A stretch of DNA of 64,000 nt, taken from contig CAJINV010000010.1 of assembly GCA_905178155.1 (NCBI GenBank), forward strand, positions 645,851 through 709,850, read 5' to 3'. Numbering within the stretch: the stretch's first letter is position 1; each line of letters starts with the position of its first letter. This document shows positions 1 through 64,000 of the stretch, piece after piece. Origin of the DNA: Amoebophrya sp. A120 (lineage: Eukaryota > Protista > Dinoflagellata). The position numbers and the translations under genes were made by a program. The notes beneath the pieces are model-generated. The model did no database searches. It worked only from the letters and a program-made list of their open reading frames with translations, and had not been told where the DNA came from.

Positions 1-156
1 TTCTGGATGCATATCCATATTCCGCATGACAAATGCCCTCTTTCCGTAGCAAAAATTACACTCCCTTTGCTGCTCATGCAATACAGATTTTTTTGGAATC
101 CAAATGCAGCATCACAAGTTGCATCCTTCCAGACCCAGACATTTTTGCATTTGATA
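1..156. mobile_element. Introner-like TIR element, family A (partial)
   Basis: Right end cttccagacccagacatttttgcatttgata. Confidence 0.85.
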
Positions 157-3100
157 CCTCGAAGCGCCGGTCGCGCATCATCAACGGTATTAGAGAGGGA
201 ATGATGTCCACGTGCGGAATCCCGCACACGTGCGCCTGCAGCTCCGCCGCTACTTGGCCACCGGTAGAACTTGTAGTTGCTGCCAGCTGCACTTTTCTGC
301 GGCTGGTGGATACCAGACTGCACAGGGATTTTTGCAGGTCCCGTTTCTGCTCCAGGTCCTCGTCGGCGTCCTCATTGACGGAATGGTTAAAGTTGTCATG
401 CGCTGAAGTGTCAAATTGTGTCGAATAAAACTTCGACTTCTGGTCGTCGCCGAAAATTTCCTGCCCGGTACAGGTGAACGTCATGGAGTGTTGCTGGCTG
501 TCTTCCGGCATGAAAGAATTTTCCTCCATCGACTGCTGGTGATGCTGGCAACTATCGTCCATCAGCGAGGAATCGTGATACCCGCGGCCAATTGCCTGCA
601 GGTCGTTTATCGCAGAGGAAGATGATATCGCAGCTCCTGCTCCAGAGCTATTTTTTCGCCGATAATTGTAGCTTGTTCCACTACCAATCGCATCTGATGT
701 TGTTGCCGTAGTTGACATAGTACCAACTTGCGCTGCGGAGTTCAGATTGTAGTTCCGCTGCTGGTTCATCTGCAGCCTTGCGTGTTGATCTGTCGGGAAC
801 AAATTTGAGGAGGTGTGAAACTGCGACTGCGAATTGGTGTGCGAAGAGGAGGACAACTGCCTGTTTCTTGCAGTGGTGCCGCCGCTCGTGGGGCTCATCC
901 AGAACGCTTCCAACTCCTCGCTGGCGGAAGAAAGCGGTACCTGCTCGTATGAACTCGCCTCGGTCAGAATTGTGTTTTCCCGATTCAAGTGCATGGATTG
1001 TTGCGACTGGGTTAACAAGACGCTGGAAGACTGGTTCACACTGGCGCCGCCACCAAAACTGAAGTCTTCCTCCGAAAGGAACAACTGGGGGTTCTGGTGC
1101 TGATGGTAGTTGTTCAACATCCCTCGAAGATTCTTGGAGCCGCGCCGTGGTGGCGAAAGGTGGTTCATCTGCTGCTCTTGTTCTGCAATAGCCCCGGTCG
1201 AATGATTCTGCAGTGGTTCTCCGCGTCCTCCAGTACATTGTTCTGCAGGGTAAAGAACTCCTACGGTGTGACCTGAAGACACTGCTCTTCCCGCGCCAGG
1301 AGGAGCGCCTGGAGGTCCTTCTCCAGAATGATTCGCTAGAAGCTCAAGCTGTTGACCAGCACCACCTCCGTTGCATGCAATTCCAGCTCCCGAAGTAGAA
1401 CCTGCCCGGGCTCGCTCCCGACTCTGTCGGGTGCTGCTCAGCAACGGCGCGCGCCGGTGGTAAGGCTTGTCTTTGAATAACGTGTTGACGTTTTCCCGAA
1501 TCAGTTTTGATTTGTCCACGACTACCTCCTCGTGGAGGTCGTTTTTCTCCTGAAGATGCTGCAGCTTCTCCAGCGTGTTTTGCACATCCTGTTCGACCGA
1601 TTCCCGGCTCTTTGCAAATTTATCGAGAACATCTTGTTGATCCCAAGAGGCATTAACGCCCGCGCCGTCGCTAGCATCTTCGTTTCTTGTAAACGAATTT
1701 GGGATTTGGTCCCCGCTTTGCTGTTGCTGTATAGTGCGGCTCTCTACTTCTTGTTCCAGATCATATCGTTCGTTCGACGCACTTCTCCCCGCCCTCAAGT
1801 TGTCGTGCGGTTCTAAGCTCTGGCTTTGGCCTTCTGTACTCAACATCTGCTGCTGCATCTGCGCTTCCTCATCACAGGGCGTCGCGTAGAAAATGTCCTC
1901 ATCGTCGATGACAGAGGAAGTTGCGAATCCGAGGTGCGACGAGGCGTTGTGATTGGTATAGTTGCTACTCATTTTTCTAGCCGGTGAGTTGTTGTTCTGC
2001 ACCTGTTGCTGCCTTTGCGTTTGCATGCCTGCTACACGCTCGTCCGCGATGATTTTCTTCTCCTGACACTGTTGCGCCTGCGGCTCTCCGTCCTCTATGC
2101 TCGACATGGAACTGGCCAGAAGTTCGTTAGACCACACGGTTTTTTTCGACGTTGTATATCCTGTGCAAAAGCATCCTGCTCGTATTGCAGTCATGCATTA
2201 CAAATCTTTTTCTGAAAGTAAATTAGCATTACAAATTTTATTTCTCATGCTGAGAAACTTTGTATATGCATTTATACAAATACGATCCTTTTGCACTGCA
2301 TATTGTAGTACCTGCGTTAATATTGCTCGTCCCCCCTACATGCTGTAGTTTTGATGCTGGGACGTGATGGATAATCCGACGGGAAGAAGAAATTTTAGAG
2401 GGAGAAGAAGTCGACGGATTTTGGGACGAGGATTTTGCTTCCGCCAAAACGGCTTCCGCTTCCTCTTGCAAGAACGTGGCATGATCGTCAGTGAAAAACT
2501 CCTGATCAGTTGTCAGCCCGCCCGCAGCGTCACTTTCTCTTTCTACCACCTCCTCTAGAACTCTGGTGGCAGATGAAATACAACCCGGATGTTGGCTCTG
2601 GTTGTACTGATGGCCGGGCTGGTGCGGATTCTCCAGAGGAGGAGGGCCACCTGGAAGTAGAACACCAGTCATTCTCTCCCCGCCCCGCTGGTATGCTAAT
2701 GGCGGTTGTTCGTGGTCCACAGGGTTGAGATAAACCGTGCTAACGCGATAATTGTTCGTAGAAGTACCACTGCTCGTTGTAGTACCAACTGGAAGATGAA
2801 AAGAGGTTCCCGGAGGGCCGCCCGAACCCGCGGGGTGCAGTGTCGAATTCGATCCTCCTCCACCCGCAGTTCCTTGGTCCGCTGCAGTTTGCTGCAATTT
2901 CGCGAACCGATTGTGCACTCGTTGGTAGGGAAGTTTCGTCACGTTTTTCCGTTTCTTGACCGGGGAAAAGGCCTTGAAGATGCCATCAGCATTCAGCAGC
3001 GAGTATCAAGTGCAAAAATGTCTGGGTCTGCAAAAGTATAAACTTGTCATGCAGATTTTCCATAACCCATGAGGTCTGGAATGTGGGATTTAGCATGACA

Positions 3101-3547
3101 GAATCTGCGAGGTCTCTGCCATGCCTACCCTGCATGAGAAGCTCCCTTCCATCTTGGTCAAAAGTGGACAGCTTTTCGCACTCATGCAACACAGATTTTT
3201 GCATGCTTCAGATTTACCATGACAAGCTGCCACCTTCCAGACCCAGACACTTTTACATTTGATAGCGGGTCGACTAAATCGGAGTTCCCGCGCTTCTTCT
3301 TCAAAGAGCTTGATCGCGAACGGTTGGTCTTGCTGGTAGCAGTTGCTGCGGCCGTAGAGGATGCGGCTCCTGTAGGATCTTTATTGCCGTGGTCGTGTGT
3401 CGCTGCATGTGGAGGAACGAAGCCTTCTTCTAATTGTTCTGCTGCTGCGGTTTCGCTTGCTAGCCCGTCCGCCGGCAACCTTTCAATTGACCTCGCTTCC
3501 AACGCGTCTTCCATCGTGCTGAACGTGGTGCGGAACTTGCTTTTCAT
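157..3547 (-). CDS. Large low-complexity (Q/S/T-rich) hypothetical protein, split by TIR elements and running off the left edge; the 5' part may lie at 10135-10825
   Basis: ORFs 3182-3547, 2238-2942 and 74-2194 join in frame when elements 3004-3264 and 2157-2302 plus one DR are removed (VDPLLNAD..., AGTTTSKK...). Confidence 0.7.
2157..2302. mobile_element. Introner-like element, family D
   Basis: tatcctgtgcaaaag...ttttgcactgcata; DR ttgta/ttgta. Confidence 0.9.
3004..3264. mobile_element. Introner-like element, family A
   Basis: TIR tatcaagtgcaaaaatgtctgggtctg; DR gcgag/gcggg. Confidence 0.9.
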
Positions 3548-3688
3548 ACCACCGTAGTTGTTCTGCGCATCATGTAAAGATGTATAGTTCTAGTTGCGAG
3601 CTGAGGAGAGTTCGAGTCGAATATCCGAGAAGCGAGAACCGGATCCGTCAAAAACAGATTTGACAAACCGGATCCGTCAAATGCAAAT

Positions 3689-3955
3689 ATGACATTTCAA
3701 ATTTCACATTTGCACATTTCAATTTCACACTTTCAAACATTTCAATTTCACATTTTCAAATTTCAAGTTTTCAGATTTCAAGTTTTCAGATTTCAAGTTT
3801 TCAGATTTCAAGTTTTCAGATTTCAAGTTTTCAGATTGCAAGTTTTCAATTTTTCAAGTTTCACGTTTTCAAATTTCAAATTTTCAAGTTTCAAAATTTG
3901 GAGTTTCAGGTTTTCAACTTTCAAGTTTTCAAGTTTCAAACTTTCATATTTGAAA
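3689..3955. repeat. Minisatellite (tttcaagttttcaga)n and degenerate variants
   Basis: About five near-perfect 15-mers at ~3761-3850, embedded in tttca-rich degenerate copies. Confidence 0.9.
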
Positions 3956-4283
3956 TCTGCAGACTTGCGATCAGATCTCAGATCTCACGCCTCATGTCTC
4001 AGTCTTCAGATCTGAAATCTCAGAGATCAGATCTCGCATCCCAGATCTTGAGGCTCAGATCTCGAGTCTCAGATCTCGAGCCCAGTCTCAGATCTCGAGT
4101 CTCAGATCTCGAGTCTCATCGCTCGGGTCTCAGATCTCGAATCCCAGACCTCGAATCTCAGACCACGAATCTCAGCCCTCGAGCCTCTCGAACCAACCTC
4201 GGAGCCCGACTCCCAGATCTCAGGCATCACGTCGCAAACGCCACCCCTCGGACTTCAGAGCTCAGGTCTTACATCTCAGACCT
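3956..4283. repeat. Heptamer satellite (agatctc/gagtctc)n
   Basis: Repeated agatctc / cgagtctc units with ~7-bp period. Confidence 0.85.
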
Positions 4284-4390
4284 CAAAGAAAAGCGAAAAC
4301 ACACCGGGGCCAGATTGCCAGCCACGACCTGCTGGCCAGCCTGTGACCAGGGTGGCAGATTCTTTCTCGGCGCGTGTTCTTCGGATGGCG

Positions 4391-4496
4391 CACAACAAAA
4401 GGGCAAACAGAGCGGGTCAGTGGTTTCTTTTGGTTTCTTTGTTCACAACAAAAGGGCAAACAGAGCGGGTCAGTGGTTTCTTTTGGTTTCTTTGTT
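4391..4496. repeat. Perfect 53-bp tandem duplication
   Basis: cacaacaaaagggcaaacagagcgggtcagtggtttcttttggtttctttgtt at 4391-4443 and 4444-4496. Confidence 0.9.
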
Positions 4497-4762
4497 TGTG
4501 TGGTTCGGCCTATTGTGTTAGGGACCTGGTGCAGCACCAAGCAAATACATCAAGAGAAGCAAGACAAAAGACCGGGGGGGGTATCAGACAAATAAAATAA
4601 AGGCGAAGGCTTTGGGAGTACTTCCTTCAAGGGGTGGGAATGAAAAGCATGCGCCTGGCCCGGGGGCAAAATACCAGGAAAGGGCTAGCAGTGAAGCACT
4701 AAAAAAGAAATAAAATAGTAAATTGATCGGCATACTCATAAGGGCGCAGAGGGGTAGGGAAC

Positions 4763-7700
4763 TTACGGGAACCATCTAACGCGCGGACGCGGTAGTCCAA
4801 ACGTCGCAAGGTCGACGTAGTTCTCTAACGTCGTGACCCCGTCCTCGCGATAAAGCGCGACCTGGCTGCGACTTCGCGGCCGGCTGAGCATGGTGAAGGC
4901 GATCCCATGGAGTACCCAGATGGTTGCGACGGAAATCACGTAAAGGATACCGAGGGCAACCGTGCGCCCCTGGAAGCTGTGGGTCGTGCTGACCACGCTG
5001 GCACGGACCCCGATCGCCAAAACCAACCAGCGCGCGCCCGGATCCGCGTCCACGTCTTCTTCCCAGGTACTGTTGAGCGGCACTTCTTCCTCCATCCCTG
5101 TGTCGTCAAATCGCACAAGGACGAAAGTGTCGCCGAACCCGCGAAGGATGCCGCGGGAGTTGGTCGCGTATGTGCGTTGCAATAATCTGAGTGGGCCCGT
5201 AAGGGCGACGCGCTCACCGATGAAGAGCTCCAGAGCCTCCGACCGTGTCGATTCTTCGGTCTCGAAGCCTTCAAGCAATGGATTCTGCATGTTGAGCATC
5301 AGGGGTTTGTATGTGCGGCACGCGACCCGCAGGGAACGCAAAGCCCGCGCGCGCACCCCGAGAACCCGGCGGCGTTCGCGATGGGTGCCGACAACGATCT
5401 CCACTTTGTTCAGGGCATCGACGCCGCCACCAATGCGAACACGCTCCCCAAGCCATTGGTAGGAGTATTCCGCGTCCGCAGCGCCGACCCGCCCGAAGGT
5501 GGTGAGGTCGATCTCCTTCGTCTCGCCCGTTCGAATAGGGTCCAGCTCTTCACTCCATTCCTGTGTGTCGTAGCGCGGGTTGTGTTTCCCGTTGTCGATG
5601 TAGATGTAGCGCACGCGTGGGAGGGTCTCCACATACCGGGCGAACGGCGTCGGCGATCCAGCAAGAAGGGCGTCCGTGGCTTTTGTGAGTCGCAACACGC
5701 TGGGAAGCTGGTGGGTGTCGCCGAGGAGCCCGACCTTCTTCGCGCCCCAGGGCTTCGCGCGTGCCCGGCCCGACGCCTTGCCAAGGGCCTGCATCCAAAG
5801 AAGCGTCTGATCGCCGACCTTTTTCTCCCCAGTCTCGAACCACTCAGCGTTACCCATGGCGTCCTCATCGATCAGAACAATGTCGGCCGCGCCGGCAAGT
5901 GCTTGCGCCTCTTCCCCCCAAGCCTTGCTGTCCTCGAGCTCGATCGTCATCCCGAGGCCGTCGTGCATTGTCTTGCCGCCGATGATTGTGGCGGCCTGCC
6001 CGGTGGAGGCGAGCAGAATAATGACAAGGCCCCGAAGGTAGGAGGCGAGCTCGATTGCACGAATCAGAATGGCCTTGCCGGCCCCGGCAGCTTCGTCGCA
6101 TACAACAACGTCGGCGACCGAGTTAGGGGTCTCGGTGCCGCCGTCCATGAACTCATAGAAGGCTGCTTTCTGTCCGGGTGTCATCTCGATCGCGTTCGGG
6201 TCGGCACCATGGAGAAGGTTTGCGAACTCCCGCGCGTGTGCCTGGCGGTTTGCGCGGATGCGGGCGTGGTATGCGTCGACATAGTACTGCCGTCGCTCGC
6301 GGTCGGATCCAAAGGTCATCAGGTGGGTGGCCGCGTCCGGGCGGGTCTGGCGAATCGTGTGGCGGTCGATGCCTTCGCGCTCGAGCCGCTGCGCGATGAC
6401 CTTCGCCGGGATTCCATGTTCGTCCTCAAGCCACTGCCATGCAATCTGCCGGGCCTCCGCCTGGAAGTTTGTGAAGTACTTCACGAAAAGCGTCAGCGGG
6501 CCGGTCTGCGGCCGCAATTGGGTGAGTTCATCCAAAAAGTTTTGAAAAACAAACCCCGCAAGGTGGGCGGGGTAATTCCAGCGCCGCATGCTTGCTGCGG
6601 GGTCGTCAAAATACTCCTCCACGTCAGCCCTTTCAACAAGATGCAGCCCACAAAGCCACAGCAGATAGGTGTCCCCGAAATTTTTGCCGCGGATGTGGGC
6701 GATCTCCCGAAAGGGGTCGCGTTTTGCGAGGATGCGCCTGGCTTTCTCGAGCGCGCCCGCCGTGTTGCCGCGAATTTCCTTCCGGTGTTCCTCTAAGAAC
6801 TGGACGAACTCCCGAAGCGTCTGCAATTCCAAGACAACGCCGAACCGCGTCTCCCCGCGAAACTCTTCCTCGTGGATCGCTGGGTGCCAGTGCATGAAAG
6901 GCGCCAGAAGCCGCGCGTCTGCCGACGGGATAGTGCCGAGGGAGAACCGTTCAAGCGACCAAGAGCGATATTTTTCCGGCCGGTCGAGCCAGTTGCTGAC
7001 GTAATCCGTCGGCCCTGCCGCCATACGGAAACAACGCGCGGAGTCGATGTGGTACTCATTTACGAGAATCGGACGGAGAAGGCCGTCGGGGACGTGGACC
7101 CCGAGCCGGTTGAAGCCATAGAGCTCGGCAGCCGCATCCGACGCGGGAAGCACCTGGGCCGCGTGAAGCGTCTCGACCTCATTACAGCGCCCGTCCTGCT
7201 CGAACATTTGCCAGCTTCCCTGCTCCGTGTTTTTCCCGAGGGGCTTCATCTTCTTAATCGGGTAGGTGATCACGTAGCGGACTTTGTTGGCCCCCCCGAC
7301 CCCTGTTGCGTGGCAATGCGCACGAAACCGGCAGAAGGTCTTTTTGTCGATACCGACGAACATCACATCGGCGGGGTCGGTCTCGATCTGCAAGAAGCCC
7401 CGGTCGTCGAGATATGTGACCGCAACGACCACGGCAGGAATGCGCCGGAGGCACTGCGTCTGGCCGGGTCGCAAGCAGGCCGCTGTGTGGTTATGGTAGA
7501 AAACTTTGTCGGCGGTTTCTTTCCAAGCGGGGCAGTCTTGGGGAATGAAGTCGCGGCTGCGGGTAATGAATTCATCGAAATCCTGCTCGAGCAAAAGCGG
7601 AAGCAGGAACCACGTCAGAGTGTGCTGGTGCGGTCTGCCGCTGCTGGGCTGGGCCTCTTTTCCCCAAGTTACTGCGGCGCAGGGGCCGTAGATTTGCTCC

Positions 7701-9325
7701 AGGCTGTCCGTGTGCAGCCACATCTTCGCTTGAAAGGCGCGCACGCTTGCAGCGGGTTCGTCGAGAACGCCACAGGTGCCCCAGGGTCTGCGCGAAGCCT
7801 CGGCGACAAGTTCGCGCGTGTCGTCTGCTTGCGTCGCGGTCGTCATGAGGTCCGCAGCGCCGAGCTTGCGCATGATGGCGAACGCCTTGCCCCGCTGTTC
7901 CGCGACTTCTTCTAACGAGCCGGGCACGTTGGCGGGCAGGCGGCGGGGAAGCTTTCCCGGGTGGCTTTTTTGGTACGCTGCCGAATAGGCGAGGATGAGG
8001 CGCTGCCGCTGATTGAGGGAAAAGCGCAGGAGCAGCTCCTGGTGGAGGTCATGGAGCACGGGGCTCATCATTTCCGGGCGTGCGAAATACTGGCGGAGAA
8101 AGCACTTCGTAGTCACGTTGGCCGGCAAAGTCAGGCCGTTCACGAAAAGCAGCGGAAACTCGACGCCGAGCAACTGCTCCCACAACCGCGTCAGGTCCTC
8201 ATGCTTTTGGTGGATCTTCTTCGCATCCATGTCGTGCTGCTCCTTCGTGGGGAAAAAAATCTCGGACCCTTCGCGCATGCGTCCGGCGTTTACGCGAATG
8301 GTCACCCCACAAACCCCCCCGGCGTCAAGCTCAAGCCCGAGCCCGGTAATTGGCCCCGGGTCGTTCAGGTAGCGCTGAAAATTTACATGGCTGTAGACCG
8401 GGTGCCCGCGGTTCCTCCGGGTCAGGAGCCCGAGCATGTCGGCGGCTGCCTTTTTTTCCTGCGCCCGCGGCGACTTCCCTCCTGCCGCCACCGTCAGAGC
8501 CACTTTGATCCCGAGGCAGTCCGCTAAGTAGTTGGGGCACCATAGGCCAGTCCCGAACGAGAACAACTGGGAGCCCAAGGGAAACGACTCGGCGCGCCGG
8601 CCCATGTACTTCCGCTCCTTCTTGGTGTGCCTCCGCGCGTCCCGTGGTTCATATTGGTAGCGCATCATAGCGACGTTGGAATTTGCTCGCGCGTACAGGG
8701 CGGAGGCCTTCGGAACCGTCTCCCACTCATGGATGTATTCCTCCCGGCCATCGGTCAACCTTTCCCAAAAGTCCGAGGAAAGCGCCTCCGCGCCGTCGTT
8801 GCAGAGGATGCAGGTCTTCTGCTGCTCTGTTGCAGGGTCCCACGTTGCCTCCGTATTTTCGTAAACATACACGCCACACCACTTGCACGGGGCTGCTTCT
8901 ACTTCCATCTCTCCCCAAACCTCGGGCGGGTGGGGGAGAGCGTACTCCGGCGCAGTGAAGACGTTGGCCTTGATGGCGCACGGCCGGCAAAGGTTGTCCA
9001 GTTGGGTCGGGGCCTGTGGTGCTGCATCACCAGCAAGCGCCTCGAACACTTCGAGGACAGGAAAAAAACCGCTGTGGGTTAATGGCGGCACAGGGCGCGG
9101 CCACTTCTGGCTCTTCTGAATTTCCTCGCACCGAAGGGCATTGATGCGATCGGGATAATTGAAGTACCCGGCTGGGTATCGGGTCTGGCACTTATCGCAG
9201 GCGGTGCTAAATCCATTGCACACGCGGCAGCAGTCGGAGTCGTTCTCAACGTCCCGGCGGCGAAAATGACAGACCTCACACCGGTCGGGCCAGGCGATGC
9301 GCTCACTGAGTTCCAGCTTCGCCAT
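4763..9325 (-). CDS. Helitron-like RepHel: Cys-rich N-terminus, HUH-Y2 Rep domain, PIF1-family SF1B helicase (~1520 aa, intronless)
   Basis: Rep motifs DLMTTAT, KEAQPSSGRPHQHTLTW (HUH) and RYVITYPIK (YxxxY). Helicase motifs AAGAGKAIL, LIDEDAMG, LLGDTHQLPSV, STTHSFQGRTV and FTMLSRPRS. Start placed at MAKLELS. Confidence 0.9.
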   Translation of the reverse strand: MAKLELSERIAWPDRCEVCHFRRRDVENDSDCCRVCNGFSTACDKCQTRYPAGYFNYPDRINALRCEEIQKSQKWPRPVPPLTHSGFFPVLEVFEALAGDAAPQAPTQLDNLCRPCAIKANVFTAPEYALPHPPEVWGEMEVEAAPCKWCGVYVYENTEATWDPATEQQKTCILCNDGAEALSSDFWERLTDGREEYIHEWETVPKASALYARANSNVAMMRYQYEPRDARRHTKKERKYMGRRAESFPLGSQLFSFGTGLWCPNYLADCLGIKVALTVAAGGKSPRAQEKKAAADMLGLLTRRNRGHPVYSHVNFQRYLNDPGPITGLGLELDAGGVCGVTIRVNAGRMREGSEIFFPTKEQHDMDAKKIHQKHEDLTRLWEQLLGVEFPLLFVNGLTLPANVTTKCFLRQYFARPEMMSPVLHDLHQELLLRFSLNQRQRLILAYSAAYQKSHPGKLPRRLPANVPGSLEEVAEQRGKAFAIMRKLGAADLMTTATQADDTRELVAEASRRPWGTCGVLDEPAASVRAFQAKMWLHTDSLEQIYGPCAAVTWGKEAQPSSGRPHQHTLTWFLLPLLLEQDFDEFITRSRDFIPQDCPAWKETADKVFYHNHTAACLRPGQTQCLRRIPAVVVAVTYLDDRGFLQIETDPADVMFVGIDKKTFCRFRAHCHATGVGGANKVRYVITYPIKKMKPLGKNTEQGSWQMFEQDGRCNEVETLHAAQVLPASDAAAELYGFNRLGVHVPDGLLRPILVNEYHIDSARCFRMAAGPTDYVSNWLDRPEKYRSWSLERFSLGTIPSADARLLAPFMHWHPAIHEEEFRGETRFGVVLELQTLREFVQFLEEHRKEIRGNTAGALEKARRILAKRDPFREIAHIRGKNFGDTYLLWLCGLHLVERADVEEYFDDPAASMRRWNYPAHLAGFVFQNFLDELTQLRPQTGPLTLFVKYFTNFQAEARQIAWQWLEDEHGIPAKVIAQRLEREGIDRHTIRQTRPDAATHLMTFGSDRERRQYYVDAYHARIRANRQAHAREFANLLHGADPNAIEMTPGQKAAFYEFMDGGTETPNSVADVVVCDEAAGAGKAILIRAIELASYLRGLVIILLASTGQAATIIGGKTMHDGLGMTIELEDSKAWGEEAQALAGAADIVLIDEDAMGNAEWFETGEKKVGDQTLLWMQALGKASGRARAKPWGAKKVGLLGDTHQLPSVLRLTKATDALLAGSPTPFARYVETLPRVRYIYIDNGKHNPRYDTQEWSEELDPIRTGETKEIDLTTFGRVGAADAEYSYQWLGERVRIGGGVDALNKVEIVVGTHRERRRVLGVRARALRSLRVACRTYKPLMLNMQNPLLEGFETEESTRSEALELFIGERVALTGPLRLLQRTYATNSRGILRGFGDTFVLVRFDDTGMEEEVPLNSTWEEDVDADPGARWLVLAIGVRASVVSTTHSFQGRTVALGILYVISVATIWVLHGIAFTMLSRPRSRSQVALYREDGVTTLENYVDLATFGLPRPRVRWFP

Positions 9326-10134
9326 TTTCTTTTTTGGGTGCGCCACTAAAAAGCGAAAGGACTCGAGGGTATAATTTACGTGGGGGGGTGGCTTCCAAAA
9401 ATGCGCAATCCTTACGGGCGGGCGAAAAAAAATACGACAGGGGTAGACCAAAGCGCGGGGCTATTTGCTGACCTATGTAAGGCTTCGGGCGTTTCTCTTG
9501 GGAGCGCGTTTCTCTTCTTACTCTTTGTCCGATAAGGTTACTCCCATGCGGGCTGATGTGGTGCATAGCATGCGCCTAATCGCCGTCGCGCCTTTTCTCT
9601 TCTTTAAGTGTGTGAACGGGGTCGCGCTTACATCTATCACGCACCACGCCCCCCTGTTTCTATTTTGGATCATTCGCGTTGGATCTTGGGGCCCGGGCTG
9701 GGCGCGTTGCGGCGCCCTCTCTCCGACGGCCGCGGCAGGCTTCTTCGCCTGCGTGGCCGGGACAAGAGCGGCCGGATTTGCGTTGCTGCGTTCCTCGCAG
9801 GGAGGCACCTGCCGCCATGGCCTTTGTGGCGTCACGGGGCAGATGGTGGGCCATGCAAATACTACGACAAACTTTCCGCCCCCCCCCGCCATGCCTCTTC
9901 TGCCACCGCCCTCGCATCCTCTGCCTGGATGCGGGGTGGCGACCGTTGTGGCTCGGCTGGGCGCGCCTTCTGTGATCTTACTGGCGCTGCTGGCCTGCCT
10001 GGCCCCTGCCCTTGCGGTCTTCTCGACCTGCTTGGGCAGGGCCTGGGCGGCCGGCAGTTTGTTACTGCGCTATTTCCTTCATGCATGTTCTCGCTTCTCG
10101 TTTATCAAAGAACTGTGGCGACAAGAGTTGCATA

Positions 10135-10825
10135 CTTGTAATTCGCGCTGTTGTTGATCCCCTGATTGGTCGTAGACGTAGTCGTAGAAGTGCTGCTCCC
10201 GTTATAATTTTTCGACGCATTTATCGGCGGCAGCAACTGATGCGAAGAGGAATCGGTTTTCTTCGCACCAGACGCGAAAGAGTTGGACCGCAATCGCAAA
10301 CCGGAGCTGGGAAAAGCACCGGAATAAGTTGTGGAGAATGCTGCGGTGCTACTATTCGGTTGCTGGTCGAAAGGGTCGAGAAGCTGTCCTCCTCCGGAAG
10401 TTCTAGTGACCAAGTTAATGCCGCCTCTATTGCCAGCAGTTCCTGCTTGCCCTCGCGTCTGTTGACCGGCAATACCTGTAGTCGACGGCAGACCGAAGGA
10501 GTGACTGCGAAGTCTCGTGGTAGTGCTCGCGCCGATTCGACCACCCGGAGCGCCGCCCCCTCCGAAGTGTTCTCCATTCGCCCCGCCAGTCGTAGTCGCG
10601 CCGACATTGTACCGCTTTTTGTGTTGGAGTTTGTACTGGCTCAGCGTGCGCGACAGCGCGGGGGCACCGGAGGAATTCGCATTGCGGTTCATCGGATGGA
10701 GGCGGGGGTGTGATTCCTTGCGCCAATGGTGGTACGGCTATCGAACTCGTCGTGGAGTTGGTTCCAAAGCCAGTATGGCCGACTTGTTGCTGCACATGTG
10801 TAATGACTTTATTCTCAAGTTGCAC
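10135..10825 (-). CDS. Low-complexity hypothetical exon(s), probably the 5' part of the gene at 157-3547
   Basis: G/S/T-rich ORF 10105-10692 of similar composition. It joins the 3547 frame if 3562-10134 plus one DR is removed (NYKYGGMK). Confidence 0.45.
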
Positions 10826-11268
10826 TCACTACTTCTACTTCTGGTTCTATCGGCGGCTATTTTGGTCAAAGTCAAAAAAAACGAACTAGTCGGTCACTCA
10901 CTCAAGCCTCAATAAGTGTTTCTTTTTCTTTGATTGTCGTGGTTCTGGCTCTCTAAACTTGACTGTTCTGAGTACAACAACTCATAGCAGCACTAAAACA
11001 CGACTCACGACTAAAACAACTACCCACTTCACATTCACTTTTCTCTCTCGCTCGCAATCAATCTCGGTGTCAGCTTCGACAAAAAAAACTCGACTTCTAC
11101 ACTCGACGAAATAAATAGAGAAGACGGAGCCAGCTCCAGAGAGCCGTCCGCGATCAAAGTTGAAACACCCGCCGCCACAAGCCGTGCGCACGAATCATCG
11201 TCATTCTAAAACCAGGATGGAAGGAATCCAAGCCCGGCGAGGAGACATGACCCTCAGGGACTCTTTGA

Positions 11269-12621
11269 TTACGGTCTTGCAGCAGCAGCTCCTTCTTGTT
11301 CATCTTTTACGAATTTTTCCTCTTGCACCAGCAACATGAGAGGCGCTAATGCTACACCATTCAAACGATAATTCTTCAACTGCGGGCTATTCAGATTCTC
11401 AACCGTCCACATCGCAAGATCGTCCGTTCTCAAACTCTTGGGTGGCGCGATAGCTACATCATGATCCACAGTTCTCCTCGTGGCGAATGCTTTTTCGTCC
11501 ACCATGAGTACTACATCCGCTTGATGCTGTTCCAGACGAGCAGCTGCAGGACCTGTGATAGAGGTGACGGTGAGGCGTGGTTTAATGCGGCTCTTTCCAC
11601 CTTCAGTCTCGTCGTGGGACGGTGCAAGAACAAACGGGCACGATGGTAGTTGTACATCAGGAGCTCGTGGGCTGTCTTGCTCTCGCCGTAATAATATTCC
11701 GATCACAGTGCATGAAATGAACTCGTCATTTTCATCGTTGGAAGTAGCCACAGATAAATTTTTGATCTGCTCGTCGATCAACTGCGCGTACTCTTCTACA
11801 ATGCGCTCAAACGCACTAGAGCCACGAACGGATATTCTTGTTCCCGCGGCTGTGTGATCCACTACCTGTGCGCCTCTAGCTTTCATCACCGTAGAAGGCA
11901 AACTTACACTTGTACTTGTAGTCACGAAAACCTGCACCCAGAGCCGGGTCACGTCGAAGCGGCGCAGCAGGGCGAGGACTTTTGCCAGCGGCTTCAATGA
12001 TTTCAGTTTGGTTACCGTGGTAGAACAGGAGCTGCAATCGGATAGTGCAGTGTCTTGATCTTCATGTTGCTCTACAGAAGTACTTCCGGAGCCGCGCAGA
12101 GTAATTCCATGTGTTGCGCTCCTTTGCAGGGGAGAAGCGAATTGTGGAGGTGTTCCCTGCTGTCCTTCGCGACCACCATTTCCATGCCACCGCTCCACCT
12201 CGTCTGCATCTGTTAAGACGGCAGCTGCAGTTCCCACGACCTCTTGTGCTTCTGAGAAAGTTCTTGCAAGAGCACTGCATGCTCCATCGTCCTCGTCTCC
12301 ATCCGTCGACTCCGCAAAAAAATCACTGTCATCAAGTTGCTCGTGAAAAACCAGCAAGCAGTAGTCGCTTCCTCGAAGCGTTTTCTCCAGCTGCTTGTCA
12401 ACATGGTTTATTTCTACTCTGCTTCTACTGCTGCCCCCCGGCGCGGCCAATCGCTCAGACAAAAGCGTCCGCACTTCCGCAATCTGGTCGCTAGTAGCCT
12501 CGGCTGCGCGGAGCTGCAATGCGGAGAGGTAGTGCTCTTGATCCAGCACCCATGTGGTGGTGGTGGTGGTCGACAACCTCCTCGTTCCTCCGAGAAGTGA
12601 CGGTAGGCTGAGCACAGCCAC
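11269..12621 (-). CDS. Hypothetical protein (~450 aa)
   Basis: Long ORF with no recognised domain. Confidence 0.6.
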   Translation of the reverse strand: MAVLSLPSLLGGTRRLSTTTTTTWVLDQEHYLSALQLRAAEATSDQIAEVRTLLSERLAAPGGSSRSRVEINHVDKQLEKTLRGSDYCLLVFHEQLDDSDFFAESTDGDEDDGACSALARTFSEAQEVVGTAAAVLTDADEVERWHGNGGREGQQGTPPQFASPLQRSATHGITLRGSGSTSVEQHEDQDTALSDCSSCSTTVTKLKSLKPLAKVLALLRRFDVTRLWVQVFVTTSTSVSLPSTVMKARGAQVVDHTAAGTRISVRGSSAFERIVEEYAQLIDEQIKNLSVATSNDENDEFISCTVIGILLRREQDSPRAPDVQLPSCPFVLAPSHDETEGGKSRIKPRLTVTSITGPAAARLEQHQADVVLMVDEKAFATRRTVDHDVAIAPPKSLRTDDLAMWTVENLNSPQLKNYRLNGVALAPLMLLVQEEKFVKDEQEGAAAARP

Positions 12622-13079
12622 GGTCGGTCGGCCATCGTGCCGCGAGATGAACTCGCGGTAGCTGCGGATTGACCAGGACGACGTCAGCGTGCCGAGGGTT
12701 TTGTTGTTGTAATGCGGTCAAAACTGCATTCAGCAATAAGCAAACAACGTATGTGAAGTTCATATGCGACTTCGTTTTCCTCCATCGTGACCTCAAGAAA
12801 AAAAAACTCCCTCGGACGTCAACAACATCTAATCTTTTCAGATCTGCGAGAACAACACCGAATGTACCACGACTTGGAGAAATATACCAATTTGCAACTG
12901 GTACTGACCAGCCGCGTTTCTCTTGAAACGCTTCGCCGACTTGTTCCACAGAAGATTGATACTTGCAACAAAAACCCTGTTGACCATCGAAACACACATC
13001 GTGATAGCTTTTCTACGATATGTCATGCCAGCACACAGGGAACGTTGGAAGATGTCTAAGACTCTATCCAGATTCTTCG

Positions 13080-13829
13080 TCATCTCAAAAAACTTCCAAT
13101 TGAAGTTCTATTTTCGCCTCCTCCAAATTCCTCCAGCATCGAGGCGGCACTATTACTATCCTCAACGGGCCGGATGACCACGTCTTCCTCGATAAATTCC
13201 CGCAAATCCCGCTGTTGCGCAAACCGCTCCAGTTTCGCGGCTTGCGTCGTCACTTTCAGATTTTTCAAAATTGAATTCTCCGCGTTGTTCAGGTTCATTA
13301 AATGGAGGAGCTGTCCCTGCAGCTCCTGTCTCGCCGTGGCTTTCAAATCCTCCATGCGGTTGACAATCCCCTCGACCGCGTTGATCTCCGGTAAAGAATT
13401 TGCAAAATCCGGCTGCGCGTTCACGTCGGCGGGTAAATCAGGCAGGGGTTTGTGGTGTTCTGTGGAGATGATGTCAGCTCCGTTACTAGAACCACCTGCT
13501 GTCCTCTTGCCTTCGTGCAGCCCTACCTCCTGGCCTGTTGCCTGTGGTTCCCCGAGCGGCTGGAAGGTGACGGCTTGATTACCACCTACAACTTGTTGAC
13601 CCGGTAAAATTTTTGAGCTGTTCCCTGCGGTTCTTGAAGGAGCACCTCCTGTCCAGTCCAGCATCGTCCCTGGTCGCAACGGTTGCTTGCAGTCGTGATT
13701 CCCGGCAATGTGAAACGCCTTGTCATCCTGTTTGAAAAGGAGATTCTTGATGGTGTGTTGGAAAGCACCCGCTGTTTCCTCGTGTGATTGCAGAAAAGAG
13801 GAGAAGAGGTGCTGACAGACGGACGGCAT
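13080..13829 (-). CDS. Hypothetical protein with a coiled-coil-like C-terminal half; may have further exons
   Basis: 249-aa ORF with a good ATG context. Confidence 0.55.
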   Translation of the reverse strand: MPSVCQHLFSSFLQSHEETAGAFQHTIKNLLFKQDDKAFHIAGNHDCKQPLRPGTMLDWTGGAPSRTAGNSSKILPGQQVVGGNQAVTFQPLGEPQATGQEVGLHEGKRTAGGSSNGADIISTEHHKPLPDLPADVNAQPDFANSLPEINAVEGIVNRMEDLKATARQELQGQLLHLMNLNNAENSILKNLKVTTQAAKLERFAQQRDLREFIEEDVVIRPVEDSNSAASMLEEFGGGENRTSIGSFLR

Positions 13830-14492
13830 TTTTGTTGTCCTCTTTCAACTTGAAGTACTTGTAGTAAATCTGCAATGAAAAACGGAAACGAACTTTTTGT
13901 TTTTCCTGCTTTGTTCGTGAAATTTTCCATCGACTAGGCGTTTTGCTCCACTCTTGCCAAAACGAACTGAAAAACGCGACACTGTTCCAAGCCTGTGAAA
14001 ACTAGTTCCCGTCAAACTATGTTCGGTTTCTTCACATCGATTGACTCTACAACCGAGTCGAAAACGACCGCGACTCGAGTTGTTGTCGTGCTAAAAATGA
14101 TCAAACACGGGAAATAAATAAGCACTGCATCGACGAGAAAGTCAGAACTAAATCACGACTTCGATTTCTCAACGACTGGCGAAACAAGAAGGAGATGGCT
14201 CACATCGAAGATTTTGTGTTGTTGCAGGAAAGCAACGAGCGACTGCAGCAGAGCGAACAACAGTATTTACCACGCGGTCGATTGTTGTGTCGAAAGAAAG
14301 CTATCGTGGCATTACTGCCTCCCGCGGGAAAGTCAGGTTTTTCGATGGCGGTTCGGGTTCTTCATCTTCATCTTCGCTGGGTATCAAAAACCGCGGTCAA
14401 GTAGATACCACGGCCGGAGCCGGGGGACGGGGATTCAATTCTAATTCATTGTTTTGCATGCGAGGCTCTAGGAGAATGATTGTCGCAGTATT

Positions 14493-16267
14493 TTATGCGA
14501 TCTCCACAACCCCACCCACCGCTTTAAACTTTTCAATCAGCGCGTCTGCATCTTCTGGTGGAACGCCCTTTTTCAGTACCTGATTATACAATTTGTAAGT
14601 ATCCGTGATCTACCATGTCAATGAGCTCCCTAGTGGATTTTCATGCAAAAACAAAACCTGATTTCATCGTAGTATTTGAGTACCAATGCAAACCGCATGT
14701 AGTTTATCCTGAAAGACATCAACAGAAAAATATTAAGTATGTATACCTTCGGACACCCCTCCACCAATTCCTTCGACTGTGCCAAGCCCAGTGCCGTCAA
14801 TGCCCGGACCTCTTTGATGACCGAAATTTTTTTCGGCTGGTCAAACGAAATCAACTTCAGCGTTACCGGCCCGGCTTTCTTCTTCGGCTCTTCTTTCTCG
14901 GGTTCCGCAGCGGCTTCCGCTCCTCCCGATTCGGAAGCGCCCCCCGCCGGTTGGATTTGCGGCTGCTGCTGCGCTGGTTGCTGGGGTTGCGGTATCATAC
15001 CTTCAAATTGATAAGCAAACTTTTGCAAAAACATTAATCTCTCTTCGCTTCACACGATGTTGCTAAAATAATCAATATATCCGCATCAGTTGTTGATTCT
15101 AGACGCAGACAGCACCGAAACCTGCATCTTGAAGTCGAATTTTGCTCATTTGCGTGAAGGCTGCAAAAGTTGGACCTTCGGACAGCCTCGCAATTATGTT
15201 ATTTTCGAAACTTCTTATTTAAACAAACACTAACCCTATTGAACTGCTCCTGATATGAAATTGCATCGCATCAACCTCGTGAGTTCACTTTGCCTTTCCC
15301 GCCCTAAAAATCAGGACAAGCGTGAACGCTAATGGTCATCGCCTGATGAACTTCATATTTTTTTTTGCAGAAGTCCCCACTTCCAAAATCAAAAAATTAC
15401 TCAAATACCACCCTGCTGTGGCATCATCATTCCCGAGCCAAACATTGCCATCGGATGCGGGATATCCTCTGCAAAAGTATCGCACTCGTATAAATGCAAG
15501 TCTTGCATTACAAATCTTTTTATTAAGGCAAATCCGCATGACAAATTTCATTTCTCATGCTAAGGAGATTTGTAATGCACTTTATACTAGTACGATACTT
15601 TTGCACAGGATACGGAAACGGCATTCTGCCCGGTATGGGACTTCCGTCTCCGGGCGTGAGTCGCTCTTGACAAATATCGCACAAGTCCGCCGCCTCAATC
15701 AAGGTAAGCGACATGATCTGATCGGCCAGGTTTAAAACCCGGTCGGAAGGCTTGCGTTTCAGCTTGTTGCCTTTGGTTTCGTCCGAGCTCGTGCCGTCTT
15801 TCAGCTTGGCGAAAATCTGGTCGAGGTGTTGTAGTTGCGGCTTTTTTTCTAATCCGTGGACGTGGATGACCATGATGCGATGTTTTTTCATTGTTCCAAA
15901 CGCCATTTCACATGGATACTTTTTCAACAAAACCTGAACAGCGAAAAGGAAATGGATCTCTGCCTGCATGCATTTTTGTAGAAGCATTCTGTACGTCGAA
16001 CGACGAAGACGCCGCCGCTGAAGCACCGGAGAAGCATCGCAGACTTGCAAGATTCGTTGTTCGTATCCCGGTAGCTCTTGAAGACGCGGCGCTGGCGGGT
16101 GTTGCAATAAAACTTCTTGAACAAGTTCCACTTGCGCTTCTTCCCATGACAGTGACAGACGATGACGCCGCCCTCGCAACTTCTCCGACCTGCAGGCGCG
16201 AAGAGACGGCCGGGGTGGGGGGCCTACAGCTGTTCTTGACGACCGTCTGGGGCACAGAGAAACGCAT
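14493..16267 (-). CDS. MRPL12: Mitochondrial-type ribosomal protein L7/L12, multi-exon
   Basis: LADQIMSLTLIEAADL, KKISVIKEVRALTALGLAQSKELVEGCPK and last exon VLKKGVPPEDADALIEKFKAVGGVVEIA*. R/S/A-rich presequence. Has canonical introns plus one TIR element at 15463-15612. Confidence 0.85.
15463..15612. mobile_element. Introner-like element, family D
   Basis: DR cggga/cggaa; excision gives MPFPHPM. Confidence 0.9.
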
Positions 16268-16850
16268 CTTGCTCTTTCGCCCGAAAGACGGATATTAAGT
16301 GCAAAAGTCAAAGCAAATAAACGAAAAACCCAAGAAACACCTTGTAGTTTTGATACGTAGTAGTTCATAGAAACTTCTTGACCAAACGAAACTAGCCAAG
16401 CGATCGCTGGTAAAAAATCACGAATCTGTATCAGAACAAAATCACTGAATCAAAGTGACGAAGCAGGTGCAGGCTAGGCTTCATGAAAGAAGAAGAAGAA
16501 CCAGCAGCAGATAAAAGAAAAGAATTCTTCTTTCTGATAGATAATAATTTGAGTTCGTTTTCAATTTTCTGCGACAGGAGCACTCACTCCTGTGACTGCA
16601 AGCTGCCATGGCAATAAAAAAGCTGAATTCATTTCCAAAAATCCCATGCTGTCTTCTTTGTGCTTCACCCGTCACAATAAATGCCTTCGTTTGGTTTATT
16701 CTTAAAAATTCACTAATACATTTTTTCGGCAGCAGAAAGCATGAGCGCATCTACACTCGCTGCTGCAAAACAGAAAGAATCTGTTGTTCCTCGAGCGGTC
16801 AAATCGTCCCACTACGTGTTGAATCTATCGTGCCTAATACAGATGAAAAA

Positions 16851-19800
16851 TCAATCTTCATCTGTCACCGTCGCACACGACGAAATGTCCATGCGAAAAT
16901 GCTGCACCCCCGGCGCGAGCGTCTTCACGATCGTTTCCTCATCCACACCAGCTGGTGCATCTTCCGATGTGTTCTCCTTCTGCTTGTTCTTCCCTTTGTT
17001 CGCGGACATCAATTCTCCACTGCTTTCTCGACTAGTTCCATGTTATCGCACGAAAAAACTGCTTCACTGTGATGATTTTGCAAGATCTGCATCACAAGTT
17101 TGTTGCACATGACACTGAAAATCTGTCATGCGCGCCTTCCAAGGGAAAACACGCTTGAAAATTCAATGTCTTGCAGGTGTAGCAAGACAAGTAGTTCTGT
17201 GTTCCATTTTCTGCATCACAAGTTCACAGTGAAACAGTTTTTTCTTGCGATACATGTAAAGGCGCGTCTGCTTCCAACGATGAAGTCACACGCTGTCCTC
17301 GCTCCCCACCTGGTACCCCGTGTAGTACTCCACTCGGTCGTGGCACCGTTGTTCTCGCCTCCTCTCCAGACAAAGAACTCGTGCCATGATGAAAATTATC
17401 GGCGTTGTCATCATCTTCTCCTTCGCATCCCTCGTTATACCACTCTGACAGCCGTTTCGTACTACTCGCAACCGCTGACGGGCCGACGACGTGCTGCGTT
17501 TCCTCGCTTATTCCGTTTGCTACAAGTTCGACATGATCCAATTCTACGCACGGCGAGTCCTTATCCTGATCCGACAGTGCGATGGGGGTGACAGGGAGCG
17601 CGATACTCGTTTTCCTTGCTTTCCCGGATTCCTCGGATTCCTGCGTGTACCAGTTTGTGAGCGAGACCCGGGGTTTCGCAGAGGAAGGTCTAGTAGTTGT
17701 GCTTCTATCTCTGCTGGTGGTGTTGCTGCTGGTATTGTTGTTGTTCCCCGGCAAGGCAAGTTTTGAAGCACCGGTAGTGCCGATGTTGGCACTGGTGGGT
17801 TTATTCGGTTTAGTGTTGTTCCATGGTTGAGTGTTGCTGCCACTAGAGCCCGACTGCTGGTTTTGAACGGTGTTCCGACCACTGGTTCTTCCGTAACCAC
17901 TGCTACTCGAACTTGACAGCTTCACCCTCGACGCCGCGGGCGTTTGCAGAAAATTGAAGTTGTTCAACTGTGTGGTTTCTCTTGCGGGGTTGTAGACCAC
18001 AGAAGAGGAGGATGACGTAGATGTGGATGTTGATGCTGCCAAAAGCCCAGACGCAGATGCACCTACAGCTACACCTCCGCCAACAACCACGGAACTCTTG
18101 GAACTCGAAGCAGACGTACAACCCGAAGAAAGAACATTTTGCGAATTCTTTTTGCTTCTGCCCGAGCTCCGCCACTTCGCAAACCGGTCGAACTCGAGAA
18201 GAGCTGCGTCGGGTTGTTGTACTACCGCGGCTGAGGAGGAGGATATTTTGCAACTGCCCCTTCTTTCATCAGCTTTCCCATGATCCGCGCTGCCTGTTTT
18301 TCCTTGTTCTGGATGGTCAGCAACATCACGATTTGTACCATGTGCGCTTTCGTTTGCTCCTTGTTCTCCTTGCTCATCCCTCGTCCCCTCCGTTGGCGTC
18401 GGAGTAGAACAACTCAAGTTGGCATTGGAAGTACTAGAACTCGATTGTCCATACGCCCTCGTCGTCCTTTTCCGTGGTTGTGGTTGTAACGTCAAGTCCT
18501 TCCTTTTTACCGGTCTTAACCGTGATTTGTCATACAATGGATTGATCCACTCCGAGTTTTTCTTCTGGCTCTGTGTGGACGTCCTCGCCTGCCGCGGGTC
18601 TTCGAATAGGGAAGTTATACTGCTAGAAGAACTCCTGCCCTCCTGATGTTCCGACTCTTCTAGATGTCGCAGTTCCCCAAGTGCCCCCGGCGTAGTAGGA
18701 GGACCGCAGGCCGGTCCTGCTTCTCGTGAAGAAGTGGTAGACGACCTTAACTTCACAGAAAGTTTATTCTTGTTTTCATTCGAGCCACTGCTTCCACTTC
18801 CGCCTAACACTGTCGGTGTAGAAGCAGAATTTCTTGCGACCGGCAATGATGAAGCAGATCCCGATCCGCCTCCTGCAACACTAAAATGGTCCGTTTTCGG
18901 CGTGGTCACACAGCTCGAAGCGCAGCTGATCTCTGACGCCGGAGACAACGTCGTATTTCGATTCGAGAGATTTTTGTTCTGCGTCGCAAAGTCAGATGGT
19001 GTAAGAGTCTGCCGCCACGAACTACTGCGGGTGAGGTGTTGCTTGTCTGCTGACGGCGTAGGAGCTAGTGCACTTGAATTTTTGCTCGTGAGAAAACTCT
19101 GATGTTGCTCCGATCGACGACCATTGAAGCTGCGCCGACCCTCTACTCCTTGCTTATCGTCAGAAAGGAGCTCTAACCCCAGTCTTTCTTCCTTGGCTGG
19201 CAAGGCAGTGCGTGGCTCCTCCAGCTCGATGTCAAGTATGGGGTAACTGTCCAGTTGAGAAGCCGCTTCAACTTCATCGCCCGGAATCGGATGGGGCTCC
19301 GGTTGCGATACCCGCTGCTCTTTGGCATACACTTCTTCAAAATCTTCGAGAAGGTTCATCTCCACAATATCCGACGGAAACGCAGCGGACGTGGCGCTGC
19401 TGATAGAAGAACTTTTGATTACACACTTAGAAACTGGAGAGGCCTCGAGACTGGTCGTGTCGATTTCGTCTTCTTCAGCGTCCTCGTCTTCACATCTGTT
19501 TTCTGCACTTGTCAAATGTAAAAGTGTCTGGGTCTGGAAGAGTACAACTTGTCATGTTAAATCTGAATCATACAAAAATCTGTGTTGCATGATTACCAAT
19601 ATATAAAGCTGTTCACTTTTGAGAAGGCCGAGAGGCAGTTTCTCATGCGGAAAAGGCATGGTAAAGATCTCACAGAATCTGTGATGCTAGGGCATGCATC
19701 ACAGACCTCACACTTCATGCAAAACGTGCATGACAAACCTGGCAATCTTCCAGACCCAGACATTTTTACAATCCATAGCACTGCTCTCCTTGTTGCCATT

Positions 19801-21059
19801 TACCCCCTCCACGATTGGTTCCTTCTCTGTCGCTATGCATTGCAAAAGTATCGTACTAGTATAAATTGCATTACAAATTTTATCAGAAAGAAAAGTGGAA
19901 TTTGTAATGCTAATTCAGGTAAAAAGGTAGGTTCGTCATGCAAGATTGCAATTAGTACGAGTACGATACTTTTGCACAGGATAGCCACTTGTGTTGGGGC
20001 AGATAGGACCTCCACCACAGGCTGCTGTGTAGAAGCCACTCCAATATGACCCTCCCCGCCACAGCCACTGCTCGTTGAGGATGAGGATACTGCAGCTCTC
20101 GTCGCGGAGAAAACATCACCCGAGAAGTCCTCTCCATCTGTCGTTTCCCGACCTGCTCCCAGAGCGCCGCACGCACTGCTGCTAGCGGTGGAAGAAGATG
20201 AAAAACAGCTGCTGCGTTTCGCAGTGCAAAGCGACGCATCTCCCTGTAAGACAGCGGCTTTGTCCGCGGGAGTCACCGTCCACGAGTTGCTGCAAGTGTG
20301 GCGTGCATCTGCAGTAGTGCTTGTAGTGGAGTAGGCCCTCGTGTAACTGCTGTCCCGAACTGATACATCGTCGTCGCAGCTGCCTTTCATGGCACTGCTT
20401 GACGCTGTGGTTGTCCCGACCACCGGTGGCAGATACACACTTGTCCGAAACTGCTCCGGTAGTACAGCTGATTCTATACTCCTCCTGCCAGTCGCCATCG
20501 TAGTTCCAGTGCTCTCGAGGTGGGCCCGGTCCTCTTCACAGTGAAACTGAAATGCTGCCGACGAGGAGGAAGAAGTGCTGCTACTGGTTGACCGATGACT
20601 GCTCGAACACGCATCACTCGCAGTTGACACGGAAGACGCGTCGGAATTGCGATAGGTTGCTGCATCAGTGTCTTTGGCAGTATTTCTACTTCCAGAAAAG
20701 GAAGCTTCCTGGACTACACAAGAAGCTCCCCTGCTGCTGCTGCTGCTTTTCGAGCAACTGTCCCTTGTTCCAACTGTCAGATCCAGCAGCGACTCACCAA
20801 CAGAAAGCGAATTGTAAAAGTCGTTTTCTGACAACGTGGTGAGATGGCCCCGGGTTATCGTGCTCCCTGCGTTGTGCGATGCAATTCCGCCGGTTCCACC
20901 TGGAGAAGGAATCACCGTCGTATCGAAGCTGCAATCCTCGCTCTCCCTTCTCCCCCCGACCCCACACACGCGACCGCATCTTCTGCGGAACCTCTGCCAG
21001 AACGAAGGTCGGCTGCGGCTGGAAGTAGCAACGATAGCGCCGGGTGAGCGATCCTCCAT
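16851..21059 (-). CDS. Large Ser-rich disordered hypothetical protein
   Basis: ORFs join in frame across elements 19834-19983, 19510-19777 and 17044-17252; stop at 16851. Confidence 0.7.
17044..17252. mobile_element. Introner-like element, singleton family
   Basis: TIR tatcgcacgaaaaaactgcttcactgtga; DR catgt/catgt. Confidence 0.9.
19510..19777. mobile_element. Introner-like element, family A
   Basis: DR gcact/gcact. Confidence 0.9.
19834..19983. mobile_element. Introner-like element, family D
   Basis: TIR tgcaaaagtatcgtact; diverged DR gtcgc/gccac. Confidence 0.85.
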
Positions 21060-22014
21060 ATTGCGGTTGTCTACTTAGTTGGGGCGCAGTGTGTCGTGAC
21101 ACAACCAAAGCGAAAGAACTCTCAAAAGGTCAAAAGGCTAGAGTATCGTAAACCCAACGTACCTTCACTCCACGATATTACAGAATACGCGATGAAACAA
21201 CGACAACAACGACTCTGTCTTACTTTCGCAAAACGAAAAAAAAGAGAATTTCAGGAGCAAATCGGAATGCAGTTCTGATCGCACGATGTGGCACACGAGG
21301 AAATTAAGATCTCGGCACGGATGAATTGGACCGGTGTATACACAAATGCCTCCGGATAGAATTCAATTGTGACCGGGCGAACACTGTCATTTCGGATAGA
21401 AAAAACTGCTAGGTGTATTACTGCACAGGGTAGCCCGGCGCAAAGTGCATCTTTAAACATATTCGAAATTTTTCCTTTCTCCAACTACCAACGCGATTCC
21501 GGATCTTAAAGTGTTGATATCATCCACCGGCGGTGCAAAACTTTCGTAGTGTACACAGTCTTGTCTTCAAAATCGTTGCGGTCCTTGGATTTGAATGTGT
21601 TGCGCACGGGACAGCGACAGTCACAAGAACGAGAATCAGAAAAAATAAAAAATTGTACGGCCCACAAAACCCATTTACTCCGCAAAACGCGACGTGAAAA
21701 CGCGAATCGCAGAGCGAAGGGCGAACTGCCTGGGGGAAGCTGGAATTACAAAACGCCAAAATCATATCCACAGGCAGCTCTACTTTGTGTTTATCCAAAC
21801 AAGCCGTGTAGTTTCTTGTAGCGACTATTGTGAACACGGTCCGCACAGGTAGAGCTTTCCTTCCCGGAAGAGGAAAAAAGCTCTAGCGGGCCGCGCTGTC
21901 TGAATCGCATAGGAGAATCTCTGATCTTGAACTCTCTGATCTTGAACTACCACAGGATTTTCCCAAGCAGACACCAACATTTCTATACACGAAAAAAGAC
22001 CGCGTCTGCGCATA

Positions 22015-23307
22015 TCAAAATAGCCCACCGAACCAGGTCCCGTCATCGGACCCCTCCGGCTGCTCGTTTGGATTCACCCCCTGTTTCTTCACAGCCACGC
22101 TCCCACTATTGGGCTTGCTTTCCAGCTCCATTCCTATCTCCCCCTCGATCTCATCTATGAGACTTTCAGCCTTGCTTTCCCGGGCTCGCTCCCTCATCGC
22201 GAAGAACGAACTACCTCGCAATGGCGGGATCTTGGCGTGCCCCTGCTTCCCAATCGCGCCGGTGTGGAAGCTTTGCATTTGTTGAGCTGAGATATTAGCA
22301 GCAGTCGAGGCGGTAGTGGACGACGGCGGTCTCCTGTTCATCGCGTTAGAGTTTGTTCCTCGTCTACGTATCAACTGTAAAAATGTCTGGGTCTGGAAGA
22401 ATCCAACTTGTCATGCTGATTTTGGATTCTAAAAAAATCTGTATTGCATGAGCAGCAAAGAGAGTCCAGGTTTTGCTACACGGAAAGAGCATTTGTCATG
22501 CGGTGTAGGCATCAGGAAGGCCTCACAAAATCTGTGATGCTAGGGCATGCATCACAGCCATCAGGAGTCATGCAAAATGTGCATGACAAACCTCGCAATC
22601 TTCCAGACCCAGACATTTTTACATTTGATACTACGGCTATTTCTATCAGTGCTCCGTCTACTCTTCCGCCCAATCGCCACGCCCAAGGACTCTTCGGCTA
22701 GTTTCAGGCTGCTGCGGGCTTTCGCGAAATCCCTTTCGTAGTCGATAATATCTTCTTCGGAAGATGAAATCTGCTTTGTCAGTTTGGCGCGGTCGTTTTG
22801 CAGTTGTTCCTGCTGCTGGTGGTACACTAGGGCAGAAGTATCTTTACCCTTACTACCCAAGAAACCACGGTCCTCGTCTCCGCGAATGGAAGATGATCTT
22901 CTGTTAATCGATATCGACCCGCCGTTCAGACTATACCCACCTACTGAGCTGCGAAACGGCCCGCGGCCGCTGTTGTCTTTCCTCTTTCCCTTGGAACTAG
23001 CAGTGGTGGCTTTAGGTGACTTTTTCTTCCTTTCTTGTTCTCCTGTCGCCTCACTAGGTCTATCTTGCAGGTACTTTTCGACATTTTCGTATCTTTCTGG
23101 AAACAACACTCTATGCGTTTTCCGAATCACCGACGCAGCTGGGTGGGGGTGGAGGTCTTCTAAGTTATTTTCGTGAATATCGTAATTTTTATCCCGGTCG
23201 TCGTGGAGTAGAGTGGAGGCTTTGGAGACGGAGGGGGAATTCGATTTCGCCCGCGCTTTCTCGTTTTCCTTCTCTTTATCCATGTAATCCCTTATTTCAT
23301 CCAGCAT
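22015..23307 (-). CDS. Hypothetical charged/coiled-coil protein
   Basis: ORFs 22561-23307 and 22015-22374 join in frame after removing 22369-22630 plus the ctacg DR. Confidence 0.6.
22369..22630. mobile_element. Introner-like element, family A
   Basis: DR ctacg/ctacg. Confidence 0.9.
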
Positions 23308-23352
23308 CTTGGCGGAACGCTCGCCTGTTTTTTAGTAGATGGATCTGCATTC

Positions 23353-23918
23353 TGTCCGCAAGAAAAAGGATAAGAGCTAGAGTATCAAGGAATGAACCCT
23401 GCTCCCCGTTACACTTGCGTCCTCTATTTTAGGTCTTGTTGTAGCCGTATGAAGCTACGAAAGGGAAACTTGTCATCGGATATGCTCAAGACCGCATAAT
23501 TACTTATGCCTTTTGGTAGAATGGCGAACATTCAATTCTCAGGCGCGACGCAGCTGCACGAGAACGATCATTGCCACACTGTCTGTACACAAAGATACTT
23601 TATTCACATCAATGCCAGGCAAAAGCAGAAGCAGGCGCGAAGTTCAGTGGGAATGGTGTAATATTATGCTTTGTCCGCAAGAAAAAGGATAAGAGCTAGA
23701 GTATCAAGAAATAAACTCTGCTCCCCGTTACACTTGCGTCCTCTATTTTAGGTCTTGTTGTAGCCGTATGAAGCTACGAAAGAGAAACTTGTCATCGGAT
23801 ATGCTCAAGACCGCACAATGCGTTCTAGTGTATCGCCGAACGTTCAATTCTCAGGCGCTAAGCCGCTGCACGACGAGAATCTGCGCTCATTGCCAGCCTG
23901 TATGCACCAGAGATACTT
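23353..23918. repeat. Imperfect ~250-bp direct duplication (period ~319 bp)
   Basis: tgtccgcaagaaaaaggataagagctagagtatcaag... at 23353 and 23672. Confidence 0.85.
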
Positions 23919-24374
23919 TCCAATATGGAGCTGTGCCGACTGTTTTCAGAGTCTGAAAGTAACACACCATGAGATTCACGGCGGTGCTACCCGCGTGACC
24001 CGAAGCTTTTTCTGCGTCCCAATGTAGCCGGCTAGCATAAAAAAGAATAACTGCAGAGCCGGATATGCTGGAGACAGTAGGTCTTTTAGTACGCATGCCC
24101 AGAGAGAACTCCCATGCGGAGATAGATCTCGTACTGTTACAGAGAGCAAAAATTGAATTCAAAGAGAATTGTCCCTTGCTTTGGATACTCGCTTGCATAT
24201 GAAGGAAAAAACGCAAGCGAATTCGAGAGGCGAGAGTTCGGATTCTTTTTGAGCGATTGGAGATCCCAAGGGTATGAGAAAGAGACTCGTCTCGCGGAAA
24301 CCGCAAGACGAATCCCAAGAAAACCACGTGGGGTACTATGATGCTCGGTTTTAGAACCTCTAGGTAGAGATTTT

Positions 24375-25746
24375 TCATGCGGAACTGCAAAGAAAGATAG
24401 GATCTGTCATGCAGAAAACAACAAATGCAATACCATTTCCCCAGATGTCGTCTGCGTCCATTACAGCTGGTGTGAAATTGTCCGGCGGACAGGTAAAATC
24501 CTTTCCACATTCAGGACAGGAAACCCGCTGCCACGGATTACCGGAAACCTGGATAAGAGTTTGGTCTTGATTTTGACTTGCCTCATGCAGTTCGACATTA
24601 AGGAAACCATTTTTCATGAGGCAAGACGCAATACAGGTTTCTTCCTTGTCAGATAGCGGTACTGAATTATTGGCTTTCTCCTCACTTTGCAATGAATCAG
24701 AAATCGTTCGTCAAATTTTGCTTCATCATTCTTGCTAACACGAGCAGAGATGTAAGTAATGATCGCTCCTCTTTACTGCCATGTTAAGTGGCTTCTGCAA
24801 TACAGATTCCCCTAAAATATTTCTGTCAGATAGCGGTACTGAATCTGGATTTCTCCTCACTTTGCAATGAATCAGAAATCGTTCGTCAAATTTTGCTTCA
24901 TCATTGTTTCATTCTCTCTTGCAGCTCTCCGCAAGAGATGCGCTTTTTGTCATGCGCAGTACAGCTGAAAACAGCTAAATACCAGTGACAACATCTTGTA
25001 GGACCCACCAATTACACCGGTGTTTTACCAAAGTGCCGGACGTGCTCAGACCACAGAAAAATCGAGGTCTTCGCCCATCCGAAGGCAGAGATCCAAGCTA
25101 TTTTAGAATCGCCGAAACGAGGATGCAGATACGGTTAATTTCTGACGAAAGAACCTGCAACCTAGCTGAGGGATTCGAATTTCGTGCAGGATCATCCCCA
25201 TGACAAGATTTTTTTGTCATGGGAGAAAGCACATCACAGATTTCTATGGCTATGTCACAACATTCTCAGCATTAGCATGGACAATATTCTGCGTATCCAT
25301 CATGAGTTTGTGTTGGACTCAGACGGAGGCATTCGAAGTTTCTCATCAGGATGTTGTTGGACTAAGTACTACCGCTTCTCGAAAAATCTGTATTGCAAAT
25401 GGACTCCGATTTCGGATCGTGAACAGTTTCAATTTCGTGAATTTTAAGAACGTTTGCCAAGCATGATCACACACATCTATAATACCGGCGCTCCGCATTT
25501 TGGGCAGTTGGTATCAACCGGGTACCGGCCCGCTAACTTGGCACAGCATATTCTCACCTTCTCGGCACAAACGGAATACCAGGGTCGTTCCGGTGTCACC
25601 CCCGCCGTGACCGCGGCGATATCCGGGTCGTTTGCGGCACCAGTGGTCCTCACGTCGAGAAAAGAAGAAGCAGCGCTGCGAAGATCTGTGAGAACGGAAG
25701 GAGATTGGGCGGGAGTGTTCGACCGAACGTCCTTCTCTTCAGCCAT
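24375..25746 (-). other. Possible fragmented Cys-rich (Zn-finger/RING-like) gene or pseudogene
   Basis: Short ORFs with CAEK...CCAK...CPKCG and CIASC...SCPECGK; no continuous model could be built. Confidence 0.3.
24647..24905. repeat. ~80-bp direct duplication
   Basis: tgtcagatagcggtactgaat...cttcatcatt at 24647-24730 and 24824-24905. Confidence 0.85.
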
Positions 25747-26878
25747 TTTTCCGGCTGGACTACGGTGCGGGGTCTAGCGGAAACATGGTGAGTTGCGACA
25801 AACGGGGTAGTTCATACAGAGTGAACATGCTCAACTCAAATTGTTTCGGATATTTGACGGCTGGGCTTGCACACAACTAACTAATGATAATCGGCAAAAC
25901 TACAGCAAGAACGAGGTCGGGGTACGACTCGACTATTTAGAGGCGCACAACAGGTAGCTGCTTCAAGCGGTGTGAGGACAAACGAAGCTGATAACAGCCC
26001 TTGCAACATGGAAACTACAAAACCACGATTGGAACTAGTTGAAGCCACGAACGCGCGAAACGCATGTACAACTACCGAATGACGCATGTACAACCGTCTG
26101 ACGAACGAGTACTGAAAGAGGGTGCGGCACGACGGGTAGACTACTCTGGGAGGAGAAGGACGAACGAGTGGACGAAACGTGACGATGGTCTGTTTGGAAA
26201 AGCCGAAGAGCACGCGACAAACCGACTTGTATCACCAGAAGCAGGACCGAAGGGGAACTGACGAAGTGAGAAGCGACAAACCGAACTACTCATCTAGCTA
26301 CCACGTGGCGTACCGAAGAGGGAAAAAAGTTTTCTACAATTGTATAATTCAGACGACATGAACAACGAATAATTTCAGTCGAAAATAACGCCACTGCGGC
26401 TCGCGCCGTCGCTACTCCACCGGCTTGCCAGTGCCCGCAGTGCAGCTGCTCGGGACACACGGCAGCCCTCTGTTTTCTTGAAAGGAATTGAGAAAATAAC
26501 CTTCAATTTCTTAACATTTCCATTCTTCACCTCTGGGAATTGTTGTTGTCCTGCTGTTATCCGAACCTTTCTTGTCATCATGCCGTACGATGTACTTAGC
26601 TTCTGACAGAATTGTTCCAAACAGCCTTGCCAACGAATGTCTTGTTTTGTTTGTCTCAGTCTATCCGCATCTTCTAGGATGCCGTGCTACCCAAGACATA
26701 ATCAAGTAAAATTCTACTCTGCAGAGGCGACTTTCACACGGCCTACCACAGCTGCGCTACTAGCCGCGTACAAAATAGCACGAGATCCTTTGTGTAGGAA
26801 CAAAATTCTACCAAAAAATGTGAATCCACACATAATTTGAGTGACAAATCTTTTCCAATCCTCGTACTACCAGTCCAC

Positions 26879-28716
26879 TTAGTCCTTCTTGACGCGTCCG
26901 TAGAACTTGCGCTTCTCCTCGTAGGTCTGGAAGCGGCCGTGTCCGATCTTGGAGGAAGTGTCGATGAACTTCAGGGTGATCTCTTCCAGGGCGGCGCGCT
27001 TGGTCTGCGGGAGCAGGGACTGACGCAGGGTGACGCAGCGCTTCTTGGTTCCGGCGACGGAGCCCTTGATCATCAGCCAGTCCTCCTTGATCTCACCGTA
27101 GTGCGGGAACCCACCGAGCGGGGTGATGTTCTTGTCGGTCAGATCGTGGGTCGTGTTCGCGTCGTGCTCGTCCTCCTGTTGGGATTTGTAGTGCGGGAAG
27201 GGGGATGAGAAGAAAGATGTTGTGATATAATTATCCATGGACAAACACATTCCGAGTTGTACGATTACGTCAATTTTGCAAACAGAAGTAAAACCGTAAC
27301 CGATATAATAGTTCTCGAAGTAGTTCTCATGCTAGTATTAAAACAGCAAAAGATCGAAACACACAGTCTCCCGTGCAAGAAGAAGCGAATCAAAAAATAA
27401 GATTCTTTACCTTGTTTCCGATGCGGTAGATCTTCTTGTTGATTTCGGTTCGGTGGTGGTAGCCGTTCTGACCCGCACGCGGGACCTGGAACTGCACGCG
27501 GGCCGGGTGCCAGGCACCGATACAGGCGACCTTGCGGAGACCACGGTGGGTCTTGCGGGGGAGGCGGGTGACGCCCCAACGGGTGACGACGCCGTCGATA
27601 CCGCGACCCTTGGTCACGCCGATGATGTCGATCATCTCGTCCTTCTTGAAGACGTCCGAGACACGCACCTCCTTCTCGAACAGACCCTTAGCGAAGTCGA
27701 CCTGTGGGTAGGAGAAACGCAATTTGTAATGCGAAAACAACATGAGAAAGTAAGAAAAAGGCGACTCTCTGTAGAAAACTACCGACATGCTGGTGGTTGA
27801 ACTAGGACAACTACATGATCATAAATGACTCTTCACATTACGACGCCCTCTCCTACTCCTACGTCATCTTTTCTATGCCAAAATCCTATAACAGTGTTTG
27901 TTTATACCTTGGCAGAGATGTCGGAGCCACCGTTGATCTGGATCTCCTTCAAGTGCGCCTTCTTCTGGCCAAGCTTGCACTTGTCGACCTGGGTGTGGCA
28001 CAACAGACGGATGGTCTTGCAGTACTTCTTGGCGCGGTCGATCTGGGCGTCCATCTCGTTGGCCTCGAACTTCTTCTGGTAGTGGGAGAACGCCTTCTTC
28101 TTGGACTTGTACCTGTTTTTTGACAAAAGTATAAGCAATCACGCATGAGGAGAGGAAAAATAAAAATCGTTGTCAAGTCTGCATGAGATGAAACTCCTAC
28201 TCAAAGTTTACTGTCAACCTCGCTGTAAAAAGAGCGTCAGCATAATCTTGCTTTGAGATGACTACATGAGGAGAGCCTCTAGTAGTCCGGTTTATCTACT
28301 TAAATCGCAACATCACAAGTTCATCATCTTCCTGTGATAGAAAAATTATACCAGTTCTTGTAGAAGCGACGCTTCAAGTTGTCGGCCAAGTGGGCGGCGA
28401 AGACGGTGGTCAGTGCGCGCGGACCACGCGGGGTCTCCACGTATCCGACGAAACCAACGGCGACCATCGGCGGGGCCTCCAGGATGGTGACCGGCTCCAC
28501 GACGTCCTTCTTGTCGACCTTGGAACCCGGGCGGGCGACGGTGCGCACAATGTGGGTCATGCCAGCCTTGAAGGCCATAAAAGCAGTTAAATGGCAGGCC
28601 TTGGAAGCGTCGTCCTTCGGGAAGGACTTGATCTTGCCGTAATGGTGCTTGGTGCGCTTCTTCGGGAGGAAACCCAAGTTTCCGTGGCGCGGGCACTCGA
28701 ACTTACGATGCGACAT
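26879..28716 (-). CDS. RPL3: 60S ribosomal protein L3; exons 28716-28352, 28112-27908, 27701-27411, 27175-26879
   Basis: [41 protein letters not shown] and [15 protein letters not shown]; three GT-AG introns. Confidence 0.98.
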
Positions 28717-29703
28717 TTTGTGGTAGAGGTTTTTGTTTGTGACTTGATGCGTTAGTGCTGAGACTTAAATTCCCGTTTGAGAACGGAAGTGCGTTAAGAA
28801 GAGGTTATTCTTCCCTTCTTTGGTCCCTGTGGTGGTGGTGGGTGAGGGTCGGAAGGATTATGTTTATGAGGGGTTTTAAAATTGAATGTGATGGATCGTG
28901 CGAACTACATTTCATCTGCAAGATCTTCTCGCGGTTTATTTGTCTCCAAATCCAGTGTATTTCCGGTTTCATCGTACCGAATTTAGATCGCAGTAGATTG
29001 TCATCACTTCAGAACAAAGAGCGCACCATCGAAACTCGTTTGTTCCTTGTCATACAAATCTTCGGAACTCAGTTGTGACCTTTAGATCTCATGCTGCTAC
29101 AACATCAATTCAATTTACCTAGAAGATCCTCTGCGAGATCAAAAGAGCCGAGCCTTTTTAATGCAGATCTGCATGGTCAACATGATCTCGGTGTGTACGT
29201 ATCAATAAAGCTAGCTAGGGACCGATTTAGATCTTGGCGCGTCAAGGAATTGTATCACGATCGCAGTTACCTTTCAATTTTGGCCGCATTCTTTCGAGGT
29301 CGTTGAAACGGAACGGGCTACACGGCTCCTGCAGCCCCACAGCGCGCGTCGCGGTCAGGCTGTATGCTGGCGCACGTAATCTTCGCTGAAGCTTCTGGAT
29401 TTGCGTATGGTTTATTTCGAAAGCATGGCACAGACTTGTCGTGTAGTAGGACGTGCATTTATTCATCGACTAAGCCAGTTTTGCCATCTGATAGGTGAAC
29501 TGTGAATTTAAAGGATTGAAATTTGGATACTTATTTGTAATCCGACATGATCTTCAAGCTCGAAAAACATTAAAAAGACAATGCGGCCGCTCGTCATCCT
29601 CATCGCAGAAGTATTTACACATTATTCATTGCGCGTAGACAAGTATCATCATCCAACTATACGTCGCTTTGAGTTCTAGAACAACCATTTCTCCTTCTAA
29701 CTC

Positions 29704-32700
29704 CTATTTCCTGGTCATGTGCAGGTCAAACCAGTCGCTCCCCTTCAATATCTCCCGCATCCAGTCTATGTCAAACAGCAGCTCGTCCCGCGTCCGCCAC
29801 CTTGTCCCGAACTTTGCATCCACCGCTAATTCCCCAAACAACCCCGCGCCACAGGGTTCATCTCGGTACAAGCAGATTTTCGGCGCGTAGATGTACTGCC
29901 GCGCAATTTTGAACCTGTTGTAGCCCAACGCTTCCGCCGTGGGAAATACCGACCGCGCGAACGCCCGCATGCTGTCTATCTCAATCGAGATGTACTTCGG
30001 CGGGTCTATTCTAGCGTACACCGGCGGCAAATTGTCCCGTGGCTGCACTTTCCTCACGTAAAACCCGCCTTGCGTCTCCTCGTAAAGGGAAAACTTGTTG
30101 ATGTCCCCAATCTTCTTGTTGTTCTCGTACCAGAGGTTCGTTTTGTACTTGAACAGTTCTTCCTGTTTTTGCTTTCTCTCCGCCTCTGATAATTTACCTC
30201 TATCTTCCTCCGCTGTTTCACTTGCAGAAGTTGTTCCTCCACCCCGCGCGGCCAATTCCGCGGAGAATTCGTTGTGCGCCCTACTATTCCCGCCGAACAA
30301 CAATTTGGGGTCGTTTTCGTCGATATATTTCCCGTCCGCCCGTAGTTCCCGACTGCTGGATATGCCTTGCACATGTGTCTGTGTCTGGAAACTTGTGACG
30401 AGACGCAAGGAACTGCTAAGCATGACAAGTTTTTTGCATGGTCCTGAGTCGCGTATTCCGCATGAGAAACTGCGTTTTTGCACGACAGGGAGCAGGAGCT
30501 CTTCGCGGCCACGCAATACAGAGTGCAGAGTCATGCCAGACTAGCATGACAAATCTCGGAATCTCCCAGACCCAGACATATTTGCAGTTGATACTTGATA
30601 AAACGGCCCGGGATTTTTCCACCCAAATTCCGTCGGTTAGGATCGACCTCAGGCAGTCCTTGCTGTTCTCCTCCACGTCGATTTTCAGGAAATACGGCAT
30701 GCCGAACTGCTTCACCAAGCTCGCGCAGGACAAGCTCGGAATCCACTGCGATTTTATCCGGACGTTCCGTCGATGCTGCGTCGTGCCGTCGGAAACGAAC
30801 ATCGTCCGCCAAAACATCTCGTCGTTATTCACCAATTTGCTCGTCTCCGCCCGGGGGGAGAGTTGCACGAACGTGCTATTCCGGTACAGATCCTCTATTG
30901 AAAGGAAAAATCCCCCCTCCCCGTATTGAAAAGGTATGACTTCGAAAATTTGCGTTGCTGATTTGAGGTCACAAATCATATTTGTCTTGCAAGAAGACAA
31001 GGGCAGGAACTTTCGCCCCATTATGGAAGCGATTTGTCATGCTCCTGGGTCTAAAGGGGAGCCGTTTGCCATGCTGAACAACTAGACACATACGCCCCTA
31101 TCTAGCCTGGAGATCTGCCCGCAATGCGTCTCTGCAATACAAAGCTGATTTGTGTACGCAAATCAGCAACAGAAATTTCCATTTTGATATGGGGAGGGGG
31201 GGTTTTTCATAGTGATATCCTCCGCTTTTTCTTCAGAGACAATGGCGTAGTTCAGTAAAATCAATTGCCCGGTGGACAATTCTTTTTCAAACTGCTGCCG
31301 GGCACGGAATATGCATTGCAAAAGTGGTATCGCACTCGTATAAGTGCATTACAAATTTCCTTAGCATGAGAGATAACATTTGTCATGCGGATTCATCTTA
31401 AGAAAGAAATTTGCAATGCATTACTGCAATACTTTTACACAGGATACGGAAAATGCTATTCGGATTCGACTCGACGGTGACGACGTGGAAGCCGGAGTGC
31501 AGGTAGAACATGGTGTCTGCGCCGAGGCTATGCATTGCAAATTTTATGTCTGGGTCTGATCCAACTTTCGCATGACACCGCAGGTTTAGAATGCGAGTCT
31601 TGGCATCACAAGCTTCGCGTAGGGGTAGGCTCCTCAAAACTGCCAATCCTGCATGAGAAATGTCACCTTCAAGAGGTAACCCGAAAAATCGAGTGACTTT
31701 ATTTGCTACTCATACAATGCAGATCTTCATCTTTGTGTCAACGAGACCTAGCATTACAGACTTGGACTCTTCGGCCAGATCAAAGTAGACAGATTTGCGA
31801 TGCATAGAGGCCCATACCAACGTCTAAGATGAGGTAATCGTGCTTTTCCTTCAAATCTTTATCCGGGGAAAGACACCCATTCCCATCCATTTTTTGTATC
31901 ACAAATACTGGAGCTTATGCATGTTCTGAATGACAAATTGGATGGGGATGGGTGTTTTTTCTTGAATAATCTTCGGCGGATTCTTCCAACTGGAGATCGG
32001 CATCTTGCTGGCCTTCTTCCTCGTCCTCTTGGTCTACTGCATCAGATGTTGATGAAGCGCTCTTTGAAGAAGTAGAAGATGCTGCACCGGTGGCAGCAGC
32101 AGAGCCTGCTGCGCTGCCCTTCTGACGGTCTATCATTCCTGCAGGTATCGAGGTGTCGGTCTCGGTCTCGCTGTGTTCAGAAGTTGTAGGAATTGCGTCG
32201 TCGCAGAAATCATACAGAGCTTCCTCATCTTCACTCCCCTTTTCGTCAGTTTGCTCTTCCCGCACCAGAAATTCCGTCTCTTCCGCAAACACCTCGGAAA
32301 ACCGTACCGCGTCCTTCACGTGGAAAACGAGTTTTTCCATGTTCCAAAACGCGGAGCGCTTCGTTTGCTTCACCCAGTTGCCCAGCCAAATGGAACTGTC
32401 AAAGTCAAAGTGCATGACGTGGGCAAGTTTGTCGTAGATCCCGTTAATCGGAACGGCGTACAGAGGCTCGAGTATGTTCAAACTCTGGTCTACCGGATAC
32501 ACTAAGTTCGGGTTTGTTTTCAAAGTTGCCTTTCTATTTCTCGTGTTCGCTTTCTTGGTTTGGTAGAGACCCACCTCCCTAGAAGAGGATCTCGATGCAA
32601 CGGACGAGGATGCCTTAGCAATTGCACTTTTTCCGGCTCTACTACCTTTGAAAACTTTATCGTCGGCACTGCTGCCACGACTGTCCCTTATTCTCTTCCT

Positions 32701-35700
32701 ACAGCTTGCAATTTTATTGCTTTCGACTCTCGTAGTTCCCTTCCCTTTTCCTTTTCTTCCGTCGCGATCGCTATCTTTTGTGCCTTTATTTCTCCTCTTT
32801 TTCCGCCACTTCTTCTTTTGCTTTTTTCCTTTTTCTGTATCTCTGCTATGAAAATCGCCGAAATCGATTCCCTTCTTCGCGACCATCTCTTCCGGCGGTC
32901 CGTTCGTGCCAGGTATCACCGCCCACAAAATGAACCCGGTAATGGACAAATACCGGTAGCCGAGCTGGAAAAAGTTCTGCATCAAACTTACCGGAAATAA
33001 CATCTGCTTCGGGTCCCGGAGGGTTGTTTCCGCGATTGCCGTACTGCCGTCGGGTTCGTCTTCGTCTTCGTCAGAAGAAGTTGATGCTGCAATGGTTTTC
33101 GCGTTGCTGATTCCAGCGTGAAGGTCAATGTCAGTTTTCCTCTTTTTCCTCTCCGCCTCTATCTCCTGCTTCAGTCGCAGTCTCTTCAACTCCAGCTGCC
33201 CCTTGATCTTCATATTTGCGATGGAATGGACAAAATGCGTCTTCACGTCGGGTGTTGAAGCTGTATCGCTGGATTCTGGTTCTTCGGAACCTCCATCGTC
33301 AGAAGCCGCTTGCTCTACCACCCCACTGTCGCTGTTTCCGTCGTGTTCCACCTCCATTTCTACCAGGCCAGCACCCGCTCCCTCCGTGTCGTTCTTTACC
33401 CCGAACAGCGTCATGCTGCCGTCGCCACTGAAAAATTGCGACTTCGTGTGCTCTATCAAATGTAAAAATGTCTGGGTCTGGAAGAGTGTAGACTTGTCAT
33501 GCAGATTTGCCATGACCCATGAGGTCTGGAATGCGGGACTTAGCATGACAGACTCTGCGAGGCCTCTGCCATGCCTATTCTGCATGAGAAACTTCGTCCC
33601 AACTTGATCAAAAGTGGGCAGCTTTTGGCACTCATGCAACACAGACTTTTGCATGCTTCAGATTTACCATGACAGGTTGCAATCTTCCAGACCCAGACAT
33701 TTTTGCAATTCATATGCTCCGTGATACTCTGCCCCCGGTCGTCCACGGCGAGTCGTTGTCTGCCGCGCCCTATGAAGTGCAAATATGTCTGGGACTGGAA
33801 GAATCATGCAACTTGTGATGCTTGTCTCACATGCCTTTTGAATCTTTAATGCGCGGACAGGAATAAAGCCTCTTTCCTGTCATGCAAAAACGCGGCTTGC
33901 CATGCGGATAGCGAAACACAAAGGACCCCATAAACTTGTCATGCGTGGCTGCGTATTGCAGTGCGCTGACCATTCACACAGTAGCATCACAAGTTTTCGG
34001 ACCCAGGAGGAGACATAATCTGCAATGCATACGCCCGAATTCCCCGAGGTTTTCCACGTAGTACTTCCCGTAGGAGAAGTATCCTAAAGAAAAAAGTGGT
34101 ACAGATAAACACTCTGACGGAAGGCAAGCAAGACAGACAACCTCTGTCATGCAGGAAACGCTTGACAGCCGCATTTCATTTGTGTTTTCCCTTATAGTCT
34201 GCGCATCACAGGTTTTCTTTGCCATGTCGAGCAACTTTGTGATGCAGAAACTCCAACACGTGTGTTGTAACTGTATTAACACTTTTATTTTCCTGTGATA
34301 AAAAGAGGTTTAGCATGCCAGCTCTCAGCCCGGAGAGCTGGATGTACCCGGCGAAGGATCTGGATGAGATCACGAGGAACATCCTATTACCACGAAAAAT
34401 GCCCCCAACCCAGAACTTGGCGGCATTTATATTTTGCGAACCTTTTCAATGGAAACGCTCCCCGTCTTGCATGTATCAGCATCAAAAATCTTGCATGCTA
34501 GAAAGCTCAAATCTGTGCAGCTGCAAAGGAGCCCAACAGCAGCCGGATCTGTTATGCAAAAGATGCCTTGCGCGTCTAGATTCTGCATCAGAAAGGCTCG
34601 TAGTCCTTTCATGCAACACAAAAAGCTTTCATCTGGAAACTTTGCATGAGAAACTTTTGCAAGTTCCGGGGTGGAGGCATTTTTCATTGTCATGCATCCG
34701 GTAGAGAAGCTGCTGGGGAGTTACTTTGAAGAAGGAAAAAAAGTCCGTGTTGAAACGGTAGGGAGTGGCCCTTTCGAAGGAGGAAAATGAGTGGTCTAGA
34801 TCTACTTCGGAGGGATGTACTGAAGACGAAGTGGTAGTAGTTGCACTTGTTCTGTTCAGAGCCAGCAGTTCGTTCCACGCGGGGTGTTTCGAAAACTCGC
34901 TCATCACATCGATGTCCTCTTGCACGCAGCACGGCCAAGCCGCCACTTCCTGGTTATCGGAAGGGCGTTTCGGAACGGTGCCGGAGTTGAGCAGCTTCGG
35001 GTACAGTTTTTTTTGGACCGTGCTTCGTTTGGAGAGAGAAGAAGTGACGGGAGCTGCAGTATCATCTGGATCATTGCTTTTGCTATCCCCCGGTGTAACA
35101 ACTGTTGATCGCGGCACTAGCATTCCCGCGCGACAGATTTTCAAGACGTCGAAGACCATCCGGACTGCTTGCGGAATGATCGGCATCAGGGCAGATTCTG
35201 TGGTGGAGACGAACGCGGATAGAATCAACGCGGAGAAGCAGAGTCTGCTTATAACCCGCTCAAACGTTACCATCTCAAACGTTACAATAGAATCTGGAAA
35301 TCTGTGATGCAAGAACTGCATGACCTAGCCTGCTCCCATAGGATCATTGCGCATGACAAGTTTCGGAGTCCCAAACCGCGCTAGAATCTGGCGAAATTTG
35401 TATTGCGAAAAGCTCAGTCCTCTATACGGTCCTCATGCTCTTCATGCAATACAAAATCCAGACTCTATTGTAACGTTTGAGATTGTAACGTTTGAGCAGG
35501 TCAGACTATTCTGCACGTTTTTCTGGATTTCCTTCTCCCCATACCGGTTCAACACGACCTCCAACGACGCTAGACTCTGCCACTCCCGCCAGTCCGGAAA
35601 GAAATGCACCCAGTGGGCGAGGATGTACTGGGATTTCTCGTACAACTTCGTGATCACCGTGTTGTTCTTTTGGGGCGTGGAATCCGGGTTCCAGATCTGA

Positions 35701-36038
35701 ATGTGCTGGTGCCACAGCTCGAAAAATTCCAAGTACATCGGGTTTTCAAAGCACTGCTGCCCGAACAACGGACAGGGGTCGGTTGTTTCGCGAGTTATTG
35801 CGTCGTCAACATGATCGTCGTCGTCGTCGTCGTTGTTACTAGCAGCTGCGTCCTCCGCCGGCAGCGGCTCTACTGCGCCGGCTTCCTCTGCGCGCGCAAC
35901 CGGAACCACGACGTCCAGAACACCACTATTGCAGCTGAGTTGAAAACCCCCGATCCAAACGACCCACCGGTAGTAAACGAAAAGCAGCAACGAAAGGGCG
36001 TTTTTGTGCACGCTAGAGCGATAACGACGGGTTGGCAT
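29704..36038 (-). CDS. Large protein with hydrophobic N-terminus and a C-terminal FkbM-family SAM-dependent methyltransferase domain; interrupted by 10 TIR elements
   Basis: After excision it reads DYLILDVGMGLGADTMFYLHSGFHVVTVESNP...LILLNYAI...PYFLKIDVEE, and the frame runs from 36038 to 29704. Confidence 0.75.
30361..30593. mobile_element. Introner-like element, family A
   Basis: DR ctgga/cttga. Confidence 0.85.
30896..31217. mobile_element. Introner-like element, family G
   Basis: TIR with aaaaatcccccctcccc; DR tcctc/tcctc. Confidence 0.9.
31310..31446. mobile_element. Introner-like element, family D
   Basis: DR cggaa/cggaa. Confidence 0.9.
31529..31806. mobile_element. Introner-like element, diverged family A
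   Basis: DR gaggc/gaggc; splits the DVGMGLGAD motif. Confidence 0.9.
31860..31968. mobile_element. Smallest introner-like element (109 bp)
   Basis: TIR acacccattcccatcca / tggatggggatgggtgt; DR atctt/atctt. Confidence 0.85.
33454..33714. mobile_element. Introner-like element, family A
   Basis: DR tgctc/tgctc; near-identical to 3004-3264. Confidence 0.9.
33771..34031. mobile_element. Introner-like element, family A variant
   Basis: DR cgccc/cgccc. Confidence 0.9.
34080..34300. mobile_element. Introner-like element, family B
   Basis: Homologous to 48860-49080; DR agaag/aaaag. Confidence 0.85.
34385..34694. mobile_element. Introner-like element, family C
   Basis: TIR gaaaaatgccccc; DR catcc/catcc. 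Confidence 0.9.
35250..35505. mobile_element. Introner-like element, singleton family
   Basis: TIR gctcaaacgttaccatctcaaacgttacaataga; diverged DR ctgct/ctatt. Confidence 0.85.
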
Positions 36039-36554
36039 GGTGGCGATTTGTGGTATTGAAGATGGCCACGTGTTTGTTCTGTCTAAAAGTCCTAGCGACT
36101 GAACTCCATTTTACGGACGAGAAACAACACGAGCAACGTACCTACACACTGCCGCTCGCTACTGCCCGATCAGAATTGCAGTTGTACCAGACTCGAAGAA
36201 GATAACTAGCACTTTATACTTTTACGAATTTTTCCGGGGAGTGATCCCGACTTGCCGCTCTTGCTGGGCGTAGGCAGGAAACACAGAATACCATTGGGAA
36301 AACAACGAACCCTCTCTGTGGTTCCCGAGGCGGAGAGGCCTACAAAAGCCTTTGATGCATGGACTCATCAACGCGATTTTGTGATTCGAAGTCAATGTAG
36401 GTGAAATGTAAACATTTGGTTAGCGTGACGAAAAAAGAAGCCAATTGGAAATGGTAATTTTCGAAAAAGAAGACAAGTAAACAGCTACAGATAGTGTATG
36501 TGCAAAGAATAAAGGAAGAGCTATCATGATGCTCGAATAAAGAGAAGGCTATAA

Positions 36555-37764
36555 TATGGGATCGTTTCAACGATTAAAATTAAAAAAATTAATTTTTATT
36601 TATTCAAGAGGTCATACAAAATGAAAATCATCAGAGTGCGACATGGAAACTGCCGTCGTCGCGGGCCTCCGAGGTGAACGTCTCCGGATTGTGTTTTGTT
36701 TATGGTAATGAAATAGCTAGACACGTCCCAACTTCAGCTAGTTAAAATGGTATGTAGTTGAACAAGGTTTAAGAATGCAAAGGAAGCAGGAAGCTTGGCT
36801 CCGTCTTTGCGGCCCACAAGCTGGGCGTCTGCGTGGTCCCTCGCTCTCCGGCTCGTCTGGGGCCCCGTCACGTAGCAGCGACGCTATGCTGGTTTCGACC
36901 GGTGGAGTTTATGGGGCAATGTGATGGCTTTCGAATACATCCCAAGAGGAAGCTGGTGCGGCAAAGCCTGAAAATGTGTGGCGTTGTAGTATTGAGATCT
37001 CGCACCTCAACGGACGGAGCAACTTTCGTGGTTTTGGTCATCAGTTTCAGAGTGGGAGTTCCTGAGTTCCTTTTAGAGCTGGAGGATCGCGATTAATTAG
37101 ACGCCCAGAGACGTCCAAGAAGACGTCTATTTTCCGCGATATGGAAATGGATTGACTAAGTGGGAATAGCCAAAGTTAATGACGTCCCTGGGGACGTCTC
37201 TGGGAGACGTCCCGCAAGCTCATTTTTGGCATCAAAATGAGGCGCGTCAAAAGTTGACGCTTTTCCTTACGAAAAAGCTACTCTTTAGGATGCTTTTGCC
37301 CAACATATCCGCAGCGTCGCCTCCTCCACCGTTCTGCTCGCGATACTCCTGCAGGGCCTCACTGGGCTCCGTGTCGGTTGGCGTCGCCTTCTCCGGGCCC
37401 AAGATATCGGCCAGCAGCTCTTCTCTGCGCGCGTGGATCCCCCCCATGTATTTCCGGCGTCCGGAGGGGGCGCGGAGGAGGGCCCGGATCGCCCTGGCGA
37501 CGTTCTCCATACCAAGGCGCTTGGTATTAGAACTGCTACTGCCGCGATGACAGACTCCAGCTTCCATATCATTTCAACTAGCTTAAGTTGGGACGTGTCT
37601 AGTTATTTCATTACCATGAACAAAACACAAGCCGGAGATGTTCACCTGGGAGGCCCGCGACGGCGGCAGTTCCCGCATCACCTTCTGATGATTTTCATTT
37701 TATATAACCCCTTGAATTGCAAAAAATTAATTTTTTTTATTTTAATCGTTGAAACGATCCCATA
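36555..37764. mobile_element. 1.21-kb intergenic element with ~200-bp TIRs and a 5-bp TSD (tataa)
   Basis: 36555-~36757 is the inverted copy of ~37560-37764. Ends are tatggg...cccata, with tataa on both sides. Confidence 0.9.
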
Positions 37765-38094
37765 TATAATAGCGTCGGTTACTGTGAGTGAGTGTCAGTT
37801 TACAAAGTAAGCTGTGACCGAGTCTGCAACTTGTAGAAATAGAAATTGCTCGGCGGTCGGGTCAGCAAGTAATTACTGCATGCAGACCCGCGCGTGCGTG
37901 TGCAAAATTCGAACTGGTACAACAAAAGCGAAATTAGAGAGGAAGGATTAGGAATAGGATCATGAGTATAAGTACGTGACACAAAAAAAGAAATGCGAGA
38001 AGTCGTATTTTCAAAGAGGCAAATCATTTTGGAGGATGTGGTGGCTCGTTCGCTGTTTATCACTCCTGTTTGAAATCTTCTGTGGTTCTCGTCT

Positions 38095-41000
38095 TCACTC
38101 GTCTGGCGTTTCACCCGTCCCAGCAAGCTTAGGCGATAAACCCGTGTCAACCCCAGCAGTTGCAGCAGGAACAGGCATTTCACCAGTACCAGCGGAAACA
38201 GATTCGTCCGCCCTGTGGCATTCTTCCGCCTGTACTCCGTTGTAGGAAAACGTCACGCGCTGCTTCAGCGCGTCGGAGAGCTGCGTGAACAGCTGCTCGT
38301 CGATGGCATTCTCCGTGTCTTCCGTGGCGGTTTGCACCTGCCCCAGGTCGAACTGCATCCGCAGTTGATTCCACGCTTTCAGGTTTGCTTTCCCGAAAAT
38401 TCGGACCAGATTCTCCCACATTTTGTTTCCCGAGGCTTCGTTGAACACGTCACATTTCAGCGCCGTCAAAACCGGTTTCGCGATCAGTTCCGCGACTTTG
38501 TTGTGAACTTGCTCCGCAGTCTGAGGTGTTTCCGCAGCGCTGGATTCCGACTCGACCCCGTCCAGCGCCTTTCGCTCGATTTCCGGCCAGGTTTCGAAGA
38601 AGTCGGCGTAATGCAAGAGGACCGGCTGCTTCTCCGGTTTGCGCATCTTGCCAAGGAGGCGCAAGAATCCGCCCTTGGGCCCCAGGTTTGGCGCATGGTC
38701 CACCCATCCTTTGGCGGCCAAGAACCCGTCGAAACCCTTTTCGGGGTCGGGGGTTGCAGTTAGTGCCGTCGCCTCCGCTTCAGGAAAGAAAACCTGGTTT
38801 TGCGGCTCCAAGCTGGCAAAGGCCCAACCGACGTCAAAGCGACGCATGTACATTTCGCCCGACTCCGATTTGAAGAACCCGATGTTGCCGAAGTGGCCAT
38901 CCGTATGCATTGCAAATATGCCTTGGTCTGTGACGCAAGGAAGGGAATCAATACTTGTGAGCACGCTGTAATGCGCTGCCGAGCATGACAAATTTTTCCG
39001 TGGCTCTGCTTCTGACTTGCCGCGTACTCCGCATGAGAAACTGCGTTTTTGCATGACAGGCAAGAGGAGCTCTTCGCGGCCACCCAATAGATCCAGAGTC
39101 CAGAGTCATGCCAGACTAGCATAACAAATCGAAATCTCGCACCAATCTCGGAGACCCAGATATATTTGCATTTGATAATCCGGGTCGGAAAGCAACACGG
39201 TCAGAAACAGATCCAGCCCAAGTTGGTGGATCTGCTGATGGCTTGCTTCAAAGCTCTGGAAATTCTTCCGCGCCCACCAGGCACTTCCGAAAGTGATTCG
39301 CCCGCTGCCGATTTTGCTCAGGAGTTGGACGACACCCGTGTGTCCGACGGCGGGCGTGCCAGGCGACATCAAGCCCTTTTCCCTTTATCAACCAGGGCAA
39401 AGGGAGTTTTGGCAAAACGCATGCGGCAAACAAGGCAACTACCCTTCAATTTGGGAACAGTGTCAGTGACCGTCATCAACAGTCGCGTGCACAACAGACG
39501 GCTGGCACAAAAATTACGAGTTCTTGTGTGAATGAAAACATGTTTGGATGAGACTCATTACCAGTACCAGCTCTCTCCGCGTTTGCTTATAGCAGGGCTT
39601 CTGCTACAAAATTGAAATCGTCATTGCGACAAGCACTACTGGGCTAGTGTGCCTGATTGCAATAAACCAAAACACTTGGAACATCGTTCCATACAAGGAC
39701 GGCATCGCTCCACGGCTGGTTTCCCCAATCAAAATTCAGGAATTCCCGCATGCCCCCCTTGTCCAGCTCGTGCCAAGACAGCGTCATCGACTGCCCATCC
39801 CCTGAGGACATGTCGGCCGCGTAGTCCCCGAAGAAAATCGAAGCGGTGAAAAGAGCCCCTGCATCGGTTTTGACCACGATCGTCGTTCCGCCGATGCTGC
39901 GACAGTTCACGTAATCATCACAGTACGGCAGAGCACCGGGTGGGGTCGGTTTAGGACCGTGGTAAATCTGCTTCGTCACAGCCCGAAAAATGCTTCCTGC
40001 GACCAGCTCCGACATCGCGTCGGCGACGTTTTTTTCGCGTTTTTCCTTCTCCTTCGGCTTTTCGTCCTCCTTCCCTATCACATCAATGGGCTTGAAAACG
40101 GCTTTCTGGCCGGCCCGAAGACGCAGGGGCTCGCCACTGAAGTCTAACGTCTGCAAGTCGGTTGCAGCTTCAGATTGACCTTTTTTTTCAAGCTGGTAAA
40201 CTTGAGCTTCGTGTCCACCGGAGCCGGGCTTTTCCAGCCTCTTCCAAGACCAGACGACCCTCGGCTGAGGATTCTTCACGTCCAGCACCTTGATTGCAAG
40301 TATCAAGATGTAATCTAGGGGAGTGTTGCGAAATGCGCGAGCACGATTTCCTGGCTCACATTGATTGAATACGCAAAAATGGTCTCTGCAAAGGCAAAAC
40401 GATGACACTCACAGGTCTCATGTTTTGCGGACATAAGGCTTTGGAAGACGCAGGCCTTTAGAACAAGGTATGCACCATGTGGGTTTGTTGCATAGCTGGA
40501 TAAGCAGAACAAACTATAACTAGAATTTCCTAAGCATGCATGCATTTCCTACGCCTAGAAAATCTCTCGTCGCACAACACTTCTATTTGTCTATCCGATT
40601 CTTTCCACTCGATAGTCTCCGGAAACCGTTCGGCCGTGGTCTGTCCCATTTCGGTTTGCGGATCGGAAGGAACATCGGTTTGCGGATCGGAAGGAACAAT
40701 GTTGTCCGTCTCCTCACCCTCAAGGACGAGTCCTTTAGCGTCCAGCTGTTTCTTATACCATTCCAGGAATTGCTTTGAAGCATGTGTTGGCAGCTCGAAA
40801 CCGAGACCAGGAAATACAACGCCACCATTGCCTTCCGAATTTCCCCCGTGGTCCACTTCCACCAAAGCGGTAGAACTTGTTGCGGTCGAATCCCATTCCT
40901 CCTCCCCGTCCGACGAATGTACTTCCCCTTCCGAACTCGCAGCCGCCTCTCCGCTCCCAACAGCACCAGTTGCCGGGAATCCCCCAGGACCCTCGTCCCC

Positions 41001-41730
41001 CAGCGGAGCCAGAAAGCGGGTGTTTTTCTTGCTGGGAGGTTTCGGAGAGGGTTCTTCCGTCGTAGCTCGCTGCAACTCCGGCTCCGCTGCTTCCGGGTCA
41101 AGGATGAAAAGTATCACGGAGAAAAAGAAAGGAAGAGCGAGCTTAGTATGAGTGTGGAATTCAATTGCTATGTGGATTTGGAATTCTTCAGGAAAAAAAA
41201 GGCTAGTTTTCAGGCTTGCTAGTAGGTACTCCTCTAGAGTAGACTACGACCAAGGCGAGAAATAAATCCATCACGACATGCAAACACACTCAAGAGGGCC
41301 AGCTCAATTTTATCTTTTCCGTGTGATACCTCGCACGGCCTGGACACGAGTGGTGCCGCCAAGAGCCAAAAGTCCAAATCCGATCGCGTGGGAGCGTATC
41401 AACTGTAAAAATGTCTGGGTCTGGAAGATTGCCAGGTTTGTCATGCATATTTTGAATGACCCACGACGTCTGTGATGCATGCCCTAGCATCACAGATTTT
41501 TAGAGCACTTTGAGATGCCTCTACCGCATGAGAAATGCCCTCTCCACGTAGCACAAACTGGAGTCCTTTTGCTGGTCATGAAATACAAATTTTTTTAGAA
41601 TCCACAGTCAGCATTACAAGTTTAGAATCTTCCAGACCCAGACATTTTTACATTTGATAGAGCGAAAAAGCTGCGTGCGGCTCCGGTTGCTCGCCGCGAT
41701 CGCGAAGGTAGCGGTTGATGATGTTGCCAT
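38095..41730 (-). CDS. Atypical kinase (PI3/4K-, LepB- or HipA-like motifs) with hydrophobic N-terminus, multi-exon
   Basis: AVFKPID (Lys), AMSELVAGSIF (Glu), LSDPDGHFGNIG (DxHxxN, formed after excising 38904-39177) and RRFDVGWAF. Confidence 0.6.
38904..39177. mobile_element. Introner-like element, family A variant
   Basis: DR atccg/atccg; splits the kinase DxHxxN loop. Confidence 0.9.
41397..41659. mobile_element. Introner-like element, family A
   Basis: DR gagcg/gagcg; inverted relative to 22369-22630. Confidence 0.9.
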
Positions 41731-43167
41731 GTTTGCGCTTTCGTGTCGTTTACGTTTTTAGTCTACTTCCTTAGTCGTGAATTTGAGAGTTTATGATAAT
41801 TTCCGGCGCTGTGCAGAGCTCTTTTTCACTTGATGTAAAACTAAAAGGAAACGGTAGTGATAAGTTCGTGCAAAACAAATTTTGGTTTTAGTGTTTTTGT
41901 CAGAATGCTGTTTCGTCTGTGGAATAATTAGGCTAGAGAACTGTGGCGCATGGAAAGGGATTTCAAAACTGAAGTCTAGACGGCCGTCTTCCAGATCCTC
42001 TCAAAGAGTCATCAACACGAGGACGAGACTATAACTACGGAACCGAAGTTACGACGTGGCTATGGCATTATAGCACGTGATACTATAGAATCACAACCGA
42101 AACACTGCAATCAATCGTCGCAACAGACACTACATACTTTACCTCCGAGGTTTGTAGTCCTTCATCTGTGTGAGGAAAGAAAGGACGTATAGGCAGCAAC
42201 CGATATTTTTCGTAATATCAGCACGCGAACAGGAGAAGTTACAACAACCGACTAGTAGACTCAGCAAGCCGATGAAACTGGTAGGAAATATAAGCAGATC
42301 ATTGCGGACCGATCCTGTCGTCAAAGAGCCTTGTGATTCTGTACCCGACAGGGAAAGTTTGTTTTTCTATTGGCTAAAGGCGGGTAAAACATCAAGCAAC
42401 AAACAGCTTAACCTCCTCTTCTTTTTGCAGAAGTCCGAAGTGACGCACAGAACTAAATGCACAATTGCCCTTCGTGCGGTACTTGTCATGGAAAAGATAA
42501 GGAAAAGCGGTCTACAACTTGTGCAGGAAAATAAAACCTGGACGAAACTACTGCACCAGCTGCACGAGTTTGCAATCATTATCGCACGACCTAAAACTTC
42601 TACCGTAGTAGTTTTTCTTCCGTTATTTTTTCCGATTCGGTCACCGTGCCGCCGCTTCAGCCCCGGCCCGCGCTAATGCTGCTGGAAAACTGATTTTCAG
42701 TCTGTTTATAGATTCTTCACCGAGGAAATTCATGGCAAAAGGCGCGTTGCCTTTAGCTTTAGTTGTCCTTTTGTTCATCGCATAATAAATAGATACAAGA
42801 GCATGCAACTCTTACCCATTGCAGCCCTCTCTACTACTTACTTCTCTGTCATGACGTCAAAAACGTTGTGGATGCTTATTCGAGGAGTTCGACGAAAATG
42901 ATGATCGACGCACAGTTTACGAGTCGATACATAAACTGCAAAGGACTTTGTGATGTCGGCTGCCTGCTGCTGGTACTCGGCCGCCTTTTTCTGCATCTGC
43001 TTCTCGTGCGCAGTCAGGTTCTCGCCGTATCAAAGGGAGATAGTAAACTTCTGCCTGCTTCTTGCACTTCGTCAACTACAGAGCTGCCAGCATATCATGA
43101 CTTACGATTTATCTCACGAGTGAATTATATCATGCTTTGCGAAAAACAAACCTTGTGGAAGCAGGAA

Positions 43168-45367
43168 TCAATGGAAGCTGCAAAAGTTAAAGTACAAAGT
43201 TTTCTTATGTAATGCAAAAGCATCGTACTAGTAGTAATCGCATTACAAATTTGCTCAGCATGACAAATGGAATTTCTCATGCTGATTTACCTTGAAAAAA
43301 AGATTTGTCATGCACAAATGCGATTACTACGAGTACGATACTTTTGCACAGGATATTTCTCCAGACGATACGAAGATCAACCAGTTCCCGCCTGTGATCC
43401 ACGGTTTCTGTTTTTCGATCTATCCTGAGTGAAAACGCCCCCACCCCATAGTGAAGATGGGCAATCTGCTACACAAATCAACCAGCATTGGCTGTTGCGC
43501 ACGACAAGTTTGGCCCCGCAGTGTCATCCTGTTTAGCTAGTTATAGTAGCATTACAGATCTAGCATATTATGCTGATTGGAGCATCACAAGTTCCAAACC
43601 ACGACTAGAAAATGCTTCTCATGTTGGGGCTCTGCATGAGAAGCATTTTGAGCATGCAGATCTGCATGACGACTATAGGGTTGGAACGTTTTTACTCAGG
43701 ATACGATCCCGATCGCCTTCGCCGCTACCTCGTACTCCTGTCCGCTATGGATGTGTCAGGATCGAAATCGTCAAAATTGAACAAATAGTTTGTCATGCAT
43801 AAAACCGATACCAGTCGGAAGCCCACTTATCAGGCGGCGCATGACAAATTTTCCGAGCATCGGAATCCAATTTGTCATGCTGTTCGAGCACAGAAGACTG
43901 CTTTTGTCATGCTAGTTTAGTAGCTCCATTTCAAACCCTAAACAGGCCAACAATCGGCCTCACTTGCCATCCCGGCAAGACAGGCACTTCATGCCTTGCA
44001 TTTTGTGCATCGCAAACTATTTCAACTTTGACGATTTCAATCCTGACGCTTCCATATCCGCGCTCCCGGTAGTACGCCGCCTGCAGCTCCGCTGTGACCA
44101 GATCGGCGTGAAAGGGCTCTATCTTCTTTCCAATCTCCTCTTCCGCCGACATATCTCCCGCAGTGGACCCATTTTTCGCATATGAACTGCAAAAGTTAAA
44201 GTATCGTACTAGTATAAATTGCATTACAAATTAGCGCAGCATTACGAATTGAATTTGTAATGCTGATTTTCGTTGAGAACGAAATTTGTAATGCATAAAT
44301 GCAATAATTACTACGAGTACGATGCTTCAGCATTGCATATCGCACTCCGCGCGGCGATTTTCTTCTCCGCGGCGGCGCGAATCGCGGCCAGAGCTTCCTG
44401 CGCCCCCGCAGCCGCACTTTCCGTGATTTTTACGTTGATGTCGCTCAGCGTTTTTTCGTATCCTGTGTAAAAACGTCCCCACCACAGAGTTGTGATGCAA
44501 ATGCGCAATGACAGGAGCATCTGTAATGCGCATACCCATGAGAGGCATTTCCAATCGAGTTTTGGCATTTGTGATGCTGTAAACAGCATGAGAAAGTGGT
44601 TTTATCACGCGGATTCCCTTGCTAACCAGCACAACGCTGCAGAGGAAAACTTATCATGCACAACTCCCAAAATTTGCAGATTTACCGACTTGACTATGGG
44701 GTGGGGACGTTTTTGCTCACCATATTTCGTACTCCGTCACCAGCGCCCGGGCCTTAGCCGCTGCCTTGGCGGCAGCTGCTTTCGCCTCCGCGCTTTCCTT
44801 TGCTACAGCGAGGGATCAAAATGAAAAGTCCCCCCTCCCCATATCGAACTGGAAATCTGTGATGCAGGATCTGTGTACACAAATCGGATTTGTCTTGCGG
44901 TAGAGGACTGCAGACAGATGCAAAGCCCGGAACGGGGTGGCTTGGGGTAGGTACTTAGCATGGCAGACGTCTGCCCTAGTAGCGTAGCAGCATTACAAAC
45001 CGCCTGCGAAATGCAGCGGAAGCCCTGGCTTTGCTCTCTTGCAAGACAGAATCGATTCGTGAGCACAAATCAGCATCACAAATTTTGAAAAGCACGCCTT
45101 TTCGATATGGGGAGGGGGGATTTTTCCTCACAATACGAGGTTTTTGGTCACCAGTTCCACGATCTGTTTCGCTTTTGCCTTGGCATTGCCGTTGTCTGCT
45201 GCGGTGGAGGAAATAGACGAGAAAAGTGACAAAGCCGAGGACGTCGGGAGGTTTGAAAGGTAGAAAAACCAAATCGCAAAATATCTGCAGACGATGGAGT
45301 GGATAAGAGGCGCGGCGGACGGTCTGCCACGCCGCTGCGCTACGTCGACAGTATTTCGTCCGGACAT
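43168..45367 (-). CDS. Ala-rich helical hypothetical protein split by six TIR elements
   Basis: Six successive excisions give one frame: VTKNLAVAKE, TEYEKTL, ARSAKNG, RERGQEY, AIGIEKQ, SSGETLYFNFCSFH*. Confidence 0.75.
43206..43355. mobile_element. Introner-like element, family D
   Basis: DR tttct/tttct. Confidence 0.9.
43421..43703. mobile_element. Introner-like element, family E
   Basis: TIR tatcctgagtgaaaacg; DR cgatc/cgatc. Confidence 0.9.
43746..44056. mobile_element. Introner-like element, family F
   Basis: TIR tatggatgtgtcaggatcgaaatcgtcaaa; DR tccgc/tccgc. Confidence 0.9.
44181..44339. mobile_element. Introner-like element, family D
   Basis: DR tcgca/tcgca. Confidence 0.9.
44459..44724. 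mobile_element. Introner-like element, family E
   Basis: DR tttcg/tttcg. Confidence 0.9.
44814..45135. mobile_element. Introner-like element, family G
   Basis: DR cgagg/cgagg. Confidence 0.9.
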
Positions 45368-46534
45368 TTTGCTAGTTTCGCCAGGGCCTCACGCGGCCCC
45401 AGCTTGGGAGACGTCGAAGGCACTATGTCTATGGACAACAAGTTAAGAACATGCGAATTACCTTGTCCGTGTAGCACCAAAATTTTTCTCTTAGGTCAGG
45501 ATAGTAGCTTGGATCAGGATAATACCGCTGCCTTCTCGTAGTTCGCTCGGCTTGCGCTTGTGTATTTTTTTTCCAGTTGCTTCATTCACAAGCATCTGTC
45601 CTCTCCGTCGCTTCAGAATGATAAACAGGACGAAGAAATGCGCATTCCCTCTTAGGTCCCAGTCCCATCATGGATACTAGCAACACACTCGTCAAAAATA
45701 ATGTAGCAGTAACTGACACTACTTTTTAATTATTTACCAGCTACAGTGGAAGAGCATTCACTTTCCTTCCTCGAAGTCTTCTCTGCCCCCGCTGGGCTAG
45801 CATGACGCAAATACGCCACAATTGACCGGCAATGAACACGTAATAGCTCTACGTAAACGTATTTACATTTCCGGCTTCGCATTAGAAGCTGCAAGTGAAA
45901 CGAGAAAAGGAGCATTAAACCCAACGCGACCATTTTTCGCAACGTAACAGCCTTCTTACAGTTTCAGGGTCGGGGTTTTTTATTCGGCTTTCTTGTTTTA
46001 GGGGAAAGAAGAACTTTTGCACCATTTTTACATCCATGAAGTAGATGTAGATGTTGTTCTAACTAGAGCATTCATTGGCGTCAAAATTTGTCTGTGCTCT
46101 AGCTGCCGTGGTCAGTGAACAAGGGTGGGGGGAACCGCGTCTAATTGAGGTCAAAAATGATACAAGAAAAGATGTTCTTGAGAAGCACATGGGGATGAAG
46201 GGGGTCTGCTAGTAGGGGTCTGCTAGTGGGGGTCTGGTAGTTCTGGTAGTGGTTAGGCTCAGGGTTTTGTTTTGCTAACAAAAGTAAAGATGATATGAAA
46301 GGCCGTTAGAAAGATTGATAAGATCATGCAACATTTCGCTTAGGACTTTGACATGCCTCAAAATTGAAGCATGCCTGCGGTGATTCAGAGAAGATCAAGA
46401 TCGATTGATTGATAGATACAGCCATGTAAGTAAAAAATTTGTGTAAACAAAAAAGCTAGCCTACTGCTACTACCGTCGTTTTCCTGCTAGAATAAACATC
46501 CGATTTTTTTTTTTCGCTGCTGCTCATTCGGAAC

Positions 46535-49500
46535 TCACGCTGCCGTAGGGGCCACCTCCCCGTTGAGCATGCGATCGTCGGTCCAGTCAAAATAGCCGAC
46601 GCCTTTGCCGCCTTTCGCGAAGACTTTCACCGAATTGAAAACAAAATTGGTTCCGTAGTGCTCGGTGGGCATCAGCAATCCAACCTGGTCGTCCCATCCG
46701 GGGTAGATGCTTTTCGCATCCTTTTTCCCGTAATTCGCATCTTTCACCAGAGCATTGCACGCATCTATCCCCTGGTCGTTTCCGTTAGCCTGGAACTCGG
46801 TGCCGGCCCAGGACCCGCAAAAGGCAGTGTTGATGATGAAGGTTTGCGTGCGAAAGTGCTCGCTGGCTTCGCTGCAATGAGCCAACGGAAAGACCACGTA
46901 GGGCTTCAAACTTTGCAGCTTGGTCTCCCAGAACTCAGGTTGGGCGGACTCCTCCGCGCTGATGGCGTTGGCGTCTTTGCGAGGAATCCAGTAAAAATCC
47001 GTCTTGTCCTCCCCCAGCTTCATGATGTGAATGCCACCCTGCTCCTTGTTGAATTCGATCCCGTTCGGAATGCCCTTGGCCAGGACCCCGCAGCCGTCGT
47101 ACCCCTCGCAATTTCGCATTTTCAGGTACAGCGTCATGTAGTCGGGGCACTGGTTGTCCGGGAAGTACCAGTGCTGCTCGTTTGCTGGATCCGGTCTACA
47201 CTGCTCGTACACGTCGTCCCCTACCTCATCCTCGGTGGGATTCAGCCTGTTCGTTTTGGTCCGGAACATGTTGCAGTTCCCGACGCAAGGCTTCCCCTCA
47301 GGGCAAGCACCCTCGTCCCGTCGCCAGGGGCCAAACTCGGTGTGCAGGGTGGTGGGCTATCAAATTGAAAAGCGGGGCCCTAGCTGTACTACACAGAACT
47401 TGGTGGAAGCATTAGCATTTGTCTTTGTTGTATAATATCATGCCGAACCGACCGCGCAACCACTGCCGTCCAGGACTAGTGAGGGTCGTTCATGCGGCAA
47501 CGCTCTCGAAAAACCCCAACGCCACCCAGGACCAGCAATTAATTAAATTTCATTTTCTTTCTATTAGTCGCCGATGTAAACATGCCGATGCCGTCTTGAT
47601 GTCTTTTCAATGCAAGCAATTGATAAAGTTTTCACCCTGAAGAGCAAAAATTTGTGTTGCGAAATAGAGGCTCAACACCAGTGGAAACTGTTCATAACGA
47701 GGATGCTTCTCACGATTGAAAATTCTGGATCAGAAAAAGAACTCAACATAGTCGGTTCTGCCCTCCAACACGACAAAAGAATCTTCTCTTTTCGAAACTT
47801 CGCCACAGATATTAATTGAGTATTTCCACCTTCTGCGGGCGGGGCACTAGCACTTTTCAACAAGATATGATCATCTCCTTGTTGGGAAACCCGTGCACGT
47901 GCTCCATCATGTCAAACTCCCCCGACTCCGGCCAGTGAGCATGCCCAAACTGCCACCCGTCCTCGGCCCAATACCCCTGCCTCGGGACCCAAAACTCTTC
48001 CCCGATCGGCACGACCCCGCCCTTGTGCGCGGTCCAGTAAGCGGGCCACGAGCCATCGATCGCGGGCATGCGCTCCACGTCGACGACAAAAATCGAACCG
48101 TACGTGAAGCCAAACTTGCTGTGCATGCGAATTGCGTACCGGTTGCCATTTTCGTCGCTCCCTACGTCCGGGCTTTTGCGGTCATCGGGCGCCAAGGCCG
48201 GCCTGCCTTTCGCGAAGTCGATGCTCACCTTGTTGTCGTTGGTTTGCGTGATCAGGGTGTCTCTTCGGTTCCAGCCCTCCTGGTAGTTAACGGCCCCCTG
48301 TGTGGGGTCGCCGAGTCTGTCCCAGGGGACAAAACAGTCCAGGAAAGCGGCCCGATCGCTCCCCGGACAGTTTAGCGCCAACTGCAGCTGCGGTGACGCG
48401 GAGTTTTGTTCCTCGTTAGACACGTTTACTTCCTCGGACGGCTTTTCCTCGGAAACACTCAGCGGATCCGTTGGTGGCACTTCTGGAGCTGGATCCGTTG
48501 GTGGCACTTCTGGAGCTACGCTGATGACAGTGCACAACCCCCTCCCTCACTTGTCGGGCATGAGCAGCAATAGAAACACCACCAGACCTCAACCTCATGG
48601 AGCCTGTGCATGACAAGTTGTTCCTGCGCCGACTGAAGTACTTACTGTTCTGGCTACATCAAGAACTTCCGGGATTTGTCATGCCAACTGTGCCAAATGA
48701 ACGAAGAAACTGCAACTGGCTCTGGCTTCAGCATTTTGCATGACAAACAAGGGGGACGTCGAGTTGTGCAATCGGATAACGCGGGTCTGATTCCGGGCGC
48801 CGTTCTTGGTCGTCTCCTCGGCTTCCTCCGGCGCCTGGCAGTACTCACAGGCCGGCTCCTATCCTGAGAAAAAAGTGTTACAGTTGCACACTCTGATGGA
48901 AGACAAGCAAGACAGACGACCTCTGCCATGCAGGAAATGCTTGGCAGCCTCATTTCATTCGTGTTCTTTTCCCTTTAGACTCTGCGCATCACAGGTTGTT
49001 TTTGCCATGATGTCGAGCAACTTTGTGATGCAGAAATTCCAACAAATGTGTAACTGCAACACTTCATTTTTCCTGTGATAGCTCCACCGGATGACTGACG
49101 TCCCTGGTCCCCACAGGCTCCCCAGACCGCAGCTCGGTAGATGTTCTCGTAGCCCCAGCGGCGAGTTGCAGTATCCTGAGTAAAAGCGTCCCCACCCCAT
49201 AGTTCTTGTCATGCAGATTTGCAGTCACAGGAAGATTTGTAATGTGCATCCCCGTGAGAGGCACTTATTTCAGTCGTGTTTTGGACTTTGTAATGCTGTA
49301 AACAGGATGATTAGCTGGCTTTGTGATGCGGCTGCACTTGTGAAACTGCACCAAAATACAGAGAGGAACTTGTCATGCGCATACTCCCAAAACTTCTCGG
49401 CTTGTGTTGCGAGATCCCCGTCTTGAGTCTGGGGTCGTGGGGACGTTTTTACTCAGGATATGCAGCGACGAAGCTTTAACATTTTCTGCGGTGGACAGAG

Positions 49501-49630
49501 CCACATTTTTCCGCGCTGGTTGGGCAGCATTCCGCGCTGCAGGTTTCTTCAAAACCTTGAACGCTAGTGCCGGTGCTGGCCCACGATCAGCCCCTCCTAC
49601 GTAGAGGATTTGTAACAGGAACCGCTTCAT
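46535..49630 (-). CDS. GH16 (beta-1,3-glucanase/laminarinase-like) paralogue 1
   Basis: WPAYWT, WPESGEFDMMEH (ExDxxE) and QTFIINTAFCGSWAG; interrupted by four TIR elements. Confidence 0.85.
47358..47867. mobile_element. Long (510 bp) diverged introner-like element
   Basis: Ends tatcaaattgaaaagcg / cacttttcaacaagata; DR tgggc/tgatc; excision gives EMITTLH as in the paralogue. Confidence 0.8.
48523..48778. mobile_element. Diverged introner-like element
   Basis: TIR core tgcacaac; DR acgct/acgcg; excision is in frame. Confidence 0.75.
48860..49080. mobile_element. Introner-like element, family B
   Basis: DR gctcc/gctcc. Confidence 0.9.
49172..49460. mobile_element. Introner-like element, family E
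   Basis: DR tgcag/tgcag. Confidence 0.9.
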
Positions 49631-50763
49631 TTTTTTCCTGACCGCCGTTTTTTTGTGTGTGAAGAACAACTGACTTTTCGATGCGTTTTTCTGTTGTGTA
49701 AAAGACAGACTTTTACTCAGAGGTCGTCGTGTTCTCGTCTTTTCAGAAGATATCCCAGATTGTTATATGAATCGTTTGCTCGGCGCGCATATGTACTTAT
49801 TAACTATTCGGGGAGAACTTTCGGCGGGCACAGAAGATCCACGACTCGAGTGGTTGTCGGCAAAGCTGAGGAACTGTTGCTTGGAGTTTTCATCGGGAAA
49901 ACGAACAAGTGAAAAAATAAATACCTACGTATAGTACATAGGAATATCTAAACACCAAAGAGCGGAAATAGCCTGTTATGCCTTTACGGGGATTTCGGTT
50001 TTCCATCCCCATCGTGTTTTGCACGAAGATTTGGCGAGTCACAATTAAAACAGCCACGAGAGGTGGAGCGATTGGACGAAGCCTACGGCAAAGGAAGAGA
50101 CCTGCATTCAAATCTTGAACGACAACGATTTTGGTTGACGAATAACGATTTGCTGGACGGCCTGCCGGTGCAGCTGCAGGTGCAGGTTTCATTTCCCTAC
50201 AAAAAATTTCTTCGCAAACGAGGAAAAGCGATCTTCCACCGGCGCAACGGCGCCAGCATGTACGAGGGAACGAGGGTAATGAAATCACGATATGAAACGA
50301 CCTACTTCACTGCAATACAGCCTTGTATCGAAATAAATGCGAAGGTAAAGAAAAACGAAATAACAACAAAGTGGAGAATACTTCGGAAGACACAGGTCGG
50401 TGTTCCTGTAGCGCCCGGAAAATTTATTAAAAAATTTCTTGGATGTTGTTGATTTTTTCGTCGGCTACCAGATCAAGAACAAGCTTGGTTCTGTTAACTT
50501 CTTCTATACCAGTGCTAATAATTATTGCATCAGCTCCCTTCGCAAACAGGAATACATGAAGCGAACGAGCTATTGAAAAAGACTGCTTGTTGGGGGAATA
50601 GGGATTTTTTCTTTATTCACCCACGTCCTTTTCTGGCAGTAGCTGGCAGCGGTAGAAGAAAAACTACAGAAGAAGTATGCGGTGAGATGAACAAGGGCCA
50701 AACTAGCAGGTGGACGAGCTGCTCAAGTATCTTTATCGGCCCTTCAACAACACCTGTCTTCCC

Positions 50764-53700
50764 TCAGACCCCATCCGGAAATAACGCCGGATATTTGTCT
50801 TTCCAATCCCGCTGGGGCTCTTCGCTGCCATCAAGCATGCGGTCGTCCGCCCAGTGGTAGAAACTTTCGCCCAAACCACCCCCCTCGATTCTATCACACG
50901 GAAAATAACCAGAAGGGCTAGCGTACCAAATAAATGCCTGGATCGATACAATTACAACTGTATCGATACAACAAAACTTGCTCGAAATCGTCGCTCTTGC
51001 GACGTCACACTGTTTCTTTTTTCCAACATCTTCACCTTTCATGCGGACATAACCAACTCAACAATTCCCGCCTAAATCCTATCTTCACGATCTCCATCCT
51101 TGGGACTTCAGAATACAGTACGATAGTAGTACGCGCGGCTGATAGTTTTCGCGCAGAACAAGGCGACAAGATGACTTTCATGCACAATAAATTTCGAGTA
51201 CGTTTGTGCACGCCTGATAGATTACAATTACGTCAAGTATTGTACGCTAGCACCTTACGAAAAAATTGTTCCAATGCATAGGTCCACTTTTTCGAGAAGA
51301 TTTTGATCGAGTTGAAGAGGAAATTCGTCCCGATCCCCTGGTCTGGCTCCCCTTCCTCACTGTCCCACAAAACCTCCCCGAGGTCCGCAAATTTGCTCTC
51401 CTGGGTCTTATAGCCGTAGGCAGCGTCCTTCATCAAAGCATTGCAGTTCTCCCGCCACTTCGTGGCCTTCCAGTGTTCTCTTGCCTCATCTGTAGTGAGA
51501 TCTGACGGAACCGGGGGATGATCGTTCTCTCGAGGACCCCAGTTGTACGTAAACCCCGCCCACTCCCCGCAGAACGCCGTATTCAGGACCAGCGTCTGCG
51601 TGCGAAACAGTTGCTGCGCGTTGCAGTTTTTGTTTTTATTCACGGGAAACACCACGTAGGGGGTCAGGGGTCGGAGTTTTTCGGTCCAAAACCAGCCCTG
51701 CTTGGTTTTTTCCTCGGTGAAAACCTCTGGGTCCACGTCGTTTCGGGGTATGAAGTAAAACTTCTTCACTTCGTCTTCTTCTAATTGCATTAAATGGATT
51801 CCCCCCCGTTGCTTGTTAAATGGCACGCCGTTCGGCACGTCTCGGACGTACGCGCCGCAGCCCAGATTGCCGTAGCAGCTGGTCTCCTTCAGGAATATTG
51901 TGAGGAAAAATCTCCCCATATCGAAAAGGAATCTGTGATGCTGATTTGTGACCACAAATCAGCTTTGTCTTGCGCACAAGGCAAACGGCAGCCATGTGGC
52001 GCATGGTACAGTCAGTCTGTCATACGTTTGCGCCTATGTCTGACTTGTTTCTCATGCTCAGCTGCTAGCCGGACGCGTACTTACCCAAACGGGCTTAGAT
52101 TATGTCGACAAGATGAAGCTGTTGCTGCAATACAAAGGTCATTTGTTTACACAAATACAGCAACACAGGTTGTCTTTTGAGTATGGGGTGGGGGCTTTTC
52201 TCACTTTGATAAGAAACGTCGGGAGTTTACACCCTTCCGTCATGTTCCACAGCGCGTGGTGGTTTGCCTTGCACTCCTCGTTCGCGTCTGTTACTTCTTG
52301 AGAAGACGGCTCGGAATCCCCGAGAGTCCCTCCGCGGGAGGGCCACACCTGGCAGCTGTGGCTGTTGTAGCTGGTGGCGCCGCTGTGGACGGTGGTGATC
52401 ATTTCTGTGTTGACGAAGCCGTGCAGGTGCTATCAAATGCAAAAGTGTCTGGGTCTGGAAGATTATGAGACTTGCCATGCATGTTTCGCGTGGCCCAGGA
52501 TTGTGTGTGATGCATGCCCTACCATCACAGACTTTTAGAACCCTTCCTGATGCCTACTCCGCATGACAAACGCCCTCCCCGCGTGGCACAAACTGGACTC
52601 CTCTTGCTGGTCATGCAATACAGATCTTTTTAGAGTCCAAAGTTAGCATCACAAGTTCCAACCCTCCAGACCCAGACCCAGATCCATTTTTGCATTTGAT
52701 AGGTGCTCCATCATGTCGAATTCGCCCGATTCCGGCCACCCACTGTGGCCAAACCCGTCACCCGGCTGAAATCCGGTGTCCCACGCGAGCGGCACGATGC
52801 CGCCCTTGTGGGCCGTCCAGTAGGCCGACCAGCTGGCATCGATGGTCGGGATCCGCTCCACATCCACCACGAACAGCGAGCCTGCCCCAACCGCGTACTT
52901 GGTGTGCATGCGAATCGCGGGGCGATGGTTGTTCCAGTCGTCGTTCGCGTGCGTAGTGATCTTGCCCTTGTGAAAATCGACACTGACTTGTTTTTTCATC
53001 ACCGCATTTTCATCCGGATTGTCTCGCAGCGTAATCAGGTCGTCCTTCATCTCCCACCCTTTCTTGTAGTCCACGGCCCCGCCGGTGGGATCGCCGACTT
53101 TGTCCCACGGGACAAAACAGTCCAAAAACGCGTCTAGATCGTCGCCGGGGCAGCTGAGCGCCAACCGGTAGTTGGTGGAATCCGGATTTTCAAACGGCCA
53201 GGTGGTGGTAGAAGTCGTACTAGAGGTTGTGGATGTGGACAAGGTTGAATCTGCGCCGTTTGAATTTACCATCACGCACTCGAACGGGTACTGCCCGGGG
53301 TCGGAAATCCGGTCGGCCAATGGGAAAATTGACGCACGGCTACACACATCCACTTCTTCACTGGCAGCAGATGAAACGTCAGCAGCTTGTTGTGCGCCCT
53401 TTTTGCAGCAGGCCGCCTCGTACTGAGCATGCGCAGTGCCCGCCGCGGGCGTTGTCCCCTCGGGGTAGCAGGCCGCGCAGCTCCCCGGGGTGCCGTTGCA
53501 GCCGGGGAGGCAGGAGATGGCGGTCGGCGGGAGGGGTGTGGTGTCCGAGGCAAACAGGTTTTTCGTGAAGGCCTGCGGGTGTTTCTTGTTCAAAACCCAG
53601 GCCGGCAAAGCGACGCAAGAGTGGAAAGAAGTCTCGTTTCCACCGTACGCGAGCACTTCTGCCGGGACGGTCTGCTCGACCGGCAGCCCGGGGATGGTGA

Positions 53701-56151
53701 GCGCTTGGCACTCGGGGTACTTTTCCGCGTCGGCGTTATCAAAGTGAAAAATGCCCCCACCCCCGAACTAGGGAGCATTTGTATTGCAAACCTTTCCAAA
53801 TGAAACACTCGCCCTCTTGCATCTATCAGCATCACAGATTTCCGATCGTGAATACTAGCAAAAATTTGCATTGCAATAGACGCCAGCAAGAGTGGCCCTT
53901 GTCATGCAAGCGATGCGATACACGCCTAGACTCTGCATCCGAAAGATAAGATTCATACTTCTTTCATGCATGAGCATGACAAAAAGTTTTCATTTGGAAA
54001 CTTCGCATCACAAATTTTATGCAATTTCAGGGGTGGGGGGCATTTTTCACTGTAATATGCGTAGGGAACGGTTTCCGTTTCCCGGTCGTACTTGCAACAC
54101 GCACTCTTGTAGGACCCGGGCGCCAGGCCCTGTATCAAATGCAAAAATGTCTGGGTCTGGAGGGATTCGAACTTGTGATGCGCATTTCACAACACGCAGA
54201 AATCTGTCATGCGTAGGCAGCAAAAGCCGCCCACTTCCTGTCACCAAAGTGGGGGATTTGTCATGCGGATTAGGCATTGCGGAACCGTCTCGAAAACTGT
54301 GATGCTAAAGCGTGCATGCCAGACCTTCTGTGTCATGCAAAAACACCATGGCAAAAATCTCCGTTCTTCCAGACCCAGACACTTCTGCATTTGATACCCT
54401 GTGGCAGTTCGTCATTTCCATCTTCTCCGACGAGGCACCAGTTCGCACACTGGCTCCCCGTCCCGGCCAGGCGAAACTGCATCCCACACGGCTCAAAGCA
54501 GTCCATCGGTCTGCCTATCCTGAGTAAAAACGTCCCCATAGCAGAGTCAAGATGGGGATCTCGCAACACAAATCGAGAAGTTTTGGGAGTCAAGCATGAC
54601 AAGTTCCTCTCTGTAGTGTAGTGCAGTTTAGCAAGTACAGCCGCAACACAAATCCATCTAGTCGTCCTGTTTACAGCATTACAAAGTTCAAAACACGATG
54701 GGAAATGCCTCTTATGGGGATGCGCATTACAAATCTTCCTGTAACTGCAAGTCTGCATGACAACTCTGGGGTGGGGACGTTTTTACACAGGATACTGCCG
54801 GTAGTTGGTTCTTCCGGACACCCACCTTGGGCCTCGCTGACGCAACGGCATCAAAAGGAAACATCCCCCCTCCCCATATTGCAACGGAAATTTCTGCTGC
54901 TGGATTTGTGTACACAAATCGGCTTTGTCTTGCAGTATAGGACTGCAGGCAGATACAAAGCCTAGACGGGGCTGGCCAGAGGTGGGCGCTCAGCATGGCA
55001 GACGTCTACCCTGTTGGCGCAGCAGCATTACAAATCGCCTGCGTAAAGCGGCGAAAGCTCTGGCTTTGCTCTCTTGCAACACAGACCTCATTTGTGACCA
55101 CAAATCAGCATCACAAATTTTCAAAAGGATGCCTTTTCGATATGGGGAGGGGAGATTTTTCCTTTTGATAAACGGACGTCGATGGTCCACTCCAGCGCAA
55201 GGGCGGGCGGTTGCAGTGGAGATGATGTAGTTGCCGCCTCCGTTGAAGATGTCGTGGCGTCGTCCTCATCTTCTGCCGTGGTTGTAGACGTCGTGGTAGT
55301 CGTAATTCCAATTTCCTCAGAAGTCGTCGCTTCTTCTTCATCTCCCCCGCAGCCGACACAGTTTTCGCACGCGCCCTGCACCGGCACCTGATTGGAGGCA
55401 GTGAGGACACCGCTGAGCGGCGTCAAGCTCGTGCTCGGGGCGTCAAGCTCCGAGGAGGAACTGAGCGAAGAAGGTGGGGGCGGCTGCACAGGAGGAGAAC
55501 CCTCTTGGTTCTCGACGAGAGCGCGAGGTGGAGACTGCGTCGTTCTAATATCCTTGCTCGCCATATTAATAACGTTCAAAGAAGTAAAAGAACTACTAGA
55601 GCTAGACCTAGTATCTGAAGCATTTTTATCAGACGACAAGGTGGATGTTGCAGGAGCACGGAGAATGTGTATCAAATGTAAAAATGTCTGGGTCTGGAAG
55701 AGTGCATGTTTGTCATGCTTGTCTGGCATGACTCTTAAATCTGTCATGCACGTTACCCAAGAGCTCCATTTTTCTGTGATGCAGAAACGCAGTTTGTCAT
55801 GCAGAATAGGCAACACCTAGAAGCTCAGAAACTTGTCATGCTGAGCCAGCATTTGTGGCCTCATCATGAAACGCCACCCAGCATCACAAGTTTCCAGACC
55901 CAGACAATTTTACATTTGATAATGCGCCTCTTCGCACGATTGTAGTGCTTCTTGGCTGCTGTTGATGTAGTTTTCATCGAAACCAGCCTGCTGCGCTTTT
56001 TCTGTTGCTGTGGTCCTCGTGTACCACTTTTTTCCCTCACGGAGAGGCCAGCGACGGGGCGCGCTGCGAAAATAAGGCTAACGTGTAAGAACACCACCTC
56101 CATGATCATGGCCGAAGTGGTGAGGACGCGTCGAAGACCGCTGAACTTCAT
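50764..56151 (-). CDS. GH16 paralogue 2 with signal-peptide-like start, Thr/Ser linkers and Cys-rich modules
   Basis: WSAYWT, WPESGEFDMMEHLHG and QTLVLNTAFCGEWAG; interrupted by seven or eight TIR elements. Confidence 0.85.
50892..51280. mobile_element. Possible old, degenerate introner-like element
   Basis: tat...ata ends, weak TIR, DR gattc/ggtcc; excision is in frame (KWTEGGGL). Confidence 0.5.
51896..52211. mobile_element. Introner-like element, family G
   Basis: DR aggaa/agaaa; excision gives PTFLKETSC. Confidence 0.85.
52431..52701. mobile_element. Introner-like element, family A
   Basis: DR ggtgc/ggtgc; excision gives MEHLHGF. Confidence 0.9.
53737..54057. mobile_element. Introner-like element, family C
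   Basis: DR ggcgt/tgcgt. Confidence 0.9.
54133..54396. mobile_element. Introner-like element, family A
   Basis: DR ccctg/ccctg. Confidence 0.9.
54516..54794. mobile_element. Introner-like element, family E
   Basis: DR ctgcc/ctgcc; inverted relative to 49172-49460. Confidence 0.9.
54849..55170. mobile_element. Introner-like element, family G
   Basis: DR aacgg/aacgg. Confidence 0.9.
55670..55921. mobile_element. Introner-like element, family A
   Basis: DR atgtg/atgcg. Confidence 0.9.
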
Positions 56152-56999
56152 CGTAGTGACTTTATCGCTGACGAGTCAGTCTAATGATCATCAAAACTAG
56201 ATTGTATGCGAACGATCTTATCGGTGCTGTGCCATCGCCATGACCATGACCATGTATGTGTGGGAGGAAAAATAAGGGCTCCTGCCTGGGGTAAGTAAGT
56301 AACCGTGTTTAATATCTTCTATTGCCGTACCAAGAATGTGGTGCTTTTCAATTCTGTCTTGCGGAGTTGTGCAAACAGCAGACGATAGACGACAGGGTTC
56401 TTTTTGCGTTCTGTTTGACGAGGGCACGACTTGTTTTCGTGTTTTGAGTAGAAACAGACGGACGACAAGAGACGACAGGGTGGACGAAGTGTACGACGAA
56501 CGGAGACGGACGGACGGACGGACGGACGCAGTCAGTGCATCAGCTGCGTCCCGAAGTTCTTGTGCACTGTATTTTTTCGATTTGGAATGAGGGCAACACT
56601 GATCATAAACGCGAACTCTGTGTAAACACACGACCACACAGACGTAGTAGACGCAACAAAGCTGTGCCCGGCGTCCGCGTCCACAAAGGAGCAAACGTAT
56701 GAAAGATGATGGAATCCTCAGGCCGCGGAGGAGAGTTATTTTTGAGTGGAGGTTTAACCTTGCATGGCTGCAGGAAAAGGTTGTGAAAAGAACAAGAAGC
56801 TATGCAAAAGAATAAAAACTCGGTTTCTAAAAACAAAAGTCTAGTAATGGAAGTTTGAGATGTTGATAACAGTGTTTTATTTGTGTCGACGTCGTGTAAT
56901 GTAATGTCGCGCAAATTTTTGGACATTTGCTACAGATGCACAAAACGAAAATTTAGAAGACGATAATCGCAACAGCGTCGAAAGCAGTACATTACGTGC

Positions 57000-59900
57000 T
57001 TATGCCTCCTCGACGACCTCGTCCCCGTTGAGCATGCGATCTTCGTCCCAGTCAAAGTAGCCGACGCCCTTCCCACCTCTCGAGAAGACTTTCACCGAAT
57101 TGAAGACAAAATTGGTTCCGAAGGTCTCGTCGGGCAGCAGTTTGACCGTGTTCCCGACCCAGTCGGGGTAGATGCTGTCCGCCCCCCGCACCCCGTAGCC
57201 CGGACTTGCCACCAAGCTGTTGCAAGCGTCGTGGCCCTGATCGTGAGCATTACCGTTGGGCTTGAAGTCTTTCCCGGCCCAGTCCCCGCAGAACGTGTTG
57301 TTGATGATCAGGGTTTGGGTGCGGAACAACCTGGCGGACGGACAGTTCCCATCTTTGTCGGTGGGGAACACGGCGTAGGGCGTGGACTCCGCCAGCTTTC
57401 TTTCCCAAAACTCCGGCTTCTTGGTTTCCGCGTCGGCGAACGTGCTCCCGGCGGCCTCCACCTCCGCGCGCGGGATCCAGTAGAACCGGGTCTCGTCTTC
57501 TTCCAACTGCATGATGTGAATCCCCCCGCGCTGCTCGTTGAATTTGACGCCGTTCGGGACGCCTTTCACCTTCACGCCGCAGCCCAGGGAACCCTCGCAA
57601 TTTCGCTCCTTCAGGTACAACGACAGGTCGGGCAGCTGGGCCGAGCATTCCGCCTGCTCAAACGCGTGTATGTTGTTTGCGTAGTCCGCCTCGCATGTTT
57701 CGTACAAACCGTCATCGCTGAGGTTAAGGTTTATTTCCCCGTAGTTTTCTACAGCTTCTTGACTCGGTTCTGCGTTCAACACGTTGGTCATCGTGCGAAA
57801 AACGTTGCAGTTCCCGTTGCAGGGCTGCGGAGCAACTGCGCCGCACATGTAATTCCCGTACTCGGTATGCAGGGTGGTGATCATCTCCTGATTACCCCAG
57901 CCGTGCAGGTGCTCCATCAGGTCGAATTCGCCCGACTCCGGCCAGTGCGCGTGGCCCAGCCCGTCCTCAGGCCTGTAGCCGTTGGGCACATATGCGATCC
58001 CGCCCTTGTGCGCGGTCCAGTAGGCCGGCCACGACCCGTCGATGGCGCGCATCCGCTCCACGTCCACGACGAAAATCGCCCCGTGGGTGAAGCCGTACTT
58101 GGTGTGCATCCGGATGGCGGGCCGCTTGCCCCAAAGCTCATTTGGAAGCTGACCGGTCTGAAAATTCAGGCTGATCTGGTTTTTCTCCGGCAAGTGGGTG
58201 ATCAATTCCTCCTTTTTCTCCATACCCTTGGCGTACCGCACGTGCCCGTTGCTCTCTGCCCGGCGGCCCGCGTAGGCGGGGGCGTAGTACGCCACGTAAA
58301 CTGCATCGCGGGTCTCAAAGCCCACCGCCCTGGGCATGATATGTGTGCGGCCGACGAGTTCGTCTCTTGGGAGGCACCGCACCTCCTCGAAAAGACTGCC
58401 CTGAAAGACCAACGCTGCACCAATCCCACTCACCAACGCGTGGTCATGTCTTATGTGGATTGATTCAGCCTTTTCTGCTGCTGTTTTTTCCGCCAGAGAA
58501 GATTCGTCAGCAAACTCTTCATCACAATTTTCGCCCGCATCTTCACCCGCTGTTTCACAAATCACCTCTTCCTCCGCTTCTTCCTGTTCCTTCTCTATTG
58601 CTGCCAACGCCGACATGTTTGCCTCCGTGATCGCGACGACCTGTGACAGCGGGTGTTTTCGGAAGATCCACGAGTAGGCGTCGCCCAACTGCGCCCCGCT
58701 GATATTTTGGGTCGCGAAACAGATCGGGTTTCCCCACTTGCTTCCCCGCAGTAGTTGTGGCTCCGGGCTGTCTCCTACCTCTTTGTTGAAGACGTTGTAG
58801 TTGCATGGCTGCTGAGATGTGTCCCCTGGCTGTGGGTTGAAGCGGCTATAGTCGCAGTACCTCCTTGGGCCGATGAACGGAAACTTGCTGCTCGGCTTCT
58901 GCTTGTTTGCTGAGGCTTCTCCCGTCGAGGACGAAAGCGAAGACGAAGATGATGACGATGCGACACTAGCAGAGAGCGTCGCACGCCCGTCGTTGTTCTT
59001 GTGTCTTTTCGCACTCACAGCAAGTCCGTCTGTTGCTCCGACAGGTCGTTTTACTCCAGCTGTCTCGTCCTGGTTCGCATTTGCGCTTCTTGCTGCCTCC
59101 TGCTGCCGTAATCTCGCGGCGTCGCTGCGAAGAAAGAAAACCCGCTTCGGTGCTTTCCCCGTAATCTCCCCTCCTGCGACCGCTTGGTCACGCTGGCGCT
59201 TCACGGCGACAGTAGTGGAAGTAAGAAGCACCTCCCAGAAGATCAGCAGCACGACGAAAGTAACGACGGACGGGCAGTTGCAAAGACGGTAAAAGCAACG
59301 ACGAGGAAGAACGACTGCACTGACAACGACGTCCGGAGCCCCGTCAAGCGGAGGGAAGAAGTTCGGCTTTCTGGTTTTCTCTCGAAACGGTGAGCCACTC
59401 GTGGGAACCCTTTAGACACCGGCACAGCAAAAACGCAAACAACGCACGAATGAAAGCGTACAAGCCGTTCTGGACGAAGAAGACAAGATGAACGTGGCCG
59501 CGTCGCTCGCTCGCTCGCCGGTCATGAATCTCACTCTACGCAAACACAGATCAAGGTCAATACACAAATAAAGTAAAATCACGCAAAACCCAACCCAACC
59601 CAACCCCCTTTTTCTCCATACCCTTGGCGTACCGCACGTGCCCGTTGCTCGGATCCGCGGGCTTGTTCCAAAACACGAAACAGCCCAAAAACTCGTCCAC
59701 ACTGGTTCCCGGACAGTCCAGGGCCAATATCCTGTGCAAAAGTATCGCACTCGTAGTAATTGCACTCATGCATTACAAATCTCGTTCCCAACGCAAATCA
59801 GCATGACAAATTCCATTTGTCATGCTGAGCGAATTTGTGTTGCAATTACTACTAGTACGATATTACTTTTGCAGCTCATAGCCAACTGCAGGGGTTTATT

Positions 59901-60509
59901 CCCAGTTGGCTCGGCCGACGATGCGTTTGCGTTGTCCTCCGCGTTGTCCTCCTCTTCCGTCCATACGAGGGCCCACTTGGCTTGCTGCTGCTCGGTGGTT
60001 TGTTTCTTGATGACCTCCATCTTGAGGCGGAGACGCATCTGCAGGACCGTGGATTCATCTTCAGCTGACGGAAGAAGAACTTCATCTATTTTCCTATGTT
60101 CCAGAATTTCACTCTCTGATGTGCTCTCCTGCTGCTGCTGTTGCGCTCGAAGGATCATTTTCGACGTCGTCGTCGATTTCTGCCCGTAGTTTATTTTCAT
60201 CGTATGCGTGCTGGTCGACTTCTTCGCTCCTAAGGTCAACCCCATGGCCACGCCGAGGAGCACAACCCCCGCAGAAGTGCCGCTACTCGTCGACCACGAC
60301 CCGAGTACCAGAGCGGACGCGAAGACAAAAAACAAGAGTTTGGCAAGCGGTGGAGCTGCTGCTGCTACTGATTCTTGTTTGCAGCAAGCGGTCCACGGGA
60401 GGACGTCTTTGGCCGGGAGATTTAGTAACATCTCCTGGGTAGAAGTTCTTGCGGTCCGTTTATTTTTCCCACTTCCGGAAGTCGAGAAACTTTGCTTCGA
60501 GCGGAGCAT
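57000..60509 (-). CDS. GH16 paralogue 3, interrupted by a 1.35-kb insert
   Basis: WPESGEFDLMEHLHG and QTLIINNTFCGDWAG. The N-terminal half (LQLALDCPG...DPSNGHVRY) lies upstream of the insert. Start codon uncertain. Confidence 0.8.
58255..59606 (-). mobile_element. Insert carrying the N-terminal part of an APE/EEP-like endonuclease, flanked by a 44-bp direct repeat; probable non-LTR retroelement fragment
   Basis: Identical 44-mers at 58211-58254 and 59607-59650. Motifs FATQNISG, VVAITEAN and VYVAYYAP. (CCCAA)n at the right junction. Confidence 0.7.
59728..59880. mobile_element. Introner-like element, family D
   Basis: DR gccaa/gccaa; excision gives LQLALDCPG, matching paralogue LQLALNCPG. 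Confidence 0.9.
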
Positions 60510-62280
60510 CTCTTTTGGTCGGATCAGATGGGGAAAAGCAAAATGTGGGGCGTGCAGCTTTCGACAGATCAATTGATGTCGTCGTGGTACTTATTTTTAT
60601 CTGCACAACAAACGGTGCTGGTGTGGAAAATTGGTATTTACCCGTCGCACCGTAGGGGGAGACCAAACTACCCCTCACAGAATTCTCGTCCTGGTTGGTG
60701 GTATAGTAATTGATGTCATGTAATTGTAAATGTAATTCTAAAAATTACTTCTGTACCTCTAGTTGTCCGACGTACTATCCGCACTAGTTGTACGACACTT
60801 ATTCCTGCAAAAAGACGAGAAGCAAAATAAATAAACAAACGGGCATGATTACCCTAGAACTACTGCGGACTCAATTACGCACTGTCAACTGAGTTGTAAC
60901 ACGACGGGGGCGAAGAAGGAGTGACGCACGACACTTAGACGATAGCGTGGTGACACACTTGGACGATAAGGAAACAAGCTATGAAAGTTTAATACTATTC
61001 CTCTTGCACGTAGTACTTACATTTTACAACAGTTCAGGAGAACTACGAGAGCGAAAAAACTAGACGGCGACGGGATGTGAACGAATGATTTATTTCACGT
61101 CGAAAAACAGACCGCGGACGACGACGAGACTCCTTCTTGTCCCTATAATACCGTATTCGGACGACGGACAAGTAGAACAGTGAACAAAACACACACGAGG
61201 AAACACCCGAACACATCGTGCGAAAGTGAAGTCGCAGATCAGCAGCACCAGCATCAGCATGGTCATATGCATATTAGGGGTGGTCACTGAGGTAGAAAAA
61301 AAACGCATACTTACTTACTAGACGTACACACTGGGGGCTTCTGAACGAAAGTTTCTGCAATGGAACTTCAAATTTGTATGCCAGTACTTCGTTTGAATGA
61401 TGCTATGCAAATACTTATCCGCCTCACTCTAAGAATAAAAGACGCAAAAGTGATAAACAAAATGAAGTCGACGGGTCACGCCGGGGGAGCGAATTTTCTC
61501 GCGAAGGAACGACTCTAGCGAAGGGGATGGAATGCAAGTAAACCTCCACGGGTAGATCTATCTATCTATCGTGCGATGGGACTTGACTTGAAGATGGTAC
61601 GCCCGGCCGCGCAAGTTCCGCACTTCTGATGGTGCAGCACAAGCACTGCCGCCAGTTCCGCACTTCTGATGGTGCGCGTCTGGTGTAGCCGCACAGTGCA
61701 GCAAGGACTTATGTTCTTAATTCTTATACTCCTAACGGTGATTGCAGCACCAGGAGCCCGAGCCAGACAGAAGGTACTGAAACCCGGCAACGAGCCCTCT
61801 CTCACTCCGGGGAGGTGCGAGCCACCTCGTGACAGCCACAAGCGGCGCCACCTAAATGCGGGGACTATCTATTAGACGGACTACCGCCAAAGGCCACGAA
61901 AGCTTGTTTAGAAGCCGAGCACGAGATGCGTTCTACCGCCTGGATTAGCAGACCAGACTCTAGGGGACTTAATGAAAGGCGTGCCGGATCAACTTCCGCA
62001 GACAAGCCTTCGGGCCTGTTGATCGCATAAGCTAAATTGTTAGAACTAATTTTTTTCCTTCATCCGGGTAGAGCAATCACTTCGCCGGAACCTCCGCACG
62101 GCCGCGCCAAAAACTCCACAGTGGTGCTGATGAACAAGCGCGACACCACCTCCACGGCACTGTCGCGTCCGCCCCCCCCCCTGACAAACCCGCTGGCTAG
62201 GCGGAAAAAACAAAGCCCCTGCGAGTTCGCGGGATCCGCAGACTAGCGCTACAAAGGCTACAGCAGTAAGACAACAGGAA

Positions 62281-62470
62281 CAGACTTAGAGGACGAAAGA
62301 AGAAAAGTAAAAGGGTAGAGACCTAAACCTACGGGGGCGCATGCAAAAGAGGGCAAAGGGAAGGGCAGAAGGAAGACATCAGACTTAGACGAAAAAAGCA
62401 AGATAAAAGGGTAGACTCTCAATCCTACAGGGGCGTATGCAAGAGGGGGCAGAGGGAAGATCAGATTTCG
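62281..62470. repeat. Imperfect ~99-bp tandem duplication
   Basis: cagacttaga...aaaagggtaga...cctac.ggggcg.atgcaa at 62281 and ~62380. Confidence 0.75.
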
Positions 62471-63197
62471 GCAACGGAATGAGAGGAGCGCACGAATTTG
62501 CGATCGGGCTCCTGGAAAGCAAAACACACGAACAGTGGCACAGACGTACGAACCGACGCTCTGGTAGATAGGATAGCACGAGCAAAGAAAGCATCTACGA
62601 GAACAGCAAATACGGATACAAACAAAAGGACGGCCATCAGCCAAAGCCAAGCCGTGAGCATATAAAAGCAAACATACAAAGCAGCGAGCGAGTAACCAGA
62701 GGTCACATCGCTGTGCAGGTCTTTCGTAGTAATTTCTCTAGACGCGCGGGCTTCGCACTTCGTTTTACTGTTTCGCAGACTAAAAAAAGAAAAAAGGGGA
62801 GGGGTAACGAAAAAAAGGGGACCGAGCTTCGTTCTACTTCTTTTTGGTTTTGCTTTTGCGTTTCCTGAATTAATTTTTACAGAAAAATGAGTAACAGCCT
62901 TTCGCAGTAAACTGTAGTTTTAGGTGGGGACAAGGCGCTTTATGGTAGAACTTTTAAACACTCACAATAATTTGACAACTACGCTCGAAAAATGTAAATG
63001 TGTGAATAAAGTCAAGTTGAATAAAGTCAAGTTAGGACATTTTGGAAATGCTGAGAGATGCAAAAAAACCTCATGCAAGAAGTGCATGGAAAGTTCCAAC
63101 CGAATAAATACCGAGCTCGCTGTAATTCGTTTTTGGCGTTGTGAACGTGTCGTGAATAGAAAAATCGGAAACACGATTGAATCACCCCTCAAAAGTA

Positions 63198-63739
63198 CTA
63201 GTTAGACGAGTTAGAAGAAAAGATCGAAGAGTTGTGCGCGGCATTCCTGTACAACCCGCCCACAGGCTCATCCTGCGAAAGAGGAGAAAGCCCATCTCCC
63301 GGCTCAACATTCTGGGACGATGATGATGTTGAGGGTGCGCCGTCGGAAAGTAATTCGCCGCTCGCCGGGTCGTGCTCGTGCACCTCCGGCGATAGTGAAA
63401 GCTCCGGGGCGAGAGAGCCCGCGGAAGTCACGTCGTTCCCGCTCGCCTCGGCCATTTTCAGGACCCAGAATTTGTAGTACAGCAGCGTGGATCCGGCGTC
63501 CACGGGCCGCGCAGGCTGCTCCCAGGCTTGCAGGATGTCGTAGGCCCGCTTTTGCGCGTTCGCGTCGTTGGTCAGCGCCATGTTCCCGGTCGCAATCTGC
63601 CCGATCCACATTTTTAGCGAAGCGTGGATAGCGCCCAGCCGCGTCACGTGGTTATCCACGATCGAAATATCCACCGGCGTGCATGGCGCAACGCAGGACC
63701 AGTCGTCGGTTGCGTAGTTCGCCGGGTCTTTGCAGTCAA
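63198..63739 (-). CDS. Terminal exon of a hypothetical protein entering from the right edge
   Basis: 158-aa ORF with coding-like composition, next to a TIR element at 63740. Confidence 0.55.
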
Positions 63740-64000
63740 TATGGATGTGTCAGGATCGAAATTGTCAAAATCGAAAAATTTGTGATGCACAAAATGGATG
63801 CCAGTTGGGGCCTCAGTTTCCAAGTGGCGCATGACAAATTTCGGGACCACCAAAATCCAGTCTGTCATGCTGTTTGGGCAAAGCAGACTGCTCCTGTCAT
63901 GCTACTCTGGCAACACATTGTATAACCCTAAACAGGCTTACAATCGATCTCATTTGCCTGCTCCCCAATACAGGCGTCGCGTGCCCTACATTTTACGCAT
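63740..64000. mobile_element. Introner-like element, family F (partial)
   Basis: Homologous to 43746-44056. Confidence 0.85.

Follow-up and report, generated by a model that had tools for sequence, protein, structure and literature searches.

Where are introns cut that offer no GT and no AG, what cuts them, and what carried them into so many exons? The marine parasite Amoebophrya sp. A120 carries some 40,000 non-canonical introns, according to Farhat 2021 (PMC7789003). Its introner class is already known: the same paper describes inverted repeats of the form TAT + 7 + AAA, direct repeats of 3-5 nt, 1,954 families and RNA-supported removal, terms the intron borders variable or unknown, and says that transposases are absent from A120. 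Gozashti 2025 (PMC12130899) notes one family as '5-bp TSD, TA/TA Termini' and labels family 38 Ginger-like. A sequence-only reading of the window analysed here, a 64-kb stretch of this genome, had therefore rightly held the class not to be new, since introners, TAT start and 5-bp duplication are all published in these two sources; its common grammar of ends and duplications, presented as a rule in its own right, is likewise already in print there.

The window holds 42 complete TAT...ATA inverted-repeat elements totalling 11,754 bp (18% of its length) and two more truncated by its edges (1-156 and 63740-64000), in line with the roughly 40 claimed earlier. The list was compiled from relaxed scans (4 false or nested pairs dropped from 35), reading by eye and protein mapping. 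A scan free of end motifs, which asked only for an inverted repeat bordered immediately by a perfect 5-bp repeat, found 30 matches against 0-3 in eight second-order Markov controls; 8 of the 30 were dropped as tandem or inner repeats, 18 have TAT/ATA ends and 4 more have one-base variants. With 6-bp repeats 4 matches are left, none starting with TAT. The flanking 5-bp repeat is perfect in 27 of the 42 elements (64%, the predicted two-thirds), with one mismatch in 8, two in 4 and four in 3. Clustering of 40 elements gives families of 11, 7, 4, 3, 2 and 2 copies and 11 singletons, and the element at 43746 pairs with the edge copy at 63740, bringing the multi-copy families to the seven proposed. 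The inverted repeats begin with TAT and have an A-run after 7 bases (position counts, which exclude the 1210-bp intergenic copy), and family members are inserted in both orientations (6/5 and 3/4). When each element is deleted with one repeat, 39 of the 40 tested sit inside minus-strand open reading frames of 226-1322 aa; the sole exception is the 1210-bp copy. We take the elements to be DNA transposons that are non-coding, end in hairpins and duplicate 5 bp of their target.

Table 1. Elements of the window. Mismatches are those of the flanking 5-bp repeat; joints and pieces are from RNA-type contigs; P0001 and P0002 are annotated proteins.
Position	Strand	Feature
1..156		right end of family-1 element, edge-cut
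2157..2302		family 2, perfect repeat
3004..3264		family 1, 1 mismatch
15463..15612		family 2, 1 mismatch
17044..17252		singleton, perfect repeat
19510..19777		family 1, TGT left end, perfect repeat
19834..19983		family 2, 2 mismatches
22369..22630		family 1, perfect repeat
30361..30593		family 1, 1 mismatch; not in P0002
30896..31217		family 4; not in P0002
31310..31446		family 2; not in P0002
31529..31806		interrupts DVGMGL/GAD; not in P0002
31860..31968		shortest, 109 bp; not in P0002
33454..33714		family 1; not in P0002
33771..34031		family 1; not in P0002
34080..34300		family 5, 1 mismatch; not in P0002
34385..34694		family 6; intron start would be GCAT, the only +2 variant
35250..35505		2 mismatches; intron start would be GTCT; not in P0002
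36555..37764		1210-bp intergenic TAT...ATA element, ~200-bp inverted repeats, TATAA duplication
37247..37570	-	107-codon remnant of predicted hAT-like transposase, CxxH-like His onward, in 1210-bp element
38904..39177		family 1, interrupts DPD/GHFGN; not in P0001
39386..39693		old, found only via P0001; repeat 4/5 mismatched, hairpin decayed; both end triplets preserved (TAT, ATA)
40301..40614		old, repeat 4/5 mismatched; P0001 requires at least 4 upstream repeat bases retained
41112..41328		old, repeat 4/5 mismatched; Val of P0001 only with 1+4 cut
41397..41659		family 1; not in P0001
43206..43355		family 2
43421..43703		family 3; genome-like contig spans element
43746..44056		family 7
44181..44339		family 2
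44459..44724		family 3
44814..45135		family 4, GAT left end; RNA-type piece begins 45136
47358..47867		old, 510 bp, 2 mismatches; joint 47352/47868
48523..48778		GAT left end, 1 mismatch; RNA-type piece ends 48517
48860..49080		family 5
49172..49460		family 3
50892..51280		old, 2 mismatches; joint 50886/51281 requires 4 or 5 upstream repeat bases retained
51896..52211		1 mismatch; joint 51890/52212
52431..52701		family 1, interrupts MEHL/HG; joint in 3 runs; sense CT-AC, GT-AG antisense only
53737..54057		family 6; joint 53732/54059 in 3 runs, at most 4 upstream repeat bases retained; ends AT-GC
54133..54396		family 1, orientation opposite to 52431; joint in 3 runs
54516..54794		family 3; joint in 3 runs; one register is GC-AG
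54849..55170		family 4, CAT left end; joint in 3 runs
55670..55921		family 1, 1 mismatch; joint in 2 runs
59728..59880		family 2
63740..64000		left part of family-7 element, edge-cut

Are these elements removed? The earlier reading had proposed mapping transcripts across the junctions, and contigs X1-X3 provide such a map: all nine fully placed elements are absent from them, each with exactly 5 extra bases. All nine joints occur in X1 and six also in X2 and/or X3; these are three runs of one sample, seen as contigs whose RNA type is a likely guess and whose independence from the annotation's own data is not established, and half-seen joints at 44814 and 48523 are left out of the nine. Two NCBI proteins of Amoebophrya A120, P0001 and P0002, are 100% identical to proteins that the window encodes. 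The three motifs said to be rebuilt by removal are indeed rebuilt, DVGMGLGAD in P0002, DPDGHFGN in P0001 and MEHLHG by the RNA-type joint across 52431-52701, although the FkbM and kinase labels given to the first two are weak Pfam matches below the cut-off; the GH16 label has support in the paralogue at 57003. In 39 of 40 elements no register of the repeat offers a sense GT/GC-AG (the exception, 54516, reads GC-AG); the claim that 52431-52701 lacks such a register holds on the sense strand, whereas one antisense register reads GT..AG. Elements in either orientation are removed. RNA-type contigs and annotated proteins agree in supporting precise removal of these elements as non-GT-AG introns.

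Most joints alone permit 5-8 registers. The sole register common to the nine retains 4 upstream repeat bases and reads N-TAT...ATA-NNNN: the intron begins with the base just ahead of the opening TAT and ends with the fourth base past the closing ATA. At 41112, P0001 likewise permits this register alone; the upper bound comes from one RNA joint (53737) and this one protein residue, where annotation might have been drawn to a GT donor. The mirror register is excluded by eight junctions (4 RNA, 4 protein) although families lie in both orientations, so the cut follows the direction of the transcript. RNA or protein evidence places 24 introns, of which 21 fit N-TAT...ATA-NNNN exactly and 3 are one base off. 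Seven copies with 2-4 repeat mismatches have kept 41 of 42 triplet bases, and their pairing at positions 15-30 is down from 0.72 to 0.44. Copies with 4/5 mismatches are still annotated as excised in this register, so the repeat is not the removal signal. The single removal machinery proposed earlier is thereby upheld as one rule for all families, with its register located. The nine leading A120 sites in Farhat's Table S4, all NT-xx, were dropped as proof, because eight also end in AN, a pattern to be expected if some borders were chosen for a leading GT and others for a closing AG. The 1+4 register was not found in the accessible parts of the published literature searched.

What makes this cut? 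We lean towards removal on RNA by a loosened spliceosome, in the register N-UAU...AUA-NNNN. Intron U+2, A+3 and U+4 would occupy the place of GUAU in canonical donors; the donor would remain legible to U6/Prp8 while G+1 and AG went unchecked, and the paired UAU/AUA ends, together with a spacer of 4 bases, would stand in for the acceptor signal. These three bases are present in 38, 38 and 39 of 39 elements, GTAT is the donor in three of four canonical introns (a small sample), and the only +2 variant is G-C (34385). A low level of U6 m6A favours U at +4. According to PMC7789003, A120 lacks only 6 of 89 spliceosomal proteins and has U2, U4, U5 and U6, with U1 undetected. The non-canonical introns of Fritillaria are served by a modified spliceosome (PMC13326754). 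On the other side, a transposase would likewise keep TAT constant at the two ends, and no branch-like motif was found at a fixed distance, 8 of 41 having none in sense. The inner motif GCA(T/A)NACA was not accepted as an established branch point, lying at distances of 14-307 nt and in both orientations; it more likely represents transposase-binding repeats.

Could the cutter be something other than the spliceosome? A second machinery making the same 1+4 cut by measuring from the paired UAU/AUA ends, Euglena-like, and releasing circles or linears would account for the lack of consensus at position +1 (G in 13 of 39) and at -4 to -1, for the indifference of removal to orientation, for ATA being retained in old copies and found at -7 to -5 in none of four canonical introns, for the long hairpins of young copies (z -8.2), and for the undetected U1. 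The Euglena signature N3-CDG...CHG-N5-6, with its fixed spacers, is built on the same principle, and removal there is believed to bypass the ordinary spliceosome. Against it stand the resemblance of N-TAT to canonical donors, down to the single G-C change, the nearly complete spliceosome, and the old copy at 39386, annotated as removed although it has no end-to-end hairpin (z -1.8). It appears possible but rather unlikely.

A cut that slides within the repeat, or takes any available GT, GC or AG, is improbable. The many registers open to most joints, the published description of borders and the annotated donors (gt ~27%) and acceptors (ag 24-30%) in copies of large families would fit it, but such shares would also be expected from choosing among equivalent registers. 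Sense GT/GC-AG is almost always absent from the repeat, the informative joints all converge on one register, and no alternative joint is listed among six RNA-type joints. DNA-level excision is disfavoured, and IES-like excision in the expressing stage, or X1-X3 being DNA of insert-free alleles, is very improbable: the elements do have transposon ends, and contigs drop rare variants, so that empty sites could exist and X1-X3 could be other than RNA, but genome-like contigs retain the elements (X5 contigs span four at single-copy depth 24-31), the register follows the transcript, and the exons in X1-X3 show no letter differences while old and young elements are all lost and the pieces end at 56251-56276, near the gene start. 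The X5 joints listed, 15 of 1,431, all lie between different elements; the 2026 raw-read runs X8 and X9 reach only element fragments, and X4 reaches no exons.

A 1+4 cut would also bear on how the elements spread. One plus four equals the duplication length, 5 bp, so any such insert would leave the protein unchanged, and harmless inserts would have let many families spread through exons. The shared end and duplication grammar may then be a splicing filter and no proof of one transposase: since the cut cleanly removes only TAT...ATA inserts with 5-bp duplications, it would select what survives in exons, and the one mobilising enzyme deduced earlier does not follow from the grammar. Helitrons make no 5-bp target duplication, and a Helitron ORF was rejected as mobiliser for this reason.

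A divergent hAT-type transposase family, whose remnant lies in the 1210-bp copy, is a plausible though tentative candidate for one of the mobilisers. The remnant belongs to a so far unnamed family of Amoebophrya proteins that carry hAT-like motifs; the family alignment (A1) has D, D, a CxxH-type His, Trp and E in order around a helical insertion, with presumed catalytic roles by comparison with D180/D248/E572 of Hermes. In fold searches Hermes ranks first of 48,161 twice, in weak matches within 1 Z of a designed protein (Z 6.9, rmsd 6.4, 193 aligned; and Z 6.5, rmsd 4.0, 149 aligned, from Hermes 267). Foldseek and PDB sequence and phage searches with the family gave no match, and Pfam hAT, BED and dimerisation domains are absent from 10 of 10 members, which divergence may explain. 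The one locus found, L001, has no element ends; the full-length relatives stem from AT5, a strain whose introns are canonical. The 1210-bp element has only the triplets and the duplication in common with the small families and lacks the inner motif. The hAT5 subgroup makes 5-bp duplications (PMC12730594, PMC4763223). No hAT-type candidate for these elements was found in the accessible parts of the literature searched.

The window agrees with the described A120 introner elements in host, TAT repeats, direct repeats within 3-5 nt, repeated families and non-GT-AG removal from likely RNA, and departs from that description in fitting one register and in holding a hAT-like remnant in an element of the same grammar. 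Its elements differ from U2 introns in lacking GT/GC-AG but resemble them in the donor-like bases +2 to +4. The nonconventional introns of Euglena (Nomura 2025, PMC12501133) likewise have complementary triplets at fixed distances, borders made slidable by direct repeats and a likely MITE origin, but use CAG/CTG with spacers of 3 and 5-6 bases and a purine at the exon start, where the window has TAT/ATA with 1 and 4; circles are reported there, in a lineage unrelated to Amoebophrya. Fritillaria borealis (PMC13326754) likewise has transposon-derived non-GT-AG introns in bulk, there through a modified U2 spliceosome with known U2AF paralogues and ends that keep a pattern, unlike the free first and last bases and irrelevant orientation seen here. 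With hAT5 (Hermes 8edg) are shared the 5-bp duplication, the residues D, D, H, W and E around a helical insertion and short inner repeats in both orientations; in contrast, the candidate family has no Pfam or sequence match, shows no BED finger or dimerisation domain, and no full-length element with ends was seen.

A broader and more doubtful proposal is that A120 has a second splicing code needing neither GU, AG nor orientation, convergent with that of Euglena. The 1+4 ruler of this code would correspond to the 5 bp duplicated by a hAT-type transposase that has gone unrecognised, and host and transposon would jointly make exon insertions harmless. The candidate family would offer a first handle on how the elements spread. 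The removal of non-canonical introns in A120 had no placed border, and a fixed code would give one; it would correct gene models that choose borders by GT or AG, and it would explain one grammar common to so many families. Should a machinery other than the spliceosome do the cutting, A120 would represent a second independent origin of a Euglena-like splicing route.

Contigs of X1-X3, three runs that are likely RNA and all from one sample, skip exactly the element length plus 5 at 9/9 fully placed joints, which supports the precise removal proposed by the sequence-only reading. Their pieces carry no other letters, and two more joints are visible from one side only. All 15 elements in the genes of the NCBI proteins P0001 and P0002 are absent from those proteins, and two window exons match A120 NCBI proteins at 100%. 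Four elements are spanned by contigs of X5, a run classed as genome-like from its even depth, at depth 24-31, like unique DNA. The family-1 copies 52431 and 54133, which lie in opposite orientations, are both missing from one contig. A sense GT-AG or GC-AG within the repeat is lacking in 39/40 elements; the remaining one, 54516, offers GC-AG. The earlier statement that 52431-52701 lacks both pairs holds for the sense strand, which reads CT-AC; the antisense strand reads GT-AG. One X1 contig is unbroken over 45136-47352, the spacer between two minus-strand genes (read-through or a long UTR); a contig is no proof of a single transcript. Two 2026 runs of raw RNA reads, X8 and X9, hold element sequence at 55670-55701 and 43584-43621 with other flanks and no exon covered. 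They may stem from copies at other loci that are retained or transcribed, or from a different strain.

Where exactly does the cut fall? Elements with unequal repeats are informative, since the joint then reveals which of the two is kept. The joint 50886/51281 requires 4 or 5 upstream repeat bases to be kept, and the joint 53732/54059 (three runs) permits at most 4. Only 4 kept bases fits all nine RNA joints, and at 41112 the Val of P0001 is obtained only with 4. The intron is therefore N-TAT...ATA-NNNN, cut 1 base before the opening TAT and 4 after the closing ATA, in a 1+4 register whose upper bound comes from one RNA joint and one residue, in contigs of one sample. Eight junctions rule out the mirror register though elements lie in both orientations, so the cut follows the transcript. 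The pattern is exact in 21/24 introns placed by RNA or protein and off by one base in 3; most of the 24 were first detected by motif, and 39386 from protein alone. No other intron kinds turned up in the genes of these placed introns. Seven copies with drifted repeats retain 41/42 triplet bases, and deeper pairing decays; folding gives z -8.2 for a young copy and z -1.8 for an old one. The triplets, rather than the repeat or a long hairpin, look like the removal signal.

Could the spliceosome make this cut? On a narrow balance of probability it does. The elements carry U+2, A+3 and U+4 in 38, 38 and 39 of 39, and U6 and Prp8 read donor positions +2 to +4. The sole +2 change among elements is G-C. 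GTAT starts 3/4 canonical introns of the window, which were placed via GT-AG and an open frame in genes we take to be RPL3 (ribosomal protein L3; 26882-28717, minus strand) and L7/L12. A120 is reported to have U6 and an almost complete set of spliceosomal proteins (PMC7789003). Fritillaria provides a precedent, and U+4 is favoured where m6A on U6 is low (PMC13326754). A less likely alternative cutter is a nonconventional machinery of the Euglena type. Several features speak against the spliceosome: consensus is absent at +1 and at -4 to -1 of the elements, ATA stands at -7 to -5 in 0/4 canonical introns, and no branch motif at a fixed position was found in the elements. The Euglena code shares the ruler logic of the A120 elements (PMC12501133), and Euglena introns are thought to use other proteins (PMC12501133; review PMC11282704). 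As side observations, TACAAA lies 15-27 nt before AG in 3/4 canonical introns, and the three canonical introns of 26882-28717 (206-239 nt) carry element-like motifs and are perhaps decayed inserts.

The elements themselves are real. A window scan for perfect 5-bp repeats flanking an inverted repeat, with no end motif imposed, gives 30 matches (18 TAT/ATA, 4 one base off, 8 tandem or inner repeats) against 0-3 in each of 8 Markov controls, and a 6-bp repeat scan gives zero matches with TAT. Relaxed scans, reading and protein mapping yield 42 complete elements, which together make up 18% of the window, and its edges cut 2 more. The repeat is perfect in 27/42, in line with the two-thirds first noted, and the count of at least seven families stands: 40 copies form six multi-copy families and 11 singletons, and an edge copy reveals a seventh. 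Removal lengths over the three frames are 16/13/13, and in 40/42 copies every sense frame is interrupted by stops. Excising the element plus one repeat in silico restores the frame as claimed, leaving 39/40 inside minus-strand ORFs of 226-1322 aa. Mismatches in imperfect repeats concentrate at repeat position 2 (8/20, in 13 copies), which may be chance. The motif GCA(T/A)NA(C/G)A recurs in both orientations across all elements, with 133/187 matches inside 35 candidate elements of one relaxed scan; it is present in canonical introns and spacers too.

The class is already known, as the sequence-only reading had said, and its grammar is in print too (PMC7789003, PMC12130899). Farhat et al. 2021 (PMC7789003) describe A120 introners as repeats starting TAT with 3-5-nt direct repeats, in 1,954 families, treat the border as variable or unknown, and state that A120 showed no transposase. 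Gozashti et al. 2025 (PMC12130899) annotate one family as "5-bp TSD, TA/TA Termini", labelled Ginger. In the literature searched (text passages and part of the Gozashti supplements), neither a fixed 1+4 cut nor a hAT-like transposase candidate for these elements was found.

The earlier inference of one mobilising enzyme was an over-reading. Because 1+4 = 5, the cutter alone would select TAT...ATA inserts with 5-bp duplications, and the common grammar therefore does not prove one enzyme. A candidate mobiliser comes from the 107-codon frame (37247-37570, minus strand) of the 1210-bp intergenic copy 36555-37764. A search of 1.84 billion proteins found four relatives of it, the best at E 3e-11. 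These are a fragment from A120, a protein of 1081 aa from strain AT5 and two others, one of which clusters with a 1170-aa AT5 protein that has four more full-length relatives. HDD, DQASxEM, xHR, RW and ExxHKERW/F blocks are common to the family in hAT order, with Hermes H268 and W319 as reference residues (PMC4763223). A hAT relationship was predicted from these motifs ahead of structure modelling. Of the 48,161 chains then compared, Hermes came top both with the whole model (pLDDT 50; Z 6.9, rmsd 6.4, 193 aligned) and with the A120 fragment (pLDDT 78; Z 6.5, rmsd 4.0, 149 aligned, the match beginning at Hermes 267), both matches being weak and less than 1 Z from a designed protein. Searches with the family in Foldseek, against Pfam and against PDB sequences gave no match. 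The family is probably hAT-like, and hAT5 elements produce 5-bp duplications (PMC12730594). An interrupted, apparently intron-bearing member occupies 82-2023 of L001, a metagenome-collection contig. That this family moves the small element families is proposed only tentatively, because the inner motif and A-run of those families are missing from the 1210-bp copy, no full-length element bounded by its ends turned up, and AT5 introns are canonical.

Other features of the window
Feature	Position	Strand	Remarks
Helitron Rep + PIF1 helicase ORF, 1565 codons, looks intact	4766-9460	-	G+C-rich block
Local duplications, one of 148 nt at 97% and a second noticed by eye	23353-23819 and 24640-24900		long spacer without recognised gene
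Three tandem GH16-like glucanase genes	46538-59411	-	4, 8 and 0 elements

Tandem arrays with 14-15-nt units flank the Helitron ORF at about 3680-4200. Farhat et al. 2021 (PMC7789003) do not use the word "Helitron" in their main text. With their unequal element loads, the tandem GH16-like genes constitute a natural set for dating insertions.

What the first reader, a model, noticed from the sequence alone, without database searches (positions are those of the whole stretch)
3622..10104. Rolling-circle (HUH-Rep/PIF1) ORF packaged between introner-type ends
Seen: the 6.48-kb unit starts tatccgagaagcgagaac and ends gttctcgcttctcgttta. That is a 16/18 inverted match with a perfect 14-bp core, and the flanks are tcgaa/tcaaa, the same geometry as the small elements. 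Inside is an intact, intronless ~1520-aa RepHel ORF. Known: Helitrons do not make TSDs, and Helitron2/Helentron types have only asymmetric subterminal IRs. Inference, three options: a Helitron nested inside a small TIR element; a TIR element carrying a Helitron as cargo; or, most novel, an autonomous HUH-helicase element functionally linked to the introner system.
Basis: partly seen in the sequence, partly recalled or inferred. Interest (0 to 1): 0.85.

Follow-up and report, generated by a model that had tools for sequence, protein, structure and literature searches.

The report
Helitron-like transposon hidden as giant intron
An intact 6.56-kb rolling-circle (Helitron-like) transposon from a deeply diverged lineage interrupts the reading frame of a host gene and is likely spliced out of its RNA as one giant intron, and its inverted repeats likely lie about 40 bases inside its true ends, so it is probably not a Helitron packaged in a small introner.

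Summary
The ORF (4763-9325, minus strand, 1520 aa) is a real, intact Rep-helicase: it has Pfam Helitron_like_N and PIF1 hits, HUH and two catalytic tyrosines, and its best structural match is Helraiser. The 14-bp inverted repeat is real and not chance. Public contigs of the same organism branch at 3583 and 10140, not at 3622/10104, and a second, near-identical copy sharing 3583-10140 reproduces them. So the repeats sit about 40 nt inside the unit, much as in HLE2/Helentron ends, and no target duplication over 2 bp abuts the inferred ends. Two probable RNA assemblies skip the unit (3588-10135; 3577-10139) at non-GT-AG joints that keep the host frame open. The transposase belongs to a small family (two Amoebophrya proteins, a few metagenomic ones) that falls outside the HLE2-motif group and has an unusual GKA Walker A. 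Against the simple reading: the TAT start plus 4/5 flanking repeat matches the window's introners (about 2 in 10,000 by chance), and the second copy is inferred, not read. No link to introner mobilisation was found. Verdict: new variant of a known kind.

The parts
3583..10140 (-). Inferred mobile unit (about 6.56 kb): the stretch shared with an inferred second near-identical copy. 5' end likely 10139-10140, 3' end likely 3583-3587.
   Evidence: X1 contigs break at 30-mers 3583-3612 and 10111-10140; loose ends lie behind 10140; graph simulation; in-frame candidate ends
4763..9325 (-). RepHel transposase ORF, 1520 aa, intronless and stop-free; GC 0.613 against 0.524 in a host ORF
8203..9325 (-). 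Cys-rich N-terminal region conserved in the family; no Pfam match, including DUF6570
7616..7963 (-). Pfam Helitron_like_N region, with the HUH motif (His566, His568 at 7622-7630)
7262..7276 (-). Rep motif 3 with two tyrosines (Tyr684, Tyr688)
5669..6172 (-). PIF1 helicase core; Walker A at 6071-6094 keeps the lysine but ends GKA instead of GKS/T
10087..10100 (-). 5' arm of the 14-bp inverted repeat (extends to 17/19 over 10087-10105), 40 nt inside the inferred end
3626..3639 (-). 3' arm of the 14-bp inverted repeat, 39-43 nt inside the inferred end
10107..10140 (-). Outer 5' module of 34 nt ending in a T3 tract next to the repeat; also present, with 2 differences and an unrelated interior, at another locus
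   Evidence: X8 record 15 and an X1 loose end
3611..3621 (-). 11-nt palindrome (5-bp stem) between the 3' repeat arm and the 3' end; a CTAG lies at 3590-3593. Folding of 3580-3640 is no better than shuffles (z 0.20).
3637..3694 (.). 29-nt tandem duplication forming hairpins just inside the 3' repeat arm (3575-3700 folds at z -3.16)
3695..4496 (.). Minisatellite arrays in the 3' non-coding part: 15-nt unit (3695-3956), 7/14-nt unit (3971-4187), perfect 53-nt duplication (4391-4496)
3588..10135 (-). Stretch skipped in contig 8 of probable-RNA run X4 (6548 nt; GT..AA or, shifted, AA..AG); both cut sites lie inside the inferred element
   Evidence: table 5; frame test
3577..10139 (-). Stretch skipped in contig 9 of probable-RNA run X3 (6563 nt), bounded by a 5-nt direct repeat at 3573-3577 / 10137-10141
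   Evidence: table 8 (contiguous record coordinates)
3617..10109 (.).
10136..10838 (-). Upstream host exon (low-complexity coding frame, no Pfam match)
3264..3587 (-). Downstream host exon, followed by a 266-nt TAT-type element that X3 contig 9 also lacks

Best explanation
The window holds an intact Rep-helicase gene inside a roughly 6.56-kb unit (about 3583-10140) that is likely an autonomous, recently copied Helitron-like transposon, likely inserted into a host coding exon and likely removed from the mRNA as one non-canonical intron. Shown: the ORF, its HUH/Y2 and PIF1 motifs, the 14-bp inverted repeat, the contig breaks, and two in-frame joints in probable RNA contigs. Inferred from the contig graph: a second copy about 99.9% alike elsewhere, sharing 3583-10140. 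Inferred from Helitron biology: RepHel nicks the 5' end, unwinds one strand, ends near the 3' palindrome and pastes a copy without a target duplication. The 14-bp repeats are read as HLE2-like subterminal repeats: the 3' arm is 39-43 nt from the 3' end, with a palindrome in between. The 5' arm sits beside a T tract that is probably the original 5' end. The extra 34-nt outer module is probably a second 5' terminus gained by inserting into a related element. The host tolerates the insertion because cut sites just inside both element ends restore the frame, leaving a few element bases in the mRNA.
For: Protein: Pfam. A family profile hits Helraiser 7lcc at E 1.3e-31 over both Rep and helicase. 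The AlphaFold model (mean pLDDT 85.3) has 7lcc as best Foldseek match (E 1.4e-29). Ends: X1 gives contigs 3583-3789, 3808-4420 and 4467-10140 and 11 of 17 records at 99%+. Two X1 contigs have loose ends behind 10140 with mutually unlike flanks. The main contig has depth 41.2 with 8 other letters, against 22.7 and 23.3 for two diverged RepHel contigs and 22.3-26.3 for the flanks. The depth left over at the 53-nt duplication (8400) fits two copies (7636-9628), not one (3818-4814). None of the 6 differences inside the ORF makes a stop. Geometry: PMC4067079 gives 12-15-bp subTIRs, 2-4 nt from the 5' and 38-60 nt from the 3' end, with a palindrome 8-35 nt from the 3' end. PMC5148889 describes doubled 5' termini from self-insertion. 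Splicing: X4 joins 3587 to 10136 and X3 joins 3576 to 10140, each with 0 stops over 288-293 codons; a GT-AG cut gives 5 stops. X3's contig also lacks the neighbouring 266-nt element, as a spliced RNA would.
Against: The second copy was never read. Its left flank contig is not among the rows shown (16 of 23 loose ends and 25 of 41 pieces were displayed). The simulation imposes the branch points, and their direction at the left end rests on path and depth bookkeeping. The tool warns that contig depth is no copy number, and two contigs inside the unit have depths of only 32.3 and 29.7. The TAT start with a 4/5 flanking repeat around the inverted repeat arises in only 393 of 2,000,000 random pairs (a post hoc test). 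A 34-nt extension beyond the 5' repeat is not the usual HLE2 spacing, and the 3' palindrome is not a significant fold. The transposase lacks the HLE2 motif-2 arginine and DUF6570 and falls outside the HLE2-motif group. The Walker A lacks the Ser/Thr after the lysine, so helicase activity is not assured. X3 and X4 are only guessed to be RNA, come from one study, are contigs rather than reads, and give different joints at short direct repeats, as reverse-transcriptase template switching could.
Confidence: 0.65

Rival explanations
1. Old composite. A TAT-type TIR element carrying the RepHel gene once inserted, with a 5-bp duplication, into a 70-bp element. Its right end has since decayed, and the whole composite now moves by the outer ends and is spliced as one intron.
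For: TAT start, outer-arm pairing and 4/5 flanking repeat match the window's small elements, at 393 of 2,000,000 by chance. The outer module exists at another locus without the RepHel.
Against: That other locus shares only 10107-10140, i.e. 3 of the 5 supposed duplicated bases. No joint to the left outer part is listed for it although it has 335 further letters. Three mismatches in 9 nt would need far more time than the 8 differences in 5674 nt between copies. A RepHel would have had to lose its own ends and land in a cognate element.
Confidence: 0.2
2. One reading: a TIR/TSD-bounded autonomous HUH-helicase element, 3622-10104, that is the missing mobiliser of the TAT-type introners.
For: The same end resemblance. 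PMC7789003 reports that no transposase was found in one of its two strains (passages).
Against: The graph has no branch at 3622 or 10104. The repeat core is found in no small element of the window. Removing this unit does not restore the host frame. Helitrons make no target duplication (PMC11417382), whereas the small elements have 5-bp duplications.
Confidence: 0.05
3. One reading: an ordinary Helitron nested inside a small TIR element, with its own ends internal to the repeats.
For: Hairpins and minisatellites just inside the left repeat could hide a 3' end.
Against: No contig break or listed loose end between 3640 and 10086 marks an internal boundary, other than those the tandem repeats explain. 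No empty small element with this repeat was seen.
Confidence: 0.04
4. The extra graph paths come from something other than transposition of this unit, such as short exact repeats at both ends, a collapsed allele or an assembly quirk. The element is single-copy and its ends are unknown.
For: The left flank contig was not displayed. Inner contig depths of 29.7 and 32.3 are below twofold.
Against: Independent short repeats would need two extra exact records at each end, but the count leaves room for only two in all. The 8 differences and the depth excess are confined to the unit.
Confidence: 0.06

Closest known systems
HLE2 (Helitron2 / Helentron) ends, as in PMC4067079, PMC5148889 and PMC11417382
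   Same: RepHel transposase; 12-15-bp subterminal inverted repeats, the 3' arm about 40 nt from the end with a short palindrome beyond it; T tract beside the 5' arm; internal minisatellites; no clear target duplication; size like FoHeli1 (about 6 kb).
   Different: A 34-nt module lies beyond the 5' repeat. There is no motif-2 arginine, no DUF6570 and no endonuclease domain. The Rep domain falls outside the HLE2-motif group (95/92 and 99/96 support). The target dinucleotide is not resolved.
HLE1 (canonical Helitron; Helraiser, PDB 7lcc)
   Same: Same Rep-Y2 plus PIF1 architecture and best structural match; a CTAG lies 7 nt inside the furthest inferred 3' end.
   Different: No 5'-TC at this locus, CTAG is not followed by T, and there is no 16-20-nt palindrome about 11 nt from the end. 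It has subterminal repeats. Motif 2 lacks RGLPH, and Walker A is GKA. Exclusion from the HLE1-motif group is strong in one tree (98/96) and weak in another (78/47).
Helitron-derived introners in PMC12130899 (Suillus fam5/6, Nemania fam1, Polarella fam15)
   Same: A rolling-circle element that is removed as an intron.
   Different: Those are multi-copy families with mostly GT/GC-AG sites. This one is an intact autonomous-type element with non-GT-AG joints. None of the 18 'helitron' places in that paper's family table is an Amoebophrya row.
Amoebophrya introner elements (PMC7789003)
   Same: Non-canonical intron with short direct repeats at the joints; the window is full of TAT-starting TIR elements like those described.
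   Different: 6.5 kb and coding; its inverted repeat is not at the spliced ends; no 5-bp duplication at the inferred ends.
Unplaced RepHel lineages: HLE Paramecium (PMC13085455), the Symbiodinium intermediate (PMC8788227), HELIANO's unclassified HLEs
   Same: Transposases from alveolates or unnamed hosts that fall outside or at the base of HLE1 and HLE2.
   Different: None of their sequences was available here, so kinship is untested.

Membership tests
Helitron-like elements (RepHel) | HUH Rep domain with two histidines and two tyrosines | tested here: met
   His566/His568 and Tyr684/Tyr688, aligned to Helraiser
Helitron-like elements (RepHel) | C-terminal PIF1 helicase in the same ORF | tested here: met
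   Pfam PIF1 E 1.2e-9; Foldseek Pif1 matches. Walker A ends GKA in 5 of 5 family members that have it.
Helitron-like elements (RepHel) | Dispersed copies with sharp ends and no target duplication | tested here: inconclusive
   Second copy inferred from the graph. Candidate ends that need at most 5 chance-shared bases in all show direct repeats of 0-2 nt. No empty site was read.
Helitron-like elements (RepHel) | Rolling-circle transposition with a circular intermediate | not testable with these tools
   Needs a transposition assay or a joined-end PCR; no head-to-tail joint is listed for X1 or X8.
HLE1 (canonical Helitron) | 5'-TC, 3'-CTRR and A^T target | tested here: not met
   No in-frame candidate combines them; the CTAG at 3590-3593 is followed by A.
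HLE1 (canonical Helitron) | Motif 2 with RGLPH | tested here: not met
   P0001 has SSGRPHQH; relatives have RGRPH or RGTPH (diagnostic from PMC4067079).
HLE1 (canonical Helitron) | Transposase inside the HLE1 clade | tested here: inconclusive
   Outside at 98/96; unresolved at 78/47 when 4 long or unplaced rows are left out. Groups were labelled by motif, not from curated references.
HLE2 (Helitron2/Helentron) | 12-15-bp subterminal inverted repeat, 3' arm 38-60 nt from the end, palindrome 8-35 nt from the end | tested here: met
   14 bp; 39-43 nt; 24-28 nt. Rests on the inferred 3' end.
HLE2 (Helitron2/Helentron) | 5' repeat 2-4 nt from the 5' end; insertion in T^T or T^C | tested here: inconclusive
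   A T tract lies 1-2 nt from the extended repeat, but the shared unit runs 34 nt further. T^T (10140/3587) and T^C (10139/3583) are both possible in-frame readings.
HLE2 (Helitron2/Helentron) | Motif-2 arginine/serine signature, DUF6570, membership of the HLE2 clade | tested here: not met
Helentron | Fused AP endonuclease domain | tested here: not met
   No such Pfam hit at E up to 1; the ORF ends just after the helicase.
TAT-type TIR introners of this genome | TAT...ATA termini with a 5-bp duplication at the true ends of the mobile unit | tested here: not met
   TAT on one arm only, 4/5 flanks, and both lie 36-39 nt inside the inferred ends.
Introner (intron-generating element) | Element removed from host mRNA with the frame restored | tested here: met
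   Two contigs from runs guessed to be RNA, one study, 0 stops; not shown at read level.
Introner (intron-generating element) | Several copies that each form an intron in different genes | not testable with these tools
   The second copy's locus could not be fetched; no genome is held.

The most novel reading that the evidence does not exclude
This is the first member of a third, syndinian lineage of rolling-circle elements that live as autonomous introns. Its TAT-starting subterminal repeats with a 5-bp flanking repeat are a true relic of shared ancestry with the genome's TAT-type introners, so HUH-helicase elements gave rise to, or help move, introners whose transposase has not been found.
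Probability: 0.07. Interest if true: 0.85.

Novelty: new variant of a known kind. Interest (0 to 1): 0.55.

Why it matters
If true, a full-length, apparently recently copied transposon can sit in a coding exon and be silenced at the RNA level by the host's loose, non-GT-AG splicing. That widens the introner idea in these parasites from short TIR elements to an autonomous rolling-circle element, and gives a defined 6.5-kb substrate for asking how such joints are chosen. The transposase marks a small, deeply diverged RepHel family with HLE2-like ends but no HLE2 protein signatures and a family-wide GKA Walker A, which bears on how Helitron classes split. It does not solve what moves the TAT-type introners. 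Helitron-derived introns and subterminal repeats are each already known, so the surprise is moderate.

Tried and rejected
No genome is held for this window, so copies could not be collected directly.

Scans for related loci found nothing: metagenome contigs with alignment A3 (88 pattern matches, 0 confirmed) and with P0004 (69, 0), and viral contigs (66, 0). The ends of relatives are therefore unread.

No listed holder is on record as RNA. X3 and X4 show no long piece on the RepHel ORF, which says nothing either way about expression. Raw-read run X10 covered only a small element at under 95% identity and none of the exons, so it was of no use. Run X9 holds 5 identical internal pieces of 151-209 nt at depth 2.5-2.9 and no flank; that is too thin to interpret.

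A reassigned genetic code was considered because one flank frame read well through stops. It was dropped: long host ORFs are open under the standard code and the RNA joints keep a stop-free frame.

My first idea of a 4-bp TATC duplication was rejected: it leaves 4 stops, and the window's elements use 5-bp duplications. The idea that the unit sits in a pre-existing short host intron was rejected because both X4 cut sites lie within the stretch shared with the second copy.

A single-sequence fold was useless (pLDDT 34.2). A single-sequence PDB search gave only weak helicase hits. The protein atlas gave no answer for the N-terminal region. A search with P0028 named no close relative (3 hits).

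The helicase tree (44 of 50 rows, 6 dropped because my Walker A/B pattern failed) is weak: the family is apart at 93 SH-aLRT, long branches meet, and P0061 was labelled HLE2 without a motif-2 basis. It is not used for placement.

Four look-ups of earlier findings returned nothing. PubMed 36543167, on dinoflagellate introners, is not held.
Full report
1. The observation. The quoted ends are present. The inverted repeat has a perfect 14-bp core at 3626-3639 and 10087-10100, and these are the only 2 exact matches in the window (9 matches up to 3 mismatches, 7.98 expected). A stop-free ORF of 1520 aa runs 9325-4763. The window is crowded with small TAT...ATA elements: of 27 inverted pairs found, 14 have perfect and 4 have 4/5 five-base flanking repeats. 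Here only the left arm starts with TAT and the flanks match at 4 of 5. The host is inferred to be an Amoebophrya-type syndinian: the two closest proteins are EukProt Amoebophrya sp. AT5.2 entries, and PMC7789003 describes TAT-starting repeats with 3-5-nt direct repeats in such genomes (section 11). I do not assign a strain.

2. The protein. It has Pfam Helitron_like_N and PIF1 hits. The HUH histidines and both tyrosines are intact. A four-sequence family profile hits Helraiser at E 1.3e-31. A model of residues 380-1520 from a 43-row alignment (mean pLDDT 85.3) has the Helraiser structure as best match. Among 1.84 billion representatives, 70 score E up to 0.001, 16 up to 1e-10 and 8 up to 1e-30, so the close family is small. 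All 5 members with the region end Walker A in GKA; of the 44 rows, 38 have GKS/T and 1 has GKG. In a 26-row Rep tree the family and three unnamed proteins form a third branch (99/97) beside groups I labelled by motif 2 as HLE1 (98/96) and HLE2 (95/92). With 4 long or unplaced rows left out, the family stays outside HLE2 (99/96), but its separation from HLE1 is weak (78/47). The labels follow the diagnostics in PMC4067079; only one reference row carries a source name. There is no DUF6570, the HLE2 marker in PMC11417382, and no endonuclease domain.

3. Where the unit ends. No genome is held and scans for related loci were empty, so I used public contigs. Run X1 holds 0.95 of the sampled words and may be the window's own source, so it is not independent. 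Its contigs break at 3583/3612 and 10111/10140; 17 records were laid, 11 at 99%+ and 8 only partly. The simulation imposes the branch points. The right branch is seen directly as loose ends behind 10140. The left is inferred from path and depth, because 7 of 23 loose ends and 16 of 41 pieces were not displayed. Depth supports two copies: 41.2 against 22.7 and 23.3 for two diverged RepHel contigs, and 8400 left over at the 53-nt duplication against 3818-4814 for one copy and 7636-9628 for two. Two inner contigs are lower (32.3, 29.7), and the tool warns that depth is not copy number. The main contig differs from the window at 8 of 5674 letters; the 6 in the ORF give 2 silent and 4 missense changes and no stop. 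A further locus shares only 10107-10140, with 2 differences (X8 record 15).

4. What the ends look like. Read on the ORF strand, the 3' repeat arm is 39-43 nt from the end with an 11-nt palindrome between. The 5' arm sits next to a T tract, with a 34-nt module beyond. The first two match the ranges given for Helentron-type ends in PMC4067079. The extra module resembles the doubled 5' termini that PMC5148889 attributes to insertion into a related element; that step is inference. The palindrome is not a significant fold (z 0.20). The exact ends cannot be fixed: T^C (10139/3583), T^A (10140/3584) and T^T (10140/3587) all give an in-frame empty site, with direct repeats of 0-1 nt. Against a purely HLE2-like reading, the TAT-plus-5-bp dressing of the repeat arises in 393 of 2,000,000 random pairs. 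The test is post hoc, and each 5-bp flank has another explanation (palindrome arm, T tract), but I cannot exclude an old composite.

5. The unit as an intron. Contig 8 of X4 joins 3587 to 10136. Contig 9 of X3 joins 3576 to 10140 and also lacks the next small element (read from contiguous record coordinates). Both keep the host frame free of stops. Both X4 cut sites lie inside the stretch shared with the second copy, so the element itself appears to supply them and the insertion was probably exonic. X3 and X4 are guessed RNA from two samples of one study, and joints at short repeats can be RT artefacts. The host gene has no Pfam match in the two frames tested.

6. Mechanism. Shown: sections 1 and 2, the contig breaks, and the two joints. 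Inferred: the second copy, subterminal status of the repeats, exonic insertion, and splicing. From established Helitron biology (PMC11417382, PMC5148889, passages): nicking, unwinding and copy-out without a target duplication. Confidence 0.65. Rivals: old composite 0.20, no real second copy 0.06, introner mobiliser 0.05, Helitron nested in a small TIR element 0.04.

7. Novelty. Helitron-derived introners are in print. PMC12130899 lists them (passages), and its supplementary file 8 has 18 'helitron' places, all read, none in an Amoebophrya row. I read 19 of its 118 Amoebophrya places; files 13 and 14 were not searched and may bear on this. Four library searches listed no paper describing a Helitron in Amoebophrya. 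In one search only 20 of 105 papers were listed, and none of them contains the word. PMC7789003 (listing) and PMC12005148 (passages) have 0 occurrences. PubMed 36543167 was not held. Third RepHel lineages are reported in PMC13085455 (passages) and PMC8788227 (passages); their sequences were not compared. All papers were seen as passages or named sections, none in full. It works like a Helitron with HLE2-like ends, fails the protein tests for HLE2 and the end tests for HLE1, and is filed as a new variant of Helitron-like element. Interest 0.55.

Noticed in passing
window 2157-55921, many places: Several families of 150-320-bp elements, plus one of about 1.2 kb, share TAT...ATA termini and 5-bp duplications (14 perfect, 4 at 4/5 among 27 pairs), which suggests one cut-and-paste superfamily.
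   Followed up: partly
window 36555-37764: A 1210-bp element with very long, nearly perfect inverted arms and a perfect 5-bp duplication.
   Followed up: no
window 49172-54794 and 51903-55170: Long runs of inverted similarity between small elements a few kb apart, and nested insertions around 43206-45120.
   Followed up: no
window 57000-58616 (-): A 538-aa intronless, GC-rich ORF whose sequence looks to me like a glycoside hydrolase family 16 protein (recalled motif, not tested).
   Followed up: no
run X1, records of 6196 and 5308 nt: Two further diverged RepHel-like contigs, collinear with the element, at single-copy depth in the same organism.
   Followed up: partly
window 6071-6094 and proteins P0002, P0004, P0005, P0006: Walker A reads (D/N)E-x-AG(A/S)GKA across a family only 36-45% alike, losing the first Gly and the Ser/Thr after the Lys; unexplained.
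   Followed up: partly
protein P0005: This relative has a long N-terminal extension with what looks like a 2A-type peptide and a C-terminal OTU-like region (both recalled motifs; Pfam did not report them).
   Followed up: no
window 3708-3742, 3973-4005, 9659-9692: Short 33-35-nt stretches of the element match other loci and probable transcripts at 86-91%; possibly captured fragments or low-complexity chance.
   Followed up: no
run X9 (estuary metagenome): Five internal pieces identical to the element, and no host flank, at depth 2.5-2.9.
   Followed up: no

What the first reader, a model, noticed from the sequence alone, without database searches (positions are those of the whole stretch)
22369..55170. 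Removal appears orientation-independent: the same families sit in both orientations in same-strand genes
Seen: 22369-22630 vs 41397-41659, 49172-49460 vs 54516-54794, and 30896-31217 vs 44814-45135 are reverse-complement homologues, yet all host genes are on the minus strand. Known: spliceosomal donor, branch and acceptor signals are directional. Inference: recognition relies on the symmetric TIR stem plus DR, or occurs at the DNA level, rather than on a linear splice code.
Basis: partly seen in the sequence, partly recalled or inferred. Interest (0 to 1): 0.75.

Follow-up and report, generated by a model that had tools for sequence, protein, structure and literature searches.

The report
Flip-proof transposon introns of Amoebophrya
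Small transposon copies, matching the published intron elements of the marine parasite Amoebophrya, sit inside genes facing either way and are missing from likely-RNA assemblies in both directions; because their two ends read the same when flipped, the cell likely cuts them out of the RNA at a fixed offset from those ends, and neither a hairpin requirement nor removal from DNA is shown.

Summary
Observation confirmed. The three pairs are reverse-complement homologues, and all six hosts are minus-strand genes. They belong to 41 TAT...ATA elements with 5-bp target duplications that match the published Amoebophrya A120 introners. Five families occur both ways in the window; in a second assembly the split is 101:90. 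Likely-RNA contigs lack 17 of 22 elements in the stretch laid, including both orientations of one family within one transcript, while DNA-like contigs keep them. Seven junctions with mismatched duplications fit one cut register set by transcript direction: one base before TAT, four after ATA. GT-AG is not used. But duplication identity is not needed, DNA-level removal is disfavoured, and a terminal inverted repeat shows the same linear motif either way round, so orientation independence cannot separate stem from linear code. G.U-wobble and folding tests gave no significant support for a required stem. Best model: a relaxed spliceosome reading the element ends (0.55); rival, a stem-measuring enzyme (0.3). 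Both-way introners are published for other algae with near-canonical sites. The scan found this before on other DNA of this genome.

The parts
22369..22630 (-). Family A introner, orientation -1, DR CGTAG/CGTAG (sense); single element in a 349-aa ORF (23331-22018)
   Evidence: retention puts a stop inside the element; no RNA lay
41397..41659 (-). Family A introner, orientation +1, in a 245-aa ORF (41757-40533)
   Evidence: absent from X3 record 9
49172..49460 (-). Family G introner, orientation -1, in a GH16-like gene (49762-46538)
   Evidence: X3 record 10 reaches 49760 at depth 14.7 but depth at 49203 is 4.38; 576-letter arithmetic
54516..54794 (-). Family G introner, orientation +1, in a 985-aa GH16-like gene (56175-50767)
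   Evidence: X3 depth 0 at 54664; removal compatible with record 12 but not shown
30896..31217 (-). Family C introner, orientation +1, one of 10 in a 1322-aa ORF (36110-29707)
   Evidence: no RNA lay
44814..45135 (-). Family C introner, orientation -1; 3' end ATC instead of ATA; in a 278-aa ORF (45388-42841)
   Evidence: absent from X3 record 10 and X6 record 17
43421..43703 (-). Family G introner, orientation +1; same transcript as 44459
   Evidence: absent in both solutions of the 399-letter count
44459..44724 (-). Family G introner, orientation -1; same transcript as 43421
   Evidence: absent in both solutions of the 399-letter count
43028..43370 (-). Degenerate outer element, DR CTTCG/CGGCG, with a family B copy (43206-43355) nested in its 5' TIR
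   Evidence: RNA piece resumes at 43022
43746..44056 (-). Element with TAT ends and a strong stem but no AAAA motif
   Evidence: absent from record 10
44181..44339 (-). Family B introner, orientation -1; terminal stem not predicted
   Evidence: absent in the parsimonious solution for record 10
41112..41328 (-). Single-copy element, DR CGAGG/CTTTT; fixes the 3' cut at +4
   Evidence: record 9: piece starts 41107 after 62 letters; intact in X1 contig 40500-41420
47358..47867 (-). Single-copy 510-nt element, DR GATCA/GCCCA; empty site in the paralog near 57880
   Evidence: intact in X1 contig 45114-48899
48523..48778 (-). Degenerate element ending ATC, DR CGCGT/AGCGT
   Evidence: RNA piece starts 48517
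48860..49080 (-). Family D introner
   Evidence: record 10 arithmetic
50892..51280 (-). Single-copy element, DR GGACC/GAATC; fixes position 4 to the upstream copy; no predicted stem
   Evidence: intact in X1 contig 49438-51959
51896..52211 (-). Distant family C member, orientation +1 (opposite to 44814), DR TTTCT/TTCCT
   Evidence: 113 same vs 79 opposite to 30896; X3 depth 0 inside, piece starts 51890
52431..52701 (-). Family A introner, orientation +1; empty site in the paralog near 57910
53737..54057 (-). Family E introner, DR ACGCA/ACGCC; fixes position 5 to the downstream copy
   Evidence: record 12 starts 53732
54133..54396 (-). Family A introner, orientation -1
   Evidence: RNA status unresolved
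54849..55170 (-). Family C introner, orientation -1, ends ATG
   Evidence: X3 depth 0 at 54882 and 55080
55670..55921 (-). Family A2 introner, orientation -1
   Evidence: no RNA row shown
59728..59880 (-). Family B introner, orientation +1
   Evidence: no RNA row shown
29707..36110 (-). 1322-aa ORF restored by removing 10 elements (30361, 30896, 31310, 31529, 31860, 33454, 33771, 34080, 34385, 35250)
16854..21074 (-). 1193-aa ORF restored by removing 17044, 19510 (A, -1) and 19834 (B, -1)
77..3589 (-). 1032-aa ORF restored by removing 2157 (B, +1) and 3004 (A, +1)
15463..15612 (-). Family B introner, orientation +1; host frame less certain
38904..39177 (-). Family A2 introner, orientation +1, in a 336-aa ORF
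57003..59411 (-). GH16-like paralog without elements at the matching positions (empty-site control, strand anchor)

Best explanation
The elements are non-autonomous TIR transposon copies that stay in the DNA and are missing from likely-RNA contigs in either orientation, and they are likely cut from the pre-mRNA by a relaxed U2-type spliceosome that reads the end motif TAT-N5-G-N-AAAA, which an inverted repeat presents identically whichever way it lands. Shown: both orientations in same-strand genes; removal of element plus exactly 5 nt; no GT-AG. Inferred from contig piece bounds: the cut falls 1 nt before TAT and 4 nt after ATA in transcript direction, so the intron starts N-U-A-U and keeps the U at +2 and A at +3 of a spliceosomal donor (consensus recalled). 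Inferred, untested: that the spliceosome is the enzyme, and that pairing of the arms helps bring the ends together without being strictly required.
For: Both orientations removed in one transcript: 43421 (+1) and 44459 (-1) are absent in both of the 2 of 2048 exon/element combinations that give the 399 letters of X3 record 10; X6, another sample, gives the same 399. Seven of seven junctions with mismatched repeats fit one register (with 32, 55). All 9 predominant A120 non-canonical motifs in Farhat Table S4 have T at +2, as N|TAT predicts. T at intron +2 is 216 of 216 on the 5' arm; the mirror base on the 3' arm is 210 of 216 (p 0.03; 0 vs 5 of 205 with good repeats). The one window copy lacking it starts GC. 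G.U vs A.C in sense-strand TIRs: 23:24 in the window, 99:106 in 216 other copies. Terminal pairs have predicted probability under 0.2 in 6 of 15 RNA-absent copies folded. Farhat found 83 of 89 spliceosomal proteins and U2, U4, U5, U6 but not U1 in A120. Fritillaria shows a U2 spliceosome adapting to TIR introns.
Against: No test here touches the enzyme. G at +1 and AG at the 3' end show no enrichment, which a spliceosome might be expected to favour. No branch signal was found: CATnACA lies on both strands equally (54 vs 53) and is missing from the sense strand of 43421, which is removed. 43746 lacks the AAAA motif but has a strong stem and is removed. Wobble-making changes are slightly commoner in TIRs (130:102) than interiors (553:534), p 0.17, and G.U exceeds A.C at TIR positions 15-24 (104:74, p 0.03, one of four segments). 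The +2 asymmetry rests on few copies, two of them perhaps a tandem duplicate. X3 and X6 are only guessed to be RNA, and contigs show no strand.
Confidence: 0.55

Rival explanations
1. A non-spliceosomal endonuclease and ligase, or a transposase-derived RNA-binding factor, recognises the paired TIR stem and cuts at fixed distances (1-nt 5' and 4-nt 3' overhang), as proposed for euglenid nonconventional introns.
For: Fixed offsets with no dinucleotide preference. Positions 9-14 are predicted paired in 29 of 37 copies. 43746 is removed with a stem but no AAAA. Weak wobble trend in the inner TIR. Euglenid introns have a similarly lopsided stem, +4/+5 with -7/-6, and leave as circles. U1 was not found in A120.
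Against: No wobble excess at TIR positions 1-14 (23:24; 99:106). Stem-breaking transversions are 73 of 126 changes at positions 4-14. Positions 4 and 7 pair in only 124 and 86 of 216. 44181, 50892 and 51896 have no predicted end stem yet are RNA-absent. No sense-strand folding advantage after a composition control (p 0.54).
Confidence: 0.3
2. The elements are excised from DNA (ciliate IES-like) in a transcribed copy of the genome.
For: TIR plus target duplication is a DNA transposon anatomy. Only one DNA-like run was laid, it may be the source of the window, and contigs drop rare variants. A strand-symmetric staggered cut left as an unrepaired heteroduplex could mimic transcript polarity (inference).
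Against: X1 contigs span 41112, 47358 and 50892 unbroken at depth 24-36, like other unique DNA (20-36), while X3 lacks them. Sticky-end rejoining would need repeat positions 2-4 identical; they are mismatched in removed copies. No separate somatic nucleus is known in this group (recalled).
Confidence: 0.04
3. The skip is template switching across a hairpin between direct repeats, by reverse transcriptase (artefact) or by RNA polymerase.
For: Hairpin plus short direct repeat is the known signature of such jumps (recalled). All RNA evidence here is from assembled contigs of runs of unrecorded library type.
Against: Exact junctions occur with repeat identity of 1/5 and 3/5. Each of 39 copies puts a stop codon in its host if kept, and removing 4 or 6 nt instead of 5 breaks 38 and 37 of 39 ORFs, so real mRNAs must lack them. 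This rules out a pure artefact better than it rules out polymerase jumping.
Confidence: 0.05
4. Each orientation uses its own canonical or cryptic GT/GC-AG sites near the ends, as both-way introners of Polarella and Aureococcus do.
For: Published precedent. 14 of 39 copies start GT under the inferred register.
Against: Only 5 of 38 have any GT/GC..AG pair of the right length; of those only 49172 and 50892 are RNA-supported, and the 50892 pair conflicts with the contig bound. 7 of 205 are GT..AG in the second assembly.
Confidence: 0.02

Closest known systems
Introner elements among the non-canonical introns of Amoebophrya sp. A120 (Farhat et al. 2021, PMC7789003; seen: abstract, passages, sections 10, 11, 12, 16, supplement parts 2-3 of 5 as text; figures not seen)
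   Same: IR starting TAT, seven loose bases, then three or more A; 3-5 nt direct repeats at the boundaries; about 240 nt; co-oriented gene blocks; no dinucleotide rule; hairpin proposed.
   Different: The passages and supplement text seen do not discuss element orientation relative to the gene and call the border position unknown. Here both orientations are shown removed and a single -1/+4 register is inferred.
Both-orientation introners of Polarella glacialis and Aureococcus (Roy et al. preprint 10.1101/2020.10.14.339549, passages; Huff et al. 2016 known only through that citation, not held)
   Same: TIR/TSD elements that make introns in either orientation.
   Different: They carry or recruit G[ACT]..AG sites from the element or TSD, with an orientation bias in all classes. 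Here no G or AG is needed and the split is near even (101:90; family C 14:4).
Euglenid nonconventional introns (Milanowski et al. 2014, PMC3935182, passages; review PMC11282704, section 6)
   Same: Non-canonical borders, inverted repeats joining the ends, TSD-like repeats, lopsided stem, unknown enzyme.
   Different: Stem starts at +4 and -6/-7, not +2 and -5; excised as circles; large recent multi-copy families are not described in the passages seen. The excised form here is untested.
Fritillaria borealis non-canonical introns (review PMC11282704 section 6; bioRxiv 10.1101/2025.08.15.670264, passages)
   Same: MITE-derived TIR/TSD introns removed by an adapted U2 spliceosome.
   Different: They keep preferred AG-AC/AG-AT ends and a fixed TAC target; here the terminal dinucleotides come from an arbitrary target site.

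Membership tests
Amoebophrya A120 introner elements | IR motif starts TAT, about seven variable bases, then three or more A | tested here: met
   37 of 38 5' arms start TAT; positions 11-14 are A in 32-37 of 38
Amoebophrya A120 introner elements | 3-5 nt direct repeat overlapping the exon/intron border | tested here: met
   27 of 41 perfect 5-bp repeats; empty sites in a paralog
Amoebophrya A120 introner elements | Repeated in families | tested here: met
   7 families in the window; X1 depth thousands of times the unique level; same families in L001-L144
Amoebophrya A120 introner elements | Absent from RNA at non-GT-AG borders | tested here: met
   17 of 22 in 40500-60400 absent from X3 contigs; RNA status of X3 is the tool's guess
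Amoebophrya A120 introner elements | Window is from that organism | tested here: inconclusive
   No genome held; identity rests on the match to the published description and co-oriented genes, not on a sequence comparison
Canonical-site both-way introners (Polarella/Aureococcus type) | G[TCA] donor and AG acceptor carried or recruited | tested here: not met
U2-type spliceosomal introns | GT/GC-AG borders | tested here: not met
   Only U+2 and A+3 kept; no G+1 or AG enrichment
U2-type spliceosomal introns | Branch point, lariat, snRNP dependence | not testable with these tools
   No orientation-proof branch motif found; chemistry needs the bench
Euglenid-type nonconventional introns | Stable stem joining the ends in every copy | tested here: inconclusive
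   Predicted in most copies but not in 3 of 15 RNA-absent ones; no wobble bias
Euglenid-type nonconventional introns | Excised as full-length circles | not testable with these tools
   No suitable raw reads; X9 hardly covers the window
Ciliate IES-like DNA elimination | Element absent from a DNA fraction | tested here: not met
   One DNA-like run keeps three RNA-absent elements at full depth; other stages not sampled

The most novel reading that the evidence does not exclude
Amoebophrya runs a second, non-spliceosomal mRNA splicing system: a ruler that binds the mirror-image transposon ends, possibly a domesticated transposase partner, and cuts 1 nt outside the 5' end and 4 nt outside the 3' end whatever the flanking bases or element orientation, so that almost any new insertion restores the exact original mRNA.
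Probability: 0.25. Interest if true: 0.85.

Novelty: new variant of a known kind. Interest (0 to 1): 0.47.

Why it matters
How Amoebophrya removes tens of thousands of non-GT-AG introns is an open question in the paper that described them. Two simple rules narrow it: orientation does not matter, and the cut likely sits at -1/+4 in transcript direction. Together they make any insertion mRNA-neutral, which would explain the scale of the invasion. They also turn the 'no clear splice signature' into N-U-A-U at the 5' end, which tells a bench scientist which bases to mutate and where to look for a branch. The elements are published, both-way introners are published for other algae, and the scan has seen these rules on other pieces of this genome, so the gain here is a test of the stem, repeat and DNA-level ideas rather than a discovery.

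Tried and rejected
No own genome is held, so no genome-wide count; 144 loci of one other assembly stood in. 22369 and 30896 have no RNA evidence. No listed run is on record as RNA among the holders; X9 laid only 100 reads, all on element ends. Two patterns seen in the window failed to replicate and are dropped: repeat mismatches by position 1, 9, 6, 4, 2 became 15, 10, 5, 10, 12 in 205 other copies (p 0.28); sense-strand G+T skew 27 of 36 became 108 vs 99. Lower sense-strand folding energy (26 of 37, p 0.025) vanished after a composition control (p 0.54). AG at the 3' end looked enriched against a mirror control (19 vs 6) but not against exon background (p 0.17). CATnACA as a branch site was rejected. 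Stop-codon tests on mismatched repeats in the loci were uninformative (0 stops in 23 positions, 23 copies dropped for ambiguous frame). Pfam found nothing for 8 of 10 proteins. Literature: a search for Amoebophrya + intron + 'both orientations' gave 0 papers; Amoebophrya + introner + orientation gave 6, of which three were searched in the text without a statement on A120 orientation. Huff 2016 is not held; Roy 2023 was seen only as its preprint, and Henriet 2019 only through citing papers. Figures S19-S25 of Farhat 2021 could not be seen and may bear on the register claim.
Full report
Observation. The six coordinates are exact bounds of elements with terminal inverted repeats (TIR) and a perfect 5-bp direct repeat. 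Each named pair aligns far better reversed. With 35 nt trimmed from each end, interior scores are 247.5, 295 and 180 reversed against 28, -9 and 62 forward, and shuffles average -30 to -41. I found 41 whole elements in the window: 39 top-level genic, one nested and one intergenic. Removing element plus 5 nt puts all 39 in 11 minus-strand ORFs of 245-1322 aa. Keeping any one puts a stop inside it (39 of 39); removing 4 or 6 nt breaks 38 and 37 of 39. Two hosts have antisense open frames nearly as long, so strand was checked separately: a leave-one-gene-out codon score ranks the minus frame first for 10 of 11 hosts, including all six named, and an element-free paralog of two hosts matches GH16 glucanases (best E 1.5e-13). 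That paralog also shows empty sites for 52431 and 47358.

What it is. The anatomy matches the introner elements of Amoebophrya A120: IR starting TAT, seven loose bases, at least three A, 3-5 nt repeats, co-oriented gene blocks (Farhat 2021). No genome was held, so the organism is named by this match only. In the window five of seven families hold both orientations, with no inconsistent edge (7, 7, 4, 4 and 3 members). A pattern scan returned 144 loci from one other assembly with the same families, up to 96% identical. A caller that made 28 of 28 correct calls and 25 of 25 correct strand calls in the window found 376 copies there; 216 could be stranded and 160 were dropped. Of the 216, 191 were assigned: 101 one way and 90 the other (A 39:35, A2 20:16, B 12:15, G 9:14, C 14:4, D 3:5, F 3:1, E 1:0). 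Family C alone is skewed (p 0.03, uncorrected). The strand calls were conditioned on 5-nt removal, so they do not test that rule independently.

RNA and DNA evidence. One lay covered 40500-60400. X3 and X6 are guessed RNA; X1 behaves as DNA. X3 record 10 has 399 letters where the genome has 2113. The five exons sum to exactly 399 after removing six elements plus 5 nt each; 2 of 2048 exon/element combinations fit, and both lack 43421 (+1) and 44459 (-1), which are opposite members of family G. X6 gives the same 399, leaving the expected 30-base overlap with its neighbour contig. The 576 upstream letters of record 10 end at 49874 if 48523, 48860 and 49172 are removed, the very base where an X6 contig starts; its depth 14.7 is seen at 49760 but not at 49203. 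Records 9, 11 and 12 lack 41112, 41397, 50892, 51896, 52431 and 53737. Depth bookkeeping matches in four bins, leaving no RNA inside 47358, 50892 or the left part of 43028. In all 17 of 22 elements in the stretch are inferred absent; 54133, 54516 and 54849 are compatible but unresolved, and 55670 and 59728 have no row. 22369 and 30896 were not covered. X1 contigs span 41112, 47358 and 50892 unbroken at depth 24-36 and run into the ends of the multi-copy elements. X1 may be the window's own source and contigs drop rare variants.

Cut register. Where the two repeats differ, contig piece bounds show which copy the RNA keeps. Position 1 (48523), positions 2-3 (43028, 47358, 51896) and position 4 (50892, 41112) come from the upstream copy; position 5 (41112, 53737) comes from the downstream copy. 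With 5-nt removal only one register fits all seven: 1 nt before TAT and 4 nt after ATA, in transcript direction. This is read from piece tables, not from reads. It predicts introns starting N-T, and all nine predominant A120 non-canonical motifs in Farhat Table S4 do. I reached this before opening earlier notes; they report the same register on other pieces.

A canonical code is excluded: 5 of 38 have a GT/GC..AG pair of the right length; G at +1 is 60 of 205 against 29.8% background, AG at the end 19 of 205 against 6.9% (p 0.17). The repeat is not a recognition signal: copies with 1/5 and 3/5 identity are removed exactly. DNA-level removal is disfavoured by X1 and by the transcript polarity. 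The central step of the inference fails on logic: both arms carry the same base-specific motif, so flipping an element leaves the linear end signals unchanged. To separate stem from motif I counted sense-strand mismatches that still pair in RNA (G.U) against their mirror (A.C): 23:24 in the window and 99:106 in 216 other copies at positions 1-14; 104:74 at positions 15-24 (p 0.03, one of four segments); copy-specific changes 130:102 in TIRs against 553:534 in interiors (p 0.17). Stem-breaking transversions make up 73 of 126 changes at positions 4-14. Terminal pairs are improbable in 6 of 15 RNA-absent copies folded and no end stem is predicted in 3. Against a pure motif model, 43746 lacks AAAA, pairs well and is removed. 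One directional trace appears: T at intron +2 is 216 of 216, its mirror base 210 of 216 (p 0.03), or 0 versus 5 of 205 with good repeats; the single window exception starts GC. The numbers are small. TIR conservation may also reflect past selection for transposition, and the caller favours well-paired ends.

Mechanism. Most likely (0.55) a relaxed U2-type spliceosome reads the element ends, keeps U+2 and A+3 of the donor, and places the acceptor at a fixed distance from the 3' arm, with pairing as a helper. The spliceosome is nearly complete in A120 with U1 not found, and Fritillaria gives a precedent. This is inference; no branch site was found. A stem-measuring enzyme as proposed for euglenids remains a serious rival (0.3). 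DNA excision, template switching and cryptic canonical sites are unlikely.

Novelty. The elements are published. Both-orientation introners are published for Polarella and Aureococcus, with near-canonical sites and orientation bias. I found no statement on orientation or on a fixed register for A120 in the texts seen; figures were not visible. The scan has noted both points on many other pieces of this genome. Verdict: real, a new variant of a known kind, interest 0.47.

Noticed in passing
window 43028-43370: A family B copy (43206-43355) is inserted inside the 5' TIR of an older element; both are absent from RNA, a stwintron-like nest. Whether they leave in one step or two is unknown.
   Followed up: partly
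window 36555-37764: 1.2-kb intergenic element with about 200-bp inverted ends and a TTATA duplication, lacking the AAAA motif; only short ORFs (up to 173 aa stop to stop).
   Followed up: partly
window 4766-9460 (-): 1565-aa GC-rich ORF with Helitron_like_N and PIF1 domains: a Helitron-type transposon in the gene block.
   Followed up: partly
window 46538-59411 (-): Three tandem GH16-like beta-glucanase paralogs with independent element insertions; candidates for host-wall degradation (inference).
   Followed up: partly
window 35250-35505 and 34385-34694: The two copies with a damaged 5' TAT (TCT, CAT) both have G at intron +1, giving GT and GC starts; in the second assembly 3 of 6 such copies have G.
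   Followed up: partly
window 14550-15049 and 26880-28716 (-): Ribosomal protein genes (L7/L12; L3-like from memory, untested) have GT-AG introns and no TIR element, in line with the published depletion of introners in ribosomal genes.
   Followed up: no
elements throughout: The motif CAT[GCT]ACA is about 14 times denser inside elements (108 in 10.8 kb) than outside (38 in 53 kb), on both strands; a possible protein-binding site.
   Followed up: partly
window 23350-25500: Long intron-like stretch with tandem 250-320 bp and 175 bp duplications and decayed element-like motifs.
   Followed up: no
L001-L144: Family C is skewed 14:4 in orientation while other families are near even; may be chance.
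   Followed up: no
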